Assembly (NCBI GenBank): GCA_964016885.1
Contig: OZ024755.1
Location: 18,662,001 to 18,726,000, forward strand
Length of the DNA stretch: 64,000 nucleotides
Origin: Eledone cirrhosa
Lineage: Eukaryota
Direction: 5' to 3'
In this document: one piece after another, positions 1-64,000 of the stretch
How the letters are laid out: each line of letters starts with the position of its first letter
Position numbering within the stretch: position 1 is the first letter of the stretch
The notes under the pieces: generated by a model
Databases searched by the model: none
Told to the model about the DNA's origin: nothing
Seen by the model: only the letters and a program-made list of their open reading frames with translations
Translations under genes and position numbers: made by a program

Positions 1-107
1 ATCATCATCATCATCATCATCATCACCATCACCACCAGCGTCATCATCATCATCATCATCACCATCATCAATGTTTTACATCTGTTTTCTGTGCTTGTAT
101 GGTTCAA

Positions 108-572
108 CCCTTTAGCATTTAAACCGGCCGTATCCGGCTAGAATTCTTTCTGTTCAAACTGGCCATAACCAGCTGCTCATACTTATGTTAAGGTATTGTT
201 CTCAAAATAAATAATATCAAAATCTCGTAGATTTGATATTATGTGAGATAAAATGTTTACAGTGAAAATATAATAGTAAATATCTAAAGTCTGCCCTAAG
301 CCAGAAGGCTCATTTGGCCGGAGCTTATCCCGGTTTCATGGCGTGAAGCGACTGAGAGTACAAGACTCTCCCTTGGACAGGACGCCAGTCCATCGCAGGG
401 CTAAACCTCCAACTATTGCTCTGAGCAACGTGAAATGAAGTGTTTTGCTCAAGAACCCAACACGCAACCCAGGAATCGAGCCCACAACATTATCATCGTA
501 AGTCCAACACCCTTACCACTAGGCCACGTGCCTCCACAATAGTAAATATAGAGTAATGTAAATGCTAAAGGT
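108..572 (+). mobile_element. piggyBac-like MITE (~220 bp) interrupted by a SINE
   Basis: Terminal inverted repeats CCCTTTAGCATTT...AAATGCTAAAGG(G) flanked by TCAA/TTAA. Same family as the copies at 3.97, 28.3, 49.4 and 50.4 kb. Confidence 0.75.
284..537 (-). mobile_element. tRNA-derived SINE (third family) nested in the MITE
   Basis: Minus-strand head GTGGAGGCACGTGGCCTAGTGGTAAGG...GGCTCGATTCCTGG has A/B-box-like motifs. 12-bp TSD AATAGTAAATAT at 272-283 and 538-549; this sequence is single in the uninterrupted MITE copy near 4150. Confidence 0.8.
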
Positions 573-624
573 TTAATAGGGTTATCACATTTTGAAGTTG
601 GACAAGTCAGATGACTGTGGCTTG

Positions 625-654
<30 letters not shown>

Positions 655-655
<1 letters not shown>

Positions 656-995
656 CATCATCATCATTTCATTTTACGTCCGCTTTTTCCCTGCTTGCAA
701 GGGTGGGACGGGAACTGATTTTGGCTTGATTTCTACAGCTGGATGCCCTTCCTAACACCAACCTCATTTACAGTGAGTGCTGGGTGCTTTTTTTGCCGTG
801 GCACCTCCACGACCACTTTGCAGTGGAATGATAGGGACCCCAGTCCCTATCATCTTATTTCTACAGCTGAGTAAACTGGAGCAATGTGAAATAAAGTGTC
901 TTGCTCAAGGAAACAACACATTACCCGGTCTGAGAATTGAACTCACAACCTTTTGATTGAAAGGCCAATGCTCTAACCACTAAGCCATGTGCCTC
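655..995 (-). mobile_element. tRNA-derived SINE family A (RTE-type tail)
   Basis: Head GAGGCACATGGCTTAGTGGTTAGAGC...GTGAGTTCAATTCTC (A/B boxes) and (ATG)n tail. Near-identical to 7 other copies in the window. Confidence 0.9.
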
Positions 996-1012
996 TTTCT
1001 CTCTCTCTCTCT

Positions 1013-1046
<34 letters not shown>

Positions 1047-1090
1047 GTAGACAACGGACTGTGTGTGCATAAACACACCTACACCGTGTC

Positions 1091-1139
<49 letters not shown>

Positions 1140-1335
1140 ATATGTTCCATTCTGGCATGGTTTTTATGGCTGGGTGCCCTTCCTAATGTCAACCACTTCA
1201 TTGTATATACCGGATGTGCAGTTGACATCAGGAAGGACACCCAGTGATAGGAACCGCACCAGAATACATTGTATAAGTGAGATACATATTATATGTTAGA
1301 GCAATATCTATGTAGGTCCATGAGTTTGTGTGCTA

Positions 1336-1370
<35 letters not shown>

Positions 1371-1559
1371 GATTATGAGTAGGAGGTGAGGTGAATAACA
1401 GACTTTAGGTAAATGTAAGTACAGATACGGTGTGTATCCAGAAAGAGGCTGAAGAAATATAGAAATTATACATATAATGGTAACAGTAGTAACAATGGAA
1501 CTAAACTAAAGACATTTTTTATTATCATTCCATTTCACTTCATCTTTCAAATATAAATC

Positions 1560-1975
1560 TGTTGACAGGTTTTAACATCTCAGTAGTTTTAGCAAAATCA
1601 ACTGCATTGTTGGTAGGTTTATCACTCCTATATGACCTCCTCAGTGGCTTTAACAGAATCGACTATATTGTTGGTAGGTTTAACACCTCTAGCTGACCCC
1701 CTCAGTCCTTTTAGCAAAATCAACTGTATTGTTAGTAGGTTTATCACTCCTATATGACCTCCTTAGTGGCTTTAACAGAATTGACTATATTGTTGGTAGG
1801 TTTAACACCTCTAGCTGACCCCTCAGCCCTTTTAGCAAAATCAACTGTATTGTTAGTAGGTTTATCACTCCTATATGACCTCCTCAGTGTTTTTAACAGA
1901 ATCGACTATATTGTTGGTAGGTTTAACACATCTAGCTGACCCCCTCAGTCCTTTTAGCAGAATCAACAGTATTGC
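1560..1975. repeat. Tandem repeat, ~121-bp unit built from two diverged ~60-bp subunits, ~3.5 copies
   Basis: TTTAGCAAAATCAACTGTATTGTTAGTAGGTTTATCACTCC alternates with TTTAACAGAATCGACTATATTGTTGGTAGGTTTAACACCTC. Confidence 0.9.
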
Positions 1976-2494
1976 AAACATTCAGACCAGTTCTTCTGTC
2001 CGAAATTAACTCATTCCTTACCTCTACACCTTCTGAAAGCCCTACAAAAGGTCATACATGCTCCCACACACACACACACTCATATTAAACCCTGTAAAAA
2101 ATAAAGAAAACAGATTCTTGTAGCATTGTTTTTTGACAGGTATAAGTTACTAATTAAAGGTGGTGAACTGGAATATTGGACAGAATGCTTCAAGATATTC
2201 AAATATGTGTTGTGGCACTAAAGGTCTAAATGCAGTTGATGACTTTCAGAGAAGGAGAGAGAGAGAGTGAGAGAGAGAGTGTGAGAGAAAGATAGTAAGA
2301 AAAAGATGTAGAGGAAGAATCAACCCTAGTACTGGATTGGTACTTTTTTTATCGACTTCAAAAGGATGAAAGGCAAAGTTGACCTCAGTGATATTTAAAC
2401 TCAAAGAGCGAGAACAAATACAGCCTTCAATCTCTTCTAACAACTTAACTCTACCAATTTGCAGCCTATGAAAATTACACATATGCTAAATAAT

Positions 2495-2529
<35 letters not shown>

Positions 2530-2752
2530 TCCATTATAAGTGGACTGCAGGTAATTTCTGTTTTTGACAGGCATTGGACAACATTTATGTGCAAAGTTTC
2601 ACAGACAAGTGTCATATAGGAACATTTAAAATTGGTAATTGATTAAACAGGACTGAATAAGCTTTTTATTTCTTTGCTATAATAGACTACAGTTCATTTT
2701 AAGGAAACTTTGTGTGACAGGATGTCTATTTTGCAATGATATTTGTGTGTGG

Positions 2753-2818
<66 letters not shown>

Positions 2819-2945
2819 ATAATAAATATATATATATATATATATATATCATCATTATCATCATTTTACGTCCACTCTTCCCTATTCACAAGGGTGGGAC
2901 GGGTTTTATTCAGCACAGCATCTCTCCACTCGTCACGGTCCATAT

Positions 2946-2993
<48 letters not shown>

Positions 2994-3547
2994 ATTTATT
3001 TATATATTTATATATATATATATAAAAATATGTGTGTGTGTGTATGGGGGGGGGGGTCTTGCTACCAGGGGGAAAGGGATGTTACATTACGAAAGATAAA
3101 TATGCACACACACACACACACACACGTACACACGCATACTCACACATGTATATAGATATACATACATATGTTGTTTATCAAAACCTGAAACAATCAGACT
3201 ATTGTGTGTGCAAGACATTCCCATGAATCAGCCAATGTCAATATTCTAAGATATATCTACACTATTTCAATAGATAAGAATAAAATACTGGGGTATTTCT
3301 AAGGGATAGATATACAATGTTACACATAGCAAAGAGGTCTTGGTAGAAAATGGTGGGAAAATGATACTTAAATATTTTATATAGACCGGTGATCAGGAGT
3401 GAAATCTTTAATATAATCTAAGCAATAATTATTCTCCTGACAAAACAAGAATAACTCACTTGTGACAGGAGATATGTTAAATCAAATTTATTCTTTAACT
3501 TTTTTGTTACCAGATTTCCAATCAAAATACATTGCTTCATTCATTTT

Positions 3548-3886
3548 CATCATCATTTTCATTTTACGTCTGCTTTTTCCCTGCTTGCAAGGGTGGGACG
3601 GGAACTGATTCTGGCTTGATTTCTACAGCTGGATGCCCTTCCTAACACTAACCTCATTTACAGTGAGTGCTGGGTGCTTTTTTGCCGTGGCACCTCCACG
3701 ACCACTTTGCAGTGGAATGATAGGGACCCCAGTCCCTAGCATCTCATTTCTACAGCTGAGTAAACTGGAGCAATGTGAAATAAAGTGTCTTGCTCAAGGA
3801 AACAACACATCACCCGGTCTGAGAATTGAACTCACAACCTTTCGATTGCAAGGCCAATGCTCTAACCACTAAGCCATGTGCCTCCA
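3548..3886 (-). mobile_element. SINE family A
   Basis: Full-length copy, near-identical to 655-995. Confidence 0.9.
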
Positions 3887-3970
3887 TTGCTTATGATTTT
3901 CAAATAGTTTTGAAAAATAATCAAGAATTTGGAAGGATTTAGTAATATAACTTTCTTTCTCCTTGCTAAG

Positions 3971-4190
3971 TCTTTAGCATTTAAACCGGCTGTATCTGGA
4001 CAGAATTCTCTCATCTCGTTCTCTTCACACTGTCTGTAATTGGCTGTTCATGCCTACATTAAGGTGTTGCTCTCAAAAATACCATCAACATTTCGTAGAT
4101 TTGATATTATGTGAGATATTATGTAAAATAAAGCCTTTACTGTGAAAATACAATAGTAAATATAGTATAATGTAAATACTAAAGGGTTAA
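3971..4190 (+). mobile_element. piggyBac-like MITE
   Basis: CTTTAGCATTTAAACCGGC...TAAATACTAAAGGGTTAA; same family as 108-572. Confidence 0.7.
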
Positions 4191-4319
4191 GTTGGTGTTT
4201 GGAACACAACTTAAAGTTTCTTACATAACATTATGATGATAATGTTGAGAGATTTTTAGATAATTATAAACACAAAAAAAAAAACATCTAAGTGTCCTTG
4301 AACCAGGAACAGTTTCAGA

Positions 4320-4720
4320 CAGTGTGGTACTTTTGGATGGTCATGTTGCCAATAAAAACACATGCAGCTGTTGAGCTTCACTTCATTATATTATTATTGC
4401 ATAAGTAATTCATTTATCGGTTAGTTCAGTAACTGGATGGTTGTTTATTTGTTAATAGCCATGTAAATTGTCATATCTCTTTCATAATATTGTCTAAAAT
4501 AAAACAAGATAGAGTAAAATAGAACAAAGAGGAGAACAATCATTAAGGAGGTCACAAGATGTGTGATGAAAGTGCTTTGAAAATTAACGTGACAACAAAT
4601 AAACAACCTTTCAGTTACTAAACTAACCGATAAATGGATTAGTTATTCAACTAATAACAATTTGAAGTGTAATTCAACTGGTGCATGTGTTTTTATTGGC
4701 AACATGGCCCTACCACAGTA
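4320..4720. mobile_element. MITE with long (~115-135 bp) imperfect terminal inverted repeats, Tc1/mariner-like
   Basis: GGTCATGTTGCCAATAAAAACACATGCA...GTTGTTTATTTGTT (4339-4453) is the imperfect reverse complement of AACAAATAAACAACC...TGCATGTGTTTTTATTGGCAACATGGCC (~4594-4709). Outer ends are CAGTGTGGTA and TACCACAGTA. Confidence 0.7.
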
Positions 4721-5699
4721 TAGCTATATATGTTTCAACACATGATTTCACATCAAGAATCTTATAAAACAAATACCAAACTAAAGTTTCAGCATATTAC
4801 AACATATATTTATTTTGTTATTTTTATTCCACAAGAATATATTACATTCCAATGCTAGCTATATTTACTTTGGTTCTATAAAGAATATATAACATTCCAA
4901 TGCTAGCTATATTTACTTTGGTTATATAAAGAATATCTACTCCCCAGTATTCCCTGTATTTATTTTGTTAGTGTGACCAAGCATTGTATTAACTGGTTGT
5001 AACCAACAATAATAATATTTACTTTGGAATATAATTTTTGTTAAGTTCTATTTTGATTCTCTATGTATTATTGAAAACTAAATACTTAAACTATTACATA
5101 AAACACAAAAATAATGATGATTGACAAATGAAATGAAAGCTAGGGGCATGTGCTATGACATTTCAACAGGAGTTTTTAGAATCCATCACTAATAGCAAAA
5201 TGGAAAAGAAACCTTTTTTGTAACAGCTTTTGTCTCTTAACTGTAGTGTTAAAAGAGAGAATGTTTGTTAGTTAGCAGTGAAATGTGGTTGGAATTTAAA
5301 GAAAATATGTAGATGTTAAATATATACAGCTTCTGATTGACGAATAGTTCTCTTTTGGTGATATTGGTGGTGGGAAGGAAAGCATTAAAAGCATTCTTGG
5401 TTGAGAAGACAGAATTCTATTTGTGACATTTATAATTTTGACTAAAATAGTTACAATCTGTGACATATAAACTAAGTCTAAAGGAGTTATATCCATCACA
5501 ACACACACAGAGACGCACATGTAGAGCATTCAGTTACATTTGCCTTTTTCAGATTAGACACATTTCTTAGAGAATTTTTAGCACTATGGGCTTACCTATT
5601 ATTAGATATTTTAAGGACACACACACACACACACAGCTACTACCATAACCCCCCTCTCCCTACCACCACCACTACCACTACCACCACCATCATGTCAAG

Positions 5700-6500
5700 T
5701 CAATGAAGTAGCTTCAACATCAGCTATGAGCAAACTGCAGCCCATCTGGTTTTCTATGTGGCACCTCTAACGAAAAATTACCTTGAATTTTTTTTAGTAG
5801 TACACCTTGTAATGAGCCATATCTTATGTGTTGCACTGCTTGAAATAGGTTGCCCACCCATGCTTGTTCTTCAGTTAGTCAGTCAATCGAGCTGCTAGAA
5901 ATAGCAACCAAATCTCCCTCATACCACTTTGGCTTTCATTTCCTACTTCATTATCTTCAGCCATGTCTTTCTTGGTCTTTCCCTTCTTTTAATTCCTTCT
6001 ACACTCATTTCAATCACTCCTCTGAAACACACACAATGTGGTTTAATATGGCTTTGGCTACTATTTCTAGCAAGTCAAACAACCACTCCCTCTTTGGATG
6101 GTTTATTATTGTTATTCAACTTGGAGACAGTTGAAGGGAGTGAACAGAGATCTATGATCAAAGACATTCCAACCATATCAACCCTGTCTTTTTGTATTAT
6201 CTAGAAACACAGTCCAATGTATTCCATATTTTAAAAAGATTTGAGAAAACGTGGCTACTGTTTCTAGCAAGTCAAACGACCTCCTTGGATACTTTATTAA
6301 TGTTAGCTTCAAGTCAGTTCTGAGAGGACAGACATATTGATGATCAAAAGCATTCCAAACATGACAATCATATCATTTTGTATTATCTAGAAACACATAG
6401 TCCAATGTTTTCCATATTTTAAAAGGACAGTAGAATAAGATTCGAAAATATGTTGCTGATATTTCTTGCAAGTCAAACGACCACTTAGATGCTCTGTCTG
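5700..6500. repeat. Degenerate interspersed repeat (GCTAGAAATAGCAACCAAA family), inverted and tandem partial copies
   Basis: The motif occurs at ~5893 (+) and inverted at ~6055, ~6253 and ~6452. Related copies lie at ~40245, ~42340-42660 and ~48100. Confidence 0.5.
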
Positions 6501-7003
6501 GTTGATGATGATGATGCAAATGATGATTGATGTACTTTGTTGTGTTTATAAACTCTCTATCAGGTTGACAAAGATGAGGATATGTAACAACCTAGACCTT
6601 GATAAATTAAATCCCACTTATGTTTTAATGTCATTATTAGAGTTATCCCGCCGAGGTTAACTTTGCCTTTCATCTTTATGGGGTCGATAAAATAAAGTAC
6701 CAGTAATACACTGAGTAATTGCTGGCCTTGTGCCAAAAGTAAAAACAATTATTGTATGATGTCACTTCTTGTTACATCACAGGCCCTTCAAATACTTCTA
6801 CTACAGCTTAAAACTTCATTTACTTCCTCTTCAAGGACCACCCCTTCCTTTATCTCTACATCATGATACTATCTTTCAGATACAACAGTTGATAAACAGA
6901 ATCATACACACACAAAGATATTGACATATAATTATATATATATATATATATGTGTGTATGTGTGTGTTTGTGTGGATCTGTGTGTGTGTGTGCGTATACA
7001 CAA

Positions 7004-7042
<39 letters not shown>

Positions 7043-7045
<3 letters not shown>

Positions 7046-7390
7046 AGGCACATGGCTTAGTGGTTAGAGCATTGGCTTTGCAATCAAAAGGTTGTTAGTT
7101 CAATTCTCAGACCGGGTGATGTGTTGTTTCCTTGAGAAGACACTTTATTTCATTCACATTGCTCCAGTTTTTTCTCAGCTGTAGAAATGAGATGATAGGA
7201 CTGGGGTCCATATCATTCCACTGCAAAGTGGTCGTGGAGGTGCCACGGCAAAAAGGCACCCAGCCCACACTGTAAATGAGGTTGGTGTTAGGAAGGGCAT
7301 CCAGCTGTAGAAATCAAGCCAGAATCAGTTCCCGTCCCACCCTTGCAAGCAGGGAAAAGCAGACGTAAAATGATGATAATGATGATGATG
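7043..7390 (+). mobile_element. SINE family A
   Basis: TGGAGGCACATGGCTTAGTGG head and (ATG)n tail, inserted at a (TA)n tract. Confidence 0.9.
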
Positions 7391-8329
7391 ATATATATAT
7401 ATGTGTGTGTTTGTGTGTATCTGTGTGTGCATACTCACACACCCACATATATAATTATCATCATCATCATCATTTTACATCCGCTTTTCCCTGCTTGGGA
7501 ATATAGACACATACAGAGAGAGAGAGAGGGGGAGGAGATAGAGAAGCTTATACTTATATACAGTAGCATAGTTAGAGAGTGTGTGTGTGGGGGGGGGGGG
7601 GCATTCCCTGTTGGGTGATAGCACTTCTGGCTTTTGTAGAGGACATGACAAAATCTTTTATGCTGCTGTTACGATAAAAGGCACCCAGTACACTCTGTAA
7701 AGTGGTTGATGTTAGGAAGGCCATCGAGTCTAAGAAACCAAACCAGAAATGGAACATACAAGCAAAGCATGGGCTGTTGAGCTGTCTAATAGGTCAGCTG
7801 AGCTGACTATTATCGGGGGGGGGGGTGCTGAGTTGTCTGTGAGGTCACTTGGATCATAATGACCAGCTCAAGCCATGTCAGCATGGAAAACAGAAAACGA
7901 TAATGATGCTGATGATGATGATGATGATGATGTTCAATCCATCAATTCCCTTTTCTATCCCCAGTTCTATTTCTCTAAAAACTAAACAAAATAATGGAAA
8001 ATAACAGTAAAAATAAACCAACTCCCAAACCAAATTCCTGCGGAAATGTTGAAAGGAGAATAAAAAGAAAATCTTTACAAAAAAAAAAAAAAAAAAAAAA
8101 AAAAACTACCAAAAAACAAGGGAGAAAAAAATAGTTCTTGGGAAAAGTGGTGTGAGTCAGAATGGTGCCAGAGAGGCTGGACATATTGGAAAGGAAGGGA
8201 TTTAGGGGTTGATGAGCAATAATAATAAATCAATAAGTACTCATCTAGGCTTGGTAGTCATAGATAATTGTCTATGGTGAGGTTGGTGGTACCTTCTGAA
8301 TGGGTTACTACTACCTAATAAGGATACAA

Positions 8330-9133
8330 TACATACAGACATACACACAAACATACATATACACCCATACATACACACAAACATACACACACACACACAT
8401 AAACATACATCTACACAAACAGACATACACACAAACATACAGTCACACACACAACCATACAGTCACACACACAACCATACAGTCACACACACAACCATAC
8501 ACACACAGTCACACACATGACCATACACACACAACCATACACAGTCACACACACAACCATACACACAACCATACACACAGTCACACACACAACCATACAC
8601 ACACAGTCACACACATAACCATACACACACAACCATACACAGTCACACACACAACCATACACACAACCATACACACAGTCACACACACAACCATACACAC
8701 ACAGTCACACACATAACCATACACACATAGTCACACACAAGACGATACACACAGTCACACACATGACCATACACACACACAGTCACACACACAACCATAC
8801 ACACACAGTCACACACATGACCATACACACACAACCATACACACACAGTCACACACATGACCATACACACACAACCATACACAGTCACACACATGACCAT
8901 ACACAGTCACACAACCATACACACACAGTCACACACATGACCATACATACACAACCATACACACACACAGCCATACACACACAACCGCATACATACACAG
9001 TCATACACACAACCATACACACCCAGCCACACACACATGTAGAAGACTATTATAGAGATATGTAAATACAAAACCTAATTAAAACAGCCACAATAGGAAG
9101 AATCAAAGAGATACACAAACACAGCCTAAAACG

Positions 9134-9171
<38 letters not shown>

Positions 9172-9900
9172 TACTTGTTCACACACATGCATGTGCATGT
9201 ACACATACATGTGCACATACACATACATCAAAGAAGACTTATAAAAGAATGTAAGTAAAGAGCCCGCCCCCATCTCCACCACATATCAAAGGAACAACAG
9301 AATGTAAAGACCTCAAATTCTATAGCACCCCTCCCCCCCACTCCTTGTATATACATCCAAGATGTAAAAGCAGAAGGATATAAATACACACATACATACA
9401 TACATACTCTCTCACACATACACACAAGCAAACACACACATAAGTACACACACACACACACACACGCACACACAAAGCAGACACATACGCACACAAGCAC
9501 CAATGACACATTGACATATATGCACACAAGCAGAAATACATATACACACAAGTACAAAAGATGCACCCACATGCACAAAGACACACACAAGCACACACAC
9601 ACACATACATAAGCACGATACATACACACACACAAAGACCCACTGACATGCGCGCACACAAGCACAAATACATATACACACCTACACACAAGCACAAAGA
9701 GACACACACACAAGCAGAAAGAGACATACACACACGCACGCACACGCACAAGCACGACACGCACACACACACACAGGCAGAAAGACCCACTGACATATGC
9801 GCACACAAGCACAAATACATATACACACAAGCACAAAGAGACACACACACAAGCAGAAAGAGAGACACACACAAGCACACACAAGCATACACACACACAC
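8330..9900. repeat. (CA)-rich compound minisatellites
   Basis: ACAGTCACACACACAACCATAC-type units at 8330-9040 and ACAAGCACAAAGAG-type units at 9400-9900. These explain the His/Thr and Cys/Val ORFs. Confidence 0.85.
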
Positions 9901-10134
9901 CTCTTAGGACAAACCCCTTGATTGACCAAACCAAAGAATTATAAGCAGCAAGGATTGTAGAAGATTAATTTATATAATCTTACAGTAAAGCTATATAATA
10001 AGAAGTATGATAAAGAAATCATAACAATGGTTTCATACAGCATGAATGGCTCATTATCCTAGAACTTCTTTCACAGAAGGGATGGGGGTGAGGTTAGCTG
10101 AGAGTAGTAAATCAATTGGAAAGTATAAATTATT

Positions 10135-10324
10135 TTTTGTGTCTACTTTAGGCACAAGGCCAGCAATTACCCAGTTCATTACTGGTACTTTATTTTATCG
10201 ACCCCGTAAGGATGAAAGGCAAAGTCAACCTCGGCGGGATTTGAACTCAGATCGTAAAGGGACGTAACTATACTGGAAAGCATGGCGTCCGACCCTCTAC
10301 CGATACTGCCAATCCACCGCCGCC
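10135..10324 (-). mobile_element. tRNA-derived SINE family B, full length with TSD
   Basis: Minus strand GGCGGCGGTGGATTGGCAGTATCGGTAGAG...GAGTTCAAATCCC (A/B boxes). 15-bp TSD AAAGTATAAATTATT at 10120-10134 and 10325-10339. Confidence 0.9.
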
Positions 10325-10544
10325 AAAGTATAAATTATTGATCTTCATTTTTAAATCAAAAACTATTTCTCTTAGAAATATATTTGACACTTTAAAAAAA
10401 AATAAAAGAAATCATAAATTAAAAATGACCAACATAAAAAACGATTTTTTATTTTTATTTTATTTTGAACTTCGTTCTTCTTGAATAATTTACCATATAA
10501 ACTATTTGCTGTTTCGAAATATGTCTGTCCCAATGCAAATGAAT

Positions 10545-10762
10545 AATTGTTTCTACTTTTGGCACAACGTCAGCAATTTGAAGGGAAAGGGAAAGCCATT
10601 TAAATCAACCTCAGTGTGTTACTGGTGCTTTATTTTATTGACCCTGTAGGGATGAAAGACAAAGTCAACCTTGGCGGGATTTGAACTCAGGGTGTAATGG
10701 GTCATAACTATATACTGCAAGGCATGTTGTTCGATGCTCCACTGATTATTGCCAATCCACCA
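10545..10762 (-). mobile_element. SINE family B (older variant)
   Basis: Homologous to 10135-10324, with an extra internal segment. Confidence 0.8.
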
Positions 10763-11051
10763 GACAATCACTATGAATAAATAGTTGAGAAAATTTACTA
10801 AATTACTCTCTGGACATAGAAAAACAAGTGGACAGAGGAAACAAACCCTGCATCTCTTGGATGCTGGAGAAAAGCATTAACCATTACACTAAAGAGTTGC
10901 TGGCCACAAATTTCATCTATTTACAAGATTTTAAACAGAATACAATGAAGAAATATATTAGTTTAATACTTGATAGAGAGTGAGTGAGTGAGTGAGTGAG
11001 TGAGTGAGTGAGAGAGTGAGAGAGAGAGTGAGTGAGTGAGAGAGAGAGAGT

Positions 11052-11140
<89 letters not shown>

Positions 11141-11357
11141 TGAGAGAGAGAGAGTGTGTATGTGTGTGTGTGTCAGTCAGTCAGTGAAATGGTATCTATA
11201 GCCTTACCTGGGGATTAAACAACAATGATAAAACAACTAAATAGATAATTTATATTTATGAGCAGGAGAGCAAAGATTTCAGCAAGAAATGATAATTGTT
11301 TCTACTTTTTTTAGCACAAGGCCAGCAATTATCCCAGTGTATTACTGGTACTTTATT

Positions 11358-12446
11358 TTGTCTATTTGTGTATAATGTTCTACAGATATGTTTATCTGTG
11401 TATAATGGTCTAAAGATATGTCTATTTGTGTATAATGTACGGCAGATATATCTATTTGTGTATAATGTGCTAGAGATATGTATATTTGTGTATAATGTTC
11501 TACAGATATGTTTATCTGTGTATAATGGTCTAAAGATATGGCTGTGTATAATGTACGAAAGATATATCTATTTGTGTGTATAATGTGGCTAGAGATATGT
11601 CTATTTGTGTATAATGTTCTACAGATATGTTTATCTGTGTATAATGGTCTAAAGATATGTCTATTTGTGTATAATGTACGGCAGATATATCTATTTGTGT
11701 ATAATGTGCTAGAGATATGTATATTTGTGTATAATGTTCTACAGATATGTTTATCTGTGTATAATGGTCTAAAGATATGGCTGTGTATAATGTACGAAAG
11801 ATATATCTATTTGTGTGTATAATGTGGCTAGAGATATGTCTATTTGTGTATAATGTTCTACAGATATGTTTATCTGTGTATAATGGTCTAAAGATATGTC
11901 TATTTGTGTATAATGTACGAAAGATATATCTATTTGTGTATAATGTGCTAGAGATATGTCTATTTGTGTATAATGCTCTACAAATATGTTTATCTGTGTA
12001 TAATGGTCTAAAAATATGTCTATTTGTGTATAATGTACGAAAGATATATCTATTTGTGTATAATGTGCTAGAGATATGTCTATTTGTGTATAATGTTCTA
12101 CAGATATGTTTATCTGTGTATAATGGTCTAAAGATATGTCTATTTGTGTATAATGTACGGCAGATATATCTATTTGTGTATAATGTGCTAGAGATATGTC
12201 TATTTGTGTATAATGTTCTACAGATATGTTTATCTGTATAATGGTCTAAAGATATGTCTATTTGTGTATAATGTACGGCAGATATATCTATTTGTGTATA
12301 ATGTGCTAGAGATATGTCTATTTGTGTATAATGTTCTACAGATATGTTTATCTGTGTATAATGGTCTAAAGATATGTCTATTTGTGTATAATGTACGGCA
12401 GATATATCTATTTGTGTATAATGTGCTAGAGATATGTCTATTTGTC
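11358..12446. repeat. Minisatellite: 30-bp monomers in a 120-bp four-monomer higher-order repeat
   Basis: Four variants cycle in fixed order: ...TATAATGTTCTACAG / GGTCTAAAG / GTACGGCAG (or GTACGAAAG) / GTGCTAGAG. Confidence 0.95.
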
Positions 12447-12711
12447 CATGAGAAAGTTGTAAAATACTTTCAGATCAGTTTCTCACTTTATATGCCTGTT
12501 TTACTTCAAAGAAAAGTCAATACTTTTCTAGTGGGAGTAAAATAAGGAGATAAAGCTCGAAGATGATCAACACTTCAACATTCAAAAAAGTTTATTGTTC
12601 ATTTGAACAGCTGCATACATCTCTAGTTGCCTGTAAACTTAGTCTTAACGATTAATTATATTAGTCAGGGCTACTAGAGTAGAAAGTTAAAAGGAAAAAC
12701 ATCTACCACAC

Positions 12712-12760
<49 letters not shown>

Positions 12761-12788
12761 AGCAAAAGATGGTTAAAAGAGTTCCAAG

Positions 12789-12859
12789 TATTTTATTATG
12801 CGCATTTCAAAAACAAATATCATCATGGGATGATATCTGCGTTCTCATCAGATAAAACA
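12789..12859 (-). ncRNA. Minimal type-I hammerhead ribozyme motif
   Basis: Minus strand: TGTTTTAT-CTGATGA-stem II (GCAGATATCATC/GATGATATTTGT)-GAAA-TGCGCA-TA-ATAAAATA. Stem I pairs 8 bp and stem III is the palindrome ATGCGCAT. Predicted AUA cleavage between 12797 and 12796. Confidence 0.75.
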
Positions 12860-13552
12860 GGGAGACATGATATGAAGCTTAAAAAACACTTGTGAGCAGT
12901 GAAGTTTTAAATCAACATATATATATATATATATACATGCACATATATATATTAGGATGTGTGTTTAAAATACCATAGCATTTAAAACAACCAAATATTA
13001 ATAAATGCCAGCACCACCACTTGTACTCCGAAAAGTGGGTCTTTCCGAGCAAAGAAACAAAATAAAAACAGTTTAATAAGGAGAAAGTTAGTTATATTAC
13101 TAAAACCCTTCAAATTCTGGATTAACAAAAAAAAAAAAAAGATTATTTGAAAAACCACAGGAAGTGTCTTTTATTAGATATATGGTAATGAGAGGATTCA
13201 CGAACCACATATTTGAATAAAGAGAAGGCAGAGCAGATAGAGGAATCAGTGGAGAGACAACATAGCTGAGTGGATGGGGGAAGAACTTTGCCACAACCCA
13301 AACACTCACCTATGAAGCAGTTGGTGCATCATTTGGGACTACAGTGTCCCAATGAACCTGAAAAGGGTTAAGAGATGATGATGATGATGATGATGACAAT
13401 ACAATAAAACTGACAACCAATCTTCCTTCAAAGTTATGTAGTTGCCTTTGGGTAGGGTATACTGCTAGCTATATATAGAAAACTGTGTTCTCAGTATTGA
13501 AACAAATGTCTGTTCACTGAGCCATCCATGCACGCAACATTATATATAACAT

Positions 13553-13732
13553 GGCAGTGTTATCGGTAGAGGGTCGGACGCCATGCTTTCCAGCATAGTT
13601 ACGTCCCTTTACGATCTGAGTTCAAATCCCGCCGAGGTTGACTTTGCCTTTCATCCTTACGGGGTCGATAAAATAAAGTACCAGTAATGCACTGGGTAAT
13701 TGCTGGCCTTGTGCCAAAAGTAGAAACAATTA
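13553..13732 (+). mobile_element. SINE family B with TSD
   Basis: Family match. Direct repeat ATTATATATAACATGGCA at 13539-13556 and 13729-13746. Confidence 0.9.
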
Positions 13733-13999
13733 TATATAACATGGCAAAATAAGTGACACATATAGAACATATATAATTTAATTGTAGAATAAATGATTCA
13801 GTGAACAGGAAACACTCTATTGACACTAGCAGCAACAGACAAACAATACAGGATCTCTCAAGAATAATATAAATACCTGCCAGGTATAAACTCTATTTCT
13901 TAAGCAACAGTAATGTTTTGTGCTTTTATTCTTTTACTACTTCCAGTCATTAGATCTCAGCCTATATATATACATATATATATATATATATGTATATAT

Positions 14000-14632
14000 A
14001 TCATCATCATCATCATCACCGTTTTACGTCCGTTCTTCCACGCTAGCATGGGTTAGACGGGTTGTCCTGTTGTGGGCAGTGTCTGGTCGGCTGACCATGC
14101 CTTGCTCATACAGGAACTGATCTGGCTTGATTTCTACAGCTGGATGCCCTTCCTAACACCAACCTCATTTACAGTGAGTGCTGGGTGCTTTTTCGTGGCG
14201 CCTACACGTCCACTTTACAGTGTGGGCTGGGTGCTTTTTTGCCGTGGCACCTCCACGGCCACCTTGCGGTGGAGGGGGGGGGGGGCATATTGTTTATATG
14301 CTTCAGCATGTACCCATGGGAGGTCGGGTACCCTGTATTACTGCGTGACGCCAGAAGTCACGGTCGTGTGTCATTGACTTTGAGAGGTGTAGTTGGGTAA
14401 GGTCGGCTTTTATCACCTCATCCCAAGTCATCTTGGGTCTCCCCACTCCGCGGTTTCCATCAACTTCTAGTGCTCTGCACCTTTTTATGCAGCTGTCATC
14501 CTTCATACGCATCACATGTCCATACCAGCGTAACCGCCTCTCCTGCACGCAGCATTTGATTCCTCTTATGCTCAGTCTCTCTCTCAATTCCTTTATGCTT
14601 TGTCGTTCACGTATATTACTGTTACACATCCA
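14000..14632 (-). mobile_element. 5'-truncated RTE-clade LINE (ORF C-terminus, 3'UTR, (ATG)n tail)
   Basis: ORF 14303-14629 reads ...VQERRLRWYGHVMRMKDDSCIKRCRALEVDGNRGVGRPKMTWDEVIKADL, the RLRWxGHV...GRP.TW signature of RTE ORF ends. Confidence 0.9.
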
Positions 14633-14693
14633 TGTTACACATCCATATATATGTATGTATATATATATATATATATATATACATACATATATA

Positions 14694-14884
14694 TATATTC
14701 TTTTTATGTTTTTGAACTTTTTTCATGTTTTTGAACACTTTTTCATAAAGTATTTTTTTTCTTCTCCACTGTATTAAAAAAAAAACATAAAAAGAATATA
14801 TATATATGTATATATATATATATTCTTTTTATGTTTTTTTTAATGCAGTGGAGAAGAAAAAAAATACTTTATGAAAAAAGTTCA
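14694..14884. repeat. Inverted repeat centred on a (TA)n tract
   Basis: ~60-bp arms CTTTTTCATAAAGTATTTTTTTTCTTCTCCACTGTATTAAAA...AAGAA and TTCTT...TTTTAATGCAGTGGAGAAGAAAAAAAATACTTTATGAAAAA flank (TA)n at 14796-14823. Confidence 0.85.
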
Positions 14885-16249
14885 CTGAAATTGGAACCCT
14901 GCAGAGATTTCTTTTTCACTAAGAAAATATTCTTAATGAGAAAAATATAATCATTCTGAGATGATAGATATTTTGCTAGTCTCAGTTCCATCATATTATA
15001 TCAAGCTAGTTTTTTTTTCCACCCCAGATCAATCTGCTTGTATATTTGACACAGTCAGGTGTTTATAACAAAGAAACGGCTGGTTGGTTGATTGGTATAT
15101 CAAAGTGTTTTTATATAGTTAAGTTAGTCTGAACATATTTAATGCAGAGTACATAAAAAAAATTAATAACTAGAAATAATTACATAATGAGGAAACAATA
15201 ATATTAGTGAATGACAAATATTACTTTCATTTTTTTTAGGAGTGGGGGCTAGTACTAGGGATAATTCTGTACATGTTTCGGTATTATTATGGCCTCAACA
15301 GCAAAACTTAGTTTTTACCATACTTGCCAAATTAGTGAAGAAATGATTTCTGAGTAAATATACAAAATTGTACGTTGGTTATTGCAGAAAAATAGAATTG
15401 TTTAGAGAATAATTTACAGACACCATCTGCATGAAAAAACAATAGCTAAGTTAGTATTAACATCACCCTTGCAAGCAGGGAAAAGTGGACGTTAAATGAA
15501 ATGATGATGAATGCAAAAAGCATTATGTAGTTTGTTTTATTTTTGCAGGGGGGAGTATTTTTTTTACTGTTTAGTCAGGGAAGGAAGCGTAGTGTCGCTT
15601 GTCCTTTCTAGGGCCTCTAAAACTGGTAGGAAAGTGGAAAGCTCCCTCAAACCAGAAACTTGGTCTGAGTGATTGGAACAAAGTAGACTTGGCTAAAGAT
15701 ACCCAATCAATAATTATAATCATCCTCTTCAATTTAGTCGAAGTTGATTGATATATTAATGATTCTCACATTATATGATCAATATTTAAAACAGACAAAA
15801 AAAGAGAAAGTAATAAAGAAAAATGAATAAATTTACTTTACCGCTACAACTGGCATCATTACTAAATCCTTCTTAAGCTCAGTGTAAAAAACATTAGAAT
15901 GCAACCGCAAAGTAAAAAAACAACAAAGAAACTAACATAAAAAACAAGTTTTATCTAATAGGACATATTCACCTTTTTTTGAGATGACTGACATATTATC
16001 CAAGATAGTTTCATGAGAGAAAAATATGAATAATGGGTCGTAAAATATGGTAATTATTTCTTTTTAGAAGAAAAAAAAAAAAACCCTTGCGGGCCAGAAT
16101 GACATTTGAAAAACCTTTACTAATCCAATATATATATCAGTGGTTGTCACTAACTGCTGCTTCTGTCAGAAAATGACAACGTAATCAACATGTATGGGAG
16201 GGTGTAATTTCTTTCAAGATAATATAGACCAAATAAATGAATAATATAT

Positions 16250-16905
16250 ATCATCATCATCATCATCAACGTTTAACGTCCGTGTTCCACGCTTGCATGG
16301 GTTTGGACGGGGGTAGTCCCACTTGAGGCAAGAGTGATTGTCTTGCTCGCATAGGACTGTCTGGCAGGTTTTCTACAGTTGGATGCCCTTCCTAACACCA
16401 ACCACATTTACAGTGTGGGTCTGGGAGGTTTTTACCGTGTTGCCTACACGGCCACATTACAGCGTGGACTGTGTGTTTTTATGTCGTGACACCTACACGA
16501 TCTCATTTGTTTCGGCCTCGATGGCGCGGCACCAACATAACTTTACATAGAACGGGGTGGTGTGGATCGGGTGGGGGTGGTGGTGGTGGGACGGGGTGTA
16601 TTTTGTTAGAGATGCCTACTGGCTGGAGTAGGTTTTACTATATATTTAGGTAAGGCGGGTCTTCTCTGTTACTGAGTACCGCCAAAGGTCTCGGTCCAGT
16701 GACATTGTCTTGGAGAGGTGTAAGTGTGTGATGTCGGAGTTTATCAGCTTGTCCCAGGTTTTTCTAGGTCTGCCTATTCCGTGACTACCGTCTATCTTTA
16801 TTGCCCTGCACTTTGTTATACAGCTATCGACTTTCATGCGCATCACGTGTCCATACCAACGTAGCCTTCTCTCGAGTAAACAACATCTGATCCCTCTTAT
16901 CTCTA
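16250..16905 (-). mobile_element. 5'-truncated RTE-clade LINE
   Basis: ORF 16646-16921 reads ...LERRLRWYGHVMRMKVDSCITKCRAIKIDGSHGIGRPRKTWDKLI, followed by 3'UTR and (ATG)n tail. Confidence 0.9.
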
Positions 16906-17020
16906 ATTTTTTATTATTCATTTATTACTTTCATTTTTCACTACCAAACCAACTTCTTACATGAAAGTTGATCAATATTTATGGTACGTCAAAATTATTT
17001 ATAAAACTGCTTATATATTG

Positions 17021-17086
17021 TATTTTATCTGAAGAAGGCATGCCATATTTTTAATATGGTATCCCCGAAATATGTATAATGAAATA
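17021..17086 (+). ncRNA. Minimal type-I hammerhead ribozyme motif
   Basis: TATTTTAT-CTGAAGA-stem II (GGCATGCCATATT/AATATGGTATCC)-GAAA-TATGTA-TA-ATGAAATA. Predicted cleavage after 17078. Confidence 0.7.
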
Positions 17087-17254
17087 AATATAGTTTTATA
17101 AATATAGTTTCCATTTGTTTAATATCGTATATATATATATATATATATATATACGATATTAAACAAATGGAAACTATATTTATAAAACCATATTTATTTC
17201 ATTATACATATTTCAGGGATACCAAATTAAATTATGGTATGCCTTCATCAGACA
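17026..17254. mobile_element. Inverted (tail-to-tail) pair of hammerhead-bearing elements joined at (TA)n
   Basis: ~100-bp arms 17026-17127 and 17154-17254 are reverse complements around (TA)13. Confidence 0.8.
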
Positions 17255-17255
17255 A
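17195..17255 (-). ncRNA. Minimal type-I hammerhead motif (short stem I)
   Basis: Minus strand: TTGT-CTGATGA-AGGCATACCA...TGGTATCCCT-GAAA-TATGTA-TA-ATGAAATA. Confidence 0.6.
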
Positions 17256-17286
17256 TGTTGTATCCCAACAATTTTAAATAGAACTT

Positions 17287-17326
<40 letters not shown>

Positions 17327-17534
17327 TGTGTAGCTCCTTATATACTGGGACTACAGCTAACTTCTTACATCTACCTACTAATATAGTGCCTGGAGTCAAA
17401 ATATATGTTTTCCTCCTCAGTGACATAGCATGTATTACATGTATTAATACTGACACAGTTGCTCTAGATATGATAATCCCTAGAGTCAAAATATCTTTTC
17501 CCTCTTAGTGACATAACAGGTATTAGTATTGACA

Positions 17535-18020
17535 TTAGAGAGAGACAGAGAACGAGACAGAGAATGAGAGACAGAGAACGAGGGGGCGAGAACGATGGGG
17601 AGAGAACGAGGGGGAGAGAACAAGAGACAGAGAAATAGGGGGAGAGAAGAGGGGGAGAGAACGAGGGGGAGAGAAGAGGGGGAGAGAACGAGGGGGAGAG
17701 AAGAGGGGGAGAGAACGAGGGGGAGAGAACGAGAGGGAGAGAACGAGAGGGAGAGAACGAGGGGGAGAGAAAGAGGGGGAGAGAACGAGAGACAGAGAAA
17801 GAGGGGAGAGAAAGAGGGGGAGAGAACGAGGGGGAGAGAACAAGAGACAGAGAAAGAGGGGGAGAGAACGAGGGGGAGAGAACGAGGGGGAGAGAACGAT
17901 GGGGAGAGAACGAGGGGCAGAGAACGATGGGGAGAGAACGAGGGGGAGAGAACGATGGGGAGAGAACGAGAGACAGAGAAAGAGGGGGAGAGAAAGAGGG
18001 GGAGAGAAAGAGAGGGAGAG
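17535..18020. repeat. Purine-rich minisatellite, ~15-bp unit (GAGAACGAGGGGGAG)
   Basis: Directly visible. Explains the Ser/Pro/Leu and Arg/Glu/Gly ORFs. Confidence 0.9.
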
Positions 18021-18286
18021 TGTGTTTACAACAAAACATTTATATCGTGGTAGAGTCACTATATGGAGGTCAGACAAAATGCCTCACTACAGTATTTGTT
18101 CTGGCTTTATATAATATTCTGAGTTCAAATCCTGTTGAGGTTAATTTTACCTTTCATCCTTCTGGGGTCAAATACTTGGATCAATATTACTGACTTCTCC
18201 CCTCCTACTTCCCAAACTGCAGACCTTGTGTCTAAATTAGAAACCATGATTACTATATTGTTACAAATAAGTGAAGTAAATACAAT

Positions 18287-18471
18287 AATTGTTTCTACGT
18301 TAGGCACAAGGCCAGCAAATACCCAGTGTATTACTGGTACTTTATTTTATCGACCCGGTAAGGATGAAAGGCAAAGTTAACCTCGGCGGGATTTGAACTC
18401 AGAATGGCAAGGGCCGTAACTCTATGCGTCAAAGAATGGCGTCCGACCCTCTACCAATACTGCCAATCCAC
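18287..18471 (-). mobile_element. SINE family B
   Basis: Family match. Confidence 0.85.
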
Positions 18472-18897
18472 TCAGTGTGTGTATTTAATAGCTACAAAAC
18501 ACTCTTCCATGATGAAAATATTTTAGCAAGAAACATGATCTAAAAGATCAGCATTGTCATCATCATCATCATCATCATCGAAGCGAGGCTACTGATTTCT
18601 CAGACAGGCCAGGCACCATCATCCTGCTTACCTACGGTCTTAGGTTCTACAGAGTGCACAGGAGAGGTTGCCATGTGTTTTTTGACACAAACTGAAGGGT
18701 CCTACCAACCCTTTGTTTGGTAAGCTTTCTATGGTTGTATGCTCTTCCCATCACCAACCACTTTACACTATGTACAGGGTGCATTTATCATGTAGGTCAC
18801 CAACACCAGGGAGGCCGTCATGTCCTTAATGCTACACTTAGTTAATAGACAGTACAGGAATATATAAAACTGAAACAAACAGAACAGAAGTCTATTA

Positions 18898-19305
18898 TGG
18901 ATTGGCAGTATCAGTAGAGGGTCGGACGCCATGCTTTCCAGCATAGTTACGTCCCTTTACGATCTGAGTTCAAATCCCGCCGAGGCTGACTTTGCTTTTC
19001 ATCCTTACGGGGTCGATAAAATAAAGTATCAGTAATGCACTGGGTAATTGCTGGCCTTGTGCCTAAAGTAGAAACAATTATTAATTTACAGTGCAGCCTA
19101 AATATATAATGCATAATACTTGTTTCTACTTTTGGCACAAGGCCAGCAATTGTCCCAGTGCATTACTGGTACTTTATTTTATCGACCCAATAAGGATGAA
19201 AGGCAAAGTTAACCTCGGCAGGATTTGAACCCAGATCATAAAGGGAGGTAACTCTATGCTTCAAAGCATAGTGTCCGACCCTCTACCGATACTGCCAATC
19301 CACCA
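18898..19305. mobile_element. Tail-to-tail pair of SINE family B copies
   Basis: + copy 18898-19082, ~35-bp unique spacer, - copy 19118-19305. Confidence 0.85.
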
Positions 19306-19529
19306 TAATACTGTCATTCTGTTATTTCTAATATTCTATTATTCTACCATTTCTAAGGCAGTTGATAAAAAAATGGATTCCAAAGGCAACAGTAGTTTCA
19401 CTTGTCTTGTTACTTTCTTGTTTAATACTTATATCTGAAATACTATAAAGCTCCTGCTATAGCAGCAACTATAAGGAATCCCTCTTCAAGGGGCTCATAT
19501 GTTCATTTGATAGTACAGATAACATATGT

Positions 19530-19580
<51 letters not shown>

Positions 19581-19684
19581 TGAGAGGATGGAAGGGGAAG
19601 AGAGAGGAGGGAGGGGGAAGAGAGGAGAGAAGATAGGGAGAGGAGAGCAAAATGCGGGGAAAGAGGAGGAGAGAGAGAGGGGAG

Positions 19685-19747
<63 letters not shown>

Positions 19748-20657
19748 AGACAGAGAGAGAGAGAGAGAGAGAGATGGTAGATGAAACAACAATCAATTGC
19801 TCTTTCTTAACATTGTCTTGATATATGATATTTTCTTCCTCCTCCTCTTCTTCATACCCCTTTCTGCATAACTGAGTTTTGAAATAGATACTTTAACCCC
19901 CACCCGTGCAGCCATTTATCAGGGATCATTTTTTCTTCATTGTTCTGAGAAGAAACTTTGCTAAGATAAAAACAAAACAACAACAATGGCAACAAATTGT
20001 TTCTTTAACCATCACCATTTATATGAACAGAAGTGAATCAGTAGATTACTTTCCATATAACATGGTATGGTATGATCCCATAACTCCTGATAGTCATAGG
20101 AGCGCCATATTGACATGTGGGTGTTTCTTGAGCATTTTAAGCCTGGCAGAGCCCATCATCCCTCTCTAACCCTGAGCATAGCAGAAAATTTCTTCAAGAG
20201 AAAAATAGAAAGTGAGGGAGAGAGGAAATAAGAAAGAGATATAGATGAAGAATCGACCCCAGTACTAGACTGGTACTTTTTTTCTTTTTTTTAATCGACC
20301 TCGAAAGGACGAAAGGCAAAGTTGACCTCGGTGGCATTTGAACCCCAAGAACAGAGAGCCGGTATCCGATGTTCTAACAATTCTGCCAAATTATAGTCCA
20401 TCTCCCTATAATATACAGTAGTAGAAATATCAAGATAGTAGACTGTCTATAGCACTACAGCAATATTTGATAAAACAACAAATGATAATTTTAGTAAAAA
20501 AAGAATAAACAATTTCAGAAAGTTTATTACTTGAAGCTATTGTTCTAATGAAATGTTTATATATTCTTAATTAAATTAATTAAGTAAGTTAATTGAAATA
20601 ATTAACTGAATTAATTAGTCAAGTTGATTCAGTTTCTCTTGTACAGTATTTATAGCG

Positions 20658-20872
20658 ATGGATTAACAGAATCGGTAGAGTGTTGGGCAACATGTTTTGC
20701 AGCATAGAGTTATGGCTGTTTAAATTCTGAGTTCAAATCCCATCCAGGTTAACTTTGCCTTTCATCCTTATGAGGTTGATAAAATAAAGTACCAGTAATG
20801 CACTGGGTTGATTTAGTTGACTTTCTCCTGCCCTTAAATTGCTGGCCTTGTGCCAAATGTAGAAAGAATTAT
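20658..20872 (+). mobile_element. SINE family B (older variant)
   Basis: Family match, with the longer internal segment. A partial copy also lies at 21216-21342. Confidence 0.75.
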
Positions 20873-22041
20873 TTACAGAACACATGCTGTTGTCACAACA
20901 TTAGTTAACTGGTGTATGGATAGATTAAGTTTAACACTTTGTACATGTGTTGGTATTTACTCAAGGTAGACTGTGTCAGCTTCAACCAGTGGGTTGACAG
21001 GGGTTACTTAAGTATGGTCATCAGAGGCTGTGTCAGCTTCAACCAGTGGGTTGACAGAGGTCACCTATATATGATGATCACAGATATCTAACACAGATAT
21101 TGTTGCCTAGTCAGGATTTCAGGTGAGGGCCAGATATTAGCTCAGGGTTCCAGGTGAGGTACTAGTAGATAAAATGGTTTTATTATAAATACTAAGTTCT
21201 GAGCTCAAATCCTGCCAAGGTTAGTTATTCCTTTCATTCTTACAAGGTTGATAAAATAAAGTACCAGTAATGAACTAGGGTTGATTTAATAGACTTTCCC
21301 CTCACCGAAAATTGTTGGCCTTGTGCTTAAATCAGGAACCATGATGAAGACTAAATATAAAAGGAAATGTGAGATGCACCAGTAAGTAATATGGCTTTAT
21401 TATAAATACTAGATAAGGAATGAGATGAAAGAGGCACCAGTAATATTCCTGTAGTTTACCAAGATGACAATGAATCATTGTTAAAGGGCAATGACACGTT
21501 AATAAAGAGAAAGGGAGGGTTAAATCAAAGACTTACATTGAGATTTAGGTCAGTGTTTTTACTGAATAAACCGTAAGTGATAGCCTTGAAGTTATATATA
21601 TATTACTTCAAGGCTATATATATAGGGCTGCTGAAATATATATATATATATTACTATACCTTGGGGCTGCTGAAATATATATATATATAATTGAAAGGAT
21701 CACTAATTTCTCAACAACTACTGAGGAGCAGAGAAACATGAAAACTTCACTTTATAAGTCATTGCGAAACAGTCTCCAATACTGTCTAGTTGTTACCAGG
21801 CATTTTGCCCAATATAGGTCTGTTATTTTTCTTAATTTAATATTTAAAGTTAAGGATAACAAACTATATTGCTGTAGTTAGTATTTTTTCACCCTAGCAA
21901 ATCTGGTCCTTATGATTCGAACACATGTATGTTTATATTAGTGTTCATCTCTCTTGTTTATTCAATTATATTGTACGGTTCGGAAAAGCTTTTTTCTTAG
22001 AGATATTTAATTGTAAGAGACTACTCTGAGTTCTTAACTCA

Positions 22042-22088
<47 letters not shown>

Positions 22089-22543
22089 TCCATCAAGGCA
22101 TTGACATTCTACCTGACTGAAGCAACTCAACCAGTTATTCAGTTGATTAGCAAAAGAAGATTCACTCCCTTCATCATATAACATAACATAACACATTTTC
22201 AAGCTACATACTTATATATATGCTATACAGTAATTCTAAACAATGTGACAAATAACTGTACATGGTGTTATTTCAATTTCAAACAGAGCTGAAATTACAT
22301 ACTAAAATACAACTGAAACTTGTAACTGGTTGAGTCATAATAAAGATAAATAAACAATATATTATTTGTTTTATGTTGTTATTTCTCTTTTGAATCTAGT
22401 AACATGCAGAGAGTTTTTACCAAACTAAATGTTTATCTTTTCCTATTACACTTGATCACTCTTCTATAGAATACATAGAAATAAAATAAAATAAAGCTAA
22501 CAATCTCCTAGTAGTGTGTGTATACATACACACACACACACAC

Positions 22544-22588
<45 letters not shown>

Positions 22589-23261
22589 TATATATATGCA
22601 TATACACACAGACATGCACACACACAAACACACACAATATATATTTATTTATATATAAAGACACAACAAACTAAAATCTTGCAGAAATGAACTCAATCCC
22701 TGATAGGTGGATGGTAGTGGGTGGTAGTGGATGGTGGTAAATGAGAGGAATAAACAGTATCTATGACTAACTGTACAGCATGTACACTAACCTAAACAGT
22801 GAGAATTACAAGTAAACATACTAGATAGGTCATCAACTAACAAGCTTTAGCAATAATATAAAATACTATATAAACAATAATGAGGTAAACTTGAAAATAG
22901 GCAGCAAATTATAAAAACATAAATAGAAGATGACATGAAGTTAGAGGAAGTAATAGTATAAGACATGAAATCAATACTTCCTAAACTCATTCCTTTTACC
23001 AAACCCACTTAGACTTCATTGAAAATACACCTGAATATATTTTACATAGAGAATATTTCTATAGAAAGAAGTCTTAGTTTTCATATTTAGTATTTGGAGA
23101 AATATAACTTGTCATATAAATAGTCATAATACATTTATATGTAAAAGTTCTAAAGAGCTTAATTCCTGTTTTACTTTAAATTTCTATATGTAACATACAT
23201 ATTTGCTTGTTACAAAATAAATATGTATGTGTATATATATATTTTTTCATTTTTTTTTTTT

Positions 23262-23851
23262 TTTTTACGTCCGCTTTTTCCCTGCTTGCAAGGGTGGGAC
23301 GGGAACTGATTCTGGCTTGATTTCTACAGCTGGATGCCCTTCCTAACGCCAACCTCATTTACAGTGAGTGCTGGGTGCTTTTTTGCCGTGGCACTTCCAC
23401 GGCCACTTTCCAGTGGAATGATAGGGACACCAGTCCCTATCATCTCATTTCTACAGCTGAGTAAACTGGAGCAATGTGAAATAAAGTGTCTTGCTCAAGG
23501 AAACAACACATCACCCGGTCTGAGAATTGAACTCACAACCTTTCGATTGCAAGGCCAATGCTCTAACCACTAAGCCATGTGCCTCCATTGTGTTGTTTCC
23601 TTGAGCAAGACACTTTATTTCACATTGCTCCAGTTTACTCAGCTGTAGAAATGAGATGATAGGGACTGGGGTCCATATCATTCCACTGCAAAGTGGTCGT
23701 GTAGGTGCCATGGAAAAAAAAGCACCCAGCACTCACTCTAAAATGAGGTTGGTGTTAGGAAGGGCATCCAGCTGTAGAAATCAAGCCAGCATCAGTTCCC
23801 GTCCCACCCTTGCAAGCAGGGAAAAGCAGACGTAAAATGAAATGATGATGA

Positions 23852-23854
<3 letters not shown>
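23262..23854. mobile_element. Head-to-head SINE family A pair (full - copy plus 5'-truncated + copy)
   Basis: - copy 23262-23587 directly abuts + copy 23589-23854, which lacks the tRNA head. Confidence 0.9.
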
Positions 23855-23888
<34 letters not shown>

Positions 23889-23981
23889 CAAACAGAAAAC
23901 TACATAAAATCTCATAAAAGAGAGGTAGGTAAAATTGGGTGTATATATTTGAAATTGCAACAGATATATACATTAAATAAA

Positions 23982-25200
23982 GTGTTTACAAACATGTATT
24001 CATGAGTATATATGTATGTGAAATGAGTATATATACATATGTGTGTGTATGTATATATGCATGTGTGTGCATATGTGTGTATGTATGTATGCATTATCTG
24101 TGTATGTGTGTGTGTATATATATATACATACATGTGTGTATGTATGTGAAATGTTTACAAACATGTATTCATGAGTATATATGTATGTGAAATGAGTATA
24201 TATACATATGTGTGTGTATGTATATATGCATGTGTGTGCATATGTGTGTATGTATGTATGCATTATCTGTGTATGTGTGTGTGTATATATATATACATAC
24301 ATGTGTGTATGTATGTGAAATGTTTACAAACATGTATTCATGAGTATATATGTATGTGAAATGAGTATATATACATATGTGTGTGTATGTATATATGCAT
24401 GTGTGTGCATATGTGTGTATGTATGTATGCATTATCTGTGTATGTGTGTGTGTATATATATATACATACATGTGTGTATGTATGTGAAATGTTTACAAAC
24501 ATGTATTCATGAGTATATATGTATGTGAAATGAGTATATATACATATGTGTGTGTATGTATATATGCATGTGTGTGCATATGTGTGTATGTATGTATGCA
24601 TTATCTGTGTATGTGTGTGTGTATATATATATACATACATGTGTGTATGTATGTGAAATGTTTACAAACATGTATTCATGAGTATATATGTATGTGAAAT
24701 GAGTATATATGCATTTGCATGTGTATGTATATATGCATGTGTGTGCATATGTGTGTATGTATGTATGCATTATCTGTGTATGTGTGTGTGTATATATATA
24801 TACATACATGTGTGTATGTATGTGAAATGTTTACAAACATGTATTCATGAGTATATATGTATGTGAAATGAGTATATATGCATTTGCGTGTATGTATATA
24901 TGCATGTGTGTGCATATGTGTGTATGTATGTATGCATTATCTGTGTATGTGTGTGTGTATATATATATACATACATGTGTGTATGTATGTGAAATGTTTA
25001 CAAACATGTATTCATGAGTATATATGTATGTGAAATGAGTATATATGCATTTGCGTGTATGTATATATGCATGTGTGTGCATATGTGTGTATGTATGTAT
25101 GCATTATCTGTGTATGTGTGTGTGTATATATATATACATGTGTGTATGTATGTGAAATGAGTATATATGCATTTGCGTGTATGTATATGCATGTGTATGG
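23982..25200. repeat. 169-bp tandem repeat built from TA/TG microsatellite pieces, ~7 copies
   Basis: TGTTTACAAACATGTATTCATGAG recurs every 169 bp (ORF coordinates 24000/24169/24338/24507/24676). The last units are 167 bp. Confidence 0.95.
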
Positions 25201-25232
25201 ATGTGAACTGGTTCCATTATTTTCAGAATGAC

Positions 25233-25420
25233 AGTGGATAGGCAGTATTGGTAGAGGGTCGGACGTCATGCTTTGCAGCATAGAGTTACGGCCCTTTATG
25301 ATCTCAGTTCAAATCTTGCCGAGGTTAACTTTACCTTTTCATCCTTACAGTGTCGATAAAACACAGTACCAGTAATACACTGGGATAATTGCTGGCCTTG
25401 TGCCAAAAAGTAGAAACAAT
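25233..25420 (+). mobile_element. SINE family B with TSD
   Basis: Family match. TSD ATTATTTTCAGAATGAC at 25216-25232 and 25419-25435. Confidence 0.9.
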
Positions 25421-26232
25421 TATTTTCAGAATGACTGCCATCATATTATTCAAATACCACCCAAGAACAAGTGCCACTACACCTGGGAAACTTCTAAAGA
25501 TATTACCTGGTAGCCCAATGTTACTTTGGATTGTGACTCAATAACACACAGCGATACACGTGCATACACACACACACACACACAAAGAAACATATATATA
25601 TATATATATAATATATATAAAGGAATAAACACAGTAAATTGTGTGTTTAGAATTACAAGGGTAGCAAAACCACGTTGGTTTGACGAATATAAACTCTGAA
25701 TCAACGTAAACTACATATATATATATAAATATACTATATATAAAGTTATAAACTCAAACAGTCTTTTACAATTAAATAACTCAAAGAAAGAGTTTGTTTT
25801 TATTGATTTATTATTTTAAATCGAGACAGGCAAACTGTATTAATTTAATTAGTATTTTTCAATCTAGCTAACTTGGTCATTTGCAATACAAACACTTATA
25901 TACTTGTATTAGTGTTTATCATATATTCATTTGTATTATATATAAATTTCTGCATTTTCCATCCAGCAAATTTCACTCACATCAGTGTGAGGCTACAGCA
26001 GAAACAACTTGCTCAAGATGCCAAGCACTGGGAGTTAATCTAAAACCACATGGTTGTAAAATGAACTCCTTAACAACAAAGCCAGGCCTGTATCTATTTA
26101 ACCCGTTTGTTACTGAATATTCTAATGACATATATATTTCAATTAACATATAAAAGTGGATATACGTGTATTGAAATATAAGCCAACCTCCTAGTCTATG
26201 CCTGAGAAATGGGAATAATTTAAATCCCATTT

Positions 26233-26780
26233 ATCATCATCATCATCATCATCATCAGTCCCTTGACTTCTGTAGTCATCGGAGGTGGGGGGAGGGGTCC
26301 TACAACAGAAGCAGCACACACACAAAATAGTCTATCAACAGCGGCCGTGTCAACAAATCTAGTGTTGTCATTTGCGTCCATTCTTTGACATTGCCCAACT
26401 AATTTTTGCATTGGCGTCCCCTCCTGTGTCCAACTTCAACAGTGCCTTGCATGATGGTCTTGCACAGGTTGTCATGTCATGTGATGTGGCCAAACCATAC
26501 CAGTTTCATCCTCTTGACAGTGGCAAGGAGAGGTTCCTGGTGACCCACAAAACTTTTCACCTTACTCCGCACATAATTCATTGGTTTTACGTTCCCATGC
26601 ATTTGTCCTCAAATGGCTGGATCCTTCTCTCTGTTTCTGCCAAAAGTGTCCAGGTCTCACACCCATATAGGAGAATGGAGACTACCAGCAATTTGTAGAA
26701 TCTGTACTTGGTCTGAAAATTGATTTTGCTCTTCCATATTCTTGCCAATTTGGCCATCACTACCATAACTGCAGCAGCTA
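26233..26780 (-). mobile_element. Degenerate RTE-clade LINE fragment
   Basis: The minus strand encodes LYGCETWTL and KLVWFGHITRHD motifs with frameshifts, and ends in (ATG)n. Confidence 0.75.
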
Positions 26781-27374
26781 ATCAATATATTATGTTTAGA
26801 TAGCATATATAAACTGACCCTCCCACCAGTTTACCATCGATTTTTTTGGTCACATATTCCTCGGCTTATATTCAAGTGTATGCTGTAATTAATGAAGAAT
26901 TTACAGTGATTTACTAAAATTAGTAATTATATCATAATTAGAATTGTATTTGTAATATAACTTAACAAAAGTTTTTTTTTATATATAAAATTATGTTGGA
27001 AGATTGACATAAAACAAAAACCCCATTAATTTGTTTCATAAGAGCTAGAGTATGTTTTTGGCCAGGCTGGTATCAAAAGGGTTAAACATTTTGTAGATAG
27101 ATGAAACAAGACATCCACCCACCTCACACCACTCAGCACGTATTGAACTCAGAAATAGGTGGTACCCCCCCCCCCCCAAAAAAAAAACATTTGATAAATA
27201 AGAATTTCTTTCATTGGTACAATAGCAAAAATTAGTAGGGAAGGCAGAGTCAGTCATTCAAATCGTCTCCAGCCAATTTACTGGTACATATATTAATGAG
27301 AAAGGGAAGACAATGTCAAAAAGATGTAACTAAATACTGCAAAACATTTAGTGCCTCATTTTATTGTCTTTACT

Positions 27375-27720
27375 CTTTCACTGTGCTTCAATATGATACA
27401 TCATCATACATAATGTGATACGATAGGGGGTGGGCTTCACTGCCCTTCAATATGATACATCATCATACATAATGTGATACGATAGGGGGTGGGCTTCACT
27501 GTCCTTCAATATGAAACATCATCATACATAATGTGATACGATGGGGGGGGGGATGGCTTCACTGCCCTTCAATATGATACACCATCATACATAATGTGAT
27601 ACGACAGGGGGGGTTTACTGCCCTTCAATATAAATCATGATATATGTAACATGATATGGGGGAAGTGGGGCTTCGCTGCCCTTCATTATTATAAATCATC
27701 ATATATAATGTGATATGGGT
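27375..27720. repeat. 59-bp tandem repeat, ~6 copies
   Basis: CTTCACTGCCCTTCAATATGATACATCATCATACATAATGTGATACGATAGGGGGTGGG unit. Confidence 0.9.
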
Positions 27721-28333
27721 CCTCATATTTAGAAGAGAAAGGAAGAATAAAATTGTAATATTCAAGGTTTTTACACTAAAATATATTAACTCAGTAAATA
27801 GGTCACTTTCCTTTCTAGAATACTTTGAAATGGAAATTGCTGCTTTAGTTCTCCAAGAATTTACTGATGTTCTAAGGTAAAACTCCAGTGAACAAACAGG
27901 ATAATCACACTCATACACACTGCTTCAGTACTAACTTGGTCTATATAAACCCGTCCAACCCTTACTAGCAGGGAAAGCAGACAACAATGATGACAATGAT
28001 GATGATGATATAAGAGCTTATGTTTTGGTACAAATCCAAATTGGATTACATCCAACACTAACTTCCTAATATCTTCTTCCATCTTCTTCACAAGTTTTTA
28101 TATTCAGTTGATGTTTCTATAATTTCATCTGACACCAATATTTCCTTATCAATTACTGCTTCATCATCATCTTCTAATAGTAGTTGATGATGATGATGAT
28201 GAAGATTATCATCATCATCATCATGGACTTTCTAGATCAGACATCATCATGGATAACATATTTACAGCTTGGTGTGAGTGTGAAAACAACCTAACTTTGA
28301 TTTCAGCATCTCAGAAACTATTCATCTTTTTAA

Positions 28334-28554
28334 CCCTTTGGCATTTAAACCTGCCGTATCAGGCCAGAGTTCTCTCACCTCTTTTTGTTCAAACTGGCCG
28401 TAATCAACTGCTCATACTTATGTTAAGGTATTGTTCTCAAAATAAATAATATCAAAATCTCATAGATTCGATATTATGTGGGATAATTATGTGAGATAAA
28501 GCCTTTGCAGTGAAAATACAGTAGTATATATAGAGTAATGTAAATGCTAAAGGG
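28334..28554 (+). mobile_element. piggyBac-like MITE, intact ends
   Basis: TTAA-CCCTTTGGCATTT...AAATGCTAAAGGG-TTAA. Confidence 0.8.
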
Positions 28555-28829
28555 TTAATTGCTCTAATACTGGAAAGTTTCCCTATGATATGTCGAGTAG
28601 TAAAGATATTACTGGTACTCGATATTGCTGGTATTCATCTTAGTAAAAAAGTACAAAAGAGATTTGATTTTTCTTCTCGCCTCTCATTACACTAAACATG
28701 TTGTCCTGAGATTTACTGAACCCATGTGGTGTCCAGTTTAAAAAAAAGCCATGCTTCATGAAATTCGCCAACACTACACCTGATATTCCCCCTCCATACA
28801 CATGCACACGTGTGTGTGTGTGTGTGTGT

Positions 28830-28865
<36 letters not shown>

Positions 28866-29008
28866 ATCATGACTCAAACACTGTTCACTTTCCAGATATT
28901 TGTACATTATTCTATGTACTATACATGCACCTTTGATGAGTTGTAGTGCACCCGAGCACTGTTCACATTAATTTTCAATATCATCATTATTATTATTATG
29001 TAGTGTAT

Positions 29009-29395
29009 TGGTGGATTGGCAGTATCTGTAGAGGGTCGGACGGCATGCTTTGCAGCATAGAGTTACGGCCCTTTATGATCTGAGTTCAAATCCTGCCGAG
29101 GTTAACTTTGCCTTTCATCCTTATTGGGTCGATAAAATAAAGTACCAGTAACACACTGAGACAATTGCTGGCCTTGTGCCAAAAGTAGAAACAAGTATTA
29201 TGCATTATATATTTAGGCTGCACTGTAAATTAATAATTGTTTCCACCAAGGTTAACTTTGCCTTTCATCCTTACGGGGTCCATAAAATAAAGAACCAGTC
29301 ATGCACGGGGGGGGGGGGGGGGGTCGATTTAATCGACTTTCCTCTCCCCCAAAATTGCTGGCCTTGTGCCTATATAAGAAACCATTATTATTATT
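29009..29395 (+). mobile_element. SINE family B copy, transduced spacer and partial older B copy
   Basis: Family match at 29009-29195. 29196-29245 is the reverse complement of the spacer at 19070-19120. A partial SINE lies at 29249-29395. Confidence 0.8.
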
Positions 29396-29411
29396 ATGCA
29401 GTGTCATAATA

Positions 29412-29525
29412 ACGGCCATATCACGCTGAAAACAGCGGTGCTCGTCCGATCACCGAAGTTAAGCAACGTCGAGCCTAGTTAGTACTTAGATGGGTGACCG
29501 CTTGGGAACCCTAGGTGCCGTAAGC
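29412..29525 (+). pseudogene. 5S rRNA: Processed 5S rRNA copy (5' ~4 nt missing, A-rich tail)
   Basis: ACGGCCATATCACGCTGAAAACAGCGGTGCTCGTCCGATCACCGAAGTTAAGCAACGTCGAGCCTAGTTAGTACTTAGATGGGTGACCGCTTGGGAACCCTAGGTGCCGTAAGC is metazoan 5S with box A and box C. It is followed by ~50 nt of A-rich sequence rather than a T-run terminator, and it is a single copy. Confidence 0.9.
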
Positions 29526-29575
29526 GTAAAAAAAAAAAATAAAAAAAATAAAAAAAAATAAAGTAAAAAAAAAAA

Positions 29576-29940
29576 GGGCGGTGGATTGGCAGTATCGGTA
29601 GAGGGTCGGACGCCATGCTTTCCAGCATAGTTACGTCCCTTTACGATCCGAGTTCAAATCCCGCCGAGGTTGACTTTGCCTTTCATCCTTACGGGGTCGA
29701 TAGAATAAAGTACCAGTAATGCACTGGGTAATTGCTGGCCTTGTGCCTAAAGTAGAAACAATTATTATTATTATGCTTTGCAGCATAGAGTTACGTCCCT
29801 TTACGACCTGAGTTCAAATCCCGCCGAGGTTAGTTAACTTTGCCTTTCATCCTTACGGGGTCGATAGAATAAAGTACCAGTAATGCACTGGGTAATTGCT
29901 GGCCTTGTGCCTAAAGTAGAAACCATTATTATTATTATTC
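29576..29940 (+). mobile_element. Two tandem SINE family B copies
   Basis: Full copy 29576-29770 and 5'-truncated copy 29773-29940, both with (ATT)n tails. Confidence 0.9.
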
Positions 29941-30177
29941 TTATGCAGTGCTACGTTAAGCAAGCCAGCTGAGTAGATAAAATGTCCGTCTTTGAAATGT
30001 TTCATTATTTTATCTGTGGTTTTTCTCTCGTTGCTGCCTCCTTACAGGAATATTTAAATCAGTTTATACCACGGCAGGATGAATCTGCTCAGATGAATCT
30101 GCTCAGCTGATAACTTCTAATACATCAATACATGTAGAAGTTGTGCAACAATGAAATTGTGCTTTTCACTAGATAAT

Positions 30178-30192
30178 ACATAAACTACATAC

Positions 30193-30231
<39 letters not shown>

Positions 30232-30275
30232 TTTATATATACATACATACATATATACATACATAAACTACATAC

Positions 30276-30314
<39 letters not shown>

Positions 30315-30702
30315 TTTATATATATATACATACATATATACATACATAAACTATATACACTTTATATATATATATATATATACACTTTATGTATACATAC
30401 ATATATACATACATACATAAACTATATACACTTTATATATATATATATATATATACACTTTATATATACATACATACATACATATATACATACATAAACT
30501 ACATACACTTTATATATATATATATACACTTTATATATACATACATACATATATACATACATAAACTACATACACTTTATATATATATATACACTTTATA
30601 TATACATACATACATAAACTACATACACTTTATATATATATATATATACACTTTATATATACATACATACATACATATTTACACACACAAACACAAACAA
30701 AC

Positions 30703-30735
<33 letters not shown>
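30178..30735. repeat. Compound TA/CATA minisatellite
   Basis: TACATACATAAACTACATACACTTTATATA unit with variable (TA)n. Confidence 0.85.
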
Positions 30736-30737
<2 letters not shown>

Positions 30738-31173
30738 GTTATATTACATTATCTACATATAAAAGACCCAATAAAAAGAAATATTGATTTTATCTTCTAG
30801 CTCTGACATAATATAATATAATAATGACTTTATATTTCTATGCAAAGTGTAATTTCAGTTAAAGCAGCAACAGCGGCCATTTTGCCATTTTTGCAAAGAT
30901 TTCAATTCAATAATAAGTTGGTTCTTAAAACTTATCTTGTATTTCATTGATTGCCTTAGAGAGAGTGAGAGAGAGAGTGGGAGTGAGAGAGAGAGAAGCA
31001 TGAGAGAGAGATGGGGGGAGAGAAGCATGAGAGAGAGAGAAGCATGAAAGAGAGAGGGAGAGAGAGAGAAGCATGAGAGGGAGAGAGAGAGAAGCATGAG
31101 AGGGAGAGAGAGAGAAGCATGAGAGAGAGGATAAGAAATCAGAGTAGAGGAAAAAAGCGAGCAAGGGAGTGGG

Positions 31174-31714
31174 ATAGAGAAATATAGGTGGGGGAATGGA
31201 GGGGAGGTTATAGTACACTATACAATAGAGAGAAATATAGGAGGGGGAATGGAGGGGAGGTTATAGTACACTATACAATAGAGAGAAATATAGGAGGGGG
31301 AATGGAGGGGAGGTTATAGTACACTATACAATAGAGAGAAATATAGGAGGGGGAATGGAGGGGAGGTTATAGTACACTATACAATAGAGAGAAATATAGG
31401 AGGGGGAATGGAGGGGAGGTTATAGTACACTATACAATAGAGAGAAATATAGGAGGGGGAATGGAGGGGAGGTTATAGTACACTATACAATAGAGAGAAA
31501 TATAGGAGGGGGAATGGAGGGGAGGTTATAGTACACTATACAATAGAGAGAAATATAGGAGGGGGAATGGAGGGGAGGTTATAGTACACTATACAATAGA
31601 GAGAAATATAGGAGGGGGAATGGAGGGGAGGTTATAGTACACTATACAATAGAGAGAAATATAGGAGGGGGAATGGAGGGGAGGTTATAGTACACTATAC
31701 AATAGAGAGAAATA
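31174..31714. repeat. 53-bp tandem repeat, ~10 near-identical copies
   Basis: AGAGAGAAATATAGGAGGGGGAATGGAGGGGAGGTTATAGTACACTATACAAT recurs at 31208, 31261 and so on. Confidence 0.95.
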
Positions 31715-31933
31715 GAAGAAAATTGGAGAATTGAAGACAGAGAGAGTCAAGTAGAAAAATGGGACAAAGAAGTGACAAAAGAATGTGTAGGAAAGGAGGA
31801 GGAGAAGAGAGAGGAGAGAAAGGGGGAGAGAAAGGGAAATAATGGTTGATAAAATAAAGTACCAGTAACACACTGAGGTAAATTTAATTGACCCCCTGCC
31901 ACACCACCACAAAAAAAAAATCATTGGCCTCAT

Positions 31934-32114
31934 ATTGGCAGTATCAGTAGAGGGTCGAATGCCATGCTTTGCAGCATAGTTACGTCCCTTTACGGATTGA
32001 GTTCAAATCCCGCTGAGGTTAACTTTGCCTTTCATCTTTACGGGGTCGATAAAATAAAGTACCAGTAATACACTGGGTAATTGCTGGCCTTGTGCCAAAA
32101 GTAGAAACAATTAT
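31934..32114 (+). mobile_element. SINE family B
   Basis: Family match. Confidence 0.85.
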
Positions 32115-32835
32115 TAAGCTGATATTTGAAACATAACTTAAGAAAAGTTCTTACATAATAAATACCACAAATGAATTATCAAAATAAAAATAGGCAAACC
32201 AAAATGGCATTAATCTAAAAGTTGACATCTTTTAAATGATGATATGCTAATGATAATATGATGATATGCTAATGATAATATGATAATATGATGATATGCT
32301 AATGATAATATGATAATATGATGATATGCTAATGATAATATGAAAATATTATCATTGGTGTATATGAAGATGAAGGCTTCATTTAGAAGAAACATGTTTA
32401 TACAAAAACATAATTAGAAGCCACTTTGGAAGTAGAGCGAAGACTACCTGGATCAACAGGGAAAATATAGAGAAGCCAGTCACACTAGGCAAGATAGAAG
32501 ACTGCTGATAGATTACAGTGAAATAGTGAAGGTGTGTGGCTTAGTGGCTAGAGAACTGGATTCACAACCATGAGGTTGTGAGTTTGACACTTTATTTCAC
32601 ATTGCTTTTTCTGCTAGGTGTTGTGACTGGGAGATACTATCAACAAGTGGAAAAAAAAACAATGGAAACATTGTTTCCTCGGTCCAATCTGATGAGATCC
32701 ACCCTACTCAATAAGCAAGTGAGGTCTGGGATCTTTTCGTTCATTCCTGGAGTGATAGAAGGTGGTTGTTGAAGCTCTGGCAGAGTATGACATATGTTGA
32801 TGAATTTGATCAAACGAGAGAGCCTTTATGTGGTT

Positions 32836-34982
32836 ACTCCCATCTCTACAAATGATGACTAACTCCCATCTCTACAAATGATGACTAACCCCTATCTCTA
32901 CAAATGATGACTAACCCCCATCTCTACAAATGATGACTAACCCCTATCTCTACAAATGATGACTAACCCCTATCTCTACAAATGATGACTAACTCCCATC
33001 TCTACAAATGATGACTAACCCCTATCTCTACAAATGATGACTAACTCCCATCTCTACAAATGATGACTAACCCCTATCTCTACAAATGATGACTAACCCC
33101 TATCTCTACAAATGATGACTAACCCCTATCTCTACAAATGATGACTAACCCCTATCTCTACAAATGATGACTAACTCCCATCTCTACAAATGATGACTAA
33201 CCCCTATCTCTACAAATGATGACTAACCCCTATCTCTACAAATGATGACTAACCCCTATCTCTACAAATGATGACTAACTCCCATCTCTACAAATGATGA
33301 CTAACCCCTATCTCTACAAATGATGACTAACCCCTATCTCTACAAATGATGACTAACTCCCATCTCTACAAATGATGACTAACTCCCATCTCTACAAATG
33401 ATGACTAACTCCCATCTCTACAAATGATGACTAACTCCCATCTCTACAAATGATGACTAACTCCCATCTCTACAAATGATGACTAACCCCTATCTCTACA
33501 AATGATGACTAACCCCTATCTCTACAAATGATGACTAACTCCCATCTCTACAAATGATGACTAACTCCCATCTCTACAAATGATGACTAACCCCTATCTC
33601 TACACAATGATGACTAACTTCCATCTCTACAAATGATGACTAACCCCTATCTCTACACAATGATGACCAACTCCCATCTCTACACAATGATGACTAACTT
33701 CCATCTCTACAAATGATGACCAACTCCCATCTCTACACAATGATGACTAACTCCCATCTCTACAAATGATGACTAACCCCTATCTCTACACAATGATGAC
33801 TAACTTCCATCTCTACAAATGATGACCAACTCCCATCTCTACAAATGATGACCAACTCCCATCTCTACAAATGATGACCAACTCCCATCTCTACACAATG
33901 ATGACTAACTTCCATCTCTACAAATGATGACCAACTCCCATCTCTACAAATGATGTCTAACTCCCATCTCTACACAATGATGACTAACCCCTATCTCTAC
34001 AAATGATGACTAACTCCCATCTCTACAAATGATGACTAACTCCCATCTCTACAAATGATGACTAACCCCTATCTCTACACAATGATGACTAACTTCCATC
34101 TCTACAAATGATGACTAACCCCTATCTCTACACAATGATGACCAACTCCCATCTCTACACAATGATGACTAACTTCCATCTCTACAAATGATGACCAACT
34201 CCCATCTCTACAAATGATGACCAACTCCCATCTCTACACAATGATGACTAACCCCTATCTCTACAAATGATGACTAACCCCTATCTCTACAAATGATGAC
34301 TAACCCCTATCTCTACAAATGATGACTAACCCCTATCTCTACAAATGATGACTAACCCCTATCTCTACAAATGATGACTAACCCCTATCTCTACAAATGA
34401 TGACCAACTCCCATCTCTACACAATGATGACTAACTTCCATCTCTACAAATGATGACCAACTCCCATCTCTACAAATGATGACCAACTCCCATCTCTACA
34501 AATGATGTCTAACTCCCATCTCTACACAATGATGACTAACTCCCATCTCTACAAATGATGACTAACTCCCATCTCTATGAATGATGTCTAAATCCTATCT
34601 CTACACAATGATGACTAACTCCTATCTCTACAAATGATGACTAACTCCCATCTCTATGAATGATGTCTAAATCCTATCTCTACACAATGATGACTAACTC
34701 CCATCTCTACAAATGATGACTAACTCCCATCTCTACGAATGATGTCTAAATCCTATCTCTACACAATGATGACTAACTCCCATCTCTACAAATGATGACT
34801 AACTCCCATCTCTACGAATGATGTCTAAATCCTATCTCTACACAATGATGACTAACCCCTATCTCTACACAATGATGACTAACTCCCATCTCTACGAATG
34901 ATGTCTAAATCCTATCTCTACACAATGATGACTAACTACTATCTCTACACAAATAAGGACTAACTACTATTTCTACACAATG
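32836..34982. repeat. 26/27-bp minisatellite, ~2.1 kb (~80 copies)
   Basis: ATCTCTACAAATGATGACTAACCCCT and ...ACTCCC variants. Divergence increases towards the right end. Confidence 0.95.
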
Positions 34983-35717
34983 TTATATTTTCAAATAAAA
35001 TCTAACTACTTATGAGTGAACATTCAGATGAATTAGGACTGACATAAAATAAAATAAACATATGGTATTTATTTTATAGGATACTAAAGATTGCCATCTA
35101 AATAAAAACATCACAGCTCATTTCATAAGTTATGCCACTTTTCAATATCGGTAAAGTTTAATAGAACCCATTATAGGATTAGTTGAACCCTTTTGTTAAT
35201 ATAGTTCTAATTAAAGACACTGCCTATGTTTTTAAACCTTTCATTACCATATTTCTAATAAAAGACGTTGCCTGTCTTTAACCCTTTAATTACTATATTT
35301 ATAATGAAAGACACTCTCTATGTCATTAACCCTTTCATTACCATATTTCTAATGAAAGACACAGCCTATGATTTTCAAATAATTAAAAAAAAAAAAAATC
35401 AAGAATATTGAAGGATTTAGTAAAATAACTAACTTTCTCATTATTAAGCTGGTTTTTGGAGCACAACTTAACAAAGGTTCTTATGATGAAACATTTTTAG
35501 ATATAGCAAACATCCACTTGACAGCTTCTTTTTTATTTCTATACAAGGACAAAATTTCATCAGCCTTGGCAACATACAACAACAAACATTTTAAAACCAG
35601 TTTCTTTACTAAAGCCAAGGTTAGTCTTGCAGGCTCCATAATAGGTTTCATGGGATTCTTTATGAGACAATGTTCTTTTCTTGTACCAAACCTTTTAGTC
35701 AACTCTTAGAACAGACA

Positions 35718-36475
35718 GGGATCTGGTGTACTTGTTCCTAACCAGATATACACATGAACCCTGGTATGAAACTATAACATAACACAACTAAATGCTTCAA
35801 ACCAGGGACCTGGTGTATCTATTTGTAACCAGGTACACACATCAACTCTGGTCTGATGTGAACTGAAAATGTAACATCACACAACCAAATGCTGCAAACC
35901 AAAGACCTGGTGTATTTATTTGTAACCAAGTACACACATCAACTCTGGTATGATGTGAACTGAAAATGTAACATCACACAACCAAATGCTGCAAACCAAA
36001 GACCTGGTGTATTTATTTGTAACCAAGTACACACATCAACTCTGGTATGATGTGAACTGAAAATGTAACATCACACAACCAAATGCTGCAAACCAGGGAC
36101 CTGGTGTATTTATTTGTAACCAAGTACACACATCAACTCTGGTATGATGTGAACTGAAAATGTAACATCACACAACCAAATGCTGCAAACCAGGGACCTG
36201 GTGTATTTATTTGTAACCAAGTACACACATCAACTCTGGTATGATGTGAACTGAAAATGTAACATCACACAACCAAATGCTGCAAACCAGGGACCTGGTG
36301 TATCTATTTGTAACCAGGTACACACATCAACTCTGGTATGATGTGAACTGAAAATATAACATCACACAACCAAATGCTGCAAACCAGGGACCTGGTGTAT
36401 TTATTTGTAACCAAGTACACACATCAACTCTGGTATGATGTGAACTGAAAATGTAAAGACTCAACTAAATGCTGT
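35718..36475. repeat. 97-bp tandem repeat, ~7.5 copies
   Basis: GACCTGGTGTAT recurs at 35807, 35904, 36001, 36098 and so on. Confidence 0.95.
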
Positions 36476-39059
36476 AAAACATTTATTCTAACAGTGTACT
36501 AAATCTGCTATTAATAATAATCACAATTATTATTCTTGCATTATGGTAAGAGTTAGACAACTGCGTATGTAAAACAGACAGAATATTAATCTATCTGTGT
36601 CTAAGGTAACATTATGTTCAGTGAAGCAGACATATCTAATTAGAATAAGTTTTACAACTGGCTAACTTTCTTGCCACCATATGGAAATAGAAAAGTGATA
36701 AGGAAATATGTGAAGCTGTTAAAAACTAGAATAGTAACAATTATTGATATAGCCAACAGCCTGACAGAGAAGATTCTGGAAAAATTACCAGAAAAATACT
36801 TGGAATACTGTATCAAGAATAGCCCATCATTGGTGCATGCAAGCGTGTGCATCCACAGACACCCACACAAATACACTAGAATTACATATAAATCCCCTTC
36901 ACACAAGTTAAGTATAAACAGGAGCCAAAAATGTGTATCTATGTGGATGCTCGATCTGTTAGAAATAGTACCCAAATATATATGTGTTGGCCATTGCCTT
37001 ACCCTTGGGGGACTACTAGTCTTCCATAAACACACCTGGCCTAGGGGTAAAACCATGGTTATTCATAAACTATATTTACATTGGCTGTCTTTGGTGGTTG
37101 TATTTGTAACAGAAAACAGACTACTTATTTTTAAAATAACTTTTTTAAATTTTATAAAATAATTATAAAAATGTTACTTATAGGAATACTACTAAGAAAA
37201 AGCTTGAATCAGAATGTTCTGAACATAAAATCTCTTATCTTAGGGGCTGGTGGTGGAATAAAAAAGGGGGTAGGGTAAGGAGTGTTTGAGGACTCTGCTC
37301 CCCAACGACTCTCCAAGGCATATGTGGGCAAAGAAGAAGTAACAGGTAAGTATTAAATAAATCTTTTTGATGTTCACTCATATGTGTAAAGATAGAATTT
37401 CTTTCTTATTTAGAAACGGGGAAATAAAACTGTCTTTCATTCAGTCTTCATGGTTTGAACAATGACCAAAGTACGTTTAATTTTCCCACCAGCACAACAT
37501 AAAAGCTTCCCAAATATCTTACAATCACATTTCCACAGTTGAATTAGTTAATGGGACATCAACAGTTTAAAAACCAACATATTTGAAGTTTGTTAGTCAC
37601 GATGTCTTGTGTTTGATGTAGGGGAAAATAGGTGAGGAGGGGGGATAAGAAAAACAAAGCAACTATAAACTAAAAATGACTCCTGTGAAATTAGCTACTA
37701 AAGGTTTGACCAACCTATCAGGTACCAATTGTAACTATTACCAAGGTAACTATAAACCAATGTAGGTGATTATATATTGTACTATGTGACACATTACCTA
37801 TCAAGTGATGGATCTAACGTCTGAAATGAGGTTTAATTTGTATTGTAGTCCACAGCATTTTAAACCTAGGTTTAAGAAATCTTCATCTATCTATTATTAT
37901 TATAGGTTTGAGCTAGCTAACATAGAAGACATAAAAAGCAAATGCACACAAAACATCAATAACCTAATTAGTCAAATACTGAAGGCCAGCAAATGCACAC
38001 AAAACATCAATAACCTAATTAGTCAAATACTGAAGGCCAGTCGATAGATCCATAACTTCAAGAGATATCAGATGACCACTGGGTTAATTTGGTTTAAATT
38101 ACAATAATTGACCAGCATTCTAGTCAGTACTTCTCTATCTTTATTATCGGGAAAGAGGGGTCATGGCTATCTTAAAATTTAGAAACTGAAATAAGATGAT
38201 CAAGGAGGATATTTTGCCTGTAATATTGTAATATTGAATAACTGAAGCAACTAACTACATAAAAGATTCTGTGTTGGTTTATATTGAGGATCTTGTTAAG
38301 TAAATGTTGGTCAACTATCTCAATATAAACAGATCTGCAACAGAGAAGGAAGGAAACGGTATAATATAATATACCTTACACATTCAACATGTCAACTCTG
38401 ATCATCTATTTCAGCATCTTTGGTTACAATATTGAGAAATTAAAGATTTTAATCAACCAGAACTTGATTCAACAGAAAACTATAAATCATCAACATTTTG
38501 ATTCTTCTTTTTCTTGAGCCATCCCTCCTTCGAAGGTGAAGCATCTTCATTAATTTGTTTGCAAGCAGCTGCTGGTGTCCACAAATATTCTCTAACCTAG
38601 GGCCCTTAGTTTCATTAATCTGGTGTCCCCAAATGTCCTCTAATCCAGGGCCCTTAGTCTCATTGATCTGGTGTCCCTAAATGTTGTATTGTTGATGGAC
38701 TAAGTTTAGTAATACTGAGGAGAGAAGAAACCTTATTCATTCAGAAATAACCTGAGCAAGCTTTCATATTATGCCTTATTTCGTAGTTTGACCCATACTA
38801 GTGTGGAACAATGGATGTGTGATGGTGATGATGATGATGATAATGATGATGGTGGTGATGACAATGAGTCAGGATAAATGAACATGTATTTATTAGTGTT
38901 TATATGACGGAGAAATTTCACTGCATGCTTGCATGTCTCTATGCACCGGAGAGAGTATTTCTGCATAAACACATACATACATAAATAAATATATATATAT
39001 ATATAGCATATTATATATATATATATATATCGGCATCATCATCATCCTTGCTAGAAATG

Positions 39060-39113
<54 letters not shown>

Positions 39114-39443
39114 GTATATATGTGTATGTGTGATTGTTATATTAGTTTCCTATTAAAAGGGATCTATTGGAGGGAACTTCCTGTAAATATTGATATTTTA
39201 TCAGGAATCCAACAAAACCAATTGAGATAGTCTTTTCACACAGAAATAACAACAACAAATTTCACAGCCACTAATTTCCTATAGAATTCACTCTCCACCC
39301 TCTTGCCCAATTTCCACCCCTCATGATACCCCCACCCAGTTAAATTTAGATAAGGAGACATAATGCATAAAACATTTATAAAGAACACTGCACCTGTTCT
39401 GTTGCAGTGGACAGTGTTATGAGAATAGGTTAATATTGGAGAA

Positions 39444-39728
39444 AACTGATTCTGGCTTGATTTCTACAGCTGGATGCCCTTCCTAACACCAACCTCATTT
39501 ACAGTGAGTGCTGGGTGCTTTTTTTGCCGTGGCACCTCCACGACCACTTTGCAGTGAAATGGTAGGGACCCCAGTCCCTATCATCTCATTTCTACAGCTG
39601 AGTAAACTGGAGCAATGTGAAATAAAGTGCCTTGCTCAAGGAAACAACACATCACCCGGTCTGAGAATTGAACTCACAACCTTTCGATTACAAGTCCAAT
39701 GCTCTAACCATTAAGCCATGTGCCTCCA
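39444..39728 (-). mobile_element. SINE family A (tail truncated)
   Basis: Family match. Confidence 0.85.
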
Positions 39729-39952
39729 TTATCCTAATATCAACCAGTGTCACTATTATCCTAATATCAACCAATTCTAATGAATAGGTGGTGCTATTAA
39801 GTTAGACATGGGCTGGGCCAATACTGGCCCCAAGTTATCAAAGTTATATATATATAATTAATCAGATTATGTGTTTAACACCAACCCTTCAGTATGGAGG
39901 GTAGAACACTCAACAAAGTCCACAATAGGGTCTGTTAACTCCGGAGTAAATT

Positions 39953-40045
39953 TATAAACAAGAGGTATAAGTCAACATTTCATAATTTACTTCTTTTATT
40001 AAAGGAAGTAAATTATGAAGTGTTGACTTATACCTTTTGTTTATA
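39953..40045. repeat. Palindrome, ~45-bp arms
   Basis: TATAAACAAGAGGTATAAGTCAACATTTCATAATTTACTTCTTT pairs with AAAGGAAGTAAATTATGAAGTGTTGACTTATACCTTTTGTTTATA. Confidence 0.85.
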
Positions 40046-40065
40046 CACACACACACACACACACA

Positions 40066-40212
40066 CACGTTCGGCTGGAAAGTTCATAGGCTGACCAAGA
40101 CACTCTCATGAAATGACCAAATGAGGTTTATTTTTTAACATGAAGAGTTGAAATTAATACATGCATCACTCCTTCATAATCAGCCTATGAACTTTTCAAT
40201 CTACCCTCGTAT
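40066..40212. mobile_element. mariner-like MITE
   Basis: TIRs ...GAAAGTTCATAGGCTGA and TCAGCCTATGAACTTTTCAATCTACCCTCGTA, ending in TA. Confidence 0.65.
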
Positions 40213-40734
40213 ACTATATAGTTTGTTTGTCAACCTGTGTCTGAGATTTGGCTGTTATTTCAAGCAAATGAAATGACCACAAGGAGGTTTCTTCCCTGGT
40301 TTGATATTTCCGCATGTTGATCCTATCAAAGTATTTTCCTATTTCTGATGAGTCATACACAGCATGGTGTAATAAAATATTTAAGTAAAAGAGCTTGTTC
40401 TTTGTCAAAGATAGAAGATATGATTGATATTAGTAATTCATCATTAGGAAAGTGATACTTATAGAAACCGTCAATCAGAATATAATAGTTAGTTAACTTG
40501 ATACTGAATTATTCAGCATGTCTGGAACTAAAAATGGCTTCAGAAACTTCATCCCTCAATGAAGAGGTTAATGAAAAATACTGAGAAAGAGGATGTTAAT
40601 ATATAATTACATCTCGTGACGGACAATTTATTTTTCACTTAGATGGAAACAACAAAACATTTACCAAGCAACAATAGTATACAGAAAGACAGATTAAACT
40701 TAACAATTACACCTTTAAATATTTTTGTGAGCTA

Positions 40735-41040
40735 TTAATCCCCCAGGAAGAGATGCTGCTTCTCCGAATTGAGAGATCACAGCTCTGATATTACAGACAT
40801 GTGGTTAGAATATTTCAGGAAAAAATCACTGGACAGATTTTACAGGCAAAACCAACTGGCAGAAGACTCGGGGTAGACCTTGAGCAAGATGGCCAGATGA
40901 TATCCATGAGTTCAACTGGTTTCGCTTGGGGATCCAGCTGGATCAATTAGAGACAGTTGCTTCAGACAGTACCCACTGGAAGGAGTGTTTGAGGACTCTT
41001 CCCCCTCAAAACCTTCCAGAAATAAGCAGGCCAAGAAGAA
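40735..41040 (+). mobile_element. Degenerate RTE-clade LINE 3' fragment
   Basis: Homologous to 53830-54060 (CAGATTTTACAGGCAAAACCAACTGGCAG...GGATCCAGCTGGATCA). Confidence 0.7.
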
Positions 41041-43057
41041 ATATCTAGTTGTTTAGCCTAAAGTCAAACCTGATCCAGAATTTCCTATGGTCAAAGATCT
41101 AGCCATCATCATTATCATCTCTTTTCTTCAAATAGTTTATCTAGGAACGCATTATACAAGGAGATGTCTATTGTCTTTAAGTGTGTGTGTGTGTGTGTGT
41201 GTAATTTTAGGGAGCTTTGTCTGCTTTCGCTAGAAGGGCAAGCAACAATGTAAGGACTCCTTTTTTTGTGACTCTACAAACAAAATTTTAATATTTAGAG
41301 ATGTGTGAAGCAATTGAAAGAGAAAACACAAACAATTTAGCAATATTTTCCAACATGAGAGCTTGGTGAACGGGAATACTTGGGAAGGAGGGGATGTACG
41401 TCAAGTAGAACCAGCACAGGGGGAATAGATTGACTCCAGTGTGTTACTGGTACTTTACGGCAGAATCTGAACTCATGCCGCAAAACATGCCTAATGCTTT
41501 ACCGATCAATAATAAGAGAAGTACTTTAGCTTTTAATCTGATGGTCATAGAATTTACTTAGAAACCAGTGAAGATATGCTGCTATCATCCATGAATGTTT
41601 TATGTAAATTAAATATATAATTTTATAACATGGAAGTTTACCTAACTGTTTCCTAAGTACCATTGCTGGAACTGCTTCAAATTTGTGGCCATATGTAGAT
41701 TAAGGACGACTACCGTTATCAAATACATTATGCTAAAACCAGAAAACCGTTGAAGAATTCAGTCAGTGATCAATTATTGAAATATTTATACCTGAAAAGT
41801 CGAGGCATTCAAAGTAGAAAGATTACCAATAAAATGGTTCTGTAAGCAACAACAAAAGACGACGAAACAAAGCAAGTATGTGTTAGTGGATGCAACGTAA
41901 CACAAAAATACAGTTATTCGTGGTTATTCATGCTAGATACTTTAGGTTAGGTGTAAAAAATACCATAACAATTACATCATAAATAGTTCGGATGAGGAGG
42001 GGAATATTATTTGAACCAATATTTTAGATGGAATAAAAACAACTTTGTGAAGAGAAAGCATCAATTGTGTGAAAAGGTTATAACATTTTCAGTGAAGCAA
42101 AACCAAGATATATTTCATGAAGGAAGTATATTTTAGATGTTTTTAAAGTAAACTAACATATTTTTTTCTATGCATCAGATTGGAAGCAGAATATTATCAT
42201 CATCAGTATCATGACAGTATTTATACACTTTCACTTCAATTATTTAGAAACAGAGAAAACACTAAATTCAACAAGGGGGGGGGGGGGGATAACACACAAG
42301 ACACAAGAGGCAACTAGTGAGCTTCTATGTCAGTCATGGGTAAACTGCAGCCCATTTGCTTTTCTGAATAGCATGCCTAATTTCGAAATTAATGAATTTC
42401 TTAGTAGTGTAGCCCGCCATATAATGAGTCACATCCTATGTGGCCTACTGCTCGAAAAAAATATTACCTATGTCTGGTTTACACAGTTGCTCACCCTGCT
42501 AGAAACAGTAGCAAAATCTGTCTTAAACCACACTCCACCATCTTAATAAAGGAGAAAACATTAAATAATGTAATCCCCCCCAAAAAACAAGATGGACATA
42601 GCTGAAATGTCATTGATCCTAAGTCTGCTGAATCAGGGTTAGGAATCAGGAGCTAAACAACAACAACTAGAGTCCAAGGAAATCAATGAAGGTTTGTAAG
42701 AGAAGATATCAACAATGCCAAAAATAGAGTGATTGACAGTAGTAATACAGATGACTGAACATCAAAAGCTATCTGTAGATATCTCAATATTAAACCTGGT
42801 CAACATAGGAAATATTACTTTCACTCAACATGACCCTCATGTTTATGTTGTCAACCTATTAAATTGCACCCAATATATTTCCCTCCAGTCATCTGAACAT
42901 ATTCTAAAACTTCTATACACCTTCAAAAGTCTAATATATGATATTGTTAGCACCCCAAACACTTAAATTGGGTTTATATTTAAATATAACCTAATGTTTG
43001 TTGAGTGAGATGGTTACCAGTCAGAGTTTAGCTTTAAACTATCTCTATTATTGTATT

Positions 43058-43062
<5 letters not shown>

Positions 43063-43116
<54 letters not shown>

Positions 43117-43359
43117 GAAAATGTCTGTCTGTCTGTCTGTATGCAGGTGATGCATTTCTACAGTTTCCATTCGATTTTGTTCAAATTTGATACATAGGTT
43201 ATTTAGCTCCAGGGGCATGTCAACATATATTTTAAATCTTTCTCTCACCTAAAATATCAGAGATCTGGGGCTATTTAAAGACGTCCATGTTGAGGAGAGA
43301 AGGGGCCTTTATTTAAAGAGGCGAAAGGTGTGGCCAGCAATGACAGGCTCTTTTGCTAG
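43063..43359 (+). mobile_element. Probable non-autonomous Helitron
   Basis: Starts in TATATAAA...(TGTC)n and ends in a degenerate GC-rich hairpin GCCAGCAATGACAGGC followed by CTAG|T. No TSD. Confidence 0.5.
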
Positions 43360-43457
43360 TTTATCATAGAATTTACCTTTTATATAATAGAAACGTTTGT
43401 CTGTAAATGAAGCTGCTGCTTTCCACTTTCTTTCACATCCTTCATACTGAAGCCACT

Positions 43458-43685
43458 GATGCCCTTCCTAACACCAACCTCATTTACAGTGAGTGCTGGG
43501 TGCTTTTTTGCTGTGGCACCTCCACGACCACTTTGCAGTGGAATGATATGGACCCCCAGTCCCTATCATCTCATTTCTACAGCTGAGTAAACTGGAGCAA
43601 TGTGAAATAAAGTGTCTTGCCCAAGGAAACAACACATCACCCGTTGCAAGGCCAATGCTCTAACCACTAAGCCACGTGCCTTCAT
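43458..43685 (-). mobile_element. SINE family A (internally deleted)
   Basis: Family match. Confidence 0.8.
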
Positions 43686-43697
43686 CTAAGCCATGTG

Positions 43698-43729
<32 letters not shown>

Positions 43730-44069
43730 AAATATATATGTACATTCATATATATATATATATATATGTATGTGTTAGATTTATCACATTATCAGTAATC
43801 CCACAACAGTTTCTCTCTAATTCATTACAACACCTCCTATTATTATTATTATTTTCCTAAACACACTAAACATGCCATTTTCTTGCTGATGTTGAAAGCT
43901 TCTACTAATGAATATAATAATAGCTTTGTTTATGTAGCTTCTAGATTTTCATTTTATTGTAGCTCCCATATTTTCATTACTTGCCCCTCAAATCAAAAAA
44001 TGAGTTCTTTGTTCTAAGCTAGAAACATTATGAATGAAACAAATGGACTTTTTCTTATTTTTTTCGCTA

Positions 44070-44205
44070 CTGGACGCCATGTTTTGCACCAAAGAGTTAC
44101 GGTCCTTTACGGTTTGAGTTCAAATCCTGCTGAGGTTAACTTTGTCTTTCATCCTTACGGGATCGATAAAATAAAGTACCAGTAATGCACTGGGATAATT
44201 GCTGG
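44070..44205 (+). mobile_element. SINE family B fragment
   Basis: Family match. Confidence 0.8.
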
Positions 44206-44254
44206 TACTTTATTTTATACTGGGATGCAGCAAAGTTCCTGGCTTAAGAGTATT

Positions 44255-44617
44255 GCGAAAGGATAGAACTGTTACCTTTACAGGGGAGGTAGGACTGTGA
44301 AAGGATAGAACTGTTACCTTTACAGGGGAGGTAGGACTGTGAAAGGATAGAACTGTTACCTTTACAGGGGAGGTAGGACCGTGAAAGGATAGAACTGTTA
44401 CCTTTACAGGGGAGGTAGGACCGTGAAAGGATAGAACTGTTACCTTTACAGGGGAGGTAGGACCGTGAAAGGATAGAACTGTTACCTTTACAGGGGAGGT
44501 AGGACCGTGAAAGGATAGAACTGTTACCTTTACAGGGGAGGTAGGACCGTGAAAGGATAGAACTGTTACCTTTACAGGGGAGGTAGGACCGTGAAAGGAT
44601 AGAACTGTTACCTTTAT
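44255..44617. repeat. 42-bp tandem repeat (~8.5 copies) followed by an RTE-type tail (to ~44728)
   Basis: GTGAAAGGATAGAACTGTTACCTTTACAGGGGAGGTAGGACC unit. Gives the 14-aa repeat ORF 44210-44644. Confidence 0.9.
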
Positions 44618-45117
44618 AGTCCTATACGAGCGAGACACGGTCACCCGACCAATCTTGCCTCAAGTGGGACAACTCCCGTTTAACCCATGCTAGCGTGGAA
44701 GATAAACATTAAACGATGATGATGATGAGTATAATCTCTATACATATTTTTACTGTATAGTTTCCCTGCATATTTTCATAGTAATGATTCCATATATATT
44801 TCTGAGTTCTATTGGTAAACATTTCTCTCACAATCTTAATAAGGTGTTCTGGTATAATTGACTTAATCAATGAAAGGAAAGTATAAAAGATAAGAAATAC
44901 ATATATAGTGTATATAATATTCCTGTTGGTGCATAATAGTTGTCTTTCTTATCTCCTCACCGAATCTTTTGTATAACAATCATCATCATCATCATCTTCG
45001 TTTAACATCCATCTTCCACGCTAGCATGGGTTAGTATTTCTTGTAAAATAGTGGCAACAGGAAGACTGGAAATCTTTTATATCAACCAAAGAGACATTAT
45101 TATTATTTTAATGTCCG

Positions 45118-45295
45118 TAGTATCGGTAGAGGGTCGGACGCCATGCTTTCCAGCATAGTTACGTCCCTTTACGATCTGAATTCAAATCCCGCCGAGGTTG
45201 ACTTTACCTTTCATCCTTACGGGGTCGATAAAATAAAGTACCAGTAATGCACTGGGATAATTGCTGGCCTTGTGCCAAAAGTTGAAACAATTATT
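45118..45295 (+). mobile_element. SINE family B
   Basis: Family match. Confidence 0.85.
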
Positions 45296-45843
45296 AATAT
45301 TTTTATTATTATCAGTAATATATTCTACAGAGTTTGATTTGTGCGAGTCTTTCTTGAACCCAAAGTATCTCCATAAGAAAACACAACTAACTACAAAGAT
45401 CATAAAATATAAAACATTTCCCTGTATGACAGGGTTACACACAGACTACAGCCATTAACCAATGGCATAACAAAACACAAAATATTGAGACCACTAAAAA
45501 CCACCTCAACATGCAGACATGAAAGGGTCACACTTTGCTTCTACAACAAACAGCCAATACAGGCTTTGCCAGTACATGATTAATGTGTGTATGTAGGTAT
45601 GTATGTATATAGATACATATGTGTATGTATGTAGGTAGGTATGTATGTATATAGATGCATATATGTATGTATGTAGGTATGTATGTATATAGATGCATAT
45701 ATGTATGTATGTAGGTATGTATGTATATAGATGCATATATGTATGTATGTAGGTATGTATGTATACAGATACATATATGTATGTATGTATGTAGGTATGT
45801 ATGTATATAGATACATATATGTATGTATGTAGGTATGTATGTC

Positions 45844-46780
45844 GGGAGAGATGACCCCTTAGCCTTTGTCAAGGCAGAATTCTAGGAGAAGGAAAACTCT
45901 GATATAACACCTGCAACCCTGATGGTATCCAATGATGTTGACTTGTACTTCTTTTTGGTAAATATCATCTTGGTTAAGAGAGTGGGACTGGCTTTGTGCA
46001 GTGCCTTTGCTCACTATAAAAGCTTCACGGCACAGGCATTGCTTTATATCTGGAGATCTCTCTGCACTTGTCATCACATGGTACCATGAGCCCAGCACTA
46101 TGTGGCAATAATTGTCACAAGTGTAGTGTTTGTACCAGAGTTTTCAAGTCACTGGCTGGACTAAAAAGTCACACTCGTTCAGCGCATCAGTAGGGATTCT
46201 CCTACATGGATATAAAGTAGTGGCCATACTTGAAAACGAGTGGGCAGCCATCATGTACATAGTACAACCAGTACAACCTGTCTCATGGTTGGGTCGTTGG
46301 CGACTAAACTGGCAACGACACCAAGGTTTCTTGGTGAGGAGGGTGACTTTGGACATCCTGCAGGACTAAAAACAAAACCTGTCAAAGGGCAAAGGAGCTC
46401 TTAAGAGTCAATGGCCATCCAAAATCACCGGGAGAGATGACCCCTTAGCCTTTGTCAAGGCAGAATTCTAGAAGGAAAACTCTGATATAACACCTGCAAC
46501 TCTGATGGTATCCAATGATGTTGACTTCTTCTTCTTTTTGGTAAATATCATCTTGGTTAAGAGAGTGGGACTGGCTTTGTGCAGTGCCTTTGCTCACTAT
46601 AAAAGCTTCACGACACAGGCATTGCTTTATATCTGGAGAGCTCTCTGCACTTGTCGTCACATGGTACCATGGGCCCAGCACTATGTCTCAATAATTGTCA
46701 CAAGTGTAGTGTTTGTACCAGAGTTCTCCTACATGGATATAAAGTAGTGGCCGTACTCGAAAACGAGTTGGCAGCCACCA
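45844..46780 (+). mobile_element. Two tandem copies of a non-coding retroelement embedded in an (ATGT)n microsatellite
   Basis: 45844-46253 and 46429-46780 are homologous. The 5' part contains TCTAG(GA)GAAGGAAAACTCTGA, which resembles non-LTR 5'UTRs. The 3' end is a stem-loop GTGGC..ACTCG-AAAA-CGAGT..GCCAC followed by ATGT. A third copy lies inverted at 50757-51065. Confidence 0.65.
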
Positions 46781-46950
46781 TGTATATAGATACATATATG
46801 TATGTATGTAGGTATGTATGTATATAGATACATATATGTATATACATACATATATGTATATATATATATACATATATGTATATATACTTAGGTTAATAGG
46901 AGTTAGGTAATGTTAGGTATTGTATATATATATATATACATATATGTATA

Positions 46951-47027
<77 letters not shown>

Positions 47028-47160
47028 AAATATATATATATATATAAATGTGTGTGTGTATATATATATATATATATACACATACATACATATACACACA
47101 TATATATGTATGTATATATATATATATATATGTATGTATATACATACATACATATACACA

Positions 47161-47210
<50 letters not shown>

Positions 47211-47238
47211 TACATACATATACACACACATATGTATA

Positions 47239-47281
<43 letters not shown>

Positions 47282-47682
47282 TTTATTATATATATATATT
47301 TTGTATATATTTTATCTAATAATTCTAAGGACATGATTTATGATATATATATATATATATATATTTAGACAGATAGATACATATATACCACCTAGACATG
47401 CAAGGGTGACACTTTGTTTCTACAACAAACAGACACAACACAATGGTTGCCACTATATGATTAATCACCATCAAATAGCCAGACACAGCAGAATGTCATC
47501 CTAACAGCACTCATTAACCCCATTCAATCTAGCACTATATTATCAATTGTCTTGTTTTTAACCTGTTAATATCTTGTACCACATGGGGTCCTCCTAACCA
47601 TTAGGTGATCATAAAGGGCAGAGGACTGATAGTATGGGTAGAGCATCAGACAACATGCTTGGCAGGTCCTAAATCAGAAACA

Positions 47683-47891
47683 ATATCTTGTACCACATCT
47701 TGTACAATATCTTGTACCTCTTGTACAATATCTTGTACAATATCTTGTACCTCTTGTACAATATCTTGTACAATATCTTGTACCTCTTGTACAATATCTT
47801 GTACCTCTTGTACAATATCTTGTACCTCTTGTAAAATATCTTGTACCTCTTGTACAATATCTTGTACATCTTGTACAATATCTTGTACCAC
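47683..47891. repeat. Minisatellite of 9/12-bp subunits (TCTTGTACC / ATATCTTGTACA)
   Basis: Directly visible. Confidence 0.9.
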
Positions 47892-48614
47892 ATGAAACCA
47901 CAATTGCAGGACATTCTTGAAAGGTACAAAACAGTGCTATGACTGCATCACATTCAAAATTTTACTGGAAAAATTTCACAATGATCTGTCCAGTAATAAA
48001 GACACTATAGACATTTGAATTAACAAATCTGTTTTGAAATATTTTCTACTAAGTCACTACAGGATGTTAACAGTTAAGACAATAATTTGTAATTAGAGGG
48101 AGACTTTGTTGCTATTTCTAGTAGGTCATATGACAATGTAGAGGCTCTCACAGTTAGCTTTCACTTGTGTATAAATTGCTAACTGTACTTTTGCAGCTGT
48201 GCAATAGTTTTCCACTATAGAGAGTGAAATATTGTCAGACACCTTAATATAGAAATATAATTTATTGATCTGCATTATTAGATAATTTATTAAAAGAAAA
48301 ATTATTCACTTTCCTTTATATATATCCAGCTTGTTAACTATATACTACACATATTTAACCTATTTTATTATCATCAAATTACCATTGGATTGATTAGTTT
48401 AAACATTTATTATTATCATTATTTATATACAAGTCGGCCATTGTGCCCAACAAAGAAATTATTATTTATAAGTATAAAGGATGATATGCTAAAGCATAGG
48501 GATGCTATAAAAATAGCTTATGAAATAGGCGATCAATGGCAACTTCTTTGTCCGTCTTTTAAGGGTCTTTACCTATTTTTATAGCATCTCTGCGCTTCAT
48601 ACATTCATTATCAA

Positions 48615-48968
48615 TGGTTGAGCGCCGGACAACATGCCATGCATCATAGAGTTATAGTCTCAATTCAAATCCCACCAAAGTTAGCTTTGCCTGTCATCCT
48701 TACTTTGGTCGATAAAATAAAGTACCAGACGCACACTGGGGTCAATGTAATTGACTTTCTCCTCCTCTAAAGTTGTTGGCGTTGTGCCTAAATCAGAAAC
48801 CATTATTATTATTATTATTATTATTATTATAAGGGTGGTTACGTCCCATTACGATCTGAGTTCAAATCCCGCCGAGGTTGACTTTGCCTTTCATCCTTAC
48901 GGGGTCGATAAAATAAAGTACCAGTAATGTACTGGGTAATTGCTGGCCTTGTGCCTAAAGTAGAAACA

Positions 48969-49005
<37 letters not shown>
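48615..49005 (+). mobile_element. Two tandem SINE family B copies (old variant plus 5'-truncated young copy)
   Basis: Family match with (ATT)n tails. Confidence 0.8.
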
Positions 49006-49007
<2 letters not shown>

Positions 49008-49449
49008 TCCACATATTGTTTTAGACCTTCATACATTGTTCGAAGATGTGTTATTGAGTGAAGAAGTATCCCTTGTCTTCCCCAGGCCCACAAAAACTGG
49101 GTTATTTTGTAAGCCAGTGGCTACCCTATACAAATATATTCCTTCTAACCTCCAAAAAATTCACCAAATATTTTTGTTTGTTTCGGTTGAGAAATATTGC
49201 CAAGAATTCTTATTTTTCAGCCTATTTTCCTGGTTATTTGTGATGACAAGGATAATGAGGATTGTGATGAGAAAACTATTAATGATGGTGATGACAGTTA
49301 TAATATGAGAAAAATAATGATGATGATGATGATGATGATGATGACAGGTATAATGATGATGGTGATGATAATGACAATGATTATGAAAGTAATGATTGTG
49401 TTGAGAAAGATTTTAATGATGATAATGATGATAATAATGAAGGCATTAA

Positions 49450-49683
49450 CCCTTTAGCATTTACATTACTCTATATTTGCTATTGTATTTTCATGGTAAA
49501 CACTTTATCTCACATAATATTGAATCTATGAGATTTTGATGCTAGTTATTTTGAGAACAATACCTTAACGTCAGTATGAGTGGCTGGTTACAGCCGGTTT
49601 GAACAGAAAGAGGTGAGAGAATTTCGGCTGGACATGGCTGGTTTAAATTTTGGCTGGATATGGCTGGTTTAAATGCTAACGGG
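49450..49683 (-). mobile_element. piggyBac-like MITE
   Basis: TTAA-CCCTTTAGCATTTACA...TTTAAATGCTAACGGG-TTAA; reverse orientation of the 28.3 kb copy. Confidence 0.8.
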
Positions 49684-49917
49684 TTAAATATCTCCATTTG
49701 ACGTCTATTTTCCATGCTTGCATGGATTAGACGGGTTGTCGCGGTCTGGGATTAGACCCATCAGAAGATCACATCTTGATCATACATTTCAATTTTGGGT
49801 TGGTTTCTATGGCTAGATGCTTTTTCTAATGCCAACCACTTTACAGCAAGTACTGGGACCATTTTATCATGCTACAGCATGTACAAGAGGCATTTATATA
49901 TATATATATATTTTTTA

Positions 49918-50017
49918 ATTATGGAAATGATGTTTACAAGACTAGAACTGTTTCATTTCTAAGAAATCATCATTATGAATGCAACAGTTCTAGTCCTGTA
50001 GAAGTCATTTTTATAAT
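49918..50017. repeat. Imperfect palindrome next to (TA)n
   Basis: ATTATGGAAATGATGTTTACAAGACTAGAACTGTT pairs with AACAGTTCTAGTCCTGTAGAAGTCATTTTTATAAT. Confidence 0.75.
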
Positions 50018-50360
50018 AAAATGAATATACCTATACTCTATTAACGAATTGAGTACCTTTTTTAACAACAATTGCACACACACACTCACACACACATATA
50101 TATGACAAGTCTATACCTGACAAACCACCAAAGGGGTCTGGTTGATATAGATTAATTAAAATCCTTGAGAGTGAAGATAACCAAGTAGATAGAGTACTAA
50201 ATAACCAGCCAAAAGATCATATCTTGTTACTAATTCTCCCATTGTTTTAGTGGCAGTAAACTAGATAAATGGCTTGTAACATTGCAGTTCCAAGTTCAAC
50301 TCCTTATATGGACATAACTTTTAAGAAAGGAAATACATTATGTAAAACTGATTTACTTAA

Positions 50361-50579
50361 CCCTTTAGCATTTAAACCGGCCATATCTTGCCAGAATTCT
50401 CTCACCTTTCAGTTCAAACTGGCTGTAACTAGCCACTCATACTTATATTAAGGTATTGTTTTCAAAATAAATAATATCAAAATCTCATAGATTTGATATT
50501 ATGTGAGATAATTATGTAAGGCAAAGCCTTTACCATGAAAATACAATAGTTTATATAGGGTAAAGTAAATGCTAAAGGG
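50361..50579 (+). mobile_element. piggyBac-like MITE
   Basis: TTAA-CCCTTTAGCATTTAAACCGG...AAATGCTAAAGGG-TTAA. Confidence 0.85.
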
Positions 50580-50756
50580 TTAATTGTTACAAGGGCAACA
50601 CAAGTATTACGCAATATCTAAGTTTGTGACAAGGACCATTAATTATTGGGAAGAGGCAAGGGTGGTGCTGGCTACAGTTAATTGAATTGATCCCAGTTTA
50701 GCACTGGTACAAATATCATCAACCTTGGTATAGGTCCTCTGTGATTATACATACAT

Positions 50757-51065
50757 GGTGGCTGCCAATTCGTTTTCGAGTACGGCCACTACTTTATATG
50801 TAGGAGAACCCCTACCGATGCGCTGAACGAGTGTGAATATTTAGTCCAGCCAGCGACTTGAAAACTCTGGTACAAACACTACACTTGTGACAATTATTGA
50901 CACATAGTGCTGGGCCCATGGTACCATGTGATGACAAGTGCAGAGAGATCTCCAGATGTAAAGCAATGCCTGTGCCGTGAGGCTTTTATAGTGAGCAAAG
51001 GCACTGCACAAAGCCAGTCCCACTCTCTTAACCAAGATGATATTTACCAAAAAGAAGAACAAGTC
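50757..51065 (-). mobile_element. Inverted copy of the (ATGT)n-associated element
   Basis: Reverse complement of ~45945-46253 and ~46525-46780. Flanked by (CATA)n on both sides. Confidence 0.7.
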
Positions 51066-51089
51066 ATACATACATACATACATACATAA

Positions 51090-51281
51090 CTTAGGAGGAA
51101 TATGGCTACAGTCTGGCTCGACTACAGGAAAGCTTTCGATTCTGTTCCCCACTCTTGGATGATAGAGGCCCTCCAACTTGCTAAAGTTCCAGACATTATT
51201 ATCAGAGCCATAGAGAAGCTGTCTTCTTCTTGGGCTTCTATCCTAAGGTTAGACAGAGAAGGAGGACTCTATTTTCACTGA
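51090..51281 (+). mobile_element. Non-LTR reverse transcriptase fragment, R4/Dong-like
   Basis: Frame starting at 51090 reads LRRNMATVWLDYRKAFDSVPHSWMIEALQLAKVPDIIIRAIEKLSSSWASIL. WxDYxKAFDSVPHSW is RT motif A of RLE-type (R4/NeSL-like) elements. Confidence 0.75.
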
Positions 51282-51323
51282 TAAAATAAAATACATAAAA
51301 TAAAACATACATACATACATACA

Positions 51324-51360
<37 letters not shown>

Positions 51361-51528
51361 ACAATGAGTTATTTGTTTTGTTTTGTTGAAAATATTAGTA
51401 CCCTTGAAATATGTATAATAAAATAAATATGGTTTTATAAAGATATTTTCCATTTATTAATATTATTGATATTATATATATATATATATACATATATATA
51501 TAATTGATATTATATATATATATAATTG

Positions 51529-51594
<66 letters not shown>

Positions 51595-51753
51595 CATGTA
51601 TATACAAAAATATATATGCATGGTTATGTGTTTAAGGAAATTGTTTTGTAACAATGGGGGGGGGGGTCTGGGTTTAATGTCAGTGTGTGACACCTTGGGT
51701 ATGTGCTTTCTATTGTGGACTTGGTAGGCGGGAAACTACAAAATCCTGTTATA

Positions 51754-51790
<37 letters not shown>

Positions 51791-52169
51791 ACGTTTGTAT
51801 CTGTGTTATGTCCTCTACCTTAACGGTTCGACTATAAATAAAATCTGTAAAAGAAAATTTAAAAAATGGTATGGGAGTCGTTATGTTCGATATGAAGGCG
51901 GTGGCCCAGCAAGGTCGCAGTGACAGAAGCCAGTAAAACTGGTGGTAGTAGTAGTAGTAGTAGTAGTAAGCATGCATACATACATACAAATGTGTGTATA
52001 AATATATATATATATAAAGGAAGAGACATATATCATAAGAGTGGAAGAAGATAAAGAATTATGATATAATATATTAGATGCCAATAGCTGAAGCGAAGTG
52101 TGCTCAATGCTTAGAGATGCAACGTTAAATATATTTTTGCTTATATACATATATATATATGTGTGTATA

Positions 52170-52198
<29 letters not shown>

Positions 52199-52201
<3 letters not shown>

Positions 52202-52317
52202 GGAACGAGTAGGGCCCCGACGGCTGAGCTCAAGCCGTTTCGACGGCTGATTCTGGACTCCAGAATTAGCCGTCGAAACGGCTTGAGCTCAGCCGTCTGG
52301 GTCCTACTCGTTCCTAT
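52199..52317. repeat. GC-rich near-perfect palindrome (59-bp arms) containing a hammerhead 3' half
   Basis: Centre at 52258, 3 mismatches. Each strand reads stem-GAAACGGCTTGAGCTCAGCCGTC. Confidence 0.9.
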
Positions 52318-52457
52318 TACCCACTCTACTACCCTAAGTACTTTGGTGCGTTATGGTCCACCTGGTTCCTTACCACATTTCCTTCGTTATATCTATATAT
52401 ATATATAGATATAGATAGGTAAATATACACGGGTGTGTATGATTGTGTATAGAAGAT

Positions 52458-52674
52458 TATATTAATAAGAGGAATTCCAACTTTGTCTGATTTACTCGTT
52501 TTATTTACAATCCTTTAAAATATATAATGGTATTATAATGAAATAGTATGATAGAATATTAAATTAACACTTAGAATTTAATATTCTATCATACTATTTC
52601 ATTATAATACCATTATATATTTTAAAGGATTGTAAATAAAACGAGTAAATCAGACAAAGTTGGAATTCCTCTTA

Positions 52675-52682
<8 letters not shown>
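52458..52682. repeat. Perfect palindrome, 108-bp arms, 9-nt loop, abutting (TA)n
   Basis: 52458-52565 is the exact reverse complement of 52575-52682. Confidence 0.95.
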
Positions 52683-52739
<57 letters not shown>

Positions 52740-53290
52740 ATGTATGTATGTATATATGTATGCTTGTGTATGTGTGGTCTCTTCTTTTTCTAGAACTTTC
52801 CAAGATTATTTCAATGATATTTTTCCACCTCACAATCTAAAAATATACAGCAATAACTAGATAACTGGATCAACCTGAATAATAAAATACTACACTCTAC
52901 CGTGGTATTGAATACTTCCCAGCACCTAACCCAACCCAACAGTTAAAAACCATAGGCTGTAAATTGAGTGAAAGTACAAAGTAAAAAAAAGTATTAAAAA
53001 TAAATAACTTTGTGAATGCCTAGAAAGTTCTATAAAAAATATTGACAAAGCAGAGTTCAAAAAGTGAGTTTGTGGAATGTTCTGTTTAGTTTCTTTTTAT
53101 CTTTTAGTTCGTTTTGATCTCTGTAGAGCACTAGGTTACTGTTGTATACCCCACTAGTGGTAGGGCCTCAAAGTAAACCCTATGTCTATCAGGACTTACT
53201 TTATAGACATCAAAGTATAATATAGAATTTAAACAATGAATCTGACTCTTATGCATCATTGTTAGTTACTTTGAATAATATATACATATA

Positions 53291-53630
53291 TGGAGGCACA
53301 TGGCTTAGTGGTTAGAGCATTGGCCTTGCAATCGAAAGGTTGTGAGTTCAATTCTCAGACCGGGTGATGTGTTGTTTCCTTGAGCAAGGCACTTTATTTC
53401 ACATTGCTCCAGTTTACTCAGCTGTAGAAATGAGATGATAGGGACTGGGGTCCCTATCATTCCACTGCAAAGTGGTCGTGGAGGTGCCACGGCAAAAAAG
53501 CACCCAGCCCACACTGTAAATGAGGTTGGTGTTAGGAAGGGCATCCAGCTGTAGAAATCAAGCCAGAATCAGTTCCCGTCCCACCCTTGCAAGCAGGGAA
53601 AAGTGGACGTAAAATGAAATGATGATGATG
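53291..53630 (+). mobile_element. SINE family A, full length
   Basis: Family match. Confidence 0.9.
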
Positions 53631-53635
53631 ACATA

Positions 53636-53716
53636 TAAAAATGAGAAAACTCATGTCTAGTACAGCCGTTAAAACAGCTAAAACGGCTGTTCTAGCGGTT
53701 AGCTTTCTCATTTTTA
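53636..53716. repeat. Imperfect palindrome, ~35-bp arms
   Basis: TAAAAATGAGAAAACT..CTAGTACAGCCGTT pairs with AACGGCTGTTCTAG..AGCTTTCTCATTTTTA. Confidence 0.75.
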
Positions 53717-53827
53717 AATCTCTATGAATATTCATATACACTCTCACTTCATCTCGATCAGATATAACATTCTTTTATATATAAATATATATAAAAACAT
53801 ACATACACAAACACACATATATAAAAT

Positions 53828-54575
53828 ATCTTCTTTGCCCAGTTATTCCTGAGAAGGGTCGTAGGGGGAAAGAGTCCTCGAAAACTCCTTCCAGAGGGTC
53901 CTGTCAGAAGCAACAGTCTCCAACTGATCCAGCTGGCTGGATCCCCTAACGAGACCAGCCAAGCTCATGGATGTTATCCAACCATCTCGCTCGGGGTCTT
54001 CTACCCCTGGGTCTCCTGCCGGTTGGTTTTGCCCGTAAAATCTGTCCAGCGATTCTTTCCTGCTACACACACTATCTAGTAACGTAGTAACGTTACTCCA
54101 AAGACCCTTCGGAGGGACCTCATTTCAGCCGCTTGTATTCGTCATCGTATTCTTTCGGTCATTATCCAAATTTCCTGACCACAGGTAAGGGTTGGCACGA
54201 ATACCGATTTGAAAATAGCGGATTTGGCTTTTACGCCTATCTCCTTTCTGATTACTGAAAGCTGGTGCATTACTGCACCAGCTCCTGCAACTCATGCACT
54301 TAATTCAGCCTCCTGCTTTCCATCACCCGTGAACGCGAGACCCCGAGATACTTGAACTTCTCCACCTGCTTCAGTGGAACTCCATTCACATGTAGAGTGC
54401 ACTGCACAGGATTCTTTGAGAGGACAAGCATCTCAGTTTTCGCAACACTGATTCTCATTCCAGCCATGCAGCACTCTGCATCAGATCTATCGAATGCAAG
54501 TCGGAGATCACCTTTTGTCGAGCCAGGTAACACCATGTCGTCTGCAAATTCCAGCCGACTGATTTTATACTTGCC
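53828..54575 (-). mobile_element. Degenerate RTE-clade LINE with RT catalytic region
   Basis: Minus strand LEFADDMVL (YADD-equivalent)...MRISVAKTEMLVLSK...LKQVEKFKYLGV. C-terminal RTE remnants extend to ~53830. Confidence 0.85.
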
Positions 54576-54585
54576 ATAATAAAAG

Positions 54586-54618
<33 letters not shown>

Positions 54619-54791
54619 AGGTAAATATCTCACTGAGTACTAAGTACCCATAGAGATATATAGGGTGTCTATACTATAATTGTTGTTCTATGGTACTAAT
54701 TCGAGATACCAGAACTATAAAAATTGATGAGCAGAACAAACAAACATTAAACAATCCTTTAAATAAATTAAAAAATGATTTAAATATCTAC

Positions 54792-54831
<40 letters not shown>

Positions 54832-54851
54832 TCTAATACATATATATATAT

Positions 54852-55066
54852 ATTAGAAAATAGAATAGCTTTCACTGTATTTTTGACTAAAGGAATTTTA
54901 GCCTGATAATTGGGTTTAGAACCCTCAGATAAATGGAAAAAGATGAGTATTGACGCCATGTACGTCAATACTCATCTTTTTCCATTTATCTGAGGGTTCT
55001 AAACCCCATTATCAGGCTAAAATTCCTTTAGTCAAAAATACGGTGAAAGCTATTCTATTTTCTAAT
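54852..55066. repeat. Near-perfect palindrome, 104-bp arms, 7-nt loop, between (TA)n tracts
   Basis: 54852-54955 versus 54963-55066, 2 mismatches. It produces mirror ORFs 54780-54968(-) and 54950-55159(+). Confidence 0.95.
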
Positions 55067-55097
55067 TTCAAACCTGCTCACTGTTTCAAAACATACT

Positions 55098-55144
<47 letters not shown>

Positions 55145-55186
55145 AATTCAAAATATTAACAAAATAGATATTCTTGTGATCAATTA

Positions 55187-55253
55187 TATTTTATTATACA
55201 TATTTCAGAGGTACTGAGTTAAGTTCAACAGTACGCCCTCATCAGATAAAATA
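55187..55253 (-). ncRNA. Minimal type-I hammerhead ribozyme motif
   Basis: Minus strand: TATTTTAT-CTGATGA-GGGCGTACTGTTGAACTTAACTCAGTACCTCT-GAAA-TATGTA-TA-ATAAAATA. Perfect 8-bp stem I and GTACTG/CAGTAC stem II. Confidence 0.75.
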
Positions 55254-55314
55254 AGATGATGCATGACATACCCTGACATAATAGATGGTTAAGATTCAGT
55301 CATGGTAGTCATCT

Positions 55315-55381
55315 TATTTTATCTGATGAGGACGTACTGTTGAACTTAACTCAGTACCTCAGAAATATGTATAATAAAATA
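55315..55381 (+). ncRNA. Minimal type-I hammerhead ribozyme motif
   Basis: TATTTTAT-CTGATGA-GGACGTACTG...CAGTACCTCA-GAAA-TATGTA-TA-ATAAAATA. Predicted cleavage after 55373. Confidence 0.7.
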
Positions 55382-55775
55382 TAATTGATCACAAGAATAT
55401 CTATTTTGTTTATATTTTGAATTAATATTAATAACTCTGGAAAACATTTTTTTGTTGAGTGCTTCCAATCTATTGTAAAACTCATTCTTTGATGTATTCA
55501 TTGAACCTTGTTTAACTTTTAAATATATATATATATATATATATATATAGATCAGCTTCTACTACAACGTAATATAATATCTGTATACAACAGCTACAAC
55601 GGTACGCGATGGGGCCCACCCACAGCCCCGGCGGACAGAATGGAGAAGGGGTTTCCCCGGAGGACGGCAAGGGAGACGCGCTGGAAATAATAAAATATCT
55701 TCACATATATTTCAGGTTTATCTGGGGATTGGAACGTAACTGGGGGTAGGAGAGAAATGCATAGAAAACAGACAG

Positions 55776-55806
<31 letters not shown>

Positions 55807-55954
55807 CGCATGTGTATCTGGCTTTAACCAAATGGTAAGGGGAATGAGAAGTAGCCCTATTGTCCTGGAATTGTTTGACCTGTTTGAGGAACAGGTCAGA
55901 CATTGGAATAGGGAAGGACTCCAAAGTAACAGGTTAACAAGTCAACATATATAA

Positions 55955-56145
55955 TTGTTTCTACTGTTGGGCACAAGGCCAGCAAATTTACTCAGTACAT
56001 TACTGGTACTTTATTTTATCGAACCCGTAAGGATGAAAGGCAAAGTCAACCTCGGCGGGATTTGAACTCAGATCGTAAAGGGACGTAACTTTATGCTTCA
56101 AAGCATGGCGTCCGACTCTCTACCGATACTACCAATCCACCGCTC
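55955..56145 (-). mobile_element. SINE family B with TSD
   Basis: Family match. TSD TCAACATATATAAT at 55942-55955 and 56147-56160. Confidence 0.9.
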
Positions 56146-56196
56146 TTCAACATATATAATATTACACATACACACACACATATATATATATATACA

Positions 56197-56668
56197 GTAG
56201 GCATCTCTAACAAAATACACCCCCGTCCCACCACCCCCACCCCATCCACACCGCCCCTTTCAATGTAAAGTTATGTTGGTGCCACAAAATCCAGGCCGAA
56301 ACAAATGAGATCGTGTAGGTGTCACGAAAAAAAAACACACAGTCCACGCTGTAATGTGAACGTGTAGGTAACACGGTAAAAACGTCCCAGTCCCACACTG
56401 TAAATGTGGTTGGTGTTAGGAAGGGCATCCAGCTGTAGAAAACCTGCCAGACAGTCCACGCTGTAATGTGGCCGTGTAGGCAACACGGTAAAAAACCTCC
56501 CAGCCCCACACTGTAAATGTGGTTGGTATTAGGAAGGGCATCCAACTGTAGAAAACCTGCCAGACAGTCCTACGCGAGCAAGACAACCACTCTTGCCTCA
56601 AGTGGGAAAACTCCCGTCCAAACCCATGCAAGCATGGAGCACGGACGTTAAACGATGATGATGATGAT
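56197..56668 (+). mobile_element. RTE LINE 3'UTR with internal duplication
   Basis: Reverse-complement homolog of 16250-16625, with an extra ~115-bp repeat and (ATG)n tail. Confidence 0.85.
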
Positions 56669-56858
56669 ATATATATATAATGTAGGAGGTGAGTTTTATT
56701 GTAGCACAATAAAGCAATGAAAATATCGGATAAGTAGCACTCTACAGTTTGTAGGAGTGGAGTATACATAATATAAGATCAATGTTGATTTATAACTTCA
56801 TGTTGATTTATAACTTCACTATTCACAAGTGTTTTTTAACCTTCATATGATGTATCCC

Positions 56859-56929
56859 TATTTTATCTGATGAAAACGCAGATGTCATATCATGATGATA
56901 TTTGTTTTTGAAATGCGCATAATAAAATA
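56859..56929 (+). ncRNA. Minimal type-I hammerhead ribozyme motif
   Basis: TATTTTAT-CTGATGA-AAACGCAGATGTCAT...ATGATATTTGTTTTT-GAAA-TGCGCA-TA-ATAAAATA. The host element ~56800-56965 is homologous to 12736-12920(-). Confidence 0.75.
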
Positions 56930-57214
56930 CTTGGAACTCTTTTAACCATCTTTTGATCTTATATTGTATATATATATATCTTTTCCTACGTTAAATTAAT
57001 ATTTCTTCATTGTACTGTGTCGTTCACTTTGTTATTTCTGTTTACCTTTTGCATATGTGTGTGTGTATGTGTGTATGTGTGTGTGTGTGTGTGTATGTGT
57101 GTGTATGTGTCTGTATGTGTGTGTAAATGGGAGAGAGAGAGAGCGTGTGTGTATTGTAGTTGACATGTATAAATATTAACGGGGTGCCACTTTAGTGTGG
57201 GATCTACTCTCACA

Positions 57215-57880
57215 CCACACCAGACTACACCACACTACACACTACACCACACTAAACTACACTACACTACACACCACACTACACTACACCACACTACACC
57301 ACACCACACTACACCACACAACACTACACCACACTACACCACACCACACTACACTACACTACACCACACTACACACTACACCACACTAAACTACACTACA
57401 CACCACACTACACTACACCACACTACACCACACCACACTACACCACACAACACTACACCACACTACACCACACCACACTACACTACACTACACTACACCA
57501 CACTACACACTACACTACACACTACACCACACTACACTACACTACACTACACTACACCACACCACACTACACTACACTACACCACACTACACACCACACC
57601 ACACTAAACTACACTACACTACACACCACACCACACTAAACTACACTACATACCACACTACACCACACTACACTACACACCACACTACACTACACACCAC
57701 ACTACACTACATCACACCACACCACACTACACACCACACCACACTACACACTACATACTACACTACACACCACACCACACTACACACCACACCACACCAC
57801 ACCACACCACACCATACTACACCACACCACACCACACACCACACCACACCACACTACACACCACACCACACTACACCACC
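57215..57880. repeat. (CACTA/CACCA)n pentanucleotide satellite
   Basis: Directly visible. Confidence 0.9.
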
Positions 57881-58159
57881 GGCTGATACCTCGGTAGAAA
57901 GGTCAGGTCATTACATAGCCCTGACTCTGGACACTGCGGTAGACCAAACGTCTGTGTAGCACTAACTAATGTACACCCCCCCTCTCTCTCTCTCTTGTTC
58001 TCTCTATCTACCTGTCAATAGGTAACCATGTAATTAAATTCCCACCACCCCATACAGGTAATCCAACTATATACTAAAATATCGGGGTTTGTTTTGAATC
58101 CATTGTGATACCTCAAATGAAACTGAGGTCTGATATTAATTTTATAGGTACATGTGAAC

Positions 58160-60920
58160 AGACACACAGACGTCCACGTATGTATATATACACCCAGACG
58201 TCCACGTATGTATATATACACCCAGACGTCCACGTATGTATACACTCAGACATCCATGTATGCATATACAAAGACATCCACGTATGTATATATACACCCA
58301 GACATTCATGTATACACCCAGGCATTCATGTATGAATACACTCAGACATCCACGTATGTATATATACACTCAGACATCCATGTATGTATACACCCAAACA
58401 TCCATGTATGTATACACCCAGACATCCATGTATGTATACACTCAGACATCCATGTATGTATACACCCAGACATCCATGTATGTATACACCCAGACATCCA
58501 TGTATGTATACACCCAGACATCCATGTATGTATACACTCAGACATCCACGTATGTATACACCCAGACATCCACGTATGTATACACTCAGACATCCATGTA
58601 TGCATATATACACCCAGACATTCACGTATGTATACACTCAGACATCCATGTATGTATATATACACCCAGACATTCACGTATGTATACACTCAGACATCCA
58701 TGTATGTATACACTCAGACATCCACGTATGTATATATACACCCAGACATCCATGTATGCATATACACAGACATCCACGTATGTATACACTCAGACATCCA
58801 TGTATGTATACACTCAGACATCCACGTATGTATATATACACCCAGACATCCACGTATGTATACACTCAGACATCCACGTATGTATACACTCAGACATCCA
58901 TGTATGCATACACACAGACATCCACGTATGTATACACATGTCTGTGTGTATACATACGTGGATGTGTATACATCCACGTATGTATATACACACACATCTA
59001 CACACGCACAGAGACATCCACGTATGTATACACATACAGATACCCAAACACACCCAGACAACCGTGAACACACACACACACACACACACGCATATGCAAA
59101 AACAAAGACACCCAGACATCCAAACATACATACACATATACACATATACACACATGCATACTCATACACATACATCTACACACACACACACACACACACA
59201 ACCAAACGTACCCCCACACACACCTTAGACACACACACACACACGCATATGCAAAAACAAAGACACCCAGACATCCAAACATGCATACACATATACACAT
59301 GCATATTCATACACATACATATACACACACACACAACCAAACGCACCTACACACAACCAAACGCACCCGCACACACACAAAGTCAGGAGAGTACACAACA
59401 TCTACACACACACAACCAAACGCACCCCACACAAAGTCAGGAGAGTACACAACATCTACACACACACACACAACCAAACGCACCCCCACTCACACCTTAG
59501 ACACACACACAAAGTCAGGAGAGTACACATCTACACACACACACACAACCAAACGCACCCCCCACACACAGAGTCAGGAGAGTACACAACATCTACACAC
59601 ACACACACAACCAAACGCACCCCCCACACACAGAGTCAGGAGAGTACACAACATCTACACACACACACACACACAACCAAACGCACCCGCACACACACAA
59701 AGTCAGGAGAGTACACAACATCTACACACACACAACCAAACGCACCCCACACAAAGTCAGGAGAGTACACAACATCTACACACACACACACAACCAAACG
59801 CACCCCCACTCACACCTTAGACACACACACAAAGTCAGGAGAGTACACATCTACACACACACACACAAAGCCAGGAGAGTACACATCTACACACACCCCC
59901 ACACACACAAAGTCAGGAGAGTACACATCTATACACACAAAGTCAGGAGAGTACACATCTACACACACACACACAAAGCCAGGAGAGTACACATCTACAC
60001 ACACCCCCACACACACAAAGTCAGGAGAGTACACATCTACACACACAAAGTCAGGAGAGTACACATCTACACACACACACACACAAAGTCAGGAGAGTAC
60101 ACATCTACACACACAAAGTCAGGAGAGTACACATCTACACACACAAAGCCAGGAGAGTACACATCTACACACACAAAGCCAGGAGAGTACACATCTACAC
60201 ACACAAAGTCAGGAGAGTACACATCTACACACACAAAGTCAGGAGAGTACACATCTACACACACAAAGCCAGGAGAGTACACATCTACACACACAAAGCC
60301 AGGAGAGTACACATCTACACACACACAAAGTCAGGAGAGTACACATCTACACACACAAAGTCAGGAGAGTACACATCTACACACACAAAGCCAGGAGAGT
60401 ACACACCTTTCCAGGTCCACTGATAGACGGTTTAATCTCTATGAAGTTATGGAATTTAATAATATTTTTATTAAAACTTTCAGGAAGGTTCTACAATCGT
60501 TGCGTCCGTGTATGTGTATGTGTGCATGTGTATGCGTATGTCTCCTCCGTGCATGTGTGTGTGCATGTGCATGTGTATGTGTGCATGTGTATGCGTATGT
60601 CTCCTCCGTGCATGTGTGTGTGCATGTGTATGTGCATGTGTATGTGTGCATGTGTATGCGCATGTCTCCTCCGTGCATGTGTATGTGTATGTGCATGTGT
60701 ATGAGCATGTGTATGTGTATGTCTCCTCCGTGCATGTGTATGTGTGTGTGCATGTGTATGTGCATGTGCATGTGTATGAGCATGTGTATGTGTATGTCTC
60801 CTCCGTGCATGTGTATGTGCATGTCTCCTCCGTGCATGTGTATGTGTATGTGCATGTGCATGTATGTGCATGTCTCCTCCGTGCATGTGTATGTGTGTGT
60901 GCATGTGTATGTGTATGTCT
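58160..60920. repeat. Cluster of minisatellites
   Basis: ~24-bp CACCCAGACATCCATGTATGTATA (58160-59030), ~30-bp AAAGTCAGGAGAGTACACATCTACACACAC (59375-60406) and a TCTCCTCCGTGCATGT-containing array (60505-60920). These explain the 448-aa and neighbouring ORFs. Confidence 0.9.
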
Positions 60921-61321
60921 CCTTGATAAATGTAGCACTGGGTGGCTACCCTACTAATTAAAAACCATTAATCTGAATACCTAAATATGGAATGTTACGC
61001 GATTGAACCCCACCCCACCCCACCACACACACACACACACACACACACAGCCTCGGGGGGACAGGATGGAGAAGGCGTTCCCGTAAGGACTAGTGAGATT
61101 AAACAGGGTGGACTCTGCTAACATCACACAACTTGGCACCCAAGGACCGGGTAGTGAGGTTCGACCGGGTAACTACCCGATTATGTCTATCATCCAACTT
61201 CGGTGTGTTGGTACACATGGCACGTGCGTGTTTTTTTAGGGGGGGTGGGGGTACATATGACGTGTGGGTGTGGGGGTGAGGGGATACATATAGCTCGTGT
61301 GTGTGAGAGTACATATGACAC

Positions 61322-61488
61322 CAGCGTAGTCTTAACAGCATTATAGCCCCCCCCCCCCCCGGGGCAAAGCAGAGCATTGGGGCCCCTACCTACACAACCA
61401 CTCACAGGAATACAAATACAAATTGGCCTCCTATCCTCGTGGGGCCCCGGGCAACTGCCCGGCGTGCCCATGCGTTAAGACGGCCCTG
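61322..61488. mobile_element. hAT-like MITE
   Basis: Ends CAGCGTAGTCTTAAC and GTTAAGACGGCCCTG. Imperfect 8-bp TSD TATGACAC/TATAGCAC. Confidence 0.55.
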
Positions 61489-61905
61489 TATAGCACTTGT
61501 GTGTGTGTTGGGGTACACAAGGCGGGTGTGTGTTGGGGTACACAAGACGTGTGTGTGTGAGGATACATATAGCACGTGTGTGTGTAGGGGGTACACATGA
61601 AGTGTGTGTGTGTGTTGGGGTGTACACATGACGTGTGTGGGGTGTGTGTGTAGGGGGTACACATGACGTGTGCGTGTGTGTTGGGGGTACACATGACGTG
61701 TGTGTGTGGGGTGTACACATGGTGTGTGTGCGTGTGTGTGTTGGGGGTACACATCGCATGTGTCTATGTGTGTGCGTTTACATGCAAACACTTCCAACAA
61801 TTTATTTTTAAAGACAAACCTTCCACTTTTCCTACAAAAATGGAAGAAATGGAAGAAATGTAATATTTAATATTTAATAGGTGCTTGGAGGGCACGTTCA
61901 CTCAC

Positions 61906-61992
61906 CTGGCTAGCCTGAACGAAGAGGTAACATGCAAACCCCATCCCCAGCAAAAAGATTCCAGGTTCTAGAAGGACGTCCAAGTCAAACAT
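61906..61992 (-). CDS. Candidate first coding exon (signal peptide) of a secreted or membrane protein
   Basis: Minus strand: an in-frame upstream TAA, then ATG...MFDLDVLLEPGIFLLGMGFACYLFVQASQ ending at a strong donor CAG|GTGAGT. Unique non-repeat sequence with a hydrophobic core and an AxQ-like end. No homology could be checked. Confidence 0.4.
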
Positions 61993-62908
61993 ATCATGAC
62001 CATATCCTTAACACGGGCCACTGAAGACTTAGTTGGTATATCCAGTCAGATACAGTAAATAAATCTGACTATGGTGGAAACCGAAGTGATTACACCCTCT
62101 CCAGGCGGGGGTTGAAAACAAATTGTTGATCACGATATAAAATCAATTAAGAAATTAAAAGTAACTAAAAATAAACTTAGTGTGGGATTCATTTTTTTTT
62201 TTTTTTTTTGTTTAAGTTCACACTAAACCAATATTTTAAAATAAATAAATATATATATATTCCGTTGACTGTGTGTGTGTGTATATATATGCGTGTGTAT
62301 GTATATTCCTGGGAGTCGAACTATAAATTTCTTTTTAGTAAATCCATAATTTTTTGGGGGGGAGAAAAAAGACAGTTGTAAATTATATCCAGGGAAAAGA
62401 CGAAGAAAAATAACAAGAGAAAGATCGCAGCATTTCTATTAATGTATAATAACCCATATGGCAGTTGTACAGTTAGAATACTCGGGTGGTTTCTATCTCT
62501 ACTATTATTGTTGTGATTTCCCCCACCTCCTCTCTCTCTCTCTCTCTCTCTCTCTTCCCTTGTGTAGTTTTGTTGTTGTTTTTTTTTATTTTTTTTTAAA
62601 GCTTAGTACATCAGGTAATTTCCAATTTCAAACAAACCGGCGCAAACACGGCAATAAAATAATCCCTGGGGTACTTCCAATGAATTCTGTATCCATTAAG
62701 GAATGGACACAACAAACAACCGACACGAAAGAAAGAAAGAATGAAAGCAACAAAGAAATCAAAGTAAATGCAGCAGGCAGAACGGCTAAAGGAATGTCAC
62801 AGGCAGACTTGTCTCACTCTGTATTATTCCATCTCTCTCACTCTCTCTCTCTGCCTTACGCTCATCCTGTCTCACTTTGTCTTACTCTATCTCTCTGTGT
62901 GTTTTACT

Positions 62909-62946
<38 letters not shown>

Positions 62947-63134
62947 GTTTTACTCTGTTTCTCTCTCTCTCTCTCACTGTGCCTTACTCTGTCTTACTCT
63001 CTCTCTGTCTCTCTCACCCCGACTCCTCTTAAATGAATGGACTGTTTTTGATGTCAACTAGAAGAACAGGTAGTTTAGGACGAAATTTTTTCTCTCTCCC
63101 GACTTCCTCGACTCAAATGCTGCTGCTGCTGTCG

Positions 63135-63480
63135 ATACTACTACCACCACCACAATTATTACTATTCCTACTACTACTACCACCACCACCACCACTACAA
63201 CAATTATTACTATTCCTACTACTACTACCACCACCACTACAAACATTATTACTATTCCTACTACTACTACTACCACGACAATTATTACTATTCCTACTAA
63301 CACCACCACTACAATTATTACTATTCCTACTAACACCACCACTACCACCACGACAATTATTACTATTCCTACTAACACCACCACTACCACCACTACAATT
63401 ATTACTATTCCTACCACCACCACGACTACTGCCACAATTACTACTACTACTACCACCACCACCACCACAACTACCGTTGT
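63135..63480. repeat. Trinucleotide-derived minisatellite (ACTACC/ACAATTATTACTATTCCT)
   Basis: Directly visible. Explains the poly-Val and Leu/Pro ORFs. Confidence 0.85.
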
Positions 63481-64000
63481 AATTACATTAGCTCCCTCAT
63501 ACCTGTACTACTACTACTACTGTTGCAACTGTTTACTATAGCAACTGGACTGCTTGCTGTAAAAACGTTCTTTTACAATAAATTTGTTCATTCTGCCCTG
63601 ATTAGCAATATATAATACACTCTCTACTCTACCACAGTGTAGACAACTACAAAAACTAATTTGAAAGTAACCGGCACAACATGACATGCTATGCCATGCC
63701 ATGCCATGCCTTCCTTTGGCATGGCATTGTATGAAGTCTTGTAATTCCATTCCTAATCAAAAGAAGCTGAAGTTTACCATTCCTTAGAAAGATAGCTTTT
63801 GTACAAAAAATACCCAGCTGCATATGTCCTGTTTAGAATAGGTACACTGTATCCTTGTGTGCTGTTATGAAGGGCTTAAGCGGAACTGTCGGGAAGGGCA
63901 TCCGGCTGTAAAACATTGCTGCGAAAAAGTCCCTCATCCAACCCATGCCGACAATGGAAAAGTCGACATAAAAATAATTATGTGTGTGTGTGTGTGTGTG

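Follow-up and report, generated by a model that had tools for sequence, protein, structure and literature searches.

The six hammerhead motifs in the 64,000-nucleotide stretch of Eledone cirrhosa DNA analyzed here (the window) are probably the pseudo-LTR (pLTR) hammerheads of truncated or fold-back copies of three coding, (TA)n-targeting, Hydra-type Penelope-like elements (PLEs), in which two hairpins of the leader likely set the start points of the reverse transcriptase (RT). The motifs represent only five insertions from three families, each 5'-truncated or a fold-back, since those beginning at 55187 and 55315 are the two arms of a single fold-back. By themselves, the window copies are ordinary truncated insertions; they are truncated products of units of 3.9–4.5 kb found elsewhere in the genome.

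To locate the ribozymes, the window was scanned with a type-I descriptor (stem I of at least 5 bp, CUGANGA, GAAA, stem III, H17), which recovered five of the six motifs proposed in the earlier note, each at its exact coordinates, against a background of 0.01 matches on average and 1 at most when the window was put through block-wise dinucleotide shuffling 100 times. The sixth, at 17195–17255 on the minus strand, retains its core, stem II and stem III whole, the 5' strand of stem I having been removed by the junction 17255/17256; all six motifs are real. The predicted cleavage points at 17079, 55374 and 56922 were also placed correctly. The core and all three stems of a type I hammerhead (CUGANGA, GAAA, UH) are present, and structure has been maintained under sequence change, both sides differing in five of the six stem II pairs tested. 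The earlier note had described three unrelated stem II sequences; those of families B and C are in fact related (alignments of 72–78%), and the register and C10.4 are common to all. Stem III is a perfect palindrome in family A alone, with a self-duplex energy of -10.5 kcal/mol against -2.2 kcal/mol for B and C; the pairing value of P=0 computed for this stem is uninformative, as its 2-nt loop cannot be formed in ViennaRNA. Nor are the motifs minimal in size, because stem II is long. No hammerhead family appeared among the Rfam matches listed, which were the best 150 of 328 in one search and all matches in two others. The window also contains a seventh copy, reduced to the 3' half (51398–51463, plus strand), which is truncated within stem II and followed by TA-rich DNA.

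A tblastn search of the window found no fragment of a PLE RT or endonuclease, in agreement with the earlier note, which had taken the copies for non-autonomous, ORF-less elements of Penelope-like origin. The origin holds and the lack of autonomy does not: extending the families through the genome linked the pLTRs of A, B and C, the three families behind the motifs, each to an ORF with RT and endonuclease. Direct pLTR–ORF–pLTR units were found for family A (L099, 3,864 bp), family B (L112, 4,062 bp) and family C (L181, 4,543 bp). Their order is pLTR with hammerhead, hairpin 1, hairpin 2, ATG, RT, CxCx5C linker, GIY-YIG-like domain, a 3' UTR of 0.8–2.2 kb and pLTR. The ORF of L099 starts at an ATG and encodes 800 aa; among 150 scored RT matches there are several frames of about 820 aa without a stop, and seven of 11 fetched loci of this kind have frames of 819–823 aa. 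Intact ORFs were found only in A2, a sister subfamily 88–89% identical to window copies, the fetched A1, B and C units being broken or partial.

Pfam and PDB sequence searches left the RT and endonuclease of L099 and L112 without a name. In a fold search, TERT structures held ranks 1–5 for the RT (E 1.4e-8 to 4.9e-7). The best eight fold matches of the endonuclease model were T4 EndoII, Hpy188I and I-TevI, which we take to be GIY-YIG nucleases, at E values of 0.13–0.68 that are not significant. The L099 endonuclease had no Pfam match, the GIY-YIG family PF01541 was found in 10 of 37 aligned homologues, and the C-terminal domain carries the pattern NLIY...YFG..R..H..E..N. These weak but consistent resemblances of sequence and model point to a putative GIY-YIG enzyme.

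Copies end in (TA)n at one of two places, site 1 just 5' of hairpin 1 and site 2 just 5' of hairpin 2, and the stretch of 85–100 nt between them forms the tail. Insertion 1 (12756–12918, minus strand) is a 5'-truncated pLTR of family A, subfamily A1 (95% identity to the A1 unit L032, 88% to the A2 unit L099), which ends at site 1 and has (TA)n on both sides, its unstranded target tract lying at 12714–12758. Its hammerhead (12789–12859, minus) has a G10.1-U11.1 pair, a C10.4xU mismatch and the triplet AUA, with a predicted cut after 12797. Insertion 2 (16938–17128, plus), a 5'-truncated pLTR of subfamily B1 of family B, is 99% identical to the B1 unit L112 and also ends at site 1; its hammerhead (17021–17086, plus) shows A10.1xC11.1 and C10.4xC and a predicted cut after 17078. 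An unstranded (TA)13 tract at 17128–17153 is common to insertions 2 and 3, which lie tail-to-tail and presumably represent independent events, since their subfamilies differ. Insertion 3 (17154–17290, minus) is a fold-back of B2, also in family B; its minus arm (17255–17154) ends at site 1 and its plus arm (17256–17290) is a tail end that stops at site 2 in the (TA)n of 17291–17320. The hammerhead at 17195–17255, which lost its stem I strand at the fold-back junction, has A10.1-U11.1 and C10.4xC.

Insertion 4 (55142–55522, unstranded) is one fold-back of family C, 95–96% identical to the C unit L181. Its minus arm (55312–55142) ends at site 1 in the (TA)n of 55101–55141 and contains the hammerhead at 55187–55253 (minus; G10.1-U11.1, C10.4xC, predicted cut after 55195). 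The plus arm (55309–55522) holds the hammerhead at 55315–55381 (plus; predicted cut after 55373), whose G10.1xA11.1 is a minority state, followed by a 97-nt tail that includes hairpin 1 (55434–55463, plus) and ends at site 2 in the (TA)n of 55523–55549. A reading of 55142–55522 as the terminal inverted repeats of a MITE or DNA transposon was rejected, the arms being pLTR copies with a one-sided tail. Insertion 5 (56682–56966, unstranded) is an A1 fold-back of family A. Its minus arm (56782–56682) is the inverted tail, with hairpin 1 at 56736–56763 (minus) and a site 2 end in the (TA)n of 56668–56681; its plus arm (56782–56966) has an 18-nt duplication and a site 1 end before the TA of 56968–56980. 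The hammerhead lies at 56859–56929 (plus; A10.1-U11.1, C10.4xU, predicted cut after 56921).

By their protein motifs and (TA)n targeting, the elements match Hydra-type PLEs, and we provisionally assign them to this clade on the strength of these sequence characters. The Hydra clade is already known from octopus, as Hydra-1_Obim of Octopus bimaculoides, and, according to Craig et al. 2021 (PMC8557442), is characterized by a C-terminal endonuclease without CCHH, a CxCx5C linker, DKT, CxxC and CxH, a 3' hammerhead and (TA)n insertion, all found here. The CCHH motif is absent, no CxxC lying between GIY and YIG: L099 has a single Cys between NLIY and YFG, and homologues show none that is conserved. 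The linker occurs at position 659 of L099, 600 of L112, 613 of L179 and 65 of L111, its last Cys missing in copy L176. DKG is replaced by DKT (SDKTN in A, B and C), and CxxC and CxH surround the E and N (CNLCLNE...N...CLH), with C107, C110, E113, N126, C135 and H137 invariant in 37 sequences. The hammerhead lies near the 3' end, File S2 of the same paper likewise contains stem II closures other than G-C (U.U, G.U), and RT4 by eye resembles the Hydra rows of the published alignment, not the Neptune rows. Differences from the published elements are that the RWK site reads RWT in A and RWR in B and C (RW kept in place; K or E third in most homologues), that the hammerhead of Hydra-1_Obim is unlike the one here, and that the clade is generally below 3 kb (Hydra-1_Obim 2,507 bp), in contrast to 3.9–4.5 kb and a long 3' UTR here. 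Neptune was rejected, its CX2-5CxxC linker and CCHH motif being missing, as was Naiad, given a C-terminal rather than N-terminal endonuclease and the presence of a hammerhead.

The hammerhead motif occurs 80,286 times in the genome (reversed control 8), about 27 copies per Mb and at least 80,000 in all. C11.1 is missing in 89% of motifs and C10.4 is mismatched in 96%. The earlier note had suggested CpG decay in individual copies as a possible cause of the loss of the G10.1-C11.1 pair. This was not supported, because U11.1 is the state of entire subfamilies, including intact-ORF units whose paired pLTRs show 1 difference in 166 bases; CpG deamination in ancestral masters is possible, as C11.1-G12 is a CpG. 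The CpG count of family C was left aside as circular, the classifier having presupposed it. The hammerhead is kept in 49 of 78 metagenomic relatives, where the triplet is GUH in 48 of 49 and position 10.4 is paired in 48 of 49; neither AUA nor the C10.4 mismatch seen here occurs among the 49. Like the minimal PLE hammerheads of Cervera and de la Pena 2014 (PMC4209133), the motifs are type I, reside in pLTRs, have a long helix II and a short palindromic helix III, and stand mostly solo or in opposite-strand pairs from truncated PLEs. They differ in an 8-bp helix I, a real helix III, the lack in most families of an extra base between A9 and 10.1, and A-U or G.U in place of the G10.1-C11.1 that PMC4209133 calls "highly conserved". 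Missed by Rfam, the variant is a natural setting in which to ask whether that pair is dispensable to stem II.

Targeting of (TA)n was borne out at the ends of 214 fetched copies, of which 180 lay at site 1 or 2 in TA, 21 were read-through and 13 fell elsewhere; these counts are biased to young copies, since most were best BLAST matches. The copy at 55315, previously set apart, also ends in (TA)n after its tail, so all six motifs, not five, are TA-anchored. In 200 kb chosen regardless of content, 11 of 11 ends were at site 1 or 2 in TA. Divergent (inverted) pairs used one site each, and so carried one tail, in 40 of 45 cases (P=1.3e-8 against independent choice), a sample likewise drawn in part from best BLAST matches. 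Partial-tandem pLTRs, inverted 5'-truncated copies and a tail at a single end are all PLE-type features. Among metagenomic copies, nine of 18 assignable ends were clean (five at site 1, four at site 2); of the others, three site 2 calls were set aside for divergent references, four were contig ends and two read-through.

Between hammerhead and ATG lie two bulged hairpins of the form RCUC-stem-UN-GAGY-RCU, both present in families A, B, C and D, with hairpin 2 also in F. Metagenomic Hydra-type elements had both in 29 of 47 cases, one in 11 and none in seven; with the same search, 1 hit came from 580 ORF windows and 2 from the 47 reverse-complemented sequences. Pairing of the outer 4 bp is imposed by the search itself, and these positions hardly vary. 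The first free pair is Watson-Crick in 57 of 60 motifs (C-G 41, U-A 16), against a shuffled mean of 33.7 and maximum of 44, counts that are not probabilities because the 60 motifs are related; slid controls gave 0–1 of 60. No Rfam family was found for this region of L207, and the searched parts of the text and supplement of PMC8557442 do not mention the twin hairpin, which is apparently undescribed. Judged from these patterns, the two hairpins likely fix two internal starts of reverse transcription, which would explain the PLE tail. The motif offers a 25-nt covarying candidate for RT recognition that predicts exactly where starts should lie, and there are intact ORFs with which to try it.

We suggest that the endonuclease would nick a (TA)n tract on each strand and that two RT subunits, one per hairpin, would prime on the two nicks, perhaps assisted by a short TA-like stretch preceding each hairpin. 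Both cDNAs would proceed back through the hammerhead, mostly stopping early, and then be joined head-to-head. With less assurance, the hammerhead may cleave only when dimeric or assisted by protein, releasing pLTR-to-pLTR units that could be ligated into a circular template. The case for a circle is that copies with an ORF stop at the second site: seven of 26 endonuclease-to-hammerhead linkages do so, and their template would therefore need hairpin 2 downstream of its 3' pLTR. Extended to the whole Hydra clade, with the twin RNA hairpin as RT-binding signal, one cDNA start per hairpin, a dimeric enzyme priming both strands of the (TA)n nick and a hammerhead-cut, ligated circle as template, the proposal is tentative, and we hold it somewhat less probable than its negation. 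If true, it would be the first sequence-level account of PLE tails and inverted ends, and would give a role to PLE hammerheads, here a variant (R10.1-U11.1, C10.4 mismatch, AUA) present more than 80,000 times in one genome. How tails and inverted ends form, and which RNA feature a telomerase-like RT recognizes, are named as open questions in PMC8557442. Precedents come from one in vitro study of Poseidon PAc from Anolis (Frangieh et al. 2024, PMC11167929), with a tail bounded by two mapped RT starts that are internal and lie downstream of the hammerhead, AT-rich targets, cutting and use of both strands, a predicted dimer and protein assistance to the hammerhead; protein binding was placed only within a 172-nt stretch. 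PAc starts lie within one AC-rich stem-loop inside the ORF, at most a few tens of bases apart, whereas those proposed here lie in the 5' UTR, 85–100 nt apart, each adjoining its own conserved hairpin copy. The PAc study detected no RNA ends where the hammerhead cuts, nor was its start site homologous to the target.

The hammerhead might instead be catalytically dispensable, a hitch-hiker or protein-binding fold, with linear read-through RNAs of genomic tandems as templates. This is a serious contender, if one that we would not favor: the AUA triplet and the missing G10.1-C11.1 pair both slow minimal hammerheads, stem III is weak in B and C, and genomic tandems do exist (L108, L177). Moreover, PAc inserts in vitro with no need of hammerhead cleavage (PMC11167929), and parasitism is raised in PMC8557442. 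Against it stand the core and three stems kept across families with a covarying stem II and in the metagenomic relatives, together with the linkages ending at site 2; it is compatible with our preferred explanation apart from the last step of the latter. Another reading, which we consider unlikely, takes the twin motif as a DNA or single-stranded cDNA signal for the GIY-YIG endonuclease resolving an insertion intermediate, rather than an RNA site positioning the RT. The D. virilis tail was reportedly required for endonuclease recognition of plasmid DNA (PMC11167929), the tail is ascribed to endonuclease-mediated resolution in PMC8557442, and GAGCACT is almost invariant in sequence (47 of 54 leaders). 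However, compensatory C-G/U-A changes in the upper stem, the fixed 2-nt bulge and, in this genome, replacement of G-C by A-U at hairpin 1's outer pair point to a folded single strand, and direct mapping in PAc set RT starts at the tail ends (PMC11167929).

That the motifs mark ORF-less non-autonomous elements, SINE- or retrozyme-like and mobilized in trans, is very improbable. The window copies do measure 100–380 bp without an ORF, and 26 of the 30 first-listed hammerhead loci have no RT or endonuclease fragment within 1.5 kb. Yet the ORF linkage refutes this idea for families A, B and C: 5' ends are variable, with no fixed short unit, copies are continuous into the 3' UTR and ORF of full units, and the short copies lack hairpin 2, which lies past site 2. 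Non-LTR retrozymes (PMC7229834; bioRxiv 10.64898/2026.07.22.740005) share the high-copy type I hammerheads and a relation to PLEs. They were rejected as a match, no head-to-tail tandem of short, hammerhead-bearing ORF-less monomers having been found in the window; such tandems make up the retrozymes, whereas the motifs here sit in ends, truncated or inverted, that derive from coding elements.

An earlier note had placed six hammerheads in the window; a type-I hammerhead descriptor, for which 0.01 matches are expected per shuffled window, bore out five of these placements exactly. The sixth motif (17195-17255, minus strand) is also a hammerhead, but the 5' strand of its stem I is missing, cut at a fold-back junction. 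Five insertions account for all six motifs, and not five but all six copies adjoin (TA)n, the one at 55315 being separated from it by an extension of 97 nt. An Rfam search of the window gave no hammerhead among the matches listed. Searches of the genome assembly (3.0 Gb, 1,796 contigs; 40 candidates scored per search) revealed dispersed relatives of the three window families, A, B and C, at 82–99% identity. Repeats in this assembly appear octopus-like.

Copies were traced upstream of the pseudo-LTR (pLTR) that bears the hammerhead, which in every family led through a 3' UTR of 0.8–2.2 kb to an ORF encoding a reverse transcriptase (RT) plus endonuclease (EN). Linked Penelope ORFs with RT and a GIY-YIG-like domain were thus reached in all three families; the window copies are truncation products, and the proposal of non-autonomous, ORF-less elements therefore fails. 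Truncated copies form the majority, an ORF fragment being absent within 1.5 kb at 26 of the first 30 loci listed. Direct pLTR–ORF–pLTR units were found for subfamily A2 (L099; 3,864 bp, ORF of 800 aa from the ATG), subfamily B1 (L112; 4,062 bp, frame ending at a stop after 664 aa) and family C (L181; 4,543 bp). The first two are young, since their paired pLTRs are nearly identical (1/166 and 1/190 bases mismatched, respectively). A2, at 88–89% identity to window copies 1 and 6, is the only subfamily in which intact frames were seen; in A1, to which these copies belong, the ORFs found were truncated or broken. Predicted-fold comparison of the encoded protein ranked TERT first, and that of the C-terminal domain placed three nucleases, presumably GIY-YIG, on top without significance; Pfam GIY-YIG was matched by 10 of 37 homologues.

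Of the features defining the Hydra clade (PMC8557442, section 11), the elements have DKT, CxCx5C and CxxC/CxH flanking E and N and lack CCHH, and by these protein motifs they appear to match that clade. The octopus Hydra member listed in the same paper bears a different hammerhead. The passages of PMC13282606 searched mention neither hammerhead nor ribozyme. The element type is already known; the main interest lies in a twin hairpin and a positional rule, not in the hammerheads as such.

The exact hammerhead pattern has 80,286 matches genome-wide, against 8 for the reversed control, and 20 stretches of 10 kb chosen irrespective of content held 11 (5.4 expected). The genome-wide count is a lower bound, since a further family, F, carries another stem I; it lies below the up to 120,000 retrozyme hammerheads given in a heading for axolotl (PMC7229834). 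Only 8,860 matches (11%) have C11.1, and among 237 fetched sites, in which B1 is over-represented, the 10.1-11.1 pair is A-U in 114, AxC in 65, G.U in 48, G-C in 5 and GxA in 5. CpG decay of individual copies had been suggested, yet family A has U11.1 in 70/73 copies and keeps the stem III CpG in 72/73, which makes U11.1 a family state rather than post-insertion decay. Both the AUA triplet and loss of the G10.1-C11.1 pair slow minimal hammerheads. C10.4 occurs in 77,246 matches (96%), and the base opposite it is non-pairing in 237/237 fetched sites; C10.4 may make a contact, either tertiary or with protein. Covariation, anticipated for stems I and II, held for stem II, where a selection of 16 sequences shows two-sided changes at 5/6 pairs near C10.4, but not for stem I, whose variation is wobble only. 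Paired cells make up 98.5% of the stem II alignment and 32–65% of slid controls; the 16 sequences are related, so no probability is attached. A metagenome scan, with confirmation covering the best 80 of 270, yielded 78 loci of Hydra type, 49 of them with hammerheads; here the 10.1-11.1 pair is G-C in 23 and U.U in 18, GUH occurs in 48 and 10.4 is paired in 48. Loose closure of stem II is common across the clade, and AUA with the C10.4 mismatch marks the present lineage. Family F (L157, L173) differs in stem I and II sequences and retains G10.1.U11.1, C10.4xC, AUA and both hairpin positions. Three loci (L026, L075, L079) represent further hammerhead families of the same genome, one long-stemmed with a GUA site.

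The extension on some copies corresponds to the first 85–100 nt past the 5' pLTR in full units. Copies terminate in (TA)n at either of two sites, 1 or 2, with a tail between them; the 214 that were fetched comprise 107 with site-1 ends, 73 with site-2 ends, 21 that run on into the leader and 13 with other ends. The supposed association with Penelope-like elements and (TA)n is upheld by the coding units and by these 180/214 copies. Exactly one tail is present in 40/45 divergent pairs (P=1.3e-8). At L269, a B-family fold-back encloses an A-family fold-back, with one tail apiece. Clean site 1 or 2 ends occur in 9/18 assignable cases on metagenomic contigs, and 7/26 EN-to-hammerhead linkages terminate at site 2.

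Each site is followed, within about 10 nt on its 3' side, by the motif RCTC-N-TN-GAGY-RCT, which forms a bulged hairpin; the two hairpins lie between hammerhead and ATG. In 47 of the metagenomic loci the ORF is preceded by 170 nt of sequence; two motifs (spaced 55–83 nt) occur in 29 of these loci, one in 11 and none in 7, against 1/580 and 2/47 in controls. Immediately above the 2-nt bulge, 57 of 60 distinct motifs have a Watson-Crick pair (C-G or U-A), and the next two pairs are Watson-Crick in 40 and 37 (about 18 and 16 when shuffled). A similar motif was seen by eye in the published Hydra-2_Amil and Hydra-1_Obim. No description of the twin hairpin was found in the openly accessible papers searched, preprint supplements and Repbase notes aside; the PMC8557442 supplement contains neither 'hairpin' nor 'stem-loop'. 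The 5' end of the copy coincides exactly with a hairpin at L160, L146, L217 and L232, directly after (TA)n in the metagenomic cases; protein bound at the hairpin may also stop RT there.

The copies display a common layout with two termini, as a rule one of each per divergent pair, and conserved, covarying hairpins. For the Poseidon element PAc of Anolis, PMC11167929 reports that both strands are cut and cDNA begins at two internal sites flanking the tail; a dimer is predicted, and hammerhead cleavage requires protein and is dispensable for insertion in vitro. In the present elements, one RT subunit would sit on each hairpin, each hairpin setting one cDNA start. More tentatively, the site-2 ends of EN-to-hammerhead linkages suggest a template that carries hairpin 2 past its 3' pLTR. 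Hairpin 2 is absent from all new 3' ends, so the template would be a tandem transcript or a circle. A circular template has been proposed (PMC4209133), but is not established here, since tandems are present in the genome (L108, L177) and the Anolis element needed no cleavage in vitro.

Elsewhere in the window, a fold-back insertion at 39864-40040 belongs to a further Hydra-type family (72% to the family F tail at L173); its arms end short of the hammerhead, one carrying hairpin 1 and tail, with TA at the end. Adjoining insertion 4, a TA-flanked fold-back at 54854-55100 has inverted arms at 84% over 189 bp, a short extension on one side and no full hammerhead; at a guess, it possibly represents another Penelope-like family such as Naiad. 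A complete 5S rRNA match at 29408-29575 (94.6 bits), followed by an A-rich run, is likely a retrocopy. Finally, a C-terminal non-LTR ORF fragment, which we take to be of RTE type, adjoins a TA tract at 14303-14722 (minus strand).
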